A stretch of DNA of 64,000 nt. It comes from Octopus sinensis. Taxonomy: Eukaryota. The notes beneath the pieces were generated by a model, which saw only the letters and a program-made list of their open reading frames with translations, was not told the origin of the DNA and searched no databases. Where the stretch lies: contig NC_043016.1 of NCBI RefSeq assembly GCF_006345805.1, forward strand, positions 30,566,001 to 30,630,000. Direction: 5' to 3'. Made by a program: the position numbers and the translations under genes. Of the stretch, positions 1-64,000 are shown piece after piece; the stretch's first letter is position 1; every line of letters begins with the position of its first letter.

Positions 1-229
1 TGTTACAAAGATGAAATATCACATGGTGAGGCAATTTATGTGGTGGTGGTGGTGGTGGTGGTGGTGATGATGATGAATGGTATATCCAGTTATTGGGGTG
101 CCACTCAAGAATTGAGCTGTTGTCGTTGTTGTTGTTGTCCCTTGTCCTCCATCACACACAAAAGAGCCAAGGTGCTATGTTATTGAGACTAACATTTTTT
201 TTGTTGTTTCTTCTTTTGTCTTCTTTCAG

Positions 230-310
230 TTGTGTTCCGTAAAATGGTTTTGGACAGGGACTCGAGGGTGGATACACGTTCCTATTGGGGAAATATTCAG
301 TGGTTTCATG
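230..310 (+). CDS. Probable internal exon (81 nt, phase 1-1) of an unidentified plus-strand gene: xVFRKMVLDRDSRVDTRSYWGNIQWFH
   Basis: Polypyrimidine tract plus TTTCAG acceptor (ends 229), GT donor at 311, open frame, and phase matches the exon at 4518. Product not recognised. Confidence 0.6.
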
Positions 311-519
311 GTATTTGTCCCTTGACAAACCTGTTTGTCTTGTCCTTTATGTAACTATCTCATTTTCATTATAAATGGTGAAAGGTACCATACTGCTGCT
401 TTCATTGCTGAACGCATGTTTCTTTCATCATTTCACTTGGGTATCCTACAGTAAAGTTCTTTTGCCTAATGTAAATCAGTCTTTTTGTCACTTCTAATGA
501 TGATGACGACGACGATGAT

Positions 520-953
520 GAATGTATCTGTCAAGATCTGCCAAAAACTGAGCAAGCATAAAGATCTTGAAATAGAAATTGGCAAAATGTGGAACCTGAA
601 GACTAAAACAGTACCTGTTGTCATAGGTGCCCTAGGAATGATAGCAAAAGGGGCTGATTGCTACCTAGTTAAGATACCAGGAAAACCCAAAATGGCAGAA
701 ATTCAAAAGATAGTGTTCATGGGAACTGCCCATATCCCATGTAAAATGCTGTCTATGTAATCTCAAATTTTAAAACAAACTTATTATTTTCTTATGTTTT
801 CTTAAACATTCTCTAGAACAATACTATATGCAAAACTAAATATATGACACCCTAGGTATAACACCAACTTGAACTTCTAACTTGTTGACTCTTGAGGTCT
901 CTGGGTGAGACTTGGAGCCAACTTGTACAAAGGCAAAGCAAAAGTCAAAACAT
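520..953 (+). mobile_element. 3' fragment of an R4/Dong-like RLE non-LTR retrotransposon (ORF C-terminus and 3' UTR)
   Basis: Encodes KLSKHKDLEIEIGKMWNLKTKTVPVVIGALGM...MLSM*, paralogous to 3150-3617 including the 3' UTR end (gaggtctctgggtgagacttggagccaacttgtacaa); followed by (AAT)n. Confidence 0.9.
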
Positions 954-978
954 AATAATAATAATAATAATAATAATG

Positions 979-1030
<52 letters not shown>

Positions 1031-1050
1031 TGATGATGATGATGATGATG

Positions 1051-1087
<37 letters not shown>

Positions 1088-1096
1088 CAACAACAA
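953..1096. repeat. (AAT)n/(GAT)n/(AAC)n microsatellite
   Basis: Read directly from the sequence. Confidence 0.98.
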
Positions 1097-1651
1097 CTGC
1101 CCTGATGCAGTACCAGGCAGTGGCTCTCATGGCTTCTGATCTTAACTGATTGGAAGTGTTATCATGTACATTGTTTTGTCTTGGTATAAAAGATGGGCTA
1201 CAGCAAATATTCTGCTCAATACCACAGATTTGCTTGTCAGTTGTTTGACCTTAACCAGTTGAGCATGTCCCTTAGTGGCTGACGATATGTGCATCTCTGA
1301 TCACGAGCAGAAGTAGTAGGGGAGCATCATAGCCATGTGTTGAGAGGGATTCTTTGGGGTTTGAATAATTCACCTCTGGAAACATGGGTGGTTCTTTCAA
1401 CATCCTTAAACAACCCTTATTCAGGGACCTTTTGAGTGGGATGGGCTACTCAACCTGAAGAAAATTCTAACTGGGCCCCACCTGCAAGGTCATGTGCTGT
1501 TTATCTTGATATGAGATCACCATGTCGCGCACATATGGTTGTGATGCATGTGCCTGGTGTACCTTTATCAGACGGGTAGTCATGATGGGTATATTGGGCT
1601 TCGTATATTTTACCCCAGTGTCACTTTGATGGCATGCACTGCTCTCTCATC
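1093..1651 (+). mobile_element. Probable 3' UTR of a second (TAA)n-associated non-LTR family
   Basis: Unique-looking block bounded by (AAT)n on both sides; begins CAA CTG CCC TGA (QLP*), which resembles the ORF end of R4/Dong-type elements. Inference. Confidence 0.45.
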
Positions 1652-1707
<56 letters not shown>

Positions 1708-1709
1708 TG

Positions 1710-1799
<90 letters not shown>

Positions 1800-1802
<3 letters not shown>

Positions 1803-3617
1803 TGTTTGATAAAAATATAAATCATCTCGTTTACATGGATGATTTAAAGCTTTTTGCAAAAAATGATCAACAACTCAAGGGCTTACTAGCGATAGTCAAA
1901 CAATTCAGTGACGACATCAGAATGCAATTCGGCCTCGATAAATGTGCAAAAGCTACCTTTATCAAAGGAAAAATGACAGAAACATCTAACGTTAACCTTG
2001 ACCAACAGAATGTCATAAAAGAACTAGACCCAGCGGAGAGCTACAAGTACCTAGGGGTAATTGAAGGGAACGGAATAAGGCATTCAGAGATGAAGGAAAG
2101 GATCAGGAGAGAATGCTATCGAAGAGTGAGAGCAATACTCAAGACAGAGCTGAATGCAAGAAACAGGATTGAAGCAATCAATGCATTAGCTATACCAGTC
2201 ATGACATACAGTTTCAATATTGTTAACTGGTCAATTACTGAAATATGTCAGCTCGACAGAAAAATAAGGAAACTGTTGACAATGCATAGAATGCACCACC
2301 CTAAGGCAGATACAGAACGACTCTATCTGCCAAGAAAAGAGGGAGGCCGTGGTCTTTTGCAACTGGCAATAACAATGAAGATTGCTACAATTGGCCTAGA
2401 CACCTACCTGAAAAACTCTGAGGACTGGATGTTAAAACTTGTCTCAAAACATGAAAACAAGAAAGCATCATACTCAGTCACAAAACAGGCAAAGGAATAT
2501 CTAAGTGAATTCCGAATACAACCAATTTCGGAATTAGAGATAGATATACAAGAAACAAGCACAGAAAAAGCTAGGCGCATGAAAACCCGTGCCAAAACTG
2601 CGGCCTTAGATATTCTGAATAATAAATGGCAAGAAAAACCTCTCTATGGCAAATACCCAAAGAGAGCGAATAATGCAGATATCGACAAAGCCCTGACCCA
2701 TCAATGGCTAATGGCCTCTGGCTTAAAATCTGAAACAGAGGGGTTTATCATAGCAGCTCAAGATCAATGCCTACCAACAAGAAACTACCAGGCCAACATA
2801 TTAAAGATCAGAAGCAGTCCAACGTGTCGTGTATGCAAGCAACAAAATGAAACCATTGACCATGTGGTCTCCAAGTGCAGTCTTCTAGCGCCTACAGAGT
2901 ATCTCAACAGGCACGAGAGAGCTGCACAATATATTCACTGGGTAATCTGTAAAAACCTGGATTTGCCCCATGAAAAAAACTGGTGGGAACACAAACCACC
3001 CCCAGTGCTTGAAAATGACCACATCTCACTCCTCTGGAACTTCACCATTCAAACTGACAGGAAGATAGATGCAAATAGGCCAGACATCATATTGAAAGAC
3101 TTCAAACAAAGAACGTGCCTCCTCATTGATATGACTGTCCCAATCGATATAAACGTATCTGTCAAGACCTACCAAAAACTGAGCAAATATAAAGATCTTG
3201 AAATAGAAATCAGCAAAATGTGGAAGCTGAAGACTAAAACAATACCTGTTGTCATAGGTGCCCTGGGAATGATAGCAAAAGGGGCTGATAGCTACCTAAA
3301 TCAGATACCAGGAAACCCCAAAATGGCAGAAGTTCAAAAGATAGTGCTCATGGGAACTGCTCATATCCTACGCAAAATACTCTCTATGTAATCTCAAGGT
3401 TTAAAACAAACATAATTTTCGGTTTAAAAAAAAAAAAAAAAAAAAAAAAAACTTTTTTTTTTTTTTAGACATTCATTAGTACAACATCCCCACCCCCCAA
3501 ATATATGGCACACTAGGCATAACAACAACATGAACTTCCAACCCTGTTGTCTCTTGAGGTCTCTGGGTGAGACTTGGAGCCAACTTGTACAAATATAAAG
3601 CAAAAGTCAAACATAGA
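1800..3617 (+). mobile_element. 5'-truncated R4/Dong-clade non-LTR retrotransposon (RT plus restriction-like endonuclease) in a (TAA)n tract
   Basis: Motifs HLVYMDDLKLF (RT), YKYLG, CRVC...H...C zinc knuckle, RHE, RPDII...LIDMTVP...K..KYKDL (PD..D-x-K endonuclease) and IPVVIGALG; (AAT)n on both sides. Confidence 0.95.
1802..3391 (+). CDS. RT C-terminal half, zinc knuckle and RLE of the Dong-like element (~530 codons, no stops)
   Basis: ORF track 1634..3391; the first ~56 residues (poly-Asn) are the upstream microsatellite and not part of the element. Confidence 0.9.
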
Positions 3618-3629
3618 ATAATAATAATA

Positions 3630-4250
3630 AAATTTTGGAGTAGGGGACTAGTCAATTACAGTGACTCCAGTGTTTCACTGGTACTTAATTTATTGACCCT
3701 GAAAAGATGAAAGGTAGAGTCAACCTCAGTGGAATTTGAACTCAGAACATAGCGATGGGTGAAATACCACTAAGTATTTCATCCAGCATGCTAATAATTC
3801 TGACAGCTCACTGCCTTAATAATAATTATTATTATTTCAAATTTTGGCAGAAGGTCAGCAGTATTGGTGGTGGTGGTGGTGGTGGTGGTGGGGGGGTTTG
3901 TCGATTTAAATTAACCTACCCAAAACGATGAAAGGCAAGGGTCAACTCTGGCAGAACACAATGATGGACGAAATGCCATTAAACATTTTGCCCAGAATGC
4001 TAACAGTTCTGCCAACTTACCACCTTAATAATAATAATCCTTTCTACTACAGGCACAGGGCCTGAAATTTTTAGGGAGGGGACAAGTCAATTACATCGAC
4101 CCCAGTGTTCCACCGGTACTTAATTTATCAATCCTGAAAGGATGAAAAAAGCAAAGTTGATCTTGGTGGAATTTGAACTCAGAATGTAAAGAATGTAAAT
4201 GCTAATAAGCATTTTGCCCAGTGTGCTAACAATTCTTCCAGCTCGCTGCT
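3630..4250 (-). mobile_element. Three tandem copies of a tRNA-headed SINE (family D, ggcggtgagctggcagaa...) separated by (AAT)n
   Basis: Copies at ~3630-3816, 3836-4026 and 4038-4250 match the cleaner copies at 32816 and 52688; B-box-like gagttcaaattcc. Confidence 0.8.
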
Positions 4251-4290
<40 letters not shown>

Positions 4291-4299
4291 TAATAATAA

Positions 4300-4333
<34 letters not shown>

Positions 4334-4517
4334 TAATAATGATAATAATCATGATAATAATTGTTTCTGGTACTAAACCAGCATTTTAGTGGGAAAGGAC
4401 AGTTGTTGACATCAACCCTGGTACTTGACTAGTACTTTATTTTATCAACCTCTGTGGACACAAAATATTTCTTTTTCTCTTTCCCTTGCTGTTCTTGCTC
4501 CTGTTTTGTTGTTTCAG

Positions 4518-4582
4518 TTATAAAAGAACACGAAAGAGTTCTTGAAATCCTGCCACCTTTTGTCACAGATCTCCAAACATAA
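4518..4582 (+). CDS. Probable terminal coding exon of the same gene: (V)IKEHERVLEILPPFVTDLQT*
   Basis: Long pyrimidine tract and GTTTCAG acceptor (ends 4517); phase-1 junction continues the frame of 230-310 to TAA at 4580-4582; AATAAA at 4733-4738. Confidence 0.55.
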
Positions 4583-4868
4583 ACATTTTATATTCTCTAC
4601 TTTGTTTATATGTGGCAATTTGAAGTAATTCTAAGGTGAAAATGAGTGAATTGAATTTTAAAAAATTGACATTGAAAACTGAAATTGAAAAAAATAGTTG
4701 AAAAATTAAAAGTGAATTCAAATTGAAAAATCAATAAAAGAAGGAAATAGTAATTTCCACCATATTATCACTATTCATCTGCTTTCATTTTGGAGTAATT
4801 TATGCATTTAAGATAATATAACAATTGAAATTAATTCTGTAGCATTCAGATTACTCTGTCAAATGTAA

Positions 4869-5218
4869 AAGGGTAAAGGGTAAAGACCCCCTTCAGTCAT
4901 GGATGACCATAGGATTGCACCTAGAAAGTTCCCCTCCAAGGCACAAGTCTGAGCAAGGTTATTTATGGAAGACCAGCAGTCACCCATGCATACCAACTTC
5001 TTCTCTCCATGCCACCAATGTTATCCAATGGAAATGCAAATGCTGATACAGTTTGGCACCAGTGATATCACAATGCATTTCTGCAGCTAAGTGAACTGGA
5101 GCAATGTGAAATAAAGTATCTTGCCCAAGAATGTAACAAGAATTGTCCAAGAATTGAACTTACTACCTCATGATAGTGAGCCCCACACTCTGACCACTGA
5201 GCCATGTATCCCCACACA
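4869..5218 (-). mobile_element. tRNA/CORE-type SINE (family C) with 13-bp TSD, inserted into a TTAA-type MITE
   Basis: TSD ctgtcaaatgtaa at 4856-4868 and 5219-5231; related copies at 30625-30885 and 52965-53095. Confidence 0.8.
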
Positions 5219-5368
5219 CTGTCAAATGTAATGTTTAAGTATTCACATTGTTTTTTTAATTAATCCTACATTATTTCATAGGTTTAAGGTTTTGATGATG
5301 CGATTGTTTGTTTTTAGAATGATATTGTAGGGTAAGCGTGAGAGGCCAGTTCTGGTCAGTTTGAACAG

Positions 5369-5670
5369 TTGGAAAAGTTCTTAACCAGATCAAGCCAAAA
5401 CTGTCACTAGAAGCTAGGATCCCCAAGCATAGATTGGCATATTTTGGTCATATTATGCAGAGAAAATCCTTGGAGAAGGACATCATGCTCAGAATGGTCA
5501 GTGGCAAGAGAGGAAGAGGCCGACCAAGAACCTGCTGGCTTGACACCATCAAGAGTGACACGGGAATGGCCATAGCCAATCTGAAAGAAGCGACCCAGGA
5601 TAGAACTGGCTGGAGAACACTAATCCATCGAGTAACCAAGAGTTGACTTTGACTTAGTGGATAGAGAGAG
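5369..5670 (+). mobile_element. RTE-clade LINE 3' fragment
   Basis: RLAYFGHIMQRKSLEKDIMLRMVSGKRGRGRPRTCWLDTIK is the typical RTE/BovB ORF C-terminus. Confidence 0.88.
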
Positions 5671-6474
5671 AGATTGTTTAGTTGTAGAATGACATTGTAG
5701 GGTAGGTGTGAGAGGCCACATCTTGCTAGTTTGAACACAAAACAGGTAAAAGATTTGGGACCAGATATGGCTGGTTTAAATGCTAAACAGTTAATGCTGA
5801 AGTTGTACATGAAAAGATCAAATCAAGAAAAATATTGTGATATTGTAGAAGAATGAAGGGAAGCAAGGTGGGAAAAGTGACAATAGGACTGGAAGTTAGA
5901 TGAAGTGACTTCACATCAAGAAGCAAGGTGTTCGAAATAACCTCTTTCTTTGCTGGGGCATCAAGCACATCAGATGTGTGGAAGAGATCATTTTAGGGAG
6001 TAGTTCTTTTCTGGCCAGAAGCACATGTTTGAGTATGATTTTGAGTTCTGCTGGCCCTCGCGACTCAAACTTTGGATATACTGTTGCTGATTGCATCTCA
6101 TGGTAAGAGCAACCATATTTTTGTCTTATAACTACAAATATAGAAATTATCTGGAATTAGAAATTGACTGGAATTATTTAAATTATTTTTATAATTACTT
6201 AAGCTACTTTTACAAATCTTCTCTATTTTTTTCTCTTTAGCAAATCTATTTGATTTGGTATTTTTTTACTTTTACATAGAGTTAAATAATGATCTCGTTT
6301 TTATAGTTTCAAAAAATCTTTCAAACTTCCATAAAACTAGACTTTTTTAATGATGTGTTCAAATCTTTATTAAGTCTCAAACCAAGATATTAATTTAAAA
6401 TCTATGTGAGTGGATCATGAGATATTTTTCTGGTCTTTTGATATTATTTTCTATTGATCCATCCTTCACAGAAC

Positions 6475-6863
6475 CCTACTGAGTCAAGTACATCAACATC
6501 AAAATAAAAATCAAATGGAAATTGTAGTTGTGATACCTATGCTGGTGGCACATAAAAAGCACCATCCGAACATGGCCGATACCAGCGCTGCCTTGACTGG
6601 TGTCCGTGTCAGTGGCACATAAAAAGCACCAACCGATCGTGGCCATTGCCAGCCTCCTCTGGACCCTGTGCCAATGACACGTAAAAAGCATCCACTACAC
6701 TCACGGAGTTGTTGGCATTAGGAAGGGCATCCAGCTGTAGAAACACTGCCAGATCAGACTGGAGCCTGGTGCAGCCTCCTGGCTTCCCAGAACCTGGTTG
6801 AACCATTCAACCCATGCTAGCATGGAAAACGGACGTTAAACGATGATGATGATGATGATGATG
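6475..6863 (+). mobile_element. SINE family B (Meta-like ggcattaggaagggcatccagctgtag domain, (GAT)n tail) with internal ~54-60-bp repeats
   Basis: Ends caacccatgctagcatggaaaacggacgttaaacgatgatgat; homologous to 55518-55965, 53428-53700 and 54260-54467. Confidence 0.8.
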
Positions 6864-6974
6864 ACTCCCTCTAATGAAGAGGATTGGTCTACAGTAATCT
6901 TGTGCTGATGCCATGTAAAAAACACTTGAGCCAGCATCACATAAAAGTGCTCATGTTGGTGCCATATTAAAAGC

Positions 6975-8279
6975 ACCCACCACACACGGTAAAGTGATTG
7001 GCATTAGAAAGGGTATCTAGCCAGAGAAACCAGGCCAAATCAGACTGGAACCTAGTGCAGCTCTCCAGCTTGCCAGCTCTAGCACTCAGCACACACTATA
7101 AAGTGGTTGGCACTAGGAAGGGCATCCAGCTGTAGAAACCAAGCCAAATCAGACTGGAACCTGGTGCAGCTCTCCAGCTTGCCACCTCTAGCACTCAGCA
7201 CACACTATAAAGTGGTTGGCACTAGGAAGGGCATCCAGCTGTAGAAACCAAGCCAAATCAGACTGGAACCTAGTGCAGCTCTCCAGCTTGCCACCTCTAG
7301 CACTCAGCACACACTATAAAGTGGTTGGCACTAGGAAGGGTATCTAGCCAGAGAAACCAAGCCAAATCAGACTGGAACCATGTGCAGCTCTCCAGCTTGC
7401 CACCTCTAGCACTCAGTACACACTATAAAGTGGTTGGCACTAGGAAGGGCATCCAGCTGCAGAAACCAAGCCAAATCAGACTGGAACCTAGTGCAGCTCT
7501 CCAGCTTGCCACCTCTAGCACTCAGTACACACTATAAAGTGGTTGGCACTAGGAAGGGCATCCAGCTGCAGAAACCAAGCCAAATCAGACTGGAACCTAG
7601 TGCAGCTCTCCAGCTTGCCACCTCTAGCACTCAGTACACACTATAAAGTGGTTGGCACTAGGAAGGGCATCCAGCTGTAGAAACCAAGCCAAATCAGACT
7701 GGAACTTGGTGCAGCTCTCCAGCTTGCCACCTCTAGCACTCAGCACACACTATAAAGTGGTTGGCACTAGGAAGGGCATCCAGCTGTAGAAACCAAGCCA
7801 AATCAGACTGGAACTTGGTGCAGCTCTCCAGCTTGCCACCTCTAGCACTCAGTACACACTATAAAGTGGTTGGCACTAGGAAGGGCATCCAGCTGTAGAA
7901 ACCAAGCCAAATCAGACTGGAACCTGGTGCAGCTCTCCAGCTTACCACCTCTAGCACTCAGTACACACTATAAAGTGGTTGGCACTAGGAAGGGCATCCA
8001 GCTGTAGAAACCAAGCCAAATCAGACTGGAACCTTGTGCAGCTCTCAACCTTGCCACCTCTAGCACTCAGCACACACTATAAAGTGGTTGGCACTAGGAA
8101 GGGCATCCAGCTGTAGAAACCAAACCAAATCAGATTGGAACCTGGTGCAGCTCTCAACCTTGCCAGCTCTAGCACTCAGTACACACTATAAAGTGGTTGG
8201 CACTAGGAAGGGCATCCAGCTGTAGAAACCAAGCCAAATCAGACTGGAACCTGGTGCAGCTCTCCAGCTTGCCAGCTCT
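6975..8279 (+). repeat. Tandem array of a 109-bp unit (~12 copies) inside a family-B SINE (whole element ~6865-8347)
   Basis: gcactcag junction recurs every 109 bp from 7082 to 8172; SINE tail and (GAT)n follow at 8280-8347. Confidence 0.97.
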
Positions 8280-9758
8280 GGTCATACCATCCAACCGATG
8301 TCATTGTGGAAAATGGACGTTAAAGGATGAAATGATGATGATGATGAGTATTTCAAATTGTTAAGCAGAAGTAGTCTTTTGCCTTTCTGATGGTATATCA
8401 TTGCAGTTTGATGTTATAATCATGGAACATAAATACCTATAAATAAATGAAGAAAATAAAGAAAAATAATTCAAAAGTGGTTTAATGTGCAACTCAACAA
8501 TTTTTTTTTTGTTTGTACTTGAATTACTTTGTAGCTCATCTTCATATTTTTTTTCTTTATTGTAATAAACAGGTCACACCAAATATATTTTACATATGTG
8601 ATTTGTACTAATTTAAATGTTAGTAACAGAAAATATATTTTAGTACTTTCACAACATGTAAAAACAATCAGCTAATACTTGTATTAAATTACTTTTTCCT
8701 AATTTGAATAACAGTGATCACCAAATATATCTGAGGTGTTTAGAATCATATTGATTTGTAAACAGTGATCTGGTAATTGATTAACAAAAAAGTTGCTGCT
8801 GTAAATAAGACAAAAATGAACACTTATGTATTTTTGCAACATAAATAATAATATTGAAATAAAATAATTACAACAATATAAATATAATTTCATTTAAAAA
8901 CACCACCATTCAACATAGAATTAATTCCTTTTTGTCAGATCATTTAATCAATGTACATTTTCATATTTTTACTTTGTAAAACTCAAAATAAAACTAAAAT
9001 TGTGAATTTACTAAGGGATTGATATTTTATGACAAATAATATATTTTGTAATATACATTATGTGCATGTGAATGAGTTTGTATGTGTAGTGTATTTGTGA
9101 TTGTGTTGTATTTGTGATTGTGTTTGTATATGTGTGGGTATGTGAGATTTAAAATTAAAAGATAAAGAAAACCATAGGAGAATAATAAAACATAGTTAAT
9201 CACAGGTATGTATCAAAGGAACAGTTTCCTCAAAATAAATAAATAAAAATCAATTCAGGTAAAAATAATACTCCTCTAAGAACAGATTTTTATGCAACAT
9301 TAAAATCTAAAATGGTATAATTTTTCTTTGAAATATAAACATAATATGCTTACATTGTCATTACATATATATATATATATATTAAACAATCCTTAGAATA
9401 GTGTATTTCTATTTTTAAAATGAAAATAGATCATGTTAAAAAAAATAGAAGCATTTCTTTTGTTTCATAAGAAACAGCTTGTATAGAGAGCAAAGTAACA
9501 TACCCAGAGGAAAAACCATTTTTGTAAAATATTATGAAAATTCTAATATCAAATATGAATAATTACCTGAATTTATTCAAGTATTGTAAAGTTTAGCAAT
9601 AATGATATATATATATATATATTATATATATATATAAAATGGATCTACAAATGCAATATCCCTACATATCTCACATCTATTTTCTTTTATTTTCTCCACC
9701 TCACTCTCTGTTTTATATCTTATCTAAATTAACTATTTCTTAACCATCCTTTCACACC

Positions 9759-9806
9759 GTCTCTGATGAAGGGATATAATAAATATCCTGGAAACAGCTG
9801 TAAGAC
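9759..9806 (+). ncRNA. Minimal type I hammerhead ribozyme motif in a Penelope-like remnant (9637-9868)
   Basis: GUCU-CUGAUGA-AG-GGAUAU(aauaa)AUAUCC-UG-GAAAC-AGCU-GUA-AGAC: core boxes, stems I and II, palindromic ACAGCUGU stem III. Confidence 0.7.
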
Positions 9807-9863
9807 CTATCTATAAATGTTCTATAATCTACACACCCTTGGTTTTTTATCTCATTACAAAAT

Positions 9864-9914
<51 letters not shown>

Positions 9915-10695
9915 TGTATGTATGTATACATCATATATACATATATGTCAGCATACATACATATATACATGCATACATATAAACATATGTATTTTGAAGA
10001 GATAACTGTAAGTATAGTAATTGCATTTATTATTGAAGTTTCCTAAAACTTGACAATTTTCTTAATTTTTGATAGATGCAAGAAAAATTGGAGATTCTAA
10101 AACCATGATTTATCCAATATTTTGAATAATAAATTACCAGGACTTTAATTCTGAAATTCAATTTAGCCATATTTTGAATTTGTTGCAATTAGTATCAAGG
10201 ATTTACTGGAAAATCAATTAAAAATTATTACTTCTTAAACAAGGAACATTAAAAACTAGCTACATGTTAGAAAAAGTCTTCATATCGCAGTGACTTTAAT
10301 TTTTACATTAGATGTATAGTGGACATCAGAGCATGTCTGTAGCCATAGTTTCAAGATTTGCCAAGTTCAAGAAAGAGATAGTGATTCAAGAAGTTTTAGC
10401 AACCTTTTGTATATCTCTCTTACATTTTGGATATAGCATTGTCTATTGAATTTAGCACTGAGGTTAAACATTTGAATATGTTTCTCTAAGTTTCCAAAGA
10501 ACCTTTAACTCAACTCTAAATATAGATACACACACACACGCATATATGTATATATATATATAATATATATATCACTGTGATCACTGTGACTGACCAGGCT
10601 ATCAGATGCTGCTACACATCGCTGGTCACAATGCGCTTCGCATTATTTTAGCCTTCAAATGACACCACCCCGCTGGCTAAGTGAGCAGGCCAATA

Positions 10696-10742
<47 letters not shown>

Positions 10743-11759
10743 AATGCATGTAAATATACATACACATACACACACACACAGAGAGGAATGCATGCAAATA
10801 TACAAACATACATGTGTATGTATGCATATATATATACGTATGTGTGTGTGTATCTGAGTGGCATGATGTGATGGTAACCAATTTCTGTTTTCTTGATGGT
10901 TGAAACTCAATATGGTTTTGATTCCTTTGTCTTTAGTGCCAAAATTTTGACATTACCATCACAATGTAGAGATGAAGTTGCTTCACCAGCTTAACACAAA
11001 GTCAGCTGCTTTGATCAAGAATGATTATGTGATCATGAGTGCAACACCCTAATCACTAGGTCACAATAACTTCACATAAAGGAGAGTTAAGCTTATTTAA
11101 ACTTAACTCGCAGTCTAAGAGGAACTAAATCTCTTGCTTTGCTGAAAAGTAGGTTCTTATAATCTTGTGACATGTTTCTATATCAGCGGCAATGATTTGT
11201 ATCTGCTATGCTTTATGGGGATCCCTTGTGAATTACGGACTTGGATAGCATCATGATTTGCATCACTTTATACAGTATATTGCCGCCATGTCATTTCTTA
11301 GATTACCGAACAAAAATTTCACAGGGACAGCAACACTGCCACATATAATCACGGAATCATTAAAATGGTGTTGACCTGAAGGTCAGCAACTCCTGACCAA
11401 CACACACACACACACACACATACATGCACATTATTTAGCAGCAAAGTTTCTTTACCACTTGCAAAATTTGAAATGCACAATTATTTTTTTTTAATGTAAC
11501 CTTGAAGACATGTAATATACTCAAAAGACGTGCTAATATGGCATTAGAAAACCATATTTTGCATCAAGTGATTTAATAGGATCTTCTTTTTAATTCTATA
11601 CAACCATGTCAACACATTATGGGTCTCAAAGGTAACAAGTCTTCTTTTTTTTTAATTTGTAACATAAAAATATATAGCAATTAGTTTGAAATAATTTGTA
11701 TGTATCTGTATGTACATTGGGTATGAATACATGACACACATTAATATTATATACACAAA

Positions 11760-11810
11760 TATATATGTAAATGTATATATATATATATTATATATATAAT
11801 ATTATAATAT

Positions 11811-11843
<33 letters not shown>

Positions 11844-11970
11844 TTATGCATGTATGTATGTATGTATGTATAATATATAATATAATATATAATATATATA
11901 TATATATATAATTTATATATATAATATATATCTATATATATATATATATATAATTATATTATATATATAG

Positions 11971-12014
<44 letters not shown>

Positions 12015-12110
12015 ATATATAATATTTATATATATATATTTATATATAGATATATATATATATATATATAATATATATTATATATATATTTATATATATA
12101 TATATTAATC

Positions 12111-12144
<34 letters not shown>

Positions 12145-12155
12145 GTATATGTATA
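11760..12155. repeat. Long degenerate (TA)n tract
   Basis: Read directly from the sequence. Confidence 0.95.
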
Positions 12156-12522
12156 TAAATTAGAGAAGAACTACCTTTTATCAATTCAACAATGAAATAA
12201 CAATGATATAATTAAATTATACCATATAGAAAAAAATTAAATATACGATAAAACATATACCAATAATTAAGTAAAGTACAAAATAATAATAAAAAGTATA
12301 TAACAGTATATATACTGTTATCAGTTTGAAAATATAGCCACGACACACGTGTAGTCTTTTTACCAATTATATACTTTTTATTATTATTTTGTACTTTACT
12401 TAATTATTGGTATATGTTTTTTCGTATATTTAATTTTTTCTATATGGTAATTTAATTATATCATTGTTGTTTCATTGTTGATTGATAAAAGGTAGTTCTT
12501 CTCTAATTTATATACATATATT
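12147..12522. repeat. Long inverted repeat (arms ~12147-12303 and ~12368-12522) between (TA)n tracts
   Basis: aaattagagaagaactaccttttatcaa...aaaaagtatataa is mirrored by ttatatacttttt...ttgataaaaggtagttcttctctaattt. Confidence 0.92.
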
Positions 12523-12597
12523 ATATATTGAAAATTTGATTTAGTATTACTAATTGAATTTTTCCCTGTAAGTTTGGAATAATATTCCCCAATATTA

Positions 12598-12631
<34 letters not shown>

Positions 12632-13199
12632 TATATATCTGTATACCAACATTATATGCATATATACATACATCATGTATGTAAATTCTAAACACACAGA
12701 CATATATGAAGGTATTTCTAATAAATTAAGAGAGAACATACAGCTCTAACAACAGAAGAATCTCAGTTTCAACCTAGCAAGGTTTCATCAGCAGTCAGAA
12801 CATGCATGTTTTCTCAGTTAGTATCCAGAATAAATCTTCAGTGTTGTAGATTAATTAAATTGTGTATGAAGAGAATTTTGCATCAGAAAACAAGGCTGAT
12901 CAGGAGAGAAGAATCATAGAGTATTCATTATTTTTGTAAGAAAGTATTTCTAATCTTGCTTCAAAACAATTTTTGGATTATAGTCCCAAAGTACAAATAT
13001 GAAGTTTTAAAAACAGGAACATGATGGTTAAAGTCTAGTTGTCTCTCATCAACCATCAGAACAAATTTATGTACTCTTTGGTTTATTTCATGATTTTTCT
13101 ATATATACTGAGTTACACATACATTGCAGTATAAACATATATGTGCATATCAGGTATGTACATATTCATATGTTCACACACACACACACTCACATACAT

Positions 13200-13545
13200 C
13201 TTTTATCTTTTATTCATTTCAATCATTTGACTGTGGCCATGCTGTGATGATTAAATCTTGAAAGATTTAATCAATCCAGCATTTACTTTTCTTTTTAAGC
13301 CTAGTACTCATCCTATTGGTTTCTTTTGCTGAATTACTAAGTTAAGGGACAAAAACAAACCAACACCATTTGTCATGTGGTGATGGGGGACAAAAACCCA
13401 AACACACATACTTACACATTTATTTGCAAAACCACTGACAAGGCTTTGGTTGGCCAGTGGCTATAGTAGAAGATACTTGCTCAAAGTGCCTTGCAGTGGG
13501 ACTGAACCAGGGACTATGTGGTTGGAAAACAAGCTCATTTACCAC
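13200..13545 (-). mobile_element. Decayed SINE family A copy
   Basis: Similar to the copy at 59952-60379. Confidence 0.75.
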
Positions 13546-13604
13546 ATATCCATCCATCCATCTATCTATCCTTGTATGTATGTATGTATGTGTGTATATA
13601 TATA

Positions 13605-13645
<41 letters not shown>

Positions 13646-13838
13646 AAACAAAAAGTGCAATAGAGGACAATAAAACATTTAGATAGATAGATGATGCAAA
13701 GAGGGACAGGAGAAACAACAATTAGGACAGGAAAAAAAAAGGACATGTCGTTTGTGGCCTTCTTTCTTCAGTCAAGTTACCAGATGTCCTTATTGTTTCG
13801 GGCAATTACACTTGAATATATATATATGTATATATATG

Positions 13839-13879
<41 letters not shown>

Positions 13880-13985
13880 CATATATATATATATAAATAT
13901 ACTTCTCATATAAGGATAAGATTTTTTTTTTAAATTTATCAGTCGCCAGCGTATTAAAATATTTTTTAAGGTGAAAATTATAAAC

Positions 13986-14162
13986 AATTATAAATAAGGG
14001 CAAAAGAAAATAATTTTCTATGGCAATATGCTGAAAAATAGACCTTAGATTGTCTAACCACATACAATATTTTTAGGGAAAAATATTTTATGCGGTTAGA
14101 TGATCTAAAGTCTATTTTTCAGCATATTGGCATGGAAAAAACTTTTTTTGCAATTATTTATA

Positions 14163-14167
<5 letters not shown>
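13986..14167. repeat. Imperfect hairpin (arms ~13986-14073 and ~14081-14167) between (TA)n tracts
   Basis: caatatgctgaaaaatagaccttagattgtctaacc versus ggttagatgatctaaagtctatttttcagcatattg. Confidence 0.88.
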
Positions 14168-14200
<33 letters not shown>

Positions 14201-14234
14201 CACACATACATACATACATACATACATACATACA

Positions 14235-14268
<34 letters not shown>

Positions 14269-14800
14269 CATACATATAGCTGAAGGATGAAAATTAATCA
14301 AAGGACATACTAAGTATGTCTACCTGCTGGAAATAACAGTCAAAACTCTTATTTAAATCACCAAAATACACTGATAATAACTACAGAAATCAACTGTATG
14401 AAGGCAAACAGACCAAGACAATCTCTCAGCATACATTCAAATATTTGGACTCACATGGAGTGGTTTCTGGACTGGCATAATAGCCTAACCTTCCCCTGCA
14501 TGCATTATCATGATAGAGAGCCCCAACCTGTCATGTTGCGCTGCAACTGATATATATATATTATATATATATATGGTTAAATCTCTCCTGTAACTTGATA
14601 CATATGAGTATGACTGATTAACTGAACTGGTGCGTGAAGTGACTGGACAGTATACAGATACATGTACCTCTAGTGTAGTTCTCAGGCAGAATCAATGTGG
14701 CAAGCGTGACATGGGTGTGGACCTTTGAATTACAAGTACAGTCCACATTATTTACATTTCTTACATTCGATGAATATTTGTCCTTATCTTGTTTGTTGTT

Positions 14801-14846
14801 AACACAACGTTTCGGCTGATATACCCTCCAGCCTTCATCAGGTGTC
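14801..14846 (-). ncRNA. Minimal hammerhead ribozyme in a Penelope-like inverted terminal remnant (14742-14967)
   Basis: Minus strand reads GACAC-CUGAUGA-A-GGCUG(gaggguauau)CAGCC-GAAAC-GUU-GUGUU; stem III is reduced to the palindrome AACGUU. Confidence 0.78.
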
Positions 14847-15592
14847 TTGGGGAAATTTTGAACCTGGAAAATTTCCTCAAGACACCTGAACAACAAACAA
14901 GATGAGAACAAATATCTGTCAAATGTAAATAATGTACATAATTCCTCATCTCTTAAATATAGAACTATAAATACAATCCATTCGACAGGTATCTGTCTAC
15001 ACAGGCTTTGTTTTTCCCAAAAATCCACTCTCAAGGCTTAGGTCAACCCTGTGGTTAATGGTAGAGGCACGTGTTCAAGGTTTCGCACAAGGAGATCAAG
15101 CTTTGGTCTTCATGGCTGCAAACTGAATGTTTAACAACTTAGTCATGCCCATCTACACACACACACTCTCTCTCTCTCTCCCTCTCCCTCTTTTTTTTAT
15201 CTATCTCTTTTTCTCGTTCTCTCAGATAAATTTTCCAAAAATGCAATAGAACTTACCCAGTAAGAGTCACAATGTGCGTGTGTGTGTGTCTGGGAGGCTG
15301 GTGAGCATGCGTGCGTGTGTGTGCATGTGAGTGTGTGTGAACGTGTGTGTGTGTATGTGTGTGTGTGTTAAATAAGTATAAACACAAATTCATATTATAG
15401 TTCCTAAGCTCTTTAATATGAATTTGTGTTCATCCTTATTTCTCCAACATTTGCTCTGTAGCTCATAAACTGGTAATACTGTTCACTATAGAAGTTACTT
15501 AACAAACTAAACAGGAATCACACTGGATAATGATACTCTATGTGTAGCTCTAACCATAACAGTAGCAGTTGCACAATCTCTACTACATATAC

Positions 15593-15787
15593 AGAGTCCA
15601 TCAAAATAATGTATACACACTTCAGGAAAGAGAAAATCTGTATAAATATTTGACATGTATAAGTACCTCTAAAAATATAGATACCTCTTTTGATGTTTTA
15701 TCAAATTGTGATAACACTGAATAAATTGAAATAATACTGAATTAAAATATTCATATAGATTTTTGTTTTCCTGAAGTGTGTATACAT
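15593..15787. mobile_element. Tc1/mariner-type MITE remnant
   Basis: ta|cagagtccatcaaaataatgtatacacacttcaggaaa and the inverted tttcctgaagtgtgtatacat; the right end is lost in a microsatellite. Confidence 0.6.
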
Positions 15788-15796
15788 GTATGTATG

Positions 15797-15828
<32 letters not shown>

Positions 15829-16104
15829 AGGAAAATAGGACAAGGTAGAAAATGCTAAAAGAATTTCATCATGAAGAACATTTTAGTACTAGTTTCAGTC
15901 TTTGAGACTTTTTCAACTTAGGGTAAAGCATGAAAACAATTAGATTGTGGAAAAATTAAATGATATGTTTTTTTTAAAAATATTCCCATAGTTTTCAAAT
16001 AGATGGGACATTTTCCTTTTTCCTGTCTCTCTCTTTTTTTTACTTTTGTGAAGGCTTGGTAAGTAGGTAGGTAGGTAGGTAGTAGATCTGAAGAAATATG
16101 AGGG

Positions 16105-16520
16105 ATATGTATATATGTGTGTGTGTATTTATGTATGCACATATATATGTATGTATATATGTGTATATATATGTATATATGTATTCATATATATATGTAT
16201 ATATATATGTATGTATATGTATATATATATATGTATGTATATATATATATATATGTATTCATATATGTATATATATGCATGTATATGTACATATATGTAT
16301 GTATATGTATATATATGTATGTATATATATGTATGCATATGTATGTGTATAGTATATGTATATGTATGTATGTATGTATGTATATATATATTTATATATA
16401 TTTATATGTACGTAAATATATATATATATATATTATATATGTGTGTGTGTATGTATGTATGTATGTATGTATGTATGTATATATATATATATATATAAAT
16501 ATGTGCATATATGTGTATGT
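16105..16520. repeat. (TA)n/(TATG)n compound microsatellite
   Basis: Read directly from the sequence. Confidence 0.95.
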
Positions 16521-18308
16521 GAATACATTTAAATATTTTATTTTGAAGAATATCTACATTATAAAAAAAATTAAATGTATCATTTATTTCTTTATTTCCT
16601 AATTATAAAGCAATGAAAATATTTTAAATGTAAAGAATCAAACTTTGGACAATACACTTCGGGAGAAAATAATGTTTTCAGGTAAATTCAATGATCTGAA
16701 AAGAATGAATGTGTGTATTTACAAATACATATTTTTTTGTTGTCTTTTTTTATTTTTTTTTATTACAATTCAGTGATTGTAATATACAGCATGATAATGT
16801 TATTATTTCATTTTTAATGTTTATGTGTTTAACTATAAATTATAATTTTAATTTATATAATCAATTTAGTTTTATTAATTAAATTTGTCCCAATTTGAAA
16901 TTTTAGAAAGAAAAAAGTAAAGAAAAAATGTTACTGTGATAGAAATTCAGTTGTTTTTAAAAACATTTATAAATATAAAAGACGTACTCACAAATCATGG
17001 ACAATCCCTCTGAAATATCTAGAAATTGTCTAAAATTTGATAGTTTTTTTTTTGTTTTTTTTTTTATAATTTGTTTTCCTTCAAGCTGAAATTTGAAACT
17101 AATCTTTTGCTTTATAAACACATAAAAATGTTATCATTAGCACAAATTTCTCTGTAATCTTCGATAATAAACAGAAGCATTACCACTTTCATTAAAATTT
17201 ATCCTCACAAAAACAAACAAATTAATAAACAAAAAAAAAAAAGAAAGAGCAACATCAACAGCACAAGTTCTGATCACTTGTTATCCTTTTATAAGGCACA
17301 TCATATACTGAGTGCCAACTGACTATGAAACAACATTTCAAAGATGTTGCACCCATTAAATTCATTCACATAAGACTACTTTGAAGAAAAATACTTTCTC
17401 TATCAGTTTACTAACATCTTTCAGCTATTATCTTTCTGTTGAGGTGTTGAGCACTCTGTCAATTTGACTGATATCACAATAGCCTCTGTTTCCCAAGAAC
17501 TATTTAAAAACACTTTAATATAACTCGACTCAATGAAGTACCTTTTCTGCTTTTTCCACTTCATTGTATAACTAGAAAGATAAATTTCCAGGAAGCAAAA
17601 GATGGGGGCAGAAGCTTCATCTTTCATTTTCCCTTTTCATAAACTTATCTCTGTTGAACCCACTCTTTGTTCATATATTATGTTTGTTTTTTGTTTTTTT
17701 TTTCTTTTGTTAATCAAGTATTAACTAACAACAACCAACCTGCAACAATTCAAATTAAAGTCATTTAGCCATCTTGATCTCTCCATTGTACAGAAGAAGC
17801 ACAAAGAAGGAAAAACCAATCACTTTTGTAATTCTAGTGTTGGTATGCATTTGATCAAGCTAAGAGGGAAATTAAGCAAACCAAAACTAAAATAAGACAA
17901 ACCCAGATTCCTGAGAGACTAAATGTATTTTATTCAGTATACCATCATTTCTTCTGCTTTTCCCTAATTTCCATTCCATTCAGACCAACTTTATTACTTT
18001 CTCTCATTGATATTTTCAACTAAATAGACTAACTTACATTCATTAATGGTCTTCAGATACTTTTGAGCTGGGTTCCTCACTTATCTAATACTTGTCTAAA
18101 TTTCTGGTTTTATACCCTCTCCACCTAAATATTAACCCCTCAGCATTCTTTCAGCTGATTATTAGATATTAATATCAGAACTGCTTGCTATTTCAACCAA
18201 CAGGACAAAAGTATTAAAATATTTGTTGTAATGAATATTATGTAACAGAAACAAAGGCCTTTCTTTTTATAGCGCCAGCATCTTTCAATGTTAGTCAATA
18301 AGCATTAA

Positions 18309-18529
18309 CCCTTTTGTTACTGTATTTATTTTGATATGCTCTGTGTTTCTTTCGATTACTTTAAATATAACAAAGAATTTAGTAAAATAATTTAGTTATC
18401 ATTCAGCTAGTGTTAGGAATATAAACTATGATTAAAGTTTGGTGAAAGATTTTAATTCAAAACTTATGAAAACAAGACATTTGTGCTACAGAGCCAGAGC
18501 CGGTTTCAGCCAGGTTGGCAATGAAAGGG
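18309..18529. mobile_element. piggyBac-type MITE (TTAA TSD), copy 1
   Basis: ttaa|cccttttgttac...gcaatgaaaggg|ttaa; closely similar to 61015-61234. Confidence 0.88.
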
Positions 18530-18991
18530 TTAACAGAAGGGAGATTTTATTTTTAATTTATCACTTTTACATGTTAAACTTTCAAGAAATCTTAGCCCTA
18601 ATATTCTAATATATCAATCTGGTCCTCTTTAAGTGTTTGATCATTAACACTTTTCAACCAATAGCATGGCATGACACTGTTTCTTCCCATGATAACCAAA
18701 TTGCTCTTCTTCCTTTGAACTTGATGATTCTATACTATAGCTTCATAGTTTCATAAATCTACTTGTATTTATTTTATACTCTAGAAATGCAGTTGTCTCA
18801 ACACTCCAAATATTACATTCCTTTGCAATCCCTTTCTTCAGTTGATATTTTTGCTTCAAGCACCATCATATAAGAATTCAAAGTGAACAATAACTATAGT
18901 AATTTCTTCACTTCACCTGCTTCTGTCTAGTGGAGCATGAAAAGGAAGAAAGGAAGGATGGATGGTTGTTTGGTTAATTGGTTGGATGAAT

Positions 18992-19040
<49 letters not shown>

Positions 19041-19354
19041 TGTGTATTGTATAGAAAGCATAACTGCAATCTAGCTTTGTCTTTTTTAATTAAGACTTTT
19101 TGTTGTTTCATATTTTTTGTATCAGTTTCTTGTTCTTTGTTTGGAGAAGTCAAGTTCCCAAATCCATCATCCACATTTTTAGACCTTCACAGTCTTACCT
19201 TCAAGATGAAGTGATATTGGTGTGTATTGTTGCCTCTTATATATGATTGTTAAATACATTACAAGACTTTGAACTTCTGACCATTACATTTATATGTCTT
19301 CAGTCAGGTATTTATTTTCTGCTTGTGGTTACTATATGTTATCTTATGATTTTT

Positions 19355-19740
19355 TATCTTTTATTTGTTTCAGTCATTGGACGGTGGCCACACTGGGGCA
19401 CTGCCTTGAAGTATTTTAGTTGAATGAATCAACTCACAGTACTTATTATTTTTGAAGAATGGTACTTATTATAGTGGACTCTTTTGCTGAACTGCTAGTG
19501 ACAGGGATGTAAACAAATCAACACTGGTTGTCAAATGGTTGTGGGGGACGAACACAGACACAAATACACACACACACACACACACATGCACATGATGGGC
19601 TTCTTTTAGTTTCTGTCTACCATATTCAATCGCAAAGTTGATCATATACTATAGAAGGAGATGCTTGCCCAAGGTGCCACACAATGGGACTGAACCCAGA
19701 ACCATGTGGTTGAGAAGCAAGCTTCTTACCCACACTGCTA
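19355..19740 (-). mobile_element. Decayed SINE family A copy
   Basis: Similar to the copy at 59952-60379. Confidence 0.75.
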
Positions 19741-20044
19741 CACCACTGGTCTCCCACCACCCTCATACAACAAAGAGGCAACAATATATGCTGATATCAC
19801 TTTCATGAAGATGAGATTATGAGGGTTCAGAAACAATAATGAAGGTGTTTGAGAACTTTGTTGTTCCAAACAAACTGCTTAGAACTAATATAAAACTTTG
19901 AGAAAAGCCTTGATAAAAATGGTAAAATTTAAATACACTTATGTTTTAAATACATGTCTCAAAGAAAAAAATTGCTGCTCTTATATACAATATACATATA
20001 TATTATACACATACACACATGTATATATATATATTATATATTAT

Positions 20045-20077
<33 letters not shown>

Positions 20078-22686
20078 TATTATATATATATTATATATAT
20101 ATATATTATAATAATATATATATATATATATGCATGTGTGTGTATGTATACACACACACTCACACTCTCAGAAAACAACACATACACACATACACACATG
20201 CACACCACACACACACACACAATCAATGTAAATGTAATTTGGAGGTCAACGATAAGGTGGATCACTCAAAGTATACACCTCTAGGAAAATTGTTTTACAG
20301 TTTTACTGTTTCTGTGGTACAGTAATAAAAAAGATTAAGATTCATAAACTCAGAAATATGAAGTTTAATGGGAAAGATTAAAAAAGAAAAAAAAAAATTA
20401 TATTTCCAACTTGACATATTTAAAAGAAGAGCTGTTCTCTACTTGTTCAAATACACTCAAGCACTCAGATATTGTCATACATAAGGAAGTATATCATAGT
20501 CCTGACTAAATATTTTCAGATCATTACTATTATTACTATGCAGTCATTTTCTCACGCTCATTACTGACATCATCTTCTGAATTACTATCTAAATATTGTT
20601 GCTGTTTAGCCCAAGGCCAATCTTACCTAATAAAACGTCTAATGAAATGCATACTAACTATATTATCGATTGCATCCTATCTTAATGTAGATAGTAGGGT
20701 ATGATTTTAGAGAGAGTTGGTTGCTATATATATATATATATATATATATATGATATATATACAAATTGAGATAGAGTTCACTGTCTTTGGCTTGCAGGCT
20801 ATACAAGCTGTCAGAATTGTTACCACAACAGACAGAATGCTAAGCAGCATTTCATCTGTCTTTACATTCTAAGTTCAAATTCTTCTCTGAGGTTGACTCT
20901 GCTTTTCATCCTTTCAGAGTCAATGAAATAAGAACCAATCAAATGTTGGGATCAATGTAATCAACAAGCCTCCACCCCACACAAATTTCAGGTCTTGTGC
21001 CAAAAGTAGAAAAGATTATTATTATTGTTATTGAGTGATACTGCATCTGGACATTTATTATTATTATTATTACTATTACTATTATTATTATTATTTTTTT
21101 TTTAGTCCTATATCAGAACTGCTTGAGCAGCACTATGTCAAAGGCATTCTAGCCATGGGCAATCTGTCTTTTTGTAAATCTAGGATTACATAATTAAATG
21201 TGTCCATCCTTTTGTAAGACAGTGGGATGTGATTTAAAGAATACTTGGTTGCTGTTTCTGAAAGGCTGAGCAACTGCAGAGAGGCTTCTTTCCTGTCCCA
21301 CACTTTTCTACATATTTATCCTGTGGTGATATAATATATTGAATAAGAACAGGGAAATCCTATGTCACATCTATAAGTTGACGATGGTTATCCTACACCA
21401 AAATTATGTAAAATATTAAAAGGTCAGTTTGATCTCATCTATGATAAGGGAGATTAAATTAACTTGCCCCAATATATTTACTTCAATAGTTTACTGAAAT
21501 CCCACACTTATCAATGTAATCTCAGATAATGCTATGTACCTGTCTTTCAGTACATATACCTACCTTTCAGTATTCCTGATAGAAGGCTGATACACATCTA
21601 ATTCAGACATATTTAAACTTATTTCAGTTTTAGAAGTTATAATTTGCTTTGTTCCTTGTTTTTTTTTAGACCATTTCTAGATTAAGAACAACCAGATGAG
21701 TTTAATGTGAATTTTGAAGGCTTGATAGAGACTACTAATTGGAGGTTCTGATTATGACTAAATGTACCGTCAAAATCTTTGATTTCCATTACTTCTCACT
21801 CGTCTATAATGTCATATATGGAGTCTCAACTATATTAAGAAGCTTGTCCAATAGTAGTAGTATGTCATTTATGTTTATGCTCTACATATATTTTAAGTTA
21901 TTCAAAATCCAGTACACCTTGCCTGCTAAGCAAGATACTTCTTCCAAGCAGGAAACATACTCAACAACTTATAATGAAATTCCTTACTGAAATTAGGTTT
22001 CATCCCAATAATTAAGATGCATTTTCCCTTCCATCAACACTTCAGACATTTCCTAAACTATCCTTTGATTAATGAATGTATAAATGTTATGCAGTGTAGT
22101 ATGGGTTTCTTAGCTATTATCATATGCACATGCTTGGCTTTTAATTTGGTGTTCCAACTATGCTACAAAACAGGTATAGATCACAAGCAGATGTTGATAA
22201 TAATGGTTTCAAATTTTGGCACAAGGCCAGCAAGGTCGAGGGAGAGGTCAGTCAACTGCATTGACTCTAGTGCTCAACTGGTACTTACTTTATTGATGCT
22301 TAAACGGATGAAAGGCAAAGTCAGAATTTGAACTTGGAATGTAGAGATGAACAAAATGCTGCCCAGTGTGCTAAGAATTCTGCCAGCTCACTGCCCTGAA
22401 GTTGTTGTTGATAATAATGTTCAGTTTGAATTGTTGAGACACAGATTGAAAGAAAATATACTTTGGGAGTGAGTTACAAAAAGAATACTGTTCTAAGACA
22501 GGGATCAAACCTAAGATTCGACCTAAGAATATGATCTAAATAATGAAGGAAAAGATGTTTTATGGTTGATTAACCTCATTTCAACTCTGAATAAACAGAC
22601 TATGATTAAAAGCATTCTATTGGAAACCACCCTGTCTTTTATTTAGACATAGTATATCTAGGACTTCATTATGCAGTATAAAGATA

Positions 22687-23090
22687 GGCGCAGGAGTGGC
22701 TGTGTGGTAAGTAGCTTGTTTACCAACCACATGGTTCTGGGTTCAGTCCCACTACGTGGCATCTTGGGCAAGTGTCTTCTGCTATAGCCCCAGGCCGACC
22801 AATGCCTTGTGAGTGGATTTGGTAGATGGAAACTGAAAGAAGCCTGTCGTATATATGTATATATATATATGTATGTGTGTGTGTGTGTTTGTGTGTCTGT
22901 GTTTGTCCCCCTAGCATTGCTTGACAACCGATGCTGGTGTGTTTACGTTGCCGTCACTTGGCGGTTCGGCAAAAAGAGACCGATAGAATAAGTACTGGGC
23001 TTACAAAGAATAAATCCCGGGGTCGATTTGCTCGACTAAAGGCGGTGCTCCAGCATGGCCACAGTCAAATGACTGATACAAGTAAAAGAA
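22687..23090 (+). mobile_element. SINE family A (tRNA head, CORE-like cttgggcaagt, internal (TA)/(TG) tract, (gtaaaaga)n tail)
   Basis: ggcgcaggagtggctgtgtggtaag...gggttcagtccc A/B boxes; more than ten copies in the window. Confidence 0.9.
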
Positions 23091-25343
23091 AAAAAATATA
23101 TACTGATCGTATACCAAAATCTAATCAATTCTAGTGCTTAAAAAATTTGCTGTAACATTTACTTTCTGTTACCAGGGTAGAGCATATAGTAAATATATGA
23201 ACCAGATGCTTTACTGTGACTAGTTTACTGGTTCCATAGTCCAACTTCAAACTGTAGTTGGAGTTTGTTTTTTTCATGATTTATTGAGAGATAAGAGTAT
23301 CAGTGAGCTTCAGTTGGGTTGAGTTAATGAATTATACAATTATACTCTTCATATTTGTGTCTAATGAGGAAACCCAGATATATAAAAAAAATTTTGCTAA
23401 ACACTATCTAAAAATACTGAGAAATCACTAGTAGTTATACAACAATCAATAATTATATAATAAAAATGAGACAAGCCTAATTCTTACTAACTGTAAAGTA
23501 ATTACAAAATAAAGGCTAAATCAAAACATCAATATATTGAAGAGTAACCCATAATATCACTATAGTAACAATTACTTACTATAAACTAAAAATTAATAAA
23601 TATATAGTAAACTTTACTGGATGTATTGCAAACCACTAGCATATCCATTAGTAGATATATTACTATTCATTTACAATATAGTAGTCTTTAATAATTACAT
23701 ACTAGCCATTTGCAAGTACTCTGTAAAGCCAATATAACTTGGCATTATTAACTAAATAGGGGTCCATTACTAATCTTAGACTAATCATTTGTAAATCTAT
23801 TCTTGTCATATAGACTCTAAATCAATAAATAGATATAAGGATCCTGGCATACTAACCTTAACTTTAGCATTAGTAGACATTGGCTTATCATATAGTAGTC
23901 AGTAGAAATAAAAATCAGACATTAGTAGTTATCTAGTAATACTTCATAAGTTATAAGTAAATTCAAAATTTGTGCATATGTTAGGTTCAGACATAAGTCA
24001 ATAGAGTTAACAGCTTTAAAATAATAACAACGATCATTTACAGTCATCACCATTATAGATGATAAAACATCCCCATTAAACCTGAATTCTTATATTAGTA
24101 TATAGGCATAAATTTGTGTAGGATGGTACAGTAAATCAAACTGACCCTACTACATTACTGACATTTAATTTATTGACCTCAGTAGAGGCGAAAGGTGATC
24201 CCCCTCACAACAGTGGGAGTTAAAGTTCACATAAACAAGGACAAAATAAAGTACTGTCTCTGCATTCCCCAATCCTCCTTTCCATTAAGAATATTATAAT
24301 CCTTACCATAACTATCACCTTTATAATCCACATAAATCTGAAGCATTAAGATCAGAATTATGAAAATGATTATATCTACATTTTTTTGCTTTGTTATCAT
24401 TTCTAATTGTGCCCATATCATTGTAATTGAAAGAAAAGTTGCATAGTTGGTGTTTCAGTATAATTTTACATAGTAGATATGAACAAAGTCCCCACCATAT
24501 TGCAATAAAAAGAAAGAGCAATACCAAAATTAATATCACTAGTATTGATACTATCACTGCAAAATTCAGACACATTCATTCTCCTTTTTATTACAATAAT
24601 CTTCATTGTACACAATTTTAAGTCTCATTTTCTATATTAACCATTCTATTATCCTTAAAATAACCCAGTAAAAACAGAGAATGTAATTAAAAAAAAAACC
24701 CAAAAAACAAAAAAAACTAATAACTTTCAGTGTAATTTCTATAGCTTCTACAAAGATCTAAACCAGATCACATATAAATAAAATAAAATGATCTAGAATT
24801 AAATAAGCATTTTCTCAAATAATATATGCAATAGAGTGAAAAATTTGAGAAGCTTTAAAAGTTTTCATTGCTCATCAATATTCTTTGTGTTTAAAGTATT
24901 TTGCAAAGAAAATCTGTGAGAAATGCAAGACAGAATTCCTTTTGTCAAACCATTCTTCACAAAGAACCTTGATTTTACTCAAATCAAAACAAAGCAAATC
25001 ATTTATTCTTCACACATAAGCTATTTAAGATGAACTCACTTTTATCATCTAAATAAGCTGAACTCACCTTCGACTAAATATATTTTCTTCTTAAGCTGTC
25101 TATATGCTCACACTAGAAAGGGATTTTTCATCATATTACTACTGTTTGTATTTATAATTTAAACTTCTGAATAATGTTATTAATTTAAAGGTGTGTCAGA
25201 TATGATTGAAAAAAAAAAAAGAAAAAAGAAAAAAAAGAAAAGGGAAAAAGAAAACCCAATCATGTGCATTAATTTAAAAAAATAGTCTTCTTTTCTTTCT
25301 CTAAATCTTCTTCATCCTTTTGTCGTGTCTCCTTATAAAAATT

Positions 25344-25612
25344 TCATTTAAACAATTCTTCAGGTAATACATCCTGGAGATATTGTTGATGTCTGGTGGT
25401 AACTCCTACCAGCTGAGAGAATTTATCCATCAATGTATGTCCCATTTGTTGGTTTAGAATGCATATGAGGTGAGTTGTTGCCCGTCTCAAGTTACAACTC
25501 CCACCTTGAACAGTAGCACTACTGCTCACACAGTTGATAAGGTGAAGTACTAAAGGTAAAATGTACATTTCCATTTGCTTTGGTTTTAACTTGTATTCTT
25601 TTTCTACTAATT
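25344..25612 (-). CDS. TOGARAM1: TOGARAM1/crescerin-like, last coding exon: (E)LVEKEYKLKPKQMEMYILPLVLHLI...GSCNLRRATTHL...QMG...EELFK*
   Basis: TTTGCAG acceptor, phase 1, TGA at 25344-25346; resembles the end of TOG4 as recalled (GNIRTATAKL..QMG). Confidence 0.85.
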
Positions 25613-26039
25613 CTGCAAAGAGAATAAAAGTAAAATTTTAGTGACATATACAAGCCAATGTGAATTTCCCTCTCTCTCTCTCTCTCTCTCTCTCTTGCTC
25701 TCTCTCTCTTGACAACAAAGTGTAAGCTAGGTTAAAAAATTAATTTTCAAATTTTCTTGTAATGTACATCATAAACAATACTAAAAACAAAGAGAAGGAA
25801 TCAATGAGGGAGCTTATGTATGTTACTTGATCTGTTAGAGGAAACAGCTAATTCTCCTCCAAATTACACTCGCTGACATTAGAAAAAAAAAGCTTACATT
25901 TGACAATGTTAATTGATTGAATCGTTATGGCCAAAATGTACATGAATTTAGGTCTGCTTGGTACAGACTGACCTGGAGCTAACTAAGAACAACAACTTTA
26001 ACTGATAGTAAAATACTATTATGAAAGTAAAATAAATAC

Positions 26040-26123
26040 CAGCAATTTTCGGTATAATTTCAGAACATTTTCGGGCATTGCTTGTGACTTGGTTTGTAAA
26101 AGGACGGAGTAAAATGCTTGGTT
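26040..26123 (-). CDS. TOGARAM1: TOGARAM1 exon: (E)PSILLRPFTNQVTSNARKCSEIIPKIA
   Basis: AG/GT boundaries, 84 nt, phase 1-1; LLRPF matches the recalled LLQPF motif. Confidence 0.85.
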
Positions 26124-27062
26124 CTATTGAAAAGTAAATAAATAAATAAATACAAGCACAAATTGAGTTTCCTACATATTTAAAAATATTTTTGATATGA
26201 TAAATTTAAATTACTTGCAATAGTTGTTAATTATGGTATTTGAATAAATTAAGACTAATCTTTACAACAAGAAATTGATGCATGCATTACACTCACACAC
26301 ACACACACACACACACAATATAATATGCTTAATGTTTTTACACCATTGTCAAGTCAGTTCTTGTGGCATTTAGTCTGAGATAACATCTTTTATGGACATG
26401 CTGTATTAAAAAATACTATATATATCGATATCATTATTTCATATGAAACTGTCATTAACCTAGCGAGTATGACATTGTTGTTAGAGAAAAAAGGACAAAT
26501 ACTGCAACCTGTATGAGAACAAAACTCTTGCCTTTACTGAGGAGATGGAGGCTATAAGAAGGATGGTGGTGGTTTCTGAGATGGAGTGAAGAAAATTGAA
26601 GCTGCAGAATTTGTTGTTCTTAGAAGTAAGAATTACTAGGTGAAAACTTTAAGCATTTTATCAGTTACAAACTATGAATTATTAATTTCAAAGGGCCACT
26701 GCTTCTGTAACCAAGTATCAGGACCATTTCCTCCAGTGGTATTTGAGGCATTTGGAGAGGCTCGGCTGCTAACAGTGAAGTTCTTGTCACTGTTGGTGGC
26801 TTGCCTTATTGAGTTATTAGGTGATGCTCGCAAGGGCATTTGATTGTTCCAACTCCTTAGCCTTGCCATCATCTGCAGTAATGCCAAGAGCATGTTGGCT
26901 TGCTTCAATAGGTTCTGTTGAACCTTGTGGTGCACATCCAATTGAAGCACTTAGTGCTGAATTGATGATTTTTTCTTTCCTTCTTACTGCTTTTCTTTTC
27001 TTTTTTGTCTTTCTTCACTCATGTTTGTGTTTCCTTCAGTTTTAGATTTGTACATCTTTTAA

Positions 27063-27970
27063 GGTGCAGGCATGGCTGTATGGTAAGAAACTTGGTTTCA
27101 GTCCCACTATGTGGCACTTTGGGCAATTGTCTTCTATTATAGCCTCAGGCCAACCAGAGCTTTGTGAGTGGATTTGTATGTATGTATGTATGTATGTATT
27201 GGGTTGTCCGGAAAGTTTGTGCCGATTTTTAAAGGAAAGAAAAGGGTCAATAAATACTTGCCATTACATTTTTAATCAACCAAATATGAACCATTTTGTT
27301 CCACAATGCGTCTCCATCTTTCCTTTAACTTGAAAATATCCTCTTCCCAGAATTGAGGTGGTTTCATTGCAAAGAATTCATCAAGGTATCTTTTTACATC
27401 ATCCAAGGAATTGAAATTTTTACCATTAAGACTATTCTGCAGAGATCTGAATAAGTGGAAATCTGAAGGAGCAATATCTGGTGAATATGGAGGGTGGGGT
27501 AGCACATCCCAGCCGAGCTGCAGCAATTTTTGTCTGGTTCCCAAAGCATCAAGTGCCAAAAATGAACTTTCTTATCTTCCATTTTAAAGTGTTTCAGAAT
27601 TAACACAGGTTATAGGAAGATAAACCTTCTTCCACGAAAAGATAGCTTAAACTGTGCTCTAAATGGAGGTGTAGTCAAATAAGTCGAAAGGTAAGCTACT
27701 ATAAATTGGCACGAACTTTCCGGACAACCCAATATTTGTGTGTGTGTGTGTGTGTCTCTGTGTCTGTGTTTGTCTCCCTCCACTACTTGACAACTGGCGT
27801 TGGTATGTTACATCCCTGTAACTTAGCAGTTCAGCAAAGGAGACCGATAGAATAAGTACTAAGCTTCTAAAAATAATTAGCCCTAGGTGAATTTGTTTGA
27901 TTAAAAAAAACCTTCAAGGCGGTGCCCCAGCATGGCCACAGTCAAATGATTGAAAATGAATAAAAAATAA
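27063..27970 (+). mobile_element. SINE family A copy interrupted by a mariner element
   Basis: Head at 27063-27175 and body/tail at 27735-27970. Confidence 0.8.
27199..27732 (-). mobile_element. Internally deleted mariner transposon (534 bp) with TIRs and TA TSD
   Basis: ta|ttgggttgtccggaaagtttgtgccgattt ... aaattggcacgaactttccggacaacccaa|ta; encodes LGWDVLPHPPYSPDIAPSDFHLFRSLQN. Confidence 0.95.
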
Positions 27971-28175
27971 AAGATACCATATACATACATACTACATAAC
28001 GATTAAATTCAAATCTGCAGAATTTCTTCCCGGAAAAAGCTTTTAAAAAAAATTAATATACAAAAAAATAAAATGGAAAAATTGTAATTAGTTTCAAATA
28101 AATGTCTTTAATATTCTTGATGCACACCACAGTGAATAAAATAGTAAACGATAAAATATCCTCAGAGAAACTTAC

Positions 28176-28392
28176 CTAAACAATGTATTAACAAATCCAA
28201 AATTTTTATGGTGATATTGTGAATTTCAAGGTTTTTGGAGGATAAGTTGGTGCTAACATAGTTCACAGTTAAGTTGATAACTTGTCCCATCGATGGGTAA
28301 ATGATTGGTATCACTTCAAGTAATATCTTTAAGGCTAGTAAATTCACTTTACTATTGGCATCCTGTAGCCGTGGCAAAAAGTTATCAAAGAT
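28176..28392 (-). CDS. TOGARAM1: TOGARAM1 exon (TOG4): IFDNFLPRLQDANSKVNLLAL...NLSSKN...LIHCL
   Basis: CAG/GTAAG boundaries, 217 nt; TOG loop motifs DANSKV and NLSSKN. Confidence 0.92.
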
Positions 28393-28969
28393 CTGTCGAA
28401 AGATTTTAACAAAATGTTTACTTGCAATACTAACTGAAATTTATGTTTAGCTTTCATTTCATTTCATTTCATTTCATTTCTTTCTTTCTTTCTTTCTTTC
28501 CTTCCTTCCTCCTTCCTTTTTTCTTTCATTCTTTTTCTTCCTTTCTTTCTGTGTGTGTCTGTGTGCGAGTGTAAGTGTGTGTGTGTGTGTGTATGAATAT
28601 AAACATGTGCACGAGTATGTCAGAATATGTACATGTGCATGAGTGTGTGTGAGTATGCGTGGGTATGTATGTACATGAAAATATGTGTATTTAAAAAACT
28701 AGTCTTTTTGTCAAACACCATTAATTAAAAATACAAGTAAATTTTGACAATATTGAAAATATTGCAAAAAGAAAAGAAAAAAAGTAACTTTGAAATGTCC
28801 AACACCTAACCCCATAATTATACATTGTTATGTGAATAATGAGCCTCCATAGAGCTATGAAATTAATTAAGAAAATACTACTTGTGTGCTCATAAAGCTT
28901 CAGCTTTAAAATACATTGCAAATATAGAAATAAATACAATTAGATAAAATTTGTTTTAACAACATAGGC

Positions 28970-29246
28970 CAATGGTTCCCAAACTTTTTCGGATTGCCGC
29001 CCCCTTGACACCCAGGTCACATTCTTAAAACTCCCACCCCAACCAACCATCACAAATATAGACCTCTTTCTCAAGCAAATTCAAAGCATCTGTATTTCAC
29101 AAATAAAACTTAACCTAATAAACCCATCATTTTGTTGTTTTTACATAAATCACTACCCCTTTATCGCCCCACTCTTCTTCAACACCCTCTTGGAACTTTC
29201 CACCGTCCCCAGTGGGGAGCAATACCGCCCACTTTGGCAACCACTG
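28970..29246. mobile_element. hAT (Charlie-like) MITE with 8-bp TSD
   Basis: TSD acataggc at 28962-28969 and 29247-29254; TIRs caatggttcccaaac / ctttggcaaccactg. Confidence 0.9.
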
Positions 29247-29803
29247 ACATAGGCCAATAGCTTAATAGATATAAAACAATAACAGTAAAACATGTAATAT
29301 TGATTTCATATTTTGACACAGGGCCAGTAGTTTGGGGGAAGAGGATAAGTTGATTACATTGACTCCAGTACATAACTGGTACTTATTTTATTGACTCTGA
29401 AAGGATGAAAGGCGAAGTTGACTCCAGCAGCGTTTAAACTCAGAACATTAAGTCAGAAGAAATGAAGCATGGTAATTTGTCTGGTATACAAACAGTTCTA
29501 CCAGCTCTCCGCCTTAGTCAAACATGTAATACTGAATTCAAATATTAAGTATTATATATATGAAAGAAAATATCTTAAATAAAATTTTGAAATGTCAATT
29601 AAGAATATAGAACAAACATGCAAAAAATAAAAACTCAGTTATGCTTTGTATTTTGGATCATTTCCTAATTTAGTTGCAGAAATCTTCAAAAACTAAAATG
29701 AATCTATCAAGTATGGATATTTAAACATCTATGTATCTATATATACACACATAAATAAGTGAAGAAATATATATATATATATATATATATGCCTATGTAT
29801 ATG

Positions 29804-29852
<49 letters not shown>

Positions 29853-30129
29853 GTGTTGTGTGTGTGTTGTGTGTTTGTGTGTGTATGTGTTTGTCCCCCT
29901 AGCATTGATTGACAACCGATGCTGGTGTGTTTATGTCCCCATTACTCAGCGGTTCGCAAAAGAGACCGATAGAATAAGTACTGGGCTTACAAAAAGAATA
30001 AGTCCTGGGGTCGAGTTGCTCGATTAAAGGCGGTGCTCCAGCATGGCTGCAGTCAAATGACTGAAACAAGTAAAAGAGTAAAAGAGAAAAGAGAGTATAT
30101 ATATATATAGCCATCCATCCATCCATCTT

Positions 30130-31140
30130 TTCCACTCACTATTCTTGGGGTGGGTCATGAGGAGTAGAGTTTTCAGGCACTTCTTCCATAGGGTCCTACC
30201 AGTAGCATTAGGCTTTGTAGCTTGATTCCCAAGCATGAGAAACCGAGACTATGAATGTTATCCTACCATCTTATTCTTGGTCTTCCCTTATGTCACTCAC
30301 CAGTTGGCTCAGCTTAAAGAATCTGTCTTGTGATTCTTTTGTGTGACATTGTGAATCACATGCTTCACTTCTCAATGTGGAGAAGCAGCAGCTTAGTTTG
30401 GAGAGACTCCCTGATCCCTGACCCATGAACCATGCTGAGTAATGTTACTCCGGAGTCCTTCGAAGAAACCTTATCTTAGCTCTTTGCATTTACAATCGTA
30501 CTCTTTCACTCATTATCCAACATTTATGACCATAGGTGACGATAGGCACAGAAACCAAACTGAAGATTGTAAGTATGGCCTTTTTACCAATTTTTCTTCT
30601 TCTGGGGATTGAATGCTGGAGTTTAAAAGGTAAAAAGTAAAGGTTACCTTCTTGAGTCATACTGGCTCATAAGGGCTGGTTTCCCAGCTTCTGTGGCATA
30701 TAAATTCCCCATCTGCATGGGATACGAGACCGTTACAGGATTACACATTTTTGCCAGCTGAGTGGACTGGAGCAGTGTGAAATGAAGTGTTTTGCTCAAG
30801 AACACAATGCATTGTCCAGGAATTGAAACCACAATCTTATGATCATGAGTCCAACACCCTAACCACTAGGCCTCGTGCCTCCACAATGCACTCTGCAATT
30901 CTAGCATCCAATTCTGCCTCCTGCTTTCCATCACTCATAAAAATGCCCTGAGATACTTAGACTTATTCCTTTGTTTCACTGATGTTCCACTATCATGCAG
31001 GCAAAGCACACTGAGAATTCTTTCTTGAGAGGACTAATGTCTCAGTCTTTGCAACACTAATTTTCATTCCAGCCGTGTAGCACTCGGCAACAAACCCATT
31101 CAGTGCATGCTAGAGATTGCCATCTGATGAACTAAGTACT
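30130..31140 (-). mobile_element. Degraded RTE-type LINE 3' region interrupted by a family-C SINE (30625-30885)
   Basis: Minus-strand remnants KYL..F.SDGKQEAELDARI, VPIVTYGHKCW and GRPRIRW, with stops and frameshifts. Confidence 0.75.
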
Positions 31141-31326
31141 ACCATGTTGGCTGCAGTCGCCATATTTCATTCCATAACGGCTGCCTCTGAAGAGCATAGG
31201 GTTACATAATCGGAGTGTTACCTAACACTCCATTGAACGCTAGTGCAAAACAAATTGTTAAGGTCGACCATAATGGATACTGTACACTTTGATTAATATG
31301 TGTATGTGTGTGCATGCATGTGTGTG

Positions 31327-31357
<31 letters not shown>

Positions 31358-32182
31358 ATCATCATCAATGCCCCACTTTTCTGTGCCTACATGAGCTAGA
31401 GAGAATTCGTTGAGGTGGATTTTCTACAGCTGGTTGCCCTTCCTGTTGCCAACTGTCACTTGTTTCCATATAAGGAGATATTATCTCATCACCAGATATG
31501 TTTTCACCGAATATTGGAAACAAACGACACTGCTAGTATGATGGTGATACTTGTTTACAACTATCATGGAACATCAAAGCAACGGGACTGTAAAACACAC
31601 ACACACACACACACAAGGTATTGATCTGTCCAGGTTTATAGTAGAAGATACTTGCCTCAAGGTACCACACAGTTGGATTAAACCCAGAGTCATAAAGTTG
31701 AGAAGCAAATCTCTTACCCACAGACCTTCACCAGCACCAATCAAATATGGAAAATCATTCTGTGATTATTCAGCTAAAATCATAGACTTTTATGATTCCT
31801 AAGTGCTGTATTACAGTCAGCTACACATCCAGTTGACCAAGAGGAGCATATTTATATTGTTAAGGCACTGCAGTACTGTGCAATAATGTTAATGTAAAAT
31901 TGATATGAGCTCAAAACAAAAATGCATGCACAATAACTTTACGGTCTGCCATAAATTAACTGTGGGGTGTAATCACAACAAGAAATAGACTTTTGAGTGA
32001 TGCTTATAGTAATTCGAAGAGCTTAATTGTCTACAAGTGAAGATATTTCTGGTTTCTCCTTTTCATTTCTCTTCTACTATGCCTTGTTCCATTTCAATTT
32101 ATTACCTTGCATTTTGCATGCGCGCGTGTGTGTGTGTGCAGTAGAATATGGGGTGAGAATGTGTGCATATAATATACATACA

Positions 32183-32588
32183 GGCGGAGGAGTGGCTGTG
32201 TGGTAAGTAGCTTGCCTACCAACCACATGGTTCTGGGTTCAGTCCCACTGCGTGGCATCTTGGGCAAGTGTCTTCTGCTATAGCCTCGGGCCAACCAATG
32301 CCTTGTGAGTGGATTTGGTAGACGGAAACTGAAAGAAGCCTGTTGTATATATGTATATATATGTATGTGTATGTATGTTTGTGTGTCTGTGTTTGTCCCT
32401 CTAGCATTGCTTGACAACCGATGCTGGTGTGTTTACGTCCCCGTCACTTAGCGGTTCGGCAAAAGAGACCGATAGAATAAGTACTGGGCTTACAAAGAAT
32501 AAGTCCCGGGGTCGATTTGTTCGACTAAAGGCAGTGCTCCAGCATGGCCGCAGTCAAATGACTGAAACAAGTAAAAGAGTAAAAGAGT
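32183..32588 (+). mobile_element. SINE family A, young full-length copy
   Basis: Near-identical to 22687-23090. Confidence 0.9.
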
Positions 32589-32600
32589 ATACATAGATAA

Positions 32601-32632
<32 letters not shown>

Positions 32633-32815
32633 GTATTCACAGGCATGGCTATGTGATAAGAAATCTTCTTCTCAACCACATAGTTTTGGGTTCAGTCCCA
32701 CTGAGTGGATTCTTGATCAAGGGTCATCTACTATAGACTTAAGCCAACCAATGCCTTGTGAATGGATCTGGTAGATGTAAACTGAAAGAATCTTATTGCA
32801 TATATATATGTGTGT

Positions 32816-33041
32816 GGCGAGCTGGCAGAAACGTTAGCACGCCGGGCGAAATGCTTAGTGGTATTTCGTCTGCCGTTACGTTCCGAGTTCAAATTCCGCC
32901 GGGGTCAACTTTGCCTTTCATCCTTTCGGGGTCGATAAATTAAGTACCAGTTACGCACTGGGGTCGATGTAATCGACTTAATCCCTTTGTCTGTCCTTGT
33001 TTGTCCCCTCTGTGTTTAGCCCCTTGTGGGTAGTAAAGAAA
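32816..33041 (+). mobile_element. SINE family D inserted in the microsatellite of a partial family-A SINE
   Basis: ggcgagctggcagaaacgttagcacgccgggcgaaatgc...gagttcaaattccgcc; atatatatgtgtgtg lies on both sides. Confidence 0.85.
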
Positions 33042-33629
33042 TATATATATGTGTGTGTGTACATATGTACATATACACACATACATATGTACATACATAT
33101 ACATATATTATAGATTGAGATACAGGGGTCTTGTCTGGGACCCCTGTATGTCAGTCTATATTTGCTCTACATAGACATATGCATTTTGGAATCAGGATGA
33201 TCCCAGGATGGAAAATCTGCCCTTCTTTCAGCATTGGGATCTAATTTGAAAGCATTCAGGTTGCTATTTCTAGCAGGTAAAGCTTAGCTGATTCATGCCA
33301 TCTTGGTTGACATTTGTCAGATGATGTCAGAGATCAAAGGAGAGATAAATGACATCCGCTTTGTTAATTTTATGCCAAGAAAAGAAGTTTGGGACAAATT
33401 AACCAACAATTGGAATTCAACTTGAGACTGGAACAATAGAATGATTTGCATTTCAGAATTAATTCTCATCCGTCCTTAACCTTTCGTCAAACACTACTGG
33501 GACATATAGTCATTATAGACATATTATAATCATGTTATTTAGATGTCTTTAGTTTTGGGCCACAGGCCCCCAATTAACTCTCCACAGGAGCTTGCTTAAA
33601 AGTCCTCACGGAGTGTGGTTTTTAAGCTA

Positions 33630-33677
<48 letters not shown>

Positions 33678-34148
33678 TATATATATATGTATGTTTGTTT
33701 ATGCATATGTATATATCTTTATGTTGTGTCTGTCTTTCTTAACTGCCTGACAAATAGTATTGGCTTGTTTACATCTCCATAGCCTAGTGGATTGGTAAAA
33801 GACCCCAACAAAATAAGTACTAGGCTTAAAAAATAAAAAAAAACTGGAATCAACTCCTTTGACTGAAACCCTCCAAGGTGGTGCCCCAGCATGGCCGTAG
33901 CCTTATGGCTAAAACAAATAATCGTCTTCAGACTAATCAATAAAAATGTAGTAAATGCAAGAGTGATATGTTGAGTTCAATTTCTATGGCAAGTGTCAAA
34001 ATAACATTCAGTAAACCACCTGATTACGAAAGAAATCAATGGCAGATGTGTTAGAAGATGTACATGTCAAGACACGTGATGGATAAATGAAAGTGCATGT
34101 GTAGCCAGTGCTTTGAATTATAAGAATTAGAGAGAAGAAGAATCAAAC

Positions 34149-34338
34149 CTGAGTGATGTTTGTTGCAATGATATTAGGGTTTGAATCACACAGTTCTTTG
34201 AAATTTTCAAGACCTTTTTGTCGAACACGCCAATCATTAGCAGAAAGAAGTTTGTTCATTTCTTTTATTTCTTCTTGTACCATTTCAATATTTTTATATG
34301 ATATAGGTCGTTTTGCACTAGCATGAACATTTACTAAG
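34149..34338 (-). CDS. TOGARAM1: TOGARAM1 exon (linker and TOG4 HEAT A): LVNVHASAKR...LLSANDWRVRQKGLENF...TNITQ
   Basis: TTGCAG/GT boundaries, 190 nt, phase 2 to 0, joins both neighbours; TOG DWxxR motif. Confidence 0.9.
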
Positions 34339-34530
34339 CTGCAATGGGGAAAACAAAAAAAAAAAAAAAAGATATGTGGTTTATAAACTGCCAGTATGTT
34401 TTATGTATTTATTTTGCAAGATTCTTGATGTGAAATCCTGTGTTGAAACAGAAATTTGTTATACTTTGGGATGGTCATATTTTACTTATTAAACATGCAC
34501 ACACTATGTATTTTTAGTTGTCACTTCAGC

Positions 34531-34586
<56 letters not shown>

Positions 34587-36088
34587 CGCCATCATTATAA
34601 TTGTTTCTTTGTTAAAGCTCATTTTTTTCACACATCCTGAGACCTCTTTAGCCATTCTTTGTCAAACATGTCTCCTCTTGTTCTACTTATTCTACTTCAT
34701 GTGATGAAAGAGTTTTGACAAAGAACCAATAATAACAATAATCATAATAAATAATAATAACAACAAGAGAACTCAGAGAGCGCAAATCTCCACCAAATTA
34801 GCCACATCACCCTCTGAGGCCCTGCCTCCAAGCATTGTGTTGGGTTACTAGCCCTCTGCAATAAAACGTGAGGGGATTAACACATCGTGCATTAGATTGT
34901 TTTTTAGCTTGCTATCACCATGATTAATGCTCAAATAGATAAGACAGCAAAGTGGATGGAAACACAGCCAAACTACTTGCTGTATTTAATACACTCCAAC
35001 ACAGAGCTCTTGTACTGTGTCTTCAACACTATTTCTATACATCTGATGATATATAGTTGATGTAAGCAACTTTAAAAAATATAAAAGGAAGAAAAAAACA
35101 ATTTAGTATCTTACAAGTAACAACAAATAGTTGTTATGCATTTTACACTTGCAAGTAACAACAAATAGTTGTTGTGCATTTTACACTTACAAGTAAATCT
35201 AAATACCTTATTAATAGGTGTTATGTGGGAAAAGCAATATACTTTCAATTAATCCTTTGTAAAATATGATAAACTAAATACATGCTTAATTCAAGTAAAG
35301 ATATTAGTCAGTTAAAGCTTGGTATTAAAGGGACAGCATAAAAACATTCATTGTTGTTCTATAGAGGAAATTCAATTATTTGAGATTAATTATGTTTTAT
35401 GAAATAAACAGGTTTAACAATATAAACAAATCTTTCAATGACTGTAAGACATTTCAAGTCAATTTGCATTTACTTTTCTATGCTAACAAATAATTAGATA
35501 CTTCTGAAAAGAAAGAAAAAAAAACCTCATTAATTATTAATCCTCATCTTCATCATCCCCCACTGCCTCCTCCTCCTCTACCACCGTCACCCCCACCTCC
35601 TCTCATCATCATCATCATTTTACATGTTTTCTATACTAACATGGTTAGATGCATTGTCAAAATCCAAGTCATTTCTTATTTGGAGTCACTGTCCTCCATA
35701 GTGAGTCAAAGAATCACGTTTTGCTTGTATGTTCCATTTTTTTTTTGCATTATTTCTACCATTAGATTCATCTCCTAATGCCAGCCAACTTACAGAGTGT
35801 AGCAGGGCACATTTTATTGTGGTCCTAATTCTGGAGGGGTTGTCATGCCTGCAGCAAGACTAAAGTGTCTTCTGTATCCTATTTTGAGTTTTATCAATCA
35901 CTTTATCTTGGCAAGACTAAAGAGCCCTTTCTTTAATCTACGTTGTCTCTAGTCTTTCAAGATAGACATGATCAAGAGGATAAACAGAAGAGAGAAAGGG
36001 AATGATAGAGAGGCTGAAAGAAGAGAGATAAATATGAGGTGGAGAAACAGAGAGAGAGAGAGTAGCAAGATGGTATTAGGAGAGGGAA

Positions 36089-36565
36089 GGCGAGCTGGCA
36101 GAAACATTAGCACGCCGGGCGAAATGCTTTGCAGTATTTCATCTGCTGTTACGTTCTGAGTTCAAATTCCGCCGAGGTCGACTTTGCCTTTCATCCTTTC
36201 GGGGTCGATTAAATAAGTACCAGGTATGCACTGGGGTCGATGTAATCGACTTACTCCGTTTGTCTGACCTTGTTTGTCCCCTCTGTGTTTAGCACCTTGT
36301 GGGTAGTAAAGAAATAGGTATTAGGAGAGGGACAAGTGGAAAAAAGACAGTGATAGCTAAATATTGATTTCAAATTTTGACACAAGGTCAGAAATTTGGG
36401 GGGAGGGGGTAAGTCGATCAAATTGACCCCAGTGTTCAATTGGTACTTATTTTATTGACTCTGAAAGGATGAAATGCAAAGTGGACCTCGGTTGAATTTG
36501 AACCTAGAATGTGAAGGTGGACAAAACACCACTAAGCACTTTGCCTGGTGTGCTAATGATTCTGC
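36089..36565. mobile_element. Two family-D SINEs in tail-to-tail inverted arrangement (36089-36320 +, 36360-36565 -)
   Basis: Both match 32816-33041, in opposite orientations. Confidence 0.8.
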
Positions 36566-37009
36566 CTCAGTGCCTCAGTGGAAACTAAATATTGCAGATT
36601 AGTAATGTGACTGAATTGAAACACAGCATGTGTGGCATGATGGGATAGCAATAGAAATGGGTAAAGGAATTCCAGAGAGCTGATGTTCCGTGGAGAAAGA
36701 ATTATGTGAAGTAGATAATGTAGCAGCCAGTGTAGAGGCAGATATTTTGTGAGGCATTATATCTATAATACATGTATTCAGAATCCCAGTCTGCCATGGT
36801 CAAAGAAAATGTTCATCTAGAGCTGGACACTAATCTGTGACTAATTAACATAGAATGAGCTTTCTCACAACATACAATGTGTTATGGCACAGATGATACC
36901 ACATAGCATCCAATGGATTGAGGATCAGCTGTCATTATGTAGTATATAACAGGTAGTAAAACAGAAACAACCATGTAGCATATATATTTTGTAACAATGT
37001 ATTATATTA

Positions 37010-37500
37010 CAGTGATCCCTAGTTTATTGCAGTAGATCGGTTCCAAGACCGGCCGTGATAACTGAATTTCCGCAAAGTAGGGACACCATATTTACAGTAT
37101 TTATTTAATGTGTATTTGGACTTTTAAAACCCTCCCTGTACTGTTAACAACCCACCCATTACAGTAGTCTATTAATAACAAGGACAACTGTTAAGCAATA
37201 ACACTTTAGATTAAAAAAATAAAGATTGTTACTGTTACACAGGCCAGATTACAAAATAGAAAGCTGTGATTTGTCGTCTCTCTCCATTGCACCAATCACA
37301 GCCCGTCTTAAGTTCAAATACCCCTGTATATGCTTTTTTGCTATTTTACGTTTGTTTTGTTGTTCCTAGACTAGGAAATAATATTTATTATTAATATTTC
37401 AGTGGATTTAACGAAAAATTTTAGGCATTCATAATATTTTTAAAATCCATGAAGTCATGAATCTGCGATAGTTAAACCGCAAAGTAGCGAGGGATCACTG
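37010..37500. mobile_element. Tigger/pogo-type MITE with TA TSD
   Basis: ta|cagtgatccct...agggatcactg|ta. Confidence 0.88.
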
Positions 37501-37626
37501 TATTTAGCAATAAGTACATTATGATGATGATAACGACATTATGGAGACAAATTTGACTATCTCCTTATTTACACAGGAAGAATATTGAAAATTGCTTCAA
37601 TAACAGAATGTAAAATAAATGTTTAC

Positions 37627-37712
37627 CTTGCAGCAGATCCAGTCCTTGATGAGGACAAAGACTTTGCTGAATGTGGAGCAGATGATATGTCATAAGACAT
37701 TTCAACCAAACC
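37627..37712 (-). CDS. TOGARAM1: TOGARAM1 exon: GLVEMSYDISSAPHSAKSLSSSRTGSAA(S)
   Basis: TGTAG/GTAAAC boundaries, 86 nt, phase 0 to 2; like the recalled KGLGE...SAK linker. Confidence 0.85.
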
Positions 37713-39055
37713 CTACAAATGTGAAATATTTTTCAGTCATGTTACATTAGAAACACAGACACACACACACATACAAGAAAAAAGAAAAAAAAACAATGCA
37801 TGTAGTAGTGATTCTGGCATTTTCCAATTAAAAGACACTTGCCTTAGTTTCAAACATTGATGCAACCTATGAATTTCTATGAGTTTATTACTGCCTTACT
37901 TTGAAATCTCATCTGAAATACCATCACATCCCAAACACTCACTTGATTAGCTCAATCATATATTTACTCAAATAGAAATGATTTATATATTACACAACAA
38001 AATAGTTGAAATAAGAGGTGAAAGCAACAATTTGCCTCAGGCAAATAACAACACATAACTATTATTCCTGCCGGAGAAGCATTCTTAGTTTTAATTAATC
38101 CTTCATTAAATGTTACAAAAAAGAATTCTATTGTCTTTTACATGCCTTCCAATTTAGGAAATCTTGTAACATTTATGAAGAATTTGTTTTCAGTATCACA
38201 AGGTATATTAGAGAGCAACTGAAATATTTTATGAGTTATATATTAGAAATTGTGAACTTTGTCTGGTTTTATGGCATCAATGTGCTTTGAAACAAACACA
38301 GTGTGTTTCAGTAGAATAGTAGTAGCAGCATGGTTAAAAGTAAAATCTTCAGACTTGTTGTACTCCTGACCTTATTGTTGGTGTGAAACTGAGGACATAA
38401 TTTTGAAAACAGATACAAAGCTTCATATCTTCATTATGTGACAACTCAAGAGAAACAACTGAAGTCTGGCATCATAAAAACATTAGAAAAAAAAAGAAAA
38501 AACCCAATGGGTGGTACATAGAGTAGTCTTATACAAATGATGAACTGACATAATTTAGCTACACTAAGCCTGATAATGGTTGCAATTACACCTGATTTGG
38601 GATATCTCAAATGATACATGTCTCTTGATAAAAATCAGAATTTACTATAGATTATGTGTCTTTCCTATTTTTTTAAAGATGTTTCAATGTTGTTTGAAGG
38701 AATTAGACCATAATTTCTAACACATAGAATGAAATCACTTTTCAGTAGGGATAATTGGAGTAAAATAGAGACACATTATAGAAACAAATAGTTAACAGAT
38801 ATGTACAAACATATATACACATATACAAAGTGGTAAAAAAGAAAATGACAAACAAGTGCAGATGAATGCATAAAACTCATCATTCCTTTAAGTTTTGGCT
38901 GTTTTATTTGTCCTGTACAATATTTCGCTTTAACAGAATAAGAAATACAAACTTAATTTGTATAACATGATTTCTAAGAGAGGCTAATGCTTGCATTTAT
39001 TATAAAAAATAGCATGTTAAAAAGGAATAAAAAAGAAAACATGTAGTTTTCTCAC

Positions 39056-39182
39056 CTTTTTATTCAAGTTTTCTATTTGACTTTTCATGGTATTAATAGA
39101 TTCAGAAGGAAGGTATTTCTCTAGCTGTTGTTCCAAACTGGGGTTTTCCATCAACAAAAAAAGAATTTCTTTACCATGATAC
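39056..39182 (-). CDS. TOGARAM1: TOGARAM1 exon: (R)YHGKEILFLLMENPSLEQQLEKYLPSESINTMKSQIENLNKK
   Basis: TTTAG/GTGAG boundaries, 127 nt; end of TOG3 (RYYGRK..LEKY type). Confidence 0.92.
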
Positions 39183-41535
39183 CTAAAAGAAAATATTTCA
39201 GTGACAAATATAACTGTTTTTCATTTAGTAAAAACCTGCCATTTCTGGCCTCTAACACCAACCCTACAATGTCATTCTAAATAATAAACAATCATGTCAT
39301 AGAACTCTCAAAGCTACAAGAGTATGCATGATTGATTCAAAACCATGTGAATAAATATTAGATCTGACAGAGTTAACTGAACACTAAACAGTTAAACACT
39401 AAAATACTTACTAAAGCTGTTATGTAGCAAGACATTTTTACCTGTTTTCCGAGCTGGAACGAGTTGGATGGGTTGACTAGAGCTGGCAAGTCAGAAGACT
39501 GCACCAAGCTCTACTGTCTACTTTAGCATACAAAACCCAAGCCAAAACACTGCACAAGCCTAAGTGCAAAGATCTAAGTTCAATTATCTTGTAGAAACAA
39601 GAGTAGGAAAATATTTCACAGATAATGATCATAATACAAGTATCTGGAACACGATTGTCACTATCACAACATAAACCTGATGATTATGTAACACATGAAA
39701 GTACTAGTTCTATCACAGTAAATATATAATATTCTATTATTATAACACTGTAAAATTATAAAAAATTGTAAATAATAAAACGTGAAAATCAGACTAAGTT
39801 GGAATTTCATTGATTAATATATTCTTTTATACACTATCCATTCATCCATCCATCTCTATATCTATATCTATCTATCTGTCTGTCTGTCATTTACTTTATC
39901 TGTCATTCTATCTATCTATCTATCTTTTTATTTAAATATATTTAAGAGGAATAATTGATGGATTTTTCCCTTATGAGGTTTTTCATGCTAACTATTTGAT
40001 AAATTCTTATAAAGATTTTATCCTATTTTTCAATTATCTATCTATTTATATATATAACTCTTCTCAACGTAAACATAACGATGTAGAAAATTTGAAAAGC
40101 TGAACGCGAAACCGGTCATTTCTTCTAAACTATGTCATTGTAAGAAAAAAATTTATAACATTCTTCAGACATATTGACTCAAATATATATTTTTTAACCT
40201 TTTAAAACAAGCCTTCTGTAGTTTTTTCACGTTCTACTATTTTCTCTCTATATATATATATATAATAACAAAGGCAGCTATAAGCAATATAAAACCAAAA
40301 AATAATTGTGACTGACGGGGTGCAGAGTAGCACCTACATTGCTAGAAATAAGAGCTGAAAGTTCTTAGGAGCACAAAGAAGCACACATCTATGTACTGAC
40401 TAGGGAAATAACCACCCCACAGTGAGAAAGATCATCATACTAGTCTAGTTTCAGTGATGACTACTCCATCGCTGGAGAGTTTGGCCAAATCCCAACTGTC
40501 ACTATATAGTATTTACCATATGAATCAATGGCTGATACAACAAAATGGTAAAGTGAAAATTATAAAGTAACTAAGGTGGCTATATGCAATATAAAACCAA
40601 AAATGAAAAATTCAGTTGTCACTAATTGTGACTGACTGTGTAGAGTAGCACCTACAAAACTCTATGCAAATTTTGGTCAATCTAAAAATAATAGTAAAAT
40701 CATAAAAATATCAGTTTTAATATATTTTAATAAAATATTGCTTTAATTGTTCTGATTGTTCACTCATGCTCAAAACCTACAGCTAACTTTCTACAGTTCT
40801 CAATCAAACTTTCACTTGCTCTTGTGACAACACTGTTAGTGCACTTATAATTTTCAAGAATTGAAGGGAATATTATAACTTTTTACAAGAAGAATAAACA
40901 TAAGCACTTTCCCATTTTACTATTTATTTTATAACTAATATTTCTCATTAAATGTTCTGTTGTGTCTGGGGAGAATCATTTTCTTACAAATGTTATCTCA
41001 CTAATTATTCCATTTCCTCTTCAAATTCCACTATTTTTGTATGTTATGATTTTTCTTTAAGTTTAGGAAAGGATACACTGGACAATGTAGTCTTATATAT
41101 ACAAAAAAAAAAAATTGAGATAAAAGATACTAAAGGATTACACAAACTATGAGAAAACTGTCTGACGTAGCAATAATAATGATTTGTAAGATTATGTGAA
41201 CATTGTTCGAAAATAATTGTTCAAAAGCAATTATTCAAAGAACATTTATTCAAATGGAAAATTGTATGAATGAAAATTATTCAAAAGGACAATTATATGA
41301 AATGTTAATTATTCTAAAATTAAAAAGCAAGTACACAAATGATATTTATTTCAAATAACTGTTTTCGAATAATTGTTTTCGGACAATTTTCATGATACGG
41401 ATTTCTAATATAAAATCATTTTTTAGGGAAGTGACTAGATTTTATTTTTATTCATCCTAAGGTGAACTTGACCTCAGAATGTAAAGAGATATAATGATGT
41501 AACTAAAATAACAATAATAATAATAATAATAATAA

Positions 41536-41584
<49 letters not shown>

Positions 41585-41585
<1 letters not shown>

Positions 41586-42125
41586 AACCAGACATTGCTG
41601 TGAAAGACCAAAACAAAAAAGTCTGTTTATTGATTGACATGATTATACCCTGTGACCATAATATCTTGGCAAAATAATTTGATAAGCTCAGAAAACATAA
41701 AGATTTGCAGATCGAAATCGAAAAGATGTGACATCTCAAGACGGTCACTATAAGAGTGATTGTGGGAGCACTTGGAATAATCAAAAAAGAAACTGAAAAT
41801 TATTTAAGAATGATCCCTGGCTTACCATCCATGCAGGAAATGCAAAATATTGTCATAACTGGTATGTTACAAGCACTGAGAAGAGCATTGTCGATGTGAA
41901 TTTTCTTTCCTCCCCCCCAACTCTATTTTATTTGTTTACTTTTCTATTTTTTTTCTTTTTCTCTCTGTCTTCCCCTTTTTCTCTGTCACACGACTCTGTA
42001 AATGAACAATCTGATGTGTTTGTTTTAATGGCTTACCAATGTATACAGTACATTTCTCTGCCCTAGGTGTCAGGAAGACACTTGGCAAGAAATGGAAGCT
42101 AAATTGAAAGAAGATGCTAATGAAA
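41585..42125 (+). mobile_element. Degenerate R4/Dong-like RLE 3' fragment (different subfamily) after a (TAA)/(TAG)n tract
   Basis: KPDIAVKD..VCLLIDM...KLRKHKDLQIEIEKM*HLKT..VIVGALG...RRALSM*, with in-frame stops; ends in aataataa. Confidence 0.85.
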
Positions 42126-42134
42126 ATAATAATA

Positions 42135-42505
42135 AGAGCACTAAGAGAGTGCAAACCTCTGCCAAGGCAACACCAAGGTCCTCTCAACGATTAGCCAGAG
42201 ATGATTTTTGATATGAGAATATCTGAAATAAATTTGACTGCTCTCACAAACACAAATACTAAAAATGAATTCGACTGCTCTCAAAAATTAGGTAAAAAAA
42301 AACAGGAAAATAATCCAAAATCCTTGTCCAGCACTGGATCAATACCAAAATCTAAACAGCTTATGCCAGTCATGAGGCCAAACATCCCTGAAAGTTTAAT
42401 CCAAATCCATCCAGCAGTTCTTGAGATATCCTGTTCATGGACAAACAAACAATCAAACAAACACAACTGAAAACAATACCTCCATCTTCGCTAAGGCAGT
42501 GGTAA
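42135..42505 (-). mobile_element. Helentron-associated (HINE/DINE-like) non-autonomous element
   Basis: Minus strand begins ttattaccactgcc...ggaggtattgttttc plus (tgtt)n and ends ccttggcagaggtttgcactctcttagtgctc (sub-TIR and hairpin); a similar end occurs at ~34765. Confidence 0.6.
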
Positions 42506-42509
42506 TAAT

Positions 42510-42720
42510 AACAATAATTGAGCACAAGCTGGAGCTCATGGTGGTGGACAAGGTGAACCATATGTGCTCTATAATTGATGTTGCATGTCCCCTTAACACC
42601 CCAAGTAATCAAGAAGGTAAAAGAAAAAAATAAATACATTCAACCTTCTTAAATATGAGATAGCTCAACTGTAGAAAATGAAGAAGGTGAAGACAGTGCC
42701 AACTATTAAAAGAAGCCATT
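42510..42720 (+). mobile_element. Highly decayed RLE fragment
   Basis: IEHKLELMVVDKVNHMCSIIDVACP resembles the RLE PD..IDVACP region; follows aataataac. Confidence 0.55.
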
Positions 42721-42988
42721 GGTCAATGGGACGGGAAAGAAGAAATACTGCAAAACCACAGAAAGAAATTCGAGAGGAAACATAGGCAAAGCTTGAGGTG
42801 AAAATAATAACTAAGCAAGAAAAAAAAAACAAACAAAGATAGAAAAGAAACAAATGAAGAAAATGGAGCAATATTTGAGGCAGAAAGGTTAAGAATAACT
42901 TAAAGGAAACAAAACTAAACTGCATAATTTTTTATGAGTACTATAAGCAAGGAATATATTTATTTAATCTCTTCTTTCTAAAACTTAC

Positions 42989-43147
42989 CGTACTTCGTTG
43001 GATGGATCAGTTAAGCAGTCGAGTGTGGCTTGTAGAATTTTATCTGTCAAATCTTTAACACCACTTAATAATCGTCGGTGACCAATTTTTTTTGCAATAA
43101 CTGTTATGTAATACGATGCCGTTTTTCTTATACCTACACTTCGGTGC
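42989..43147 (-). CDS. TOGARAM1: TOGARAM1 exon: (K)HRSVGIRKTASYYI...RLLSGVKDLTDKILQATLDCLTDPSNEV(R)
   Basis: AG/GTAAG boundaries, 159 nt; RLLSG.KD motif typical of crescerin TOG3. Confidence 0.92.
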
Positions 43148-43601
43148 CTTAAATAAAAGAAATAGAAAAAAAATAAGAAAAGAAAAATATAATACTTTAA
43201 GTGAAGGAAACTTTTCACATTAAAAGGCTGCACATTGAGTATTTAGCATAATCAATAAGATGTTCTGTTCTCTCTTGTACTCTTTTACTTGTTTCAGTCA
43301 TTTGACTGTGGCCATGCTGGAGCACCAACTTCAGTTGAGCAAATCGACCCCAGGATTTATTCTATCGGCGTAAACACACCAGCATCGGTTGTCAGGCAAT
43401 GTTGGGGGGACACATACAGACACGCAAACACACATAAATATATTTACATATACATATATACAACAAGCTTCTTTCAGTTTCTGCCTACCAAATCCACTCA
43501 CAAGGCTTTGGTCAGCCCGGGGCTATAGCAGAAGATATTTGCCCAAGGTGCCACACAGTGGGACTGAACCCGGAACCATGTGGTTGGTAAGCAAGCTACT
43601 T

Positions 43602-45064
43602 TATTTTATTAAATTTGCCATAAAGGCAATACACAGAGGGGACACTACAACACATGTGGGGACATATAACAATTAAAAAATAAAATATGATATAATGAAT
43701 GAACATGAAAATGCACATGAAGAACAAATTAAAATATGATAATATGAATGATATCTGAAAATGATATTATGAAGAGTGTGCTACTCACCCCACACTGAGT
43801 AACACAACTCGCTGTCTCTGGGTCCTGAGTCCTTTTTCTCTTTTCATCCAATCCTTTTTCCCTTTTCACTGTCACTTAATGATAACATTCTCTCCGTTAT
43901 GCATTCATAACCTTTTTCACCGGGAGGTGGGGGGTCTTCTAAATTTTGTGGTGTCTGTTCTTTCTTTTTCTTTTTTTCTTGAGGGGAAATGGGGTGGGTG
44001 GGTTTGGTGTCTGTATGGGGAGGGTGGGTCTGAGTGGTCTTGGGTGGGATGGGGTTGGACCGGGGTGCCACATCATACTCAGTGTCTTTTCTTTTTTTCC
44101 TCTTTCTCCTATTGCGCTCTGCAATTTTCCATTCTTCCTCTTTTTTATTGTTTCCTTCGTCTATTTTGTCTTCCTCTCTTTTCTCTTCTGTCTCCGCAAC
44201 TATATCCTCAGCCGTAGTCCTTCGTAGAGGGCAGTATGCTCTAATGTGGCCCTTTTGGCCACATTTGAAATAACGTGGTACTCTGCCCTCTACCCACACC
44301 CTCAGCACGATTTCCCCCAGCGTCACAGTCTCTGCCAAGTTCTCAAGTTGTCCCTCTTCCGTCTGAATAATTAACTCGAGCGTCCTTCCTTTCCACCCTC
44401 CTTCAGTTTCTGTGGCTTGGAGGACAGCCACCTTCTCCTCGCTTCCAACAAGGACAGCTGCCGCTACCCAAGCCACATTTATGTCAGGCGGAATTCCTTC
44501 TACCCTTATCTTGGAAGTCCTTCTTCCAAGATACGTGGGTAGAAGGACCATTTCCTTCGTCTTTATGGTTTTACCCGCCAGCCTCCTTGCCTCCTCCTCT
44601 GTTCTAAATTGGACTACCATTGTCCCATATTGGCATGTATATTACTCCGTTGGATTCCTCCTTTACTGCCTTTTCTATTTTCCCTATTTCTATTTGGTCG
44701 ACCGTCTTACTCTTTATCGAGTAAATTTTGTATATGACCGTTCTTCTTTTTATGCCATCCATTATTCTTTGTGGGGGTGACAACGCCATGTTGCCGCCCA
44801 CTTTCTGCACCATTTTTCTATGCTCCTTCATTCTTGATAAATCCACCTCTTTTCTCTTCACCTCCACAGCCTCGGCGAAACTCTTCGTTTTCTTCAAATA
44901 TTCATCCATGCCTTCTACTGCTCTCAGCAGCTCCTCCTCTGAAGAAGACAGCTCAGACCCACTAAGGTCCAAGTACATTACTAACCTCAAAGCAGCAAAA
45001 GGAAAAACGTCCGACTCGCACACAAACGACAAACCAAATGCACTATGGGTAACCGGAAGCAAGC
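43602..45064 (-). mobile_element. 1.46-kb retroelement encoding only an ORF1/gag-like zinc-knuckle protein (HAL1/Tx1-like), TSD-flanked
   Basis: TSD tggt(a/t)agcaagctactt at 43585-43601 and 45065-45081; AATAAA and an A-rich 3' end at ~43602-43615; no RT or endonuclease coding. Confidence 0.8.
43844..44978 (-). pseudogene. Frameshifted ORF1-like gene (RRM-like region, [Y]FKCGQKGHIRAYC knuckle, acidic/basic tail)
   Basis: ATG at 44978 (MYLDLSGSELSSSEEE...); frame switch near 44635 to QYGTMVVQFRTEEEARRL...KIRVEGIPP...WVEGRVPRYFKCGQKGHIRAYCP. Confidence 0.8.
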
Positions 45065-45764
45065 TGGTTAGCAAGCTACTTACCACATAGCCACTCCTGC
45101 ATGTTCCATCAAAATTTTTTTATTGCAAACATTAAATAGAATTCAGTCTATACATTATTTGTTTGAGAAAGTCTGTGATAAAATTAGAACTCTGTCGGTT
45201 ATTTAATACATCAGAGTTTGTAGGCTCCCTAAGCAACAGATGGAAAGCACACAATATATTTTTTATCTCTACTAGCTGACACGGTGATTCAGGATAACTT
45301 TGTTACCAGTAAAAGAAGAAAGGAGTATACTGCATCAATATCAAATTGCTAACTCAATGCAAATTTATTGTTTGTCGCACAACTAATATTCAAAGTTGTG
45401 TTCTACTTAGGAGTCATACTTTTAACATTAATGTAATGGACAGTCTTGACAGAATATTTTAGTCATGACCATCAGAATTAGCTGAAATTGAGCAATTTAC
45501 TGCAATAAAAAAAGCATCTCTTCCTACAATGTCGTGCTAGACTTAAAAAGCATGTGATGTTCTCCAAATACTTGCAATTTGTAATTTGCTCAGTTATTTG
45601 CTGTTTACAAGACTTTTCTTTGACAAGAATCCTTGCTAGTGGTAAAATACATCTATATTAGAACTTAGCTGTACTATTATAGATCTAAGAGCAAAAGTCT
45701 CTAGCTGACTGGACCACTACAAGAAAAACTAGATCTGGGATAGAGGCATTAGGTTAAGTTCATA

Positions 45765-46165
45765 CTCTTTACTCTTTTACTTGTTTCAGTCATTTGACTG
45801 CGGCTATGCTGGAGCACTGCTTTTAGTCGAACAAATTGACCCCAGGATTTATTCTTTGTAAGCCAAGTATTTATTCTATCGGTGTCTTTTGCTGAGCCGC
45901 TAAGTTACGGGAAAGTAAACACACCAGCATTGGCTGTCAAGCGATGTTGGGGGGACAAACACAGACACACAAACACACACACACACACACATATATATAT
46001 ACATATACATTTATACGATGGGCTTCTTTCAGTTTCTGTCTACCAAATCCACTCACAAGGCTTTGGTCGGCCCGGGGCTATAGTAGAAGGTGCCATGCAG
46101 TGGGATTGAACCCGGAACCATGTGGTTGGTAAGCAAGCTACTTACCACACAGCCACTCCTGCGCC
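45765..46165 (-). mobile_element. SINE family A copy
   Basis: Reverse complement of 22687-23090. Confidence 0.9.
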
Positions 46166-46959
46166 TATAATCATAGATGATTAAAAATTAAAATTTTTCT
46201 CTGAGCACACTTGATTCCATTAATGAAAACCAATTTTGTAAGCTCTACTTCAGGGCCATTTATGACTGTAAGGAATTTATATAAAGAAGCTTGTTAATTT
46301 AACTGTAGTGGAAAATCATTAGCTGGTTCCTCTTACTTTTGTTTTAGATTCATTTCTTTTTTTCTGGCAGTACACTTTAAAATCTTCAAACAATTTTCAA
46401 TCCAGGTTGAAGAACACTTTCATCAATGTCTTTCAAACTGCATGCCACGAAACTTACTCATATGTTTGAACTGGTTATCATGTAAAATGAATACATGTAA
46501 GCATGCAAAACACATGCAACAACATTATGATGATGATGATGATGATGGGGATTAGCATAACAATGATATCACAGACCATGCAGATAGATACAATGTGCAG
46601 ATATTGGCCACACACAAACACACACACACACAGCTACATATCAATAACCCTTTCATTTAGAGGCACAAGGTCTGCAATCTGGGGGAAGGGAAAAGTTGAT
46701 TACATCAACCCCAATGTTTAACTGGTACTTATTTTATTGACCCCGAAATGACAAAAGGCAAAACTGATCTCGGTAGAATATGAACTCAGAACATAAAGCT
46801 GGAAGAAATGTCACAATGTATTCTGTCCAGTGTGCTAACAATTCTGCTACCTAAAGCTACATGCTGATAAAAGAATGCTACAAATATGATAATATAAATT
46901 TTCATTTTCCAATAGATAATCATATATTAAATATTCTTAGAACATTTTTATGATACATA

Positions 46960-47345
46960 TCTTTATATATAAAAGTGAAGTTGTGTGTCTGTCTCCTACG
47001 ATTTAGATTCCTAACTACTCCCACATTTTGCAGTTTAACCAAAACCGGGTATCTTATAGTCGTGATTCATATCAAGCCCTTCTGGGTATTAGCGCACATC
47101 TACGATGAGTCTATGATTTTAAAAATAATTTACCATCATTTTTTCCATTTTAATGCATTTTTTCGCTATTATATAAGGGAAGTAACTCTTTAAAAATGTC
47201 TACGATGAGTCAACGATTTAAAAAAAAAATTACCATAATTTTTTTTCCATTTTTAATGCATTTTTTTGCTATTTTTTGGCTATAACTATATGCTTATATA
47301 GTTACTTCCCTTACAAATCCGAGCAATGCTGGGCGATACTGCTAG
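46960..47345 (+). mobile_element. Non-autonomous Helitron
   Basis: a|TCtttatatataaaag ... ccgagcaatgctggg (imperfect subterminal hairpin) ...gCTAG|t, inserted between A and T with no TSD; internal ~75-bp duplication (47099 and 47199). Confidence 0.85.
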
Positions 47346-48028
47346 TTATAATAAAATGAAATATATACTAAAGTAAAAGATACTATCTGCATAACCCTAA
47401 TATCTATCTAATTCATATGTGACCAATGACAAGCTTACACTAAATTAAGTAATACTAACATAATAAACTTCTTATCTTTTATCTTTTACTTGTTTCAATC
47501 ATTAGACTGCGGCCATGCTGGGGTACTACTTTCAAGAACTTTTAGTCAAAGGAATCGACCCCTGTACTTATTTTTTTCATTTTTTAATACCTGGTACTTA
47601 TTCTATCAGTCTCTTTTGCTGAACTTCCAAGTTACAGGGATGTAAACACACCAGCACTGGTTGTCAAATGGTGGTGATGGGTCAAACACATACACACACA
47701 TGTGTGCATGTGCAATGGACTTCTTGCAGATTTTATCTACCAAATTCACCCACAAGCATGAAGCTATGATAGAAGACACTTGCCCAAGGTGTCATACAGT
47801 GGGACTGAACCTGGAGCCATGTGGATGAGAAGCAAGCATCTTATTACACAGCCATGCCTGCATCTTAGTTCAGTTAATATTTTTCAACCAAGAATCATTT
47901 ATCACTCAAAATTTCTTGATGTAACATTATTAAAGACTAGAAACAACAATTTTCTGGAAAAGAAAAAAGGAAAAAGAAAAAACAAAACAAAAACAACTTG
48001 AAAACTTAAATATCCCAAATGGACTTAC

Positions 48029-48177
48029 TTCAAACCTTTGGTTATGAGGATCGGCAAAGCCTTCGTACAGGTGATATTTTCAACCATTGCATCAAATGCC
48101 TTTTCTACATCATTCCTGATGAATTCTTTGCTGACAGCCATCAAAGCTAATAAGCAACCAATAACTTTGTCTAATTC
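48029..48177 (-). CDS. TOGARAM1: TOGARAM1 exon: ELDKVIGCLLALMAVSKEFIRNDVEKAFDAMVENITCTKALPILITKGL(K)
   Basis: TTCAG/GTAAG boundaries, 149 nt; FIR.DV.KA..AMV motif. Confidence 0.93.
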
Positions 48178-48451
48178 CTGAAAAAATGTATGATCAAATA
48201 TTAAATTTAAATTCTTTTAAGACTAGCAATATTTGAATATCTCAAAAGGATTCAAATATATGAAATTTTGTTTTAAAAACGAAAATTGTGCATACGGGTC
48301 AATAGACCCATACATTTTCAAAATTTTAAAACAATTTATGAAAATATAGAATTCCACAAAAATGCCTGTTAAACCAATCCCTAAATTTTAATGATATATT
48401 ATAAGTTATCATAGTATGTTGTAAATAGTATCAGAAACAAATGGAACTCAC

Positions 48452-48538
48452 TGCATCCATTCTTCTCTTCAGATAGAGAAACATATCAGTAACACAAAGA
48501 ATAGCATCTCTTTTAACTTGAGACCTTAGGTTTTCCAA
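48452..48538 (-). CDS. TOGARAM1: TOGARAM1 exon: LENLRSQVKRDAILCVTDMFLYLKRRMDA
   Basis: CCAG/GTGAG boundaries, 87 nt; NLRS motif of CLASP/crescerin TOGs. Confidence 0.93.
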
Positions 48539-50759
48539 CTGGAAGCAGAAAAAAAACAAAATAAAAAAACAGATAAATAAATAAACAGATAAAGCCCCAC
48601 CCAAAAAATAATGAAGAAGGAAATATATTCAGAATCACAACTTTGAATGGGAAGTTATTTGCACAAATTCAAACCTGCAACCTACATAAAGTACTTCAGT
48701 GTTTTCTTTCAAATTGATTAAGGTTTTTGTATAATCAGGAAGCCGCAAATTAAAAAGAAGTTAAATGGAAAGTTACCGTGGACCTTCTTTGCTTTAACTA
48801 AAATACGGAACTGGATTACAAACTCAGCTTAATGGTATCCACATGTACATAACAAAATTTAGAATGATTTGACATTACTTTGATGTGAAATATGGAATTC
48901 ATTCATTTGTTTTACTGAATGCACGTTTTTTTTTTTTTTTTACAAAATTTGCATAGTACATACATACATTATATACACACGCATACACACACACATAATG
49001 ATGGTTGTCCACTCATGACCAAGGAAGACTGTCACTGAGCATTAAGAACACTGAGCACTCAGACAAATTTGTACTTTGCCCTAGTAGCTCAGCTAGTGAC
49101 TAATGAGTCCGACTATTGATAAACATCCACATCCACAGATACTGCAGATCAAGCTTCCCCCATTCACCACACTGGCAGTGCATTTTCAAGCCACTCATTT
49201 AAATTCTGCATGTAGAATGCATGCTTTTAAAATTACACATCTATTCCTTTATTTTTCTCTCCACTGCTGGTGATGACAAGCATTACTTTCTTTCCCTATT
49301 GACCACCCATATTTCACATGCCTTCAATGAAGACTTTACACAGTCCTTGACTGGTCCTTGTGAACTGCCAGCATGAAAGTCTTGAGGGGAGCCAATGTCC
49401 TGAGCATTGAGGTGATGGTGCTTAAGCACTGGTTACATTGGACTGGATACCTTGCTTAGATGAATGATTGGAGCATCCCTAAGCTGATGTTATATTATAT
49501 GGTAAAGTTGCTTGTGGTAAATATGCTTCCAACAGGAACCAAGACTATATGCATGCTGGACTCTCCTGTCTAACTAACAGATTAAGGGTCAGCAATTTCT
49601 TGCTGAACAACCTGCAAATTTGATTTGTTTATAGTGATCAAAAGCTTGAGCTGTACATTAGCTCAGTTCCTCCATCAAGTCAACATTGCCTGCATAGGTG
49701 CATGGTGTGCCACATGTCAGATGTTGAGGTGGTCACAGAGCCATGTGAGATGAAGCGCTTTACTCAAGAATGCAAGTTTGTCTGGTCTGTGAATTGAAAT
49801 CAAGATCTTGGGACCACAAGTGCAATACCTTAATTATTAAGCCATGTACCCCCCACCTCACACACAAACACATGCATGCAGACATACATATCTATATCTG
49901 TTTAGGTTAAACAACTTCAAGTATACTATCTGAAAGTATTATATTTTAATAATACCTTCAGATAGTCAAGGAATTCTTCACATTTCAACACAAAGGTCAT
50001 ATCATATATGTTGAAGAGTTTACTGGCCAGCATAGATGATTATAGATACTAGTTTTGTAATACTCATTAATTTATAACACCTATAAATTAATAACTATTT
50101 TAAAGGTATTACTTTTATGGGTATATATTTTTACAGGCATTGTTTTTATAAGACCTATTTTGTAAGTAATGTATGTTTTTATGCAAACTTTTGTTAACAA
50201 ACAAATATATGAAATTACTAACTGTTAAACCATAATAAATTATCCATTATAAAATATTCAATGAAAAACAATTGATATTTTTCATGAAAATACAACTTGC
50301 ACCGTAATTTTGAAAGTCTGAAGGAAATGAAAATGGAGATGGAAATTACTGGAAAGTAAAAAAGATTTTTTCAAAAATATTATGAAAATGACATGAACTG
50401 TATGAATTCACATGTGAACAACATATGAGAAAAGTTGTTTTTTCTCTTGGGCTTCAAACAGTGAAAGTTTTTCATTGAATGATTTGACAAGTATGAAAAG
50501 ATTTTGGATCAAATTGTTTTCTGGACTAGATTGAAGTTCATAAAATGTAGTTTAGGTTGGTCAAAATTAACAGAACGGTCAACGTGTCAACAGTTTGTAG
50601 TGACCTTTAGATAACCAGGTGAAGTGTTTAGTCAACCAAGTGGTCATTTACCACTAGTTTATTTGACCAAAGTAACTCCCAGCCTTATACTGGCTATATA
50701 AAGTAGAATTCAAAATCTGCATTTTCTGTTTCCTTCAGAAACATGCTGGCAGTAAACTA

Positions 50760-51019
50760 CAGTAATTCCTTGACTATCACAGGAATTACATTCCAAAACC
50801 CCCGCAATAGATGAAAATCCATGAAGCAGAAACTGTACTGTACTGCATTTTTTTTATTTCTTTATAATTTGTATATATTTATTTTATTATAAATGCAAAA
50901 CAACACCACGGAGGAATCTACATAAGCTTAAATAATAAACCATGATTGGTGAACCATGACAGGTGAACCGTGACAGGTGAACCGTGATAGGTGAACCATG
51001 ATATTGTAAGGGATTACTG
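50760..51019. mobile_element. Tigger-like MITE with a subterminal 14-bp tandem (ggtgaaccgtgaca)
   Basis: cagtaattcct...agggattactg termini. Confidence 0.6.
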
Positions 51020-51269
51020 AGTAGAGCTCAGCACAATCTTCCGGCTCTCCAGCTTCTGCCAAATTGTCCATCCTATGCCAACATGGAAAACATATGTTAA
51101 ACAACAAGAACAATGATGATAATGACAACGGTGATGATGATAGTAATGATGATGATGATGTTGATGAGAGCACTGATGATGATGATGATGATGATGATGA
51201 GGATGATGATGTTGATGAGGATATTGATGATGATGATGATGATGATGATCTCTAGTCAATGAATAATGC

Positions 51270-51308
<39 letters not shown>

Positions 51309-52687
51309 GCTCCAATGATTAATGTGTGTGTTTGATATGAGGTGGGATATTGTGCAACAGTAAGATGGCTACTGATGTTGAGAAGGTAGGGTGGTGACAG
51401 ACAACCAAAACTGGAAGTATATCTGAGAGAATTTAGATTAGAGGAAACTGCACTGACACCAGTTGCAATGGAACAATCTGATGAGAAACTTTCAACCCAA
51501 GAAAAGAATGAACAATGGAATTCACAGGTTGATGACTTTGCCAGGAGGTATAGTCTAAAGGTTTATTTTTTTTGTGACCCTAAAATTTAGTAAATTTATA
51601 ATACATTCATAATTTTTTTTTTATTGAAAGCATTTTTCAAGGAGTTTTATCTTTTTGATTCTACATGTGGAAGTTTATCTCAGATTCCTTTGATTTTTAT
51701 ATTTAGCTTCAAGCCAGATTGCACAACATTCATGTCTCTCCTTCAAATTTTGTCATTTTCATTTCCAGGTCTTCCACTTTTAGAAAAGCACTTGACTTCA
51801 TTTAGAAAGTCATATAAGTTAGCATGCAAAACAATCTAGATATACACAAGCTTTTAAGGAGTATAGAGTATGTGAATCTGAAAAAAGTCTTCGTAAATAA
51901 AATTGGATAGTTGGAAATTGTCTGGAAGCTTTGTGGGACACCCTGCCTTTGTAATTTGATAGCCAGACCTTGTTACACAGTGTCATATTGATTCTTCTTG
52001 AGGCTAAGTGTTTATACTACAACCATCTCTTTACACCATAATATGTAGGTCATTCTATTGTTTGAACAATTGAAACACTCATATGCTGAAGCCAGTGTGG
52101 GAACCATTTTTTATTCACCATTATCTCATACAGAGCAAAACTTGAAAGCTTCTGGGAGCTGACTGAAAGAGGTCAGCTGTTTCAATGGCATTCAATACTG
52201 GTCAACAAAGACAGCAGAAGATATTCTTTTGTAAAAAGGAGATCTTCATGACAGCATGAGTACAAAATAGTTTTAACCCTTTAACATATCAGGCCCAAAT
52301 ATTCTACCCATTTTATGTTAAAACTGGCCACATGCAAACTCTCACATCTACCCTACAATGTCATTCTTAAAATAAACAACATCATCATCAAAATCTAAAA
52401 TCTCAAAACTATAAGATAATGCATGATTAATTCAAATCAATGTAAATAAATAGGCATTATATTTGACAGGGTAATCTGAATACCAAAGGATTAAAGTTTT
52501 AGCAGCTTTGGGTACTGCTTGGAGTATGTGAAAATGAACAGCAACACTCAGTTTATAGAAAGTTGACAAGTTTATCGGAGCTGACAAGAATTTTGGACTG
52601 TTCAAAGCTAATGAATTTCCTTATATTTATAATTAGAGTGGTTGCTAAAAAGGTTGATACATTAGTTAAAAGCAGAATGTGACTAAA

Positions 52688-52921
52688 GGCGGTGAGCTGG
52701 CAGAAACGTTAGCATGCCGGGTGAAGTGCTTTGCAGTATTTCGTCTGCCATTACGTTCTGAGTTCATATTCTGCCAAGGTCGACTTTGCCTTTCATCCTT
52801 TTGGGTTTCGATAAATTAAGTACCAGTTACACACTGGGGTCGATGTAATCGACTTAATCACTTTGCCTGTCCTTGTTTCTCCCCCTCTATGTTTAGCCCC
52901 TTGTGGGCAATAAAGAAATAA
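52688..52921 (+). mobile_element. SINE family D with TSD
   Basis: agaatgtgac occurs just before (52674-52683) and after (52921-52930) the copy. Confidence 0.85.
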
Positions 52922-53190
52922 GAATGTGACAAAGCTGCTCCTTCTGCATCACGGGTTGCAACTTATTTTTGCCGGCTGAGTGGACTGGAGCAACGTGAAA
53001 TAAAGTGTCTTGCTCAAGGACACAGCACACTGCCGGGAACTGAAGTTCTGACCTTATGACCACGAACCAAATACCCTAACCACTAAGCTATGCACCTACC
53101 CCACTTGCAAAATAGAAAACTAATAAAATTTGCAAACATAAATTTCACTGTAGTTAAATTTAATTGAAGAAAATAAAAAAATATAAACAC

Positions 53191-53296
53191 CTCTTTGGTT
53201 ATTAACATCATCAACGGATGGAAACCAGAATCGAAAGCACTCGGGCATTGTTTGCACAGCTGTCTTGTTGAATTAAGAGCTTCACATTTTATTTTC
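53191..53296 (-). CDS. TOGARAM1: TOGARAM1 exon (TOG3 HEAT A): (W)KIKCEALNSTRQLCKQCPSAFDSGFHPLMMLITKE
   Basis: TTTCAG/GT boundaries, 106 nt; completes the TG|G Trp codon from the upstream exon. Confidence 0.88.
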
Positions 53297-53709
53297 CTGA
53301 AAAATAAAACAAGATTTCTTAGAGTTATGCATTCTTTGTCCAATAGAGTAAGAAAGAAGCAGTGTCTGTCTTCTTATGTATTTATGAATAACTCTCATTG
53401 CATAAAATATTGCCATGTATATATAAGCATCATCGTCGTCATCATCATCGTTTAACGTCCGCTTTCAATGCTAGCATGGGTTGGATGGTTTGACTAAGGG
53501 CTGGCAAGCCAGAAGGCTGTACCAGGCTCCAATCTGATCTGGCAAGGTTTCTTCAGCTGGATACCCTTCCTACGCCAACCACAGGAGCCAGTCAGGTGGC
53601 ACTGGCAATGACCACACTTGAATGGTGCTTTTTACATGTCACCACCATAGGTACCACTCAGGTGGAACTGGCATTGGCCATGACAATAACATCACTTGAC
53701 TCAACAGTT

Positions 53710-53766
<57 letters not shown>

Positions 53767-53990
53767 GGAAAGAGAGAGAGAGAAAGAGAGAGAGAGAGAT
53801 ACATACACACACATATATGTGCATATACATATATATATATATATTGATAAAAAAATGGTAAGACAACAAAAGAAAGAAAGAGACCTCGATATTATGTAAA
53901 AAGAGGAATTTATCTGTAAATGTAATATGTGACATCAGAAACTTGGAGTTTTATCATGGCTACTGAATAATTGTCACACATTACATTTAC

Positions 53991-54072
<82 letters not shown>

Positions 54073-54133
54073 CCACACACACATACATACACACACACAC
54101 ATATATATATATATACATACGTATGCATATATG

Positions 54134-54165
<32 letters not shown>

Positions 54166-54471
54166 TATAAACATATATATATACATGCACCACACACATA
54201 CATACATACATACATATATATATATATACATATACACTCACACACACACAAACACACATGCCAAGTGAAATCATAGTCGTGACCGATGGCAGTGGTTATG
54301 TAACTGGTACTCAGCACATGAAAGGCACCCACTACACTCTTGGCACCCAGCTGTAGAAGCCATGCCAAATCAGCTCGAAACCTGGTGCAGCTCCCCAGCT
54401 TACCAGTTTTCAGCCAGACTGTCCAACCCATGCCAGCATGGAAAACAGATGTTAAATGATGATGATACATA

Positions 54472-54875
54472 TACTCTTTACTCTTTTACTCTTTTACTTG
54501 TTTCAGTCATTTGACTGCGGCCATGCTGGAGCACCACCTTTAATCGAGCAACTCGACCCTAGGACGTATTCTTTTGTAAGTCCAGTACTTATTCTATCGG
54601 TCTCTTTTGCCGAACCGTTAAGTAACATAAACACACCAGCATCGTGTATATATAGGGGGACAAACACAGACACACAAACACACACACGCATATATATACA
54701 TATACACATATACGACGGGCTTCTTTCAGTTTCCGTCTACCAAATCCACTCACAAGGCTTTGGTCGGCCCGAGGCTATAGTAGAAGACACTTGCCCAAGG
54801 TGCCATGCGGTGGGACTGAACCTGGAACCATGTGGTTGGTAAACAAGCTACTTACCACACAGCCACTCCTGCGCC
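54472..54875 (-). mobile_element. SINE family A copy
   Basis: Reverse complement of 22687-23090. Confidence 0.9.
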
Positions 54876-55355
54876 TATAAATATATAATTCAAATAAGAA
54901 GACAAAGCAAGAATTTAGTACATCTTTAATGACCAGTTACAATTGTTTCTCTGTTTTTTTAATGTCATTGCATTAAAATTTTTAATGTCCTTCCAGGAAA
55001 AAGATTATGTAATATTTATGGATTTAAATTCTGGCATGGTACTTCATGAAACTAGCATCAGAGGTACACTTTTACATTGTGCACAATGTAAGAGCACACG
55101 TTCCTAACACCAACCACTTTACAGAGAGTACTGGATGCTCTTTATGTTGCACCAGCGCTGGCAGTGTTATCAAGTATCTTGCAAGGGAAGACCCCTGCTC
55201 TCAATGGATGAGGGGAGGAGCAGTATTGGGGAAGGTGGATTTGTGCCAGGTGATGATAAGTTAGAACATGAGAAGAGGGACAAAAATAGGTGTCTTATAT
55301 TAAAGGAGATACATGGGTACCGCAGTAAGAGAATGAGAAGGGGGAGAGAGGAGAG

Positions 55356-55401
<46 letters not shown>

Positions 55402-55517
55402 GGTGAAGATGTGATGGTGGTGGTGGTGTTGGTGGTGGATGTAGGCTCATGTTACAAGAAGATAGGAAACCCTATAAAGGGAGGGTCACCGATGCTACCC
55501 TTCCTCCACTAATGAAG

Positions 55518-55965
55518 CATCATCATCATCATCATCATCATCATTTAACGTCTGCTTTCCATGCTAGCATGGGTTGGACGGTTCAACTGGGGTCTGGGGA
55601 GCCCGAAAGCTGCACCAGTCCAGTCAATCTGGCAGTGTTTCTACAGCTGGATGCCCTTCCTAACGCCAACCACTCCGAGAGTGTAGTGGGTGATTTTATG
55701 TGCCACTGACACAGGTGCCAGACGAGGCTGGCAAACGGCCACGCTCGGATGGTGTTTTTTATGTGCCACCGACACAGGTGCCAGACGAGGCTGGCAGACG
55801 GCCACGCTCAGATGGTGTTTTTTATGTGCCACCGACACAGGTGCCAGACGAGGCCGGCCCGCTCGGATGGTGTTTTTTATGTGCCACCGACACAGGTGCC
55901 AGACGAGGCTGGCAGACGGCCACGATCGGATGGTGCTTGTTACGTGCCCACAGCACGGAGGCCAA
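55518..55965 (-). mobile_element. SINE family B with an internal 54-bp tandem (about 4-5 units, 55695-55950)
   Basis: (cat)n tail, Meta-like domain, repeated ttttatgtgccaccgacacaggtgccagacgaggctggcagacggccacgctcggatggtg. Confidence 0.88.
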
Positions 55966-56889
55966 GAATAAAATACATGTCTTTGTCCCTATAAAAGAAT
56001 TAGGATTAGCAGAGGAGAACAGAGTAAACTAATCTGCTTTTAATCTATTAATAATTATTAATCCATTTTAAAAGAACAGAGTACATCATCATTCATCATA
56101 ATCATGATCCTCCTCGTCGTCGTCGTCGTCATCGTCGTCGTCGTCATCACCATCACCATCACCATCACCACCACCACCACCACCACTGCTACCGCTGCCA
56201 CTGCCGCTGCTGTCGCCGCCGCCACCACTACCACCACCATCACCACCACCACCACCACCATCATCATCGTTGTCGTTTTAATATCGTTTTAATTTCCTTG
56301 TATGCAATGAGTCAGACAAAGTTTATTGAGGTGGATCTTCAATGGTTGGATGCCATTCCTGTCACTTACTGTCACTTGTTTTCATGCAAGGTAATATTTC
56401 CTTATGGAAATATGCTTTTGCAGAATATCAGAAATGAACGAATATCCATTTACAACAATCACATGATGTCAAGACAAGGAGACACAAATATACCCGTACA
56501 CACATATGTATGTACATACATACATACATAGGCATACGTACATACACATACGATGGGCTTCTGTCAGTAGTTTCCATGTGCCAAGTCCACTCTTGAGGCT
56601 TTGGTCAACATGAGACTATAATAGAAGACACCTGTCCAATGTGTCAAGCAGTGTGACAACTATGTTGGCGGGTGGAAGGCAAACTTAATTGCACGTTCAC
56701 ATCTCAACCTAAGAAAAATAAACAAGAATAAATAGGGAGTGGAGAAAATAAAGTTTTCTCTGATTTCATTTCCTTTACTTTCATTGATATTAAATTTTTT
56801 GCACATCATCCACATCATCATCATCATCATCATCAACATTTGGCATTTGTTTTCCATGCTGGCATGGGTTGCATTTTTTGACTGGAATT

Positions 56890-59382
56890 GGCAAGCTGGA
56901 GAGCTGCACCAGGTTCCAATCTGATTTGGCTTGGTTTCTACAGCTGGATGCCCTTCCTAGTGCCAACCACTTTATAGTGTGTACTGAGTGCTAGAGCAGG
57001 CAAGCTGGAGAGCTGCACCAGGTTCCAGTCTGATTTGGCTTGGTTTCTACAGCTGGATGCCCTTCCTAGTGCCAACCACTTTATAGTGTGTGCTGAGTGC
57101 TAGAGCTGGCAAGGTTGAGAGCTGCACCAGGTTCCAATCTGATTTGGCTTGGTTTCTACAGCTGGATGCCCTTCCTAATGTCAACCACTTTATAGTGTGT
57201 GCTGAGTGCTAGAGCAGGCAAGCTGGAGAGCTGCACCAGGTTCCAGTCTTATTTGGCTTGGTTTCTACAGCTGGATGCCCTTCCTAGTGCCAACCACTTT
57301 ATAGTGTGTGCTGAGTGCCAGAGCTGGCAAGGTTGAGAGCTGCACCAGGTTCCAATCTGATTTGGTTTGGTTTCTACAGCTGGATGCCCTTCCTAGTGCC
57401 AACCACTTTATAGTGTGTGCTGAGTGCCAGAGCTGGCAAGGTTGAGAGCTGCACCAGGTTCCAATCTGATTTGGCTTGGTTTCTACAGCTGGATGCCCTT
57501 CCTAGTGCCAACCACTTTATAGTGTGTACTGAGTGCTAGAGCAGGCAAGCTGGAGAGCTGCACCAGGTTCCAGTCTTATTTGGCTTGGTTTCTACAGCTG
57601 GATGCCCTTCCTAGTGCCAACCACTTTATAGTGTGTGCTGAGTGCCAGAGCTGGCAAGGTTGAGAGCTGCACCAGGTTCCAATCTGATTTGGTTTGGTTT
57701 CTACAGCTGGATGCCCTTCCTAGTGCCAACCACTTTATAGTGTGTACTGAGTGCTAGAGGTGGCAAGCTGGAGAGCTGCACCAGGTTCCAGTCTGATTTG
57801 GTTTGGTTTTCTACACAGCTGGATGCCCTTCCTAGTGCCAACCACTTTATAGTGTGCTGAGTGCTAGAGCTGGCAAGGTTGAGAGCTGCACCAGGTTCCA
57901 ATCTGATTTGGTTTGGTTTCTACAGCTGGATGCCCTTCCTAGTGCCAACCACTTTATAGTGTGTGCTGAGTGCTAGAGCTGGCAAGGTTGAGAGCTGCAC
58001 CAGGTTCCAATCTGATTTGGCTTGGTTTCTACAGCTGGATGCCCTTCCTAGTGCCAACTACTTTATAGTGTGTACTGAGTGCTAGAGGTGGCAAGCTGGA
58101 GAGCTGCACCAGGTTCCAGTCTGATTTGGTTTGGTTTCTACAGCTGGATGCCCTTCCTAGTGCCAACCACTTTATAGTGTGTACTGAGTGCTAGAGGTGG
58201 CAAGCTGGAGAGCTGCACCAGGTTCCAATCTGATTTGGCTTGGTTTCTACGGCTGGATGCCCTTCCTAGTGCCAACTACTTTATAGTGTGTACTGAGTGC
58301 TAGAGGTGGCAAGCTGGAGAGCTGCACCAGGTTCCAATCTGATTTGGCTTGGTTTCTACAGCTGGATGCCCTTCCTAGTGCCAACTACTTTATAGTGTGT
58401 ACTGAGTGCTAGAGGTGGCAAGCTGGAGAGCTGCACCAGGTTCCAATCTGATTTGGCTTGGTTTCTACAGCTGGATGCCCTTCCTAGTGCCAACTACTTT
58501 ATAGTGTGTACTGAGTGCTAGAGGTGGCAAGCTGGAGAGCTGCACCAGGTTCCAATCTGATTTGGCTTGGTTTCTACAGCTGGATGCCCTTCCTAGTGCC
58601 AACTACTTTATAGTGTGTACTGAGTGCTAGAGGTGGCAAGCTGGAGAGCTGCACCAGGTTCCAGTCTGATTTGGTTTGGTTTCTACAGCTGGATGCCCTT
58701 CCTAATGCCAACCACTTTATAGTGTGTGCTGAGTGCTAGAGCTGGCAAGCTGGAGAGCTGCACCAGGTTCCAATCTGATTTGGCTTGGTTTCTACGGCTG
58801 GATGCCCTTCCTAATGCCAACCACTTTATAGTGTGTACTGAGTGCTAGAGGTGGCAAGCTGGAGAGCTGCACCAGGTTCCAGTCTCATTTGGCTTGGTTT
58901 CTACAGCTGGATGCCCTTCCTAGTGCCAACCACTTTATAGTGTGTGCTGAGTGCTAGAGCTGGCAAGGTTGAGAGCTGCACAAGGTTCCAGTCTGATTTG
59001 GTTTGGTTTCTGCAGCTGGATGCCCTTCCTAGTGCCAACCACTTTATAGTGTGTGCTGAGTGCTAGAGGTGGCAAGCTGGAGAGCTGCACCAGGTTCCAG
59101 TCTGATTTGGCTTGGTTTCTACAGCTGGATGCCCTTCCTAATGCCAACCACTTTATAGTGTGTGCTGAGTGCTAGAGGTGGCATGATGGAGAGCTGCACC
59201 AGGTTCCAATCTGATTTGGCTTGGTTTCTACAGCTGGATGCCCTTCCTAGTGCCAACCACTTTATAGTGTGTGCTGAGTGCTAGAGGTGGCAAGCTGGAG
59301 AGCTGCACCAGGTTCCAGTCTGATTTGGCTTGGTTTCTACAGCTGGATGCCCTTCCTAGTGCCAACCACTTTACAGTGTGTG
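56890..59382 (-). repeat. Tandem array of the same 109-bp unit (~23 copies), inverted relative to 6975-8279, inside a family-B SINE (~56812-59480)
   Basis: Unit is the reverse complement of the 7-kb array unit; (cat)n tail at 56812-56835. Confidence 0.97.
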
Positions 59383-59509
59383 CCGGGTGTTTTTAATGTA
59401 ACATCACATGGCACTGGCACAAGTGTTTTTTACTTGGCACCGGCCGTGGATTCTTGCAGGCCAATCCTCTTTACCAGGGAGAGCTGCCTTAACACTGCTG
59501 TCGAAACAT

Positions 59510-59540
<31 letters not shown>

Positions 59541-59633
59541 GAAGGAAGAATGAAGGAAGGAAGGAAAGAAGGAAGGAAGGAAGGAAGACAGAAAGAGAGA
59601 AAGGGAGGAAGGAAGGAAAGAAAGGAAGGAAGC

Positions 59634-59708
<75 letters not shown>
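59510..59708. repeat. (GAAA)n/(GGAA)n microsatellite next to a TOGARAM1 donor site
   Basis: Read directly from the sequence. Confidence 0.97.
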
Positions 59709-59721
59709 CATTTAATATTAC

Positions 59722-59853
59722 CAGTCTTCTTGATTTAACTTTTGTTGCAGTTCATCAATTCCAGCTGGTGGTAGTGAGACAGAGTTTTCTGGGGGTTGAG
59801 TGAGATCTGAAGAATTCCTGAGAGCTTGATTGTTTTCATTGTCTAAAATGTGC
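59722..59853 (-). CDS. TOGARAM1: TOGARAM1 exon: (T)HILDNENNQALRNSSDLTQPPENSVSLPPAGIDELQQKLNQED(W)
   Basis: TTTGCAG/GTAAT boundaries, 132 nt, phase 2-2; forms EDW with the next exon. Confidence 0.85.
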
Positions 59854-59951
59854 CTGCAAACATAAAACCCCAATTGCATTTATTTCAGCATTTATCTACT
59901 ATATCAGTATTTCGGTATTTGGTAAACATAATGACCTGTTAGAGTTACCAT

Positions 59952-60171
59952 TTTACTCTTTTTACTCTTTTACTTGTTTCAGTCATTTTGACTGCGGCCA
60001 TGCTGGAGCACCGCCTTTAGTCGAGCAATTCGACCCCGGGACTTATTCTTTTTTTGTAAGCCCAGTACTTATTCTATCGGTCTCTTTTTGCCGAACCACT
60101 AAGTAACGGGGACGTAAACACACCAGCATCGGTTGTCAAGCAATGCTAGGGGGACAAACACAGACACACAA

Positions 60172-60205
<34 letters not shown>

Positions 60206-60379
60206 GTACATATATACGACGGGCTTCTTTCAGTTTCCATCTACCAAATCCACTCACAAGGCTTTGGTCGGCCCGAGGCTATAGTAGAAGACACTTGCCC
60301 AAGATGCCACGCAGTGGGACTGAACCCGGAACCATGTGGTTGGTAAGCAAGCTACTTACCACACAGCCACTCCTGCGCC
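59952..60379 (-). mobile_element. SINE family A, young full-length copy
   Basis: Reverse complement of 22687-23090. Confidence 0.9.
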
Positions 60380-61014
60380 TACTTTTATATGCAAGTTTAC
60401 TACTTTTATACGCAAGTGCCAACTGTTTGTTATTTAACTAACCACAACTATCTTTCATTAAGTTATGAACTGTAAGTCTGACATAAAAAAAAAAAAAATT
60501 TTGTCTTTGGATAGCCTATTTTTTTTTTTTTGCCTTTTCCTATATTGCTTCATTTTACTAAACTACTTGGATAGCTAGCAGATTATCTAGAAATGCTACA
60601 TGTAAAATATTCTAGCTTCCCTTTCAGACGAAGTGAACATCTTATTTGGTTCACACCACGAGATTGAACCTGCGCACCAGCTAACACAAGCTTCTAAGAG
60701 ATTAGGAGACCTTTCACAGTTTATAACCAATTGAAATATATACTGAAATCTGACAGTGTTATTCTGTCTTTAACTCATATATGCTCCTGATTGCATTTTC
60801 ACAACACAAAACCTGTCCCCCTACTTGCTTGGACATAAACTCGCTAGGAAGCATCTGACTGAGCATACGAAATGTTCATTAGGTAGTGGACACCTGTAGC
60901 CAACAGTTTTGCACACTGTCCTTCTTTTCCATATTGTGAAAGCTTACTATAACGTTTAATCTAATAACGGTGAAGTTTTTTTATGGGCATATATGGGTTA
61001 AATAGGTCTTTTAA

Positions 61015-61234
61015 CCCTTTCGTTACTGTATTTATTTTGAGATGCTCTGTGTTTCTTTCAATTACTTTAAATATAACAAAGAATTTAGTAAAATAACTTA
61101 GTTATCATTCAGCTGGTGTTAGGAACATAAATTGTGACTAAGGTTTGGTGGAAGATGTTAATTCAAAACTTATGGAAACAAGACATTTTTACTCAGAGCC
61201 AGAGCCGGTTTCAGCTGGGTTGGTAACGAAAGGG
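61015..61234. mobile_element. piggyBac-type MITE (TTAA TSD), copy 2
   Basis: ttaa|ccctttcgttac...gtaacgaaaggg|ttaa, perfect 12-bp TIR. Confidence 0.92.
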
Positions 61235-61337
61235 TTAAGGCTTTTTTTTTAACATTGGAATACACTGCATTTGTTTCAATTAATTTTGAAAATAGAGAAG
61301 AATTGATGAAAATAACATTGCAATTGTTAAACTTATA

Positions 61338-61742
61338 GGCACAAGAGTGACTGTGTGGTAAGGAGCTTGCTTCCCAACCATATGGTTCCGGGTTCAGTCT
61401 CACTCAAGTGGCACCATGGCCAAGTGTCTTCTACTATAGCTTCAGGCCGACCAAAGCCTTGTGAGTGGATTTGGTAGATGGAAACTGAAAGAAGCCTGTC
61501 GTATGTGTGTGTGTGTGTGTGTGTGTGTGTATTTCTGGGTCTGTGTCTGTCCCCCCACCATCACTTGACAACCATTGTTGGTGTGTTTTGGTTCCTGTGA
61601 CTTAGCGGTTCGGCAAAAGAGACTGATAGAATAAGTACTAGGCTTACAAAGAATAAGTCCAGGGGGGCTTATTTGCTCGACTGAAGGTGGTGCTCCAGCA
61701 TGGTTGCAGTCAAAATGACTGAAACAAGTTAAAAAGTAAAAG
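61338..61742 (+). mobile_element. SINE family A copy
   Basis: Same head, CORE-like box and tail as 22687-23090. Confidence 0.88.
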
Positions 61743-61938
61743 CGTACAAGAATGTAGTGTTTGGAAGATAAGTTAACGTGAAATTTTCACAAGGTTTTAG
61801 ATCACTTTAAAAAACAAAGTTTTTATCAAAGAGCTATGTATGGCCTCAGGTGGGTGTGCTGCAAAGAGGGTTTGTAAATCTTTTTTTTCGTTTTGGCCAT
61901 AATAGCACAGTTTTCAAGCAGTACATTTAATTACTTAC

Positions 61939-62023
61939 GTCTTTGGTTTTATCTTCGGAGTTAAGCTTGGTGTTGGTTTACAAGTTTTCTCTAAATTAAG
62001 AGGATTTGAATTCACAGGAAGAA
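61939..62023 (-). CDS. TOGARAM1: Probable TOGARAM1 linker exon: LPVNSNPLNLEKTCKPTPSLTPKIKPK(T)
   Basis: TTCTAG/GTAAGT boundaries, 85 nt; only one open frame, and its phase-2 end fits exon 59853. Weak sequence conservation. Confidence 0.65.
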
Positions 62024-62149
62024 CTAGAAATGATTGAATAATAAACGGATAAACAAATAAATGACTGAATATGATATATCTCTAGTGAATAGACTTATTT
62101 GTATTAAAAAATTTTAAAGAGAAACCTTTAAGTGATTTTAGACTGAATG

Positions 62150-63060
62150 TCTGTGTGTGTGTGTGTGTGTATAAGTGCATGTGTGTATGCATGCGTGTGT
62201 CCATGTGTGTGTGTATGTATGTGTGTAAGTGCATGTGTGTATGCATGCGTGTGTCCATGTGTGTGTGTATGTGTGTGTGTAAGTGCATATGTGTATGCAT
62301 GCGTGTGTCCATGTGTGTGTGTATGTGTGTATGTGTGTGTATAAGTGCATGTGTGTATGCATGCGTGTGTCCATGTGTGTGTGTATGTGTGTGTATAAGT
62401 GCATGTGTGTATGCATGCGTGTGTCCATGTGTGTGTGTATGTGTGTGTATAAGTGCATGTGTGTATGCATGCGTGTGTCCATGTGTGTGTGTATGTATGT
62501 GTGTAAGTGCATGTGTGTATGCATGCGTGTGTCCATGTGTGTGTGTATGTGTGTGTGTAAGTGCATATGTGTATGCATGCGTGTGTCCATGTGTGTGTGT
62601 ATGTGTGTGTATAAGTGCATGTGTGTATGCATGCGTGTGTCCATGTGTGTGTGTATGTGTGTGTATAAGTGCATGTGTGTATGCATGCGTGTGTCCATGT
62701 GTGTGTGTATGTGTGTGTATAAGTGCATGTGTGTATGCATGCGTGTGTCCATGTGTGTGTGTATGTGTGTGTGTAAGTGCATATGTGTATGCATGCGTGT
62801 GTCCATGTGTGTGTGTATGTGTGTATGTGTGTGTATAAGTGCATGTGTGTATGCATGCGTGTGTCCATGTGTGTGTGTATGTGTGTGTATAAGTGCATGT
62901 GTGTATGCATGCGTGTGTCCATGTGTGTGTGTATGTGTGTGTATAAGTGCATGTGTGTATGCATGCGTGTGTCCATGTGTGTGTGTAAGTGCATGTGTGT
63001 ATGCATGCGTGTGTCCATGTGTGTGTGTATGTATGTATGTATGTATGTATGCATGCATGT
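62150..63060. repeat. 54-bp minisatellite built from a degenerate (TG)n tract (~16 units)
   Basis: Unit taagtgcatgtgtgtatgcatgcgtgtgtccatgtgtgtgtgtatgtgtgtgta. Confidence 0.95.
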
Positions 63061-63629
63061 GTGTATGCATGTGTATGTGCATGTTTGTAAGTGTGTGTGT
63101 AGTGTGCATATGCGTGAGTATTTTGTAAATGTAGCGATAAGTTTTCACTGTGTATATTGGCTATAGACAATAGCCTAATATTGGGGCATATAAATCCATG
63201 ACAGAAAAATGGGTAATTAGTACACATAAGAACAAGTGGTGCTGGTTCAATTCACACATCTGCTAATATCTATTTTTTTCTATCATGGCTCTATATGCCC
63301 TGGTATTAGGCTATTTCCTACAGTCAATAATTATACAGTGGAAACTTGTAATTACATTTACAAAGTTATCACTCCTTTTCATTTCTTACCTTATGCAAAA
63401 TATGTATGCGCGTGTGCATGTGTATGTGTGTGTGTGTGTGTGTATGTGTGTGTGTGTGCGCGTGTGAACGTGTGTATGTGTGTGTGTATGTATGTATGTA
63501 TGTATGTATGTATGTATGCATGTATGTATGTATGCATGTATGTATGTATGTATGCATGTATGTATGTATTTATGTATGTATGTATATATTTATGTATGTA
63601 TGTATGTGTATATATTTATGTATGTATAT

Positions 63630-64000
63630 ATCCAATTTCGCACATGTGCATTTTCTGTTTTTGATTTTTTTGACTACACAGTATAGTAGGGTCAGTTGGG
63701 CTCTATCCGTCAGAAAAATAGTACCACGAGGCAATTCACTCTGCCAGGAATTTGGAAACAACATGCTGCACTGCTTGGTATTCATGCCGGAAACTCCAAT
63801 ACAAACATTTCAGAATGTTTAGGTGTCAATCTGGGAACAGTGCTATCCAAGGACATACCGAGATTGATAAAAATCAAACTTCCAATCAACACGAAGGCCT
63901 ACATCAACTGCCTGGAGGAGGTAATGCTGCTCTGGATGAAGAGGGTGGTTGCTAGAAGACCCTATGTCTGGCAATAGGACTCTGTACCATACCACACAAG
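63630..64000 (+). mobile_element. Degenerate, internally deleted Tc1/mariner-superfamily transposase fragment
   Basis: HTH-like NTNISECLGVNLGTV joined to INTKAYINCLEEVMLLWMKRVVARRPYVWQ*DSVPYHT (QQDxAPxH region). Confidence 0.78.

Follow-up and report, generated by a model that had tools for sequence, protein, structure and literature searches.

A 109-bp segment from the 3' untranslated region (UTR) of a LINE has probably spread among ten differing copies of the element by out-of-register ectopic gene conversion, homology-guided repair of DNA likely carrying it from copy to copy without the help of a protein encoded by the unit. Two of the resulting tandem arrays, A and B, lie in the window (the whole 64,000-nucleotide stretch analysed), which is free of gaps. 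The relevant features are as follows.

6535..6863, plus strand: separate monomer without the junction, belonging to a younger subfamily and immediately preceding host A
6864..6972, plus strand: 5' part of host A, a 5'-truncated copy; sequence from the 3' UTR of an older LINE subfamily
6973-8280, plus strand: array A (TRF 6972-8279, period 109, 12.0 copies)
6973..7081, plus strand: first unit of array A, with host letters to about unit position 61, then array letters
7077..7103 (C20:30573077-30573103), plus strand: first copy of the shared junction, where the 3' part of the LINE-UTR segment is rejoined to its own 5' part
7082..8280, plus strand: internal part of array A, 10 internal units and the last unit, with 11 junctions spaced exactly 109 bp apart
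8281..8348, plus strand: 3' tail of host A, in register with the last unit and ending in (GAT)n
31421-31453 (minus strand), about 53430-53680 (minus) and 54342-54466 (plus): further monomers
55520..55960, minus strand: monomer of the same LINE 3' end, an un-invaded target
56804..56882, minus strand: 3' tail of host B, ending in (GAT)n
56883..59390, minus strand: array B, 23 units and 22 junctions (TRF 56889-59383, period 109, 22.9 copies)
within 56883..59390, minus strand: first unit of array B, with the host-to-array switch between unit positions 17 and 32
59391..59500, minus strand: 5' part of host B, likewise from the 3' UTR of the older LINE subfamily

An earlier note on this DNA had described one 109-bp unit, one junction and a set of unit variants common to A and B, which was confirmed by TRF, sequence reading and counts; its estimates of about 12 units in A (plus strand) and 23 in B (minus strand) agreed with TRF. 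The junction 18-mer occurred 8 times in A, 11 times in B and nowhere else in the window, and the monomers of the window indeed lacked the junction, as had been stated. The variant CTCTCAACCTTGCC was counted twice in A, seven times in B and not in the rest of the window, and CAGATTGG once, 13 times and twice, respectively; both the CAGT and the CAGC forms were present in each array. Internal units of A and B differed by 5.0% on average, some being identical, while the host tails differed in 17 of 46 aligned columns (16 of 45 in the pairwise comparison) and the host heads in 23 of 95, in agreement with the claim that the arrays are more alike than their hosts. The 5' part of host A aligned with monomers L059, L055, L043 and L044 at 67-73%, and that of host B with L044, L043, L059, L055 and L040 at 73-78%.

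The hosts had been taken for SINEs, and this label proved wrong. They are 3' ends of 5'-truncated LINEs (non-LTR retrotransposons), longer copies of which enter a reverse-transcriptase (RT) ORF. The copy L103 carried a Pfam RVT_1 match (E=3e-15) and a PHD finger upstream of the UTR, and the longest copies of the host family ran into a broken RT ORF. The ORF C-terminus was matched by tblastn at hosts 29.90 and 30.85 (loci are named by their position in Mb on the scaffold C20) and in 5 of 20 parent-type monomers, and the upstream sequence of L043 and L055 continued into it. The 5' ends differed among hosts, indicating variable 5' truncation, and (GAT)n tails were found at eight of the ten, 32.01 and 32.20 being cut short. 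No tRNA-like Rfam match was detected in window positions 6300-8500 or in L140, L142 and L144, and the search for target-site duplications around the hosts returned only low-complexity or chance-level matches. There may also be a separate SINE with the same tail. Judged by C-terminal motifs, the host LINE is presumably RTE-like. The available part of the description of RTE-2_OV gives it a microsatellite 3' UTR and a C2H2 finger (PMC9115989), and that UTR does not match the one found here.

The genome search for the junction that the note had proposed returned 138 exact matches in the 2.72-Gb assembly (2,719 Mb), all of them within 11 places. A shorter junction pattern again gave 138 matches, equal to the 138 in these places, and the reversed control pattern gave none, so that the matches are not due to chance. 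As the flanks of C4:87.0 duplicated those of C20:32.20 (98.6% over 2894 bp, 4 mismatches, with an N gap 2.8 kb away), the 11 places represent ten independent loci. These lie at 29.27-32.58 Mb of C20, five on each strand, within 3.3 Mb at the distal end and in the last 3.7 Mb of a 32.98-Mb scaffold. In contrast to the arrays, the parent subfamily is dispersed, as 123 of 261 core 30-mer matches fell outside the arrays, the matches listed being on C1-C10. All 83 genome matches of a junction-free 32-mer of the array haplotype were inside the arrays. With the haplotype in no monomeric subfamily and the hosts in several, the alternative of an ordinary subfamily raised in the note was not borne out.

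No segmental duplication between the loci was detected, their flanks sharing only dispersed repeats shorter than 450 bp. No junction-like copy with up to 6 mismatches was found in 399 kb of distal C20 or in 200 kb of control DNA. A search for converted monomers near the arrays found both A17 and C32 in one of 82, and none was less than 12% from a unit. An explanation of the region as a gene cluster was rejected, since 34 of 175 open frames scanned yielded only LINE pieces, one HEAT/TOG frame and one trefoil frame.

Separate trees of units and flanks were incongruent, as the note had anticipated. The 19 sampled units formed a single clade (support 99/90) in 100% of bootstrap trees. In the flank tree, built on about 120 columns from the ten host flanks together with 82 of the 114 monomers, the label changed 7 times and a single clade of host flanks was rejected (p-AU 2.3e-14). 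The hosts belong to at least four subfamilies; six of the ten were in the parent subfamily clade and four in others, partly much younger, host 32.58 being placed in the youngest. Concordance between the 5' and 3' parts of the hosts was modest (p=0.034). Units were 4.9% apart between loci and 4.0% within, as compared with 24.7% among parent monomers, and the host tails were on average about 31% apart (30.6%; 36 pairs, with truncated 32.20 left out). Twenty-eight of 53 variants were common to several loci and 25 were private to one, and derived unit letters were near fixation (T5 in 123 of 123 units, A17 in 118 and C32 in 116). Judged from these sequence comparisons, units forming one clade while their hosts do not support the interpretation that the unit would have spread into pre-existing, diverged copies. 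Within the 3.3 Mb, array similarity showed no decay with distance (Mantel r=0.12, p=0.25; nine loci), the span of rare variants was not significant (p=0.26; nine loci), and no long donor block was found between arrays, the longest exact match being 199 bp.

All ten arrays stood in register between the 5' and 3' parts of their hosts. The unit derives from the interior of the element, the end units run on into the element ends, and the switches from host to array and back fall inside shared homology at points that vary by locus. At five of the ten loci, including the 5-unit array at 31.32, unit positions 33-87 held no foreign letter in either end unit, although letters seen twice in arrays were treated as not foreign, a rule that can hide host letters copied inward; among 94 unselected monomers none had fewer than two foreign letters there (median 8). 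At 32.58, three subfamily-diagnostic host letters were absent from both end units. The host's own middle thus appears to have been replaced at five loci, an outcome that later homogenisation of end units could also produce. The end units at 29.27, 29.90, 30.85 and A also fit one crossover point, the outcome expected of circle integration. At 32.20 the unit order was the same in both assembled versions.

Empty orthologous sites were sought in relatives, and none was seen. At 30.85, four runs of short contigs gave no contig bridging the array, and the repeat family swamped the joint tables. In run X12 (organism C), contigs entered the tail (L034:3472-4036) and the head (4582-5050) of host 30.85, indicating that this host predates the split from organism C. 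Searches with the flanks of A and 32.58 (two of the ten loci) revealed no second haplotype, the matches being to the locus itself or to dispersed repeats.

Further junction families were found in the genome: besides the 109-bp family on C20, families of 140 and 101 bp on C29 and of 79 and 65 bp on C18, those on C29 (5.5-7.7 of 17.1 Mb) and C18 being internal in their scaffolds. The 140-bp family showed the same local pattern, with nine loci within 2.2 Mb (C29 5.46-7.66 Mb), many of which were mere dimers. At five of these nine the letter directly after the junction was T, against C in the first copy, which is the host's own; this T was present in none of 36 unselected monomers. Copies of the 140-bp junction on C22 and C3130 were not accepted as replicates, as they look independent, at microhomology. 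The core is often found duplicated in tandem (541 spaced-core matches), and a 100-bp internal-dimer type occurs on many contigs.

Gene conversion would proceed from one founding duplication, for which 29.90 is the candidate locus. A break in a nearby monomer would be repaired by invasion of an array unit; copying would cross one or more junctions before re-annealing to the other end of the monomer (synthesis-dependent strand annealing). In this way the monomer would acquire units, sometimes at the cost of its own middle. The array could afterwards be lengthened by unequal exchange, continued exchange could shuffle variants, some picked up from hosts, and physical proximity would limit the range to a few megabases. 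This reading is supported by hosts of several subfamilies and ages, switches within homology and mosaic arrays of many variants. The lack of distance decay and of a long donor block, the ends compatible with a single crossover at four loci and the absence of an observed empty site were counted against it. The earlier interpretation was therefore partly supported: homology-based spread into existing diverged copies stood, with gene conversion fitting best, but its rolling-circle route from one 109-nt circle did not. Even in short arrays almost every internal unit differs from the others (4 of 4, 3 of 3), and these arrays are themselves mosaics of variants common to several loci; on these grounds the single circle was rejected.

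The main rival, which we regard as unlikely, is that multi-unit extrachromosomal circles (eccDNA) looped from an array reintegrated by one homologous crossover, with end units homogenised later. In-register placement and mosaic arrays fit it, four loci allow a single crossover point, and the available text of two reports describes satellite eccDNA for Rsp-like (PMC7403614) and Tribolium satellites (PMC11610590). However, nothing obvious would keep a free circle within 3.3 of 2,719 Mb, and freely diffusing RNA or circles in general fit this restriction poorly; the host middle is missing at half of the loci, even at the short array 31.32, and the many C29 dimers are what a short conversion tract yields directly. 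The same confinement makes it improbable that cDNA of array transcripts, made by LINE machinery, recombined with homologous copies in a manner like retro-homing. The LINE whose 3' UTR supplied the unit does have an RT ORF, and young subfamilies exist, but RNA-borne copies are dispersed here (the parent subfamily and the 100-bp internal-dimer type), unlike the arrays, which also lack a common tail.

Independent duplication of the same segment in each host, with units equalised later by conversion between arrays, is disfavoured and quite improbable. The frequency of core duplication and the apparently independent C22 and C3130 copies speak for it, whereas the 109-bp junction has little microhomology, the period is identical at all loci, derived letters are near fixation and the junction is absent outside the region. 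We give hardly any credence to an array-bearing master element that retrotransposed long ago and whose flanks then diverged while its arrays were homogenised: six hosts do share the parent subfamily clade, but the other four, partly much younger, do not, one clade was rejected (p=2e-14, taking the flank tree as right), and no dispersed array copies exist. An assembly artefact, by collapsed or misplaced repeats or units homogenised in polishing, is just as improbable. Distal C20 does contain duplicated or misplaced contigs (C4:87.0 equals 32.20, and 29.71 equals 32.54) and no spanning long read was seen; against this, A and B lie in gap-free sequence, the flanks of the ten loci differ yet all meet their arrays in register, at switch points particular to each locus, 25 variants are private to a locus, and 32.20 kept its unit order in both versions.

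Homing introns, inteins and homing endonuclease genes insert into empty cognate sites through break repair that copies the filled allele. The C20 family has no encoded nuclease, no fixed cut site and ectopic rather than allelic targets, its unit being a non-coding UTR segment. A close likeness is to Drosophila Rsp-like, which spread into the 1.688 satellite; according to the accessible part of that 2020 report, a tandem repeat that is itself rare is found solely at sites already occupied by an abundant homologous one, phylogenies are discordant, and interlocus conversion and eccDNA are left as two routes (PMC7403614). Arrays only in pre-existing homologous repeats, with discordant phylogeny, were likewise found at all ten loci here. 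As described there, the Rsp-like target is another satellite, with a microhomology-made hybrid as vehicle, and empty syntenic sites and eccDNA were demonstrated; the C20 family targets dispersed retrotransposon copies 12-25% diverged, with the whole unit as homology and a range of about 3 Mb. In the squamate SINE-derived satellites sSat1-3 (Vassetzky et al. 2023), as far as the available text goes, units are cut from inside a retroposon, resemble one another across loci more than the element copies do (89% vs 64%) and tend to be subtelomeric (PMC10702118). The C20 unit is likewise internal and alike across loci, but it derives from a LINE 3' UTR and not a SINE, nearly every locus retains the two ends of the element, which is uncommon in sSats, and each junction family is regional; the portion of that paper available contains neither a host-versus-unit phylogeny nor invasion of existing copies.

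Sequence also moves by homology between pre-existing copies in non-allelic conversion of transposons, for instance when a young Alu replaces an old one; the process depends on distance and identity, with rates raised within 10 kb (PMC6598467), whereas neighbouring arrays on C20 are separated by 50 kb to 0.6 Mb at the nearest. That exchange is letter for letter, whereas here units would be added each time. Non-autonomous Helitron/Helentron-like elements carry satellite arrays as central repeats, and these too are short, lie within a mobile element and occur at numerous loci (available text of PMC11610590), but there the carrier moves with the array so that flanks co-segregate, which the C20 flanks do not, no non-repeat flanks being shared. 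A literature search covering few subscription papers found no account of regional LINE or SINE invasion by a tandem unit.

We tentatively suggest, at slightly below an even chance, that such families are protein-free 'homing minisatellites', in which a duplication arising anywhere within the tail of an abundant retrotransposon would act as a selfish element converting its neighbours by insertion-biased repair, each lineage within a few megabases. If so, the junctions would mark how far the ectopic search for homology extends in the germline and would capture the seeding of satellites along a chromosome. It is not settled how a tandem repeat at one locus comes to occupy many, and the available parts of the published cases do not decide between conversion and eccDNA (PMC7403614, PMC11610590). 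As each target is a dated, subfamily-typed retrotransposon copy, every insertion records its switch points, the lost host segment and a maximum age. Several independent junction lineages would serve as replicates, and the range of ectopic repair, its direction and the divergence that it tolerates (hosts at least 12% from the unit) would become directly testable. Retrotransposon copies could also not be treated as inert once inserted, which bears on the dating of subfamilies. We claim no function of the arrays for the host.

Two pairs of tandem copies, of 87 bp on C20 (29.71/32.54) and 96 bp on C27 (3.18/3.28), were set aside as duplications, since the flanks were common to both members. Other candidate pairs were noted at C27 13.56/13.66, C20 9.21/11.05 and C30 3.70/3.87.

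Tandem Repeats Finder detected two arrays in the window, which is free of assembly gaps and corresponds to C20:30566001-30630000 (C20 being contig NC_043016.1) of a 2.72-Gb assembly:

6972-8279: array A, 109-bp period, 12.0 copies
56889-59383: array B, 109-bp period, 22.9 copies

As the earlier note had stated, the two arrays have one junction and the same unit variants in common. The internal units of A and B showed a mean difference of 5.0%, and the repeat copies hosting them differed at 17 of 46 columns in the tails and 23 of 95 in the heads. The 109-bp array system is a real feature, an artefact being highly improbable. Two further features of the window were recorded:

1586-3388 (+): open frame of 601 codons, unbroken and matching RVT_1 and zf-RVT, a different LINE fragment
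62152-63105: TG-rich tandem repeat, 54 bp x 17.4, 91% matches

The hosts had been regarded as SINEs. When monomers, the array-free copies of the same element, were traced upstream, the longest entered coding sequence, and one stretch (L103) contained a broken ORF that matched Pfam RVT_1 (E=3e-15) and, in addition, a PHD finger. The C-terminus of the ORF was reached by the hosts at 29.90 and 30.85 (loci are named by Mb position on C20) and by five monomers of the parent type, that is, of the older subfamily from which the unit derives; the heads of A and B aligned to the UTR of these monomers. As Rfam also detected no tRNA-like head in the host-type sequences searched, a classical SINE identity was rejected: each host is what remains of a LINE copy after 5' truncation, its 3' end, finishing in a (GAT)n tail. 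Its motifs suggest that the LINE may be RTE-like. The portions of PMC9115989 and PMC5786205 consulted do not name the family. Younger subfamilies carried their own 55-63 bp UTR tandem repeats, variable in copy number and located upstream of the core, the UTR stretch used as search pattern (window 55694-55948; also L092, L093, L098 and L111).

The exact junction pattern gave 138 matches in the genome against 0 for a control pattern, and all 138 lay in the 11 places retrieved. A shorter, looser pattern again gave 138 in both, while mismatched copies were scanned for over 599 kb, beyond which any could escape the count. The place at C4:87.0 Mb, adjoining an N gap, was counted as the same locus as C20:32.20, the flanks being 98.6% identical over 2894 bp with 4 mismatches, leaving ten loci, five per strand and each of 3 to about 31 units, on a 32.98-Mb scaffold:

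C20 29.27, 29.90, 30.57 (A), 30.62 (B), 30.85, 31.32, 31.71, 32.01, 32.20 and 32.58 Mb

The C4:87.0 and C20:32.20 pair (L031 and L038) and L145 and L146 (C20:29.71 and C20:32.54) are near-identical stretches beside N gaps; in distal C20 they probably reflect duplication of haplotypes or during scaffolding. Two open frames were also present in that region, one of 557 codons that matched HEAT/TOG (L086:5686-7356, -) and one of 359 codons that matched trefoil (L115:3308-4384, +).

The probability of such clustering was about 6e-26 under uniform placement and, by simple arithmetic, about 6e-17 with targets confined to one tenth of the genome. The density of LINE tails was uneven (controls L120-L139), with 0 cores in the 100 kb sampled on the large contigs C5 and C12 and 1.2-3.0 per 10 kb on the small contigs C20, C21 and C24. 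The parent subfamily was dispersed, with 123 of 261 matches outside arrays; the array haplotype without the junction was found inside arrays in 83 of 83 matches. Each of its copies follows a junction, save the first unit of 29.90, the candidate founder locus. In 399 kb between arrays, no junction-like copy was found at 86 cores, and all 94 unselected monomers were at least 12% away from any unit. Extrapolation from these 399 kb gave about 700 targets in the interval, about 1.4% of them invaded.

The units and their hosts had different phylogenies. The 123 internal units were 4.9% apart between loci and 4.0% within, compared with 24.7% among 20 parent monomers; host tails were 30.6% apart, as much as random monomers (24.9%). 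In trees of few columns and unsettled bootstraps, the units formed one clade (19 sampled units, 106 of 114 monomers; support 99/90), and ten host flanks (82 of 114 monomers) required 7 label changes, a single clade being rejected (p-AU 2.3e-14). Six hosts belonged to the old parent subfamily and those at 29.27, 30.85, 31.71 and 32.58 to other clades, 32.58 falling in the youngest subfamily. The 5' and 3' flanks of one host agreed better than shuffled pairs (p=0.034). Because flanks of different loci have only dispersed repeats in common, the loci are not products of segmental duplication. With one unit clade in hosts of several clades, the proposal that the unit spread by homology into pre-existing copies proved largely right. 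At 30.85, contigs from run X12 of a relative (organism C) ran from unique flank into the host tail (34 of 565 letters differing) and head (20 of 469), so that this host is older than the split; no contig bridging the array was found among the runs compared there, X12 included.

Every one of the ten arrays opened with a unit passing from host to array and closed with one passing from array to host, in register, with switch points differing from locus to locus. At B, 31.32, 32.01, 32.20 and 32.58, both end units were free of foreign letters over unit positions 33-87, where 0 of 94 unselected monomers had fewer than two, and three subfamily-diagnostic letters of 32.58 were absent from both end units. 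The middle of these hosts was therefore apparently replaced, as gap repair predicts, and later homogenisation of end units could give the same result; for 29.27, 29.90, 30.85 and A, a single crossover point suffices. Among 53 unit variants, 28 were common to more than one locus, short arrays were made of distinct units, and host letters occurred inside internal units (A unit 4, 29.90 unit 9). These features rule out the suggested rolling-circle copying of one 109-nt circle and indicate that donors comprised several units or that exchange has continued.

Firmly established are the common junction, its confinement to one region, the discord between host and unit phylogenies, the in-register ends and the mosaic units. 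The scheme we favour, as moderately probable in its entirety, would start from one founding duplication; a break in a neighbouring monomer would be repaired on an array template with the second end captured out of register, the array would lengthen by unequal exchange, and proximity would limit the range. Neither isolation by distance inside the region (p=0.25, 0.26) nor exact matches between arrays longer than 199 bp were found, both of which count against a simple stepping-stone picture. Reintegration of multi-unit eccDNA is the less likely but serious alternative. Recombination mediated by cDNA seems improbable, and independent duplication of the segment with subsequent homogenisation slightly more so; an array-bearing master element is hardly credible with hosts in several clades. 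A 100-bp internal-dimer type was, by contrast, dispersed over many contigs among the matches listed, the pattern expected of retrotransposition.

Homing in the endonuclease sense does not apply to this spread. Transposon copies are known to convert one another letter for letter (PMC6598467, in part), and PMC11610590, as far as consulted, gives three accepted routes of satellite spread. From the parts available, the spread of Rsp-like into 1.688 clusters (PMC7403614) works in the same way and SINE-derived satellites (PMC10702118) have the same anatomy; the present case departs from them in its target, a dispersed LINE tail, in the retention of both ends and in the confinement of every lineage to a region. 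The literature searched contained no description of this pattern; the supplements of PMC10702118, outside that search, could bear on its novelty.

Searches with spaced cores found many more duplications of the host LINE UTR among the matches listed.

Other junction families (79-, 106-, 101- and 65-bp candidates drawn from L147-L150, L153-L157 and L068-L069, among the matches listed; the 101-, 79- and 106-bp loci are not genome-wide counts)
140/141 bp: C29 5.46-7.66 Mb, 9 loci (L060-L067, L140), also C22 and three unplaced contigs; 60 junction matches
101 bp: C29 10.52, 11.25, 13.17 Mb; flanks differ
79 bp: C18 12.82, 12.88, 14.49 Mb and C26; flanks differ
106 bp: C30 5.76, 8.63 Mb; flanks differ; up to 56 cores in L154
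65 bp: C18 31.73, 33.55 Mb

These families were defined by their junctions, with flanks compared for the 101-, 79- and 106-bp ones; two other locus pairs were rejected as plain duplications. The 140/141-bp family, with 2 to 38 units per C29 locus, is a second regional family. At five C29 and two unplaced loci the letter following the junction was T, in place of the C found in the copy belonging to the host, and T occurred there in 0 of 36 unselected monomers. The C22 and C3130 copies look independent. Units of 100 and 40 bp from the host UTR were mixed at two loci 100 kb apart (L070-L071; C27 13.56, 13.66 Mb), and matches to a UTR unit of roughly 100 bp extended over more than 20 kb at C18:10.964-10.986 Mb, possibly a large satellite block.

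Follow-up and report, generated by a model that had tools for sequence, protein, structure and literature searches.

Organization of the locus

The window, that is, the entire 64-kb stretch of octopus DNA analyzed here, contains a retroelement copy of about 1.46 kb that lies on the minus strand within the head of a SINE and encodes a single ORF1-like protein. The components of the locus, in the order in which they are read on the minus strand, are as follows.

45065..45100, minus strand: SINE head, which makes up the 5' part of the interrupted SINE; its positions 45065-45081 are the upstream member of the direct repeat (variant ...GCTAACCA)
43602..45064, minus strand: ORF1-only retroelement copy, about 1.46 kb, dead; delimited by end-to-end genomic relatives
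44979..45064, minus strand: 5' UTR, 86 nt, beginning with GCTTGCTTCCGGTT; the genome contains 13 exact matches to its first 26 nt
44604..44978, minus strand: first piece of ORF1, 124 aa, starting at the ATG at 44978; predicted N-terminal helical region and start of RRM-like domain 1, according to the model of the intact relative P0001
43844..44620, minus strand: second piece of ORF1, 258 aa; predicted to hold what is left of RRM-like domain 1, which ends at about 44567, then RRM-like domain 2 at about 44285-44551, the knuckle and a basic low-complexity tail, the domains being assigned from tandem-RRM fold matches
44231..44272, minus strand: CCHC zinc knuckle YFKCGQKGHIRAYC, with Tyr replacing the first Cys (Pfam zf-CCHC, 14.8 bits)
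43602..43843, minus strand: 3' UTR, about 240 nt, ending with AATAAAATAAA and containing the conserved tail ...GTCCCCTCTGTGTATTGCCTTTATGGCAAAT...AAATAAAG
43615..43629, minus strand: small tail hairpin TTGCC-TTTAT-GGCAA, supported by 74 tails and present also in the tail of the RT-bearing LINE described below
43585..43601, minus strand: second member of the direct repeat, on the downstream side, with the variant ...GCTTACCA, running on into the SINE body
43340..43601, minus strand: rest of the interrupted SINE on the 3' side, extending at least to 43340, from by-eye comparison with other SINE copies

This layout bears out the original prediction of an element that splits a SINE, with a 5' UTR of about 85 nt, a 3' UTR of about 240 nt (240 nt as measured) and, in 1.46 kb with one frame, no room for a reverse transcriptase (RT) or endonuclease. 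The first seven bases of the 5' UTR, GCTTGCT, repeat part of the target. The 17-bp direct repeats flanking the element differ by one mismatch (TGGTAAGCAAGCTACTT at 43585-43601 and TGGTTAGCAAGCTACTT at 45065-45081), and the element boundary is ambiguous by the 2-3 A's that the element and the SINE have in common. With at most one mismatch allowed, the repeat pattern is found at 7 positions of the window, compared with an expectation of 0.01; the excess reflects its being SINE sequence. An uninterrupted SINE at about 46163-45900 (minus strand) reads straight through the insertion site.

Compared with eight close relatives, the window copy carries two frame-changing indels, an 11-bp deletion near 44636/44637 that ends the first ORF1 piece early and a 2-bp insertion at 43928-43929 that shifts the end of the frame, as well as an in-frame 3-bp deletion at 44405 and only 15 private substitutions. 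Thus, the predicted gag/ORF1-like frame is indeed single, whereas its predicted single frameshift turned out to be two frame-changing changes. The loss of the first knuckle cysteine was read correctly: the intact relatives have Cys at this position. The window copy is broken and cannot act by itself.

A family of ORF1-only elements

Nineteen genomic copies match the full 1461-nt query from end to end at 78-100% identity, and two more were found later, giving 21 full-length copies of about 1.46 kb with the same 5' and 3' ends; 5'-truncated copies exist as well. The longest frame, at locus L002, encodes 402 aa with an intact CCHC. Copies of the subfamily to which the window element belongs mostly differ by about 4-7% pairwise, and several diverged subfamilies exist; several ORF1-only families coexist in the genome. 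None of the copies has room for an RT or continues into an ORF2, and the protein search yielded no fused longer ORF1-ORF2 proteins. The proposal of a family that is non-autonomous yet supplies an ORF1 protein of its own, represented by many copies with common ends, is therefore upheld by at least 21 full-length copies that lack ORF2.

Several apparent exceptions were discarded. In the representative search, the long protein matches proved to be chimeras, gene models in which Helitron, WD40, C2H2 or LDL-receptor domains are present, and a copy at C14:355 Mb that seems to stop after the ORF is 3'-deleted, not ORF2-bearing. A classical SINE is ruled out by the 1.46-kb length and coding content of the element, within which no Rfam small-RNA matches were detected.

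A single target site in the SINE head

Wherever the ends of a copy are readable, the copy either interrupts the SINE head at ...GGTAA|GTAGCTTGCT(A/T)ACC... or follows another unit as part of a head-to-tail array. Among the 21 full-length copies, the upstream neighbor is a SINE head directly in 16, a degenerate head in one (L012) and the tail of another unit in four; downstream, eight are followed by the SINE body and 13 by another unit. Ten of the 11 truncated or variant copies also end at the SINE-head core. Within arrays, a single core copy separates neighboring units, and each unit has the identical core on both sides. Several unrelated families of cassettes, as well as the LINE described below, use this one head-core junction. 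Insertion into a SINE head is a general property of the family rather than a chance event of one copy. The genome still contains 54,048 uninterrupted exact 29-mer target sites. The head looks tRNA-like by eye; neither ARAGORN nor Rfam recognizes a tRNA in it.

These observations change the reading of the 17-bp repeat, originally considered a target site duplication (TSD). Distinct TSDs had been expected for different copies together with a possible target preference; the preference proved to be a single fixed SINE-head site for all 21 full-length copies (20 clear ones and L012), and the repeat is common to all family copies, which makes it a fixed target mark rather than a chance TSD. The genome has seven type-1 5' junctions, and the upstream variant is A (GCTAACCA) in every one of them; L018, whose type-1 junction has diverged and is not counted among the seven, reads GCACGCTAACCA upstream. 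Among the type-1 copies followed by the SINE body, the downstream variant is T in L001, L014 and L018, and A in L095 only. Uninterrupted SINEs commonly have either core variant, so that an upstream variant that is constant in the seven junctions, combined with a downstream one that is mostly T, gives the upstream repeat the appearance of being carried by the element. Hence, the direct repeat itself is real, but it is probably not a plain duplication.

The eight copies that are at least 93% identical to the window copy all lie directly behind a head, and five of these have another unit downstream. Judging from this pattern, the arrays seem to record the order of arrival. The invariably head-proximal position of young copies, although arrays offer further cores, suggests recognition of head sequence lying upstream of the core.

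Given that a head or another unit precedes every copy, the head could itself belong to the mobile unit, so that a composite SINE and ORF1 cassette would transpose as a whole instead of inserting into resident SINEs; a precedent of sorts is the acquisition of snRNA-derived heads described for crocodilian Tx1 and SINEU elements (PMC4494074). We consider this very unlikely. The variant, the deletions and the 5' flanks of the neighboring SINE halves are not the same in all copies, the downstream neighbor is another unit rather than the SINE body in 13 of 21 cases, and one head-core junction serves unrelated cassettes and a LINE alike. Furthermore, T runs on the sense strand would be expected to stop Pol III starting from the head. 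Insertion into resident SINEs is thus the reading adopted below.

The ORF1 protein

Between subfamilies, the dN/dS of ORF1 is 0.21-0.31 at dS of 0.64-0.88, in line with the ratio below 1 anticipated for a mobile family; the frame is kept by purifying selection. When both window frame pieces and an intact relative were compared with Pfam, the knuckle was the only domain found, with no RRM; the zf-CCHC score of the intact relative, 20.3 bits, is just below the 20.8-bit curated cut-off. In the structural model of ORF1, the region of residues about 40-260 has a pLDDT of roughly 55-95, mostly 85-95 from residue 70, and Foldseek places tandem-RRM proteins at the top of its matches, among them IMP3 RRM12 (E 2.5e-5). 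The protein is accordingly predicted to consist of two RRM-like domains and a CCHC knuckle. The claimed RRM plus knuckle layout is consistent with this predicted fold, whereas a match to RRM or ZCCHC3 at the sequence level was not obtained.

The same predicted order, two RRM-like domains followed by a CCHC knuckle, likens the protein to vertebrate ZCCHC3 and to type-I LINE ORF1 proteins, a resemblance suggested by the predicted fold and an atlas score of 0.90. The latter proteins, with which we compared the layout, are reportedly those treated by Khazina and Weichenrieder in 2009. The likeness differs from a family assignment in that the Pfam models of the ZCCHC3 RNA-binding domains (RBD_ZCCHC3_1st/2nd), like RRM models, match none of 20 octopus family members.

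The atlas hit, to a ZCCHC3-type cluster, is also a lead, and only a lead, for the alternative that the element is a retrocopy of a domesticated, ORF1-derived host gene. The database homologs, the closest named ones from Octopus sinensis and O. bimaculoides, are likewise annotated as ordinary octopus proteins, either uncharacterized or CCHC-type. Such a retrocopy, or a one-off prematurely polyadenylated LINE, is nevertheless hardly credible: the homologs form a dispersed family rather than one host gene, with full-length copies that possess their own UTRs and fixed ends and fall into several diverged subfamilies, insertion is strictly target-specific, no copy runs on into ORF2, and the ZCCHC3 models fail to match. 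The retrocopy proposal was accordingly rejected in favor of a mobile family.

An RT-bearing LINE at the same site

An autonomous LINE sharing the ORF1 or the 3' end had been suggested as a possible source of enzymes, and such a LINE was found, with the same ORF1 type, tail motif and site. At locus L158, a SINE head is followed by a 5433-bp copy of this LINE that has an ORF1 frame; its ORF2, open over 1137 aa, contains an APE endonuclease (Exo_endo_phos, 3e-11), an RT (RVT_1, 5e-27) and a C-terminal zinc-binding domain (zf-RVT, 7e-9). Over 245 aa, the ORF1 protein of this LINE and that of the ORF1-only element share 35% identity (E 6e-46). Of 29 sampled relatives of an RT-bearing copy, 28 end with ...AATGGCAAAT...GAAATAAA|GTAGCTTGCT... 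at the same SINE-head site, and at L015 the unit directly downstream of an ORF1-only copy is the 5' UTR of the LINE. The 27 LINE copies compared are 97.9-99.3% identical pairwise (about 1.3% divergence), indicating a young family. Because the sampled partner is younger than most copies of the window subfamily (about 1.3% against about 4-7%), L127, L130 or another older lineage may have supplied the enzyme at the time when that subfamily was copied.

We also searched twenty 10-kb flanks of ten arrays for RT. Frames of at least 250 aa were present at five loci and represented low-complexity sequences, ORF1-type units, LTR-type pol (by eye) and one APE/RT LINE (L050). The L050 LINE carries a similar ORF1, but it was rejected as the partner, given that it targets a different repeat and has no DNA similarity to the element; none of the 30 closest relatives of its RT has a SINE-core end. 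A further candidate pattern, ATAATAAAG...AGCTTGCTT, occurs at 8 places versus 2 for the reversed control and was dismissed as well, none of the six places opened being RT-bearing. L1-Tx1 is among the LINEs reported as recently active in O. vulgaris (PMC13282606), and on this ground the Tx1 clade is a candidate placement for the octopus LINE; the RT clusters matched in the atlas carry no clade names.

Related tails and evidence for an RNA intermediate

The tail motif and its hairpin are conserved in 74 tails, with 94.9% of cells paired, both-side changes in three of the four pairs, and a covariation score reached by 0 of 500 shuffles; these values refer to a hairpin of 4 base pairs that was defined from the same sequences, in tails selected by a filter requiring a near-match to ATGGCAA. 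Across the genome, 505 tail-core junctions are of the TTATGGCAA type and 64 of the partner's TAAATGGCAA type, with 0 for the reversed control in both cases. The tails of the LINE and the ORF1-only elements are related and differ at several positions.

At locus L009, 96 of the 129 private substitutions are A>G on the sense strand, versus 5 T>C. This strand-specific burst has the appearance of the footprint of an edited RNA and points to an RNA intermediate. The 3' ends of copies carry AATAAA, as originally noted for the window element, and L005 has a longer (ATAAA)n tail. In contigs from four runs, whose RNA status is a guess, coverage is thin over parts of the element and very deep over the SINE flanks; contig joints that skip about 1480-1500 bases come from other, uninterrupted SINE copies.

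The identical core around every unit, with a single core copy between array units, is what would be expected if the units were DNA cassettes moved by site-specific recombination at GTAGCTTGCT(A/T)ACC, a process that would give both direct repeats and tandem arrays. The hyperedited copy, the 5' truncations, the AATAAA and (ATAAA)n 3' ends and the presence of an APE/RT LINE at the same site all argue for retrotransposition instead, and none of the frames of at least 250 aa in the twenty array flanks encodes a recombinase. We regard recombination as extremely improbable.

Proposed mechanism of mobilization

The window element is, in our assessment, a dead copy of an ORF1-only, non-autonomous non-LTR element at a fixed SINE-head site, most likely copied by the endonuclease and RT of the LINE that uses the same site. 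Mobilization in trans by the partner ORF2 protein is inferred from circumstantial features of the sequences, namely, the same site, the related tail and co-residence in arrays. Under this scenario, the element RNA would be translated into the protein with two predicted RRM-like domains and the knuckle, which would coat its own RNA; the partner ORF2 protein would recognize the shared 3' tail (the small hairpin followed by AAATAAAG), nick the SINE head and prime reverse transcription at the nick; and the 5' end would be joined through the GCTTGCT homology between the element leader and the target. Each new insertion would land directly behind the head and push the older units downstream, so that arrays form.

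The choice of target could instead reside mainly in the RNA. Target-derived end sequences (the 5' leader ...GCTAACCA-GCTTGCT and possibly 3' read-through) would then anneal to SINE heads and steer a loosely specific enzyme, the donor being any of several related LINE families. The apparently element-borne upstream repeat, with the A variant in all seven type-1 junctions, fits this scheme, and so do related LINEs whose RT domains are 83-99% identical and that adjoin quite different sequences (a repeat of about 360 bp, U1 and U2). However, type-2 copies that lack the leader occupy the same site, and the head-proximal position of young copies suggests recognition of the head upstream of the core. 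Specificity set by the endonuclease is, moreover, the established rule for APE-type target-specific LINEs. On balance, an RNA-chosen target appears unlikely, and copying by the same-site LINE remains our preferred explanation.

A broader and more speculative interpretation, to which we give limited credence, is that the SINE site constitutes a private niche, in which a guild of long-lived, selected ORF1-only half-LINEs parasitizes one endonuclease/RT LINE, in a division of labor akin to that of HeT-A and TART but at an interspersed, non-telomeric target. The ORF1 protein or the RNA leaders might then share in homing, rather than merely coat RNA.

Comparison with known elements

HAL1 of mammals is described as a non-autonomous LINE derivative encoding only ORF1p that arose several times (PMC5753468). 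The octopus element resembles it in its ORF1-only coding and in the existence of several ORF1-only families; however, HAL1 derives from mammalian L1 and, in the available text of that source, is not described as target-specific, whereas the octopus element occupies one SINE site and forms arrays. It is not HAL1 proper, considering that the host is an octopus and that the closest named homologs are from octopuses. Its ORF1, for comparison, has the two predicted RRM-like domains and the knuckle, and no Pfam domain other than zf-CCHC.

Drosophila HeT-A, together with TART and TAHRE, is a case in which ORF1-only lineages are reported to depend on the ORF2 of co-resident families, to persist and to diversify (bioRxiv 10.1101/2025.06.09.658640). 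As described there, these elements share with the octopus system a single specialized target and head-to-tail arrays mixed with an RT-bearing partner, but they belong to the Jockey clade, have a Gag with an MHR and knuckles, target chromosome ends and serve the host. The octopus elements, in contrast, use an internal site of an interspersed SINE present in tens of thousands of copies, with no evident host benefit.

In crocodilians, Tx1-Mar and SINEU-3 are reported to share a fixed site within Mariner-N4_AMi, so that a LINE and its non-autonomous dependants reside inside another transposon (Kojima 2015, PMC4494074). According to the same description, insertions in tandem have a single target repeat between them and the 5' end includes target-derived sequence, as in the octopus. 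The crocodilian dependants are short, non-coding SINEs with snRNA heads in a DNA-transposon target, whereas those of the octopus encode a selected ORF1 and target a SINE head.

Both ORF1-only LINE derivatives and target-specific LINEs are already known, and the octopus system is a variant of these. Our literature searches found no published description of ORF1-only or SINE-targeting LINEs in cephalopods; in the main text of the O. vulgaris repeat paper (PMC13282606), as far as it was available, the terms ORF1, site-specific and nested are absent.

In the octopus genome, several ORF1-only lineages and their likely enzyme donor coexist at a target that is precise to the base and highly abundant, and young copies are available. 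LINE derivatives restricted to ORF1 are rare, and their workings are poorly understood. The system makes it testable whether the LINE ORF1 protein matters for mobilization when the ORF2 protein comes in trans, and why target-specific niches, such as fly telomeres, favor repeated loss of ORF2. For annotation of octopus genomes, the units explain many short "CCHC-type" gene models as well as chimeric predictions. The hyperedited copy at L009, finally, indicates that cephalopod RNA editing can enter DNA again via retrotransposition.

Structure of the window copy

The window contains a 1.46-kb ORF1-only retroelement that splits a SINE into a 5' part (head) and a 3' part (body):

43602-45064, minus strand: ORF1-only insert
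45065-45100, minus strand: SINE head
43601 and downward, minus strand: SINE body
43585-43601 and 45065-45081: 17-bp direct repeat flanking the insert, with one mismatch
44231-44272, minus strand: knuckle, reading YFKCGQKGHIRAYC

Another SINE of the window (approximately 46163-45900, minus strand) is uninterrupted and continuous across the insertion site. The insert consists of an 86-nt 5' UTR starting with GCTTGCTTCCGGTT, a single gag-like frame in two pieces of 124 aa (ATG at 44978) and 258 aa (end at 43844), and a 240-nt 3' UTR with the terminal sequence AATAAAATAAA. The original prediction of this layout, from the split SINE and the direct repeat to the UTRs, the gag-like frame and the Tyr-bearing knuckle, was accurate on a check of the sequence. 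Defects were called against eight close relatives. Two deletions, of 11 bp near 44636/44637 and of 3 bp (in frame) at 44405, and two insertions, of 2 bp at 43928-43929 and of 1 bp within the 3' UTR, are joined by Tyr in place of a knuckle Cys that is kept in relatives. The frame is therefore disrupted as predicted, but by two frame-changing indels (the 11-bp deletion and the 2-bp insertion) rather than one. A CTTCCGG motif near the 5' end of the element, shared with an old LINE copy (L127, see below), may be part of a putative internal promoter.

A family of ORF1-only elements

The window's own 2.72-Gb genome was searched at the DNA level; of 667 first-look candidates, 40 were scored, producing 55 matches. 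At least 19 of these cover the whole query at 78-100% identity, and two full-length copies were added later, for a total of at least 21; 5'-truncated copies are present as well. None of the family copies examined has room for ORF2. The finding is real, and the predicted multicopy ORF1-only family with common ends is supported. Several copies retain long frames, among them L002 (402 aa, CCHC intact), L003 (357 aa), and L013 (347 aa), and private substitutions are fewest in the window copy (15 in 1461). The subfamily of the window copy is small, given that its exact 26-nt 5' end occurs at only 13 places in the genome.

Nei-Gojobori estimates of dN/dS are 0.21-0.31 between the two main subfamilies (at dS 0.64-0.88) and 0.39-0.77 within subfamilies, indicating that the ORF1 frame was under purifying selection along the copy-producing lineages. 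One copy, L009 (G000:C25:26959438-26960872), carries 129 private substitutions, of which 96 are sense-strand A>G and only 5 T>C; the A>G changes affect about one-fifth of its A's, compared with 2-6 such changes per copy in the other eight copies. Strand-specific bursts of A>G are a known signature of ADAR hyperediting of RNA that is later reverse-transcribed. Judging by its substitution pattern, L009 records RNA editing, probably by ADAR, that retrotransposition wrote into DNA, and the pattern indicates an RNA stage in the movement of the family.

Predicted organization of the ORF1 protein

The only domain detected in ORF1 with Pfam is zf-CCHC. A library-wide HMMER search retrieved 413 relatives at E-values up to 0.001, mainly short gene models, the named homologs being an uncharacterized protein of Octopus sinensis and CCHC-type and C2H2-type proteins of O. 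bimaculoides. An AlphaFold2 model built from a 20-sequence alignment has a mean pLDDT of 72.6; over residues 40-260, block values lie between about 55 and 95, and most are 85-95 beyond residue 70. In the PDB, the top Foldseek hits are tandem-RRM structures, namely, IMP3 RRM12 (E 2.5e-5), followed by Sxl, HuR, and hnRNP A1 UP1. The predicted layout comprises an N-terminal helix, two RRM-like domains, the knuckle, and a basic tail. The atlas pointed to a ZCCHC3-type cluster at 0.90, a score that we treat only as a lead to a possible ZCCHC3 relationship; among the 20 family members tested, there was no sequence match to ZCCHC3 domain models. Several public gene models join ORF1-like sequence to C2H2 zinc-finger, Helitron/PIF1, LDL-receptor, or WD40 domains (P0005, P0032, P0046, and P0117), and these fusions are probably annotation chimeras caused by the elements.

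A fixed insertion site and tandem arrays

The insertion site of the family is fixed in the SINE head. Every full-length copy has an ...AAATAAA terminus followed by the target core, GTAGCTTGCT(A/T)ACC, and the same core is found at the 3' terminus of 10 of the 11 truncated or variant copies, the exception being L011, which has lost its 3' end. Neighbors were tabulated on both sides of 21 full-length copies.

Neighbors of 21 full-length copies
Upstream, SINE head ...GGAGTGGCTGTGTGGTAAG: 16 copies, and L012 with a degenerate head
Upstream, 3' tail of another unit: 4 copies
Downstream, SINE body: 8 copies
Downstream, another unit: 13 copies

Because the genome contains 54,048 uninterrupted exact 29-mers of the target site, unused targets far exceed the occupied ones. 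Where a family copy is followed by another unit, this is a different ORF1-bearing cassette, roughly 2 kb long, whose UTRs differ; at one locus, L031, a minimum of six ORF1-like units lie in tandem within 9.7 kb. All eight copies with 93% or more identity to the window copy lie directly behind the head, five of them with a further unit downstream; this fits insertion always occurring between the head and the first core, with older units displaced downstream. The putative order of arrival is read from the position of the units.

The downstream units at L032, L035, L003, L010, L013, and L019 represent ORF1-only families of about 2.0-2.2 kb at the same site, and their 5' UTRs contain an exon-intron-like junction, ...CAAG|GTAGGC..., resembling a retained unspliced 5' intron. 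The upstream flanks of L002 and L014 consist of partial SINE heads (…GGAGTGGCT(G/A)…), followed by ATAG and a complete head, a pattern suggesting that SINE copies use another insertion hotspot of the head, located a few bases further 5'.

The junctions with the head are of two types. In type 1, GTAGCT(T/C)GCTAACCA lies between the head and the element start, GCTTGCTTCCGG; all seven such junctions in the genome have the A variant of the core upstream (a diverged one in L018, GCACGCTAACCA, is not among the seven). The downstream core of the type-1 copies that adjoin the SINE body has T in three copies (L001, L014, and L018) and A in L095 alone; both variants are common in uninterrupted SINEs. 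Since plain duplication should yield identical copies, the upstream repeat copy appears to be element-borne, and these few junctions are suggestive of a leader inherited from the donor locus. The 17-bp target site duplication originally proposed thus holds as a flanking direct repeat but is probably a true duplication only in part, with A upstream and mostly T downstream. In type 2, the GTA of the head continues straight into GCTTGCTTCCGG, as expected from joining via the shared GCTTGCT.

An enzyme-bearing LINE at the same site

The tail-plus-core pattern TTATGGCAA...TAAAG(T/A)AGCTTGCT occurs at 505 places, and the reversed control pattern at none. Among the first 30 of these places, ORF1-type coding sequence lies upstream in 17, RT plus the ORF2 C-terminus in one (L099), and neither in 12, including one with a weak antisense match. 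The RT-bearing copy from this set (L127), a LINE of 5.5 kb in a decayed state, is flanked by a SINE head and the SINE body. With its ORF2 and 3' UTR DNA as the query, 5033 candidates were obtained, 40 scored, and 29 relatives fetched, of which 28 have the terminus ...GTCCCCTCTTTGTAAATGCCTAAATGGCAAATTATATGAAATAAA|GTAGCTTGCT(A/T)ACC at the same site. One LINE copy, in L158 (5433 bp), lies behind a head and has an ORF1 frame together with an ORF2 that is open over 1137 aa; another, in L159, has the head on one side and the body on the other. The ORF2 of this likely partner LINE matches Exo_endo_phos, RVT_1, and zf-RVT, and its ORF1 aligns with the ORF1-only protein over 245 aa at 35% identity (E 6e-46). 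Sequence comparison thus shows that the same site is occupied by an APE/RT LINE whose ORF1 is homologous and whose tail is related.

The partner family is young, as 27 copies are 97.9-99.3% identical pairwise, and its tail type has 64 exact junctions. In L015, the unit that follows immediately on the ORF1-only copy is the partner 5' UTR, which is also present inside the L031 array. Most copies of the window's subfamily are older than the partner family sampled, and the donor at the time may have been an older RT-bearing lineage at the same site (L127, L130).

From the analyzed loci, 74 tails were aligned, selected with a regular expression for the junction plus an approximate ATGGCAA; this set reflects the removal of two junk rows and the manual addition of one. 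Common to these tails is ...CTCT.TGTA..TGCC....TGGCAA.....AAATAAAG, including a 4-bp stem, TGCC/GGCA, in which 94.9% of cells are paired. Changes on both sides occur in three of the four stem pairs (7 cells), with wobble intermediates; the observed covariation score was reached in 0 of 500 shuffles, and shifted-partner controls were 11-66% paired. As a short stem whose definition comes from these same sequences, it is a supported lead as a candidate recognition element.

In the mechanism we propose, the element RNA would be bound by its own ORF1 protein; the partner ORF2 protein would recognize the tail, nick the SINE head, and reverse-transcribe the RNA in place; and the 5' end would be joined via leader/target homology. 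In the main rival explanation, the target would be set by RNA leaders and not by the endonuclease.

Short non-coding elements at the same SINE-head site, in L094 and the L021 upstream flank, have a tail near-identical to that of the partner (TTTGTCTGTCCTTGTTTGTCC.CTCT...). The middle region of the SINE (window 43340-43440) resembles the partner LINE tail, and there are hints that the targeted SINE may itself be a client of this LINE.

Comparison with known systems

The mammalian HAL1 is an ORF1-only derivative of L1 (PMC5753468); it differs from the octopus element in its L1 origin and in that no target specificity is described for it in the available text of that source. The closest working analog that we found is the fly telomere, where ORF1-only elements of the HeT-A type depend on the ORF2 of TART/TAHRE-type families, head-to-tail arrays are formed, and frequent loss of ORF2 is reported to be confined to that niche (bioRxiv 10.1101/2025.06.09.658640). 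Crocodilian Tx1-clade LINEs and SINEs target another transposon, with tandem insertions enclosing one target copy (PMC4494074). L1-Tx1 elements are among the recently active LINEs of O. vulgaris, and the main text of that study, as far as available, does not mention ORF1-only or site-specific elements (PMC13282606). Our literature search found no account of such a system in cephalopods. The octopus system falls within known kinds, combining a half-LINE with a target-specific LINE guild, and is not a separate category; what distinguishes it is the presence of multiple selected ORF1-only lineages and a young partner at a single base-precise, hyper-abundant target.

Related LINEs at other targets

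Another LINE with a homologous ORF1, APE, and RT (L050) targets a different repeat; none of its 30 closest RT relatives is at the SINE core, all being elsewhere. This LINE (L050 and L056-L063, e.g., G000:C1:139266000-139270200) is young and very abundant, with 50,661 first-look candidates in an RT search and frames of more than 1100 aa in many copies, and its target is GGAAGCGACACCTACTG within a tandemly repeated element of about 360 bp. In related APE/RT LINE families, the terminal ...ATAATAAAGA(T/A)TTT directly abuts position 1 of a full-length snRNA: U1 in L072 (G000:C15:29.05 Mb; 125 bits) and U2 in L082 (C3:19.73 Mb; 184 bits). Other relatives adjoin additional distinct sequences starting with ATCG....
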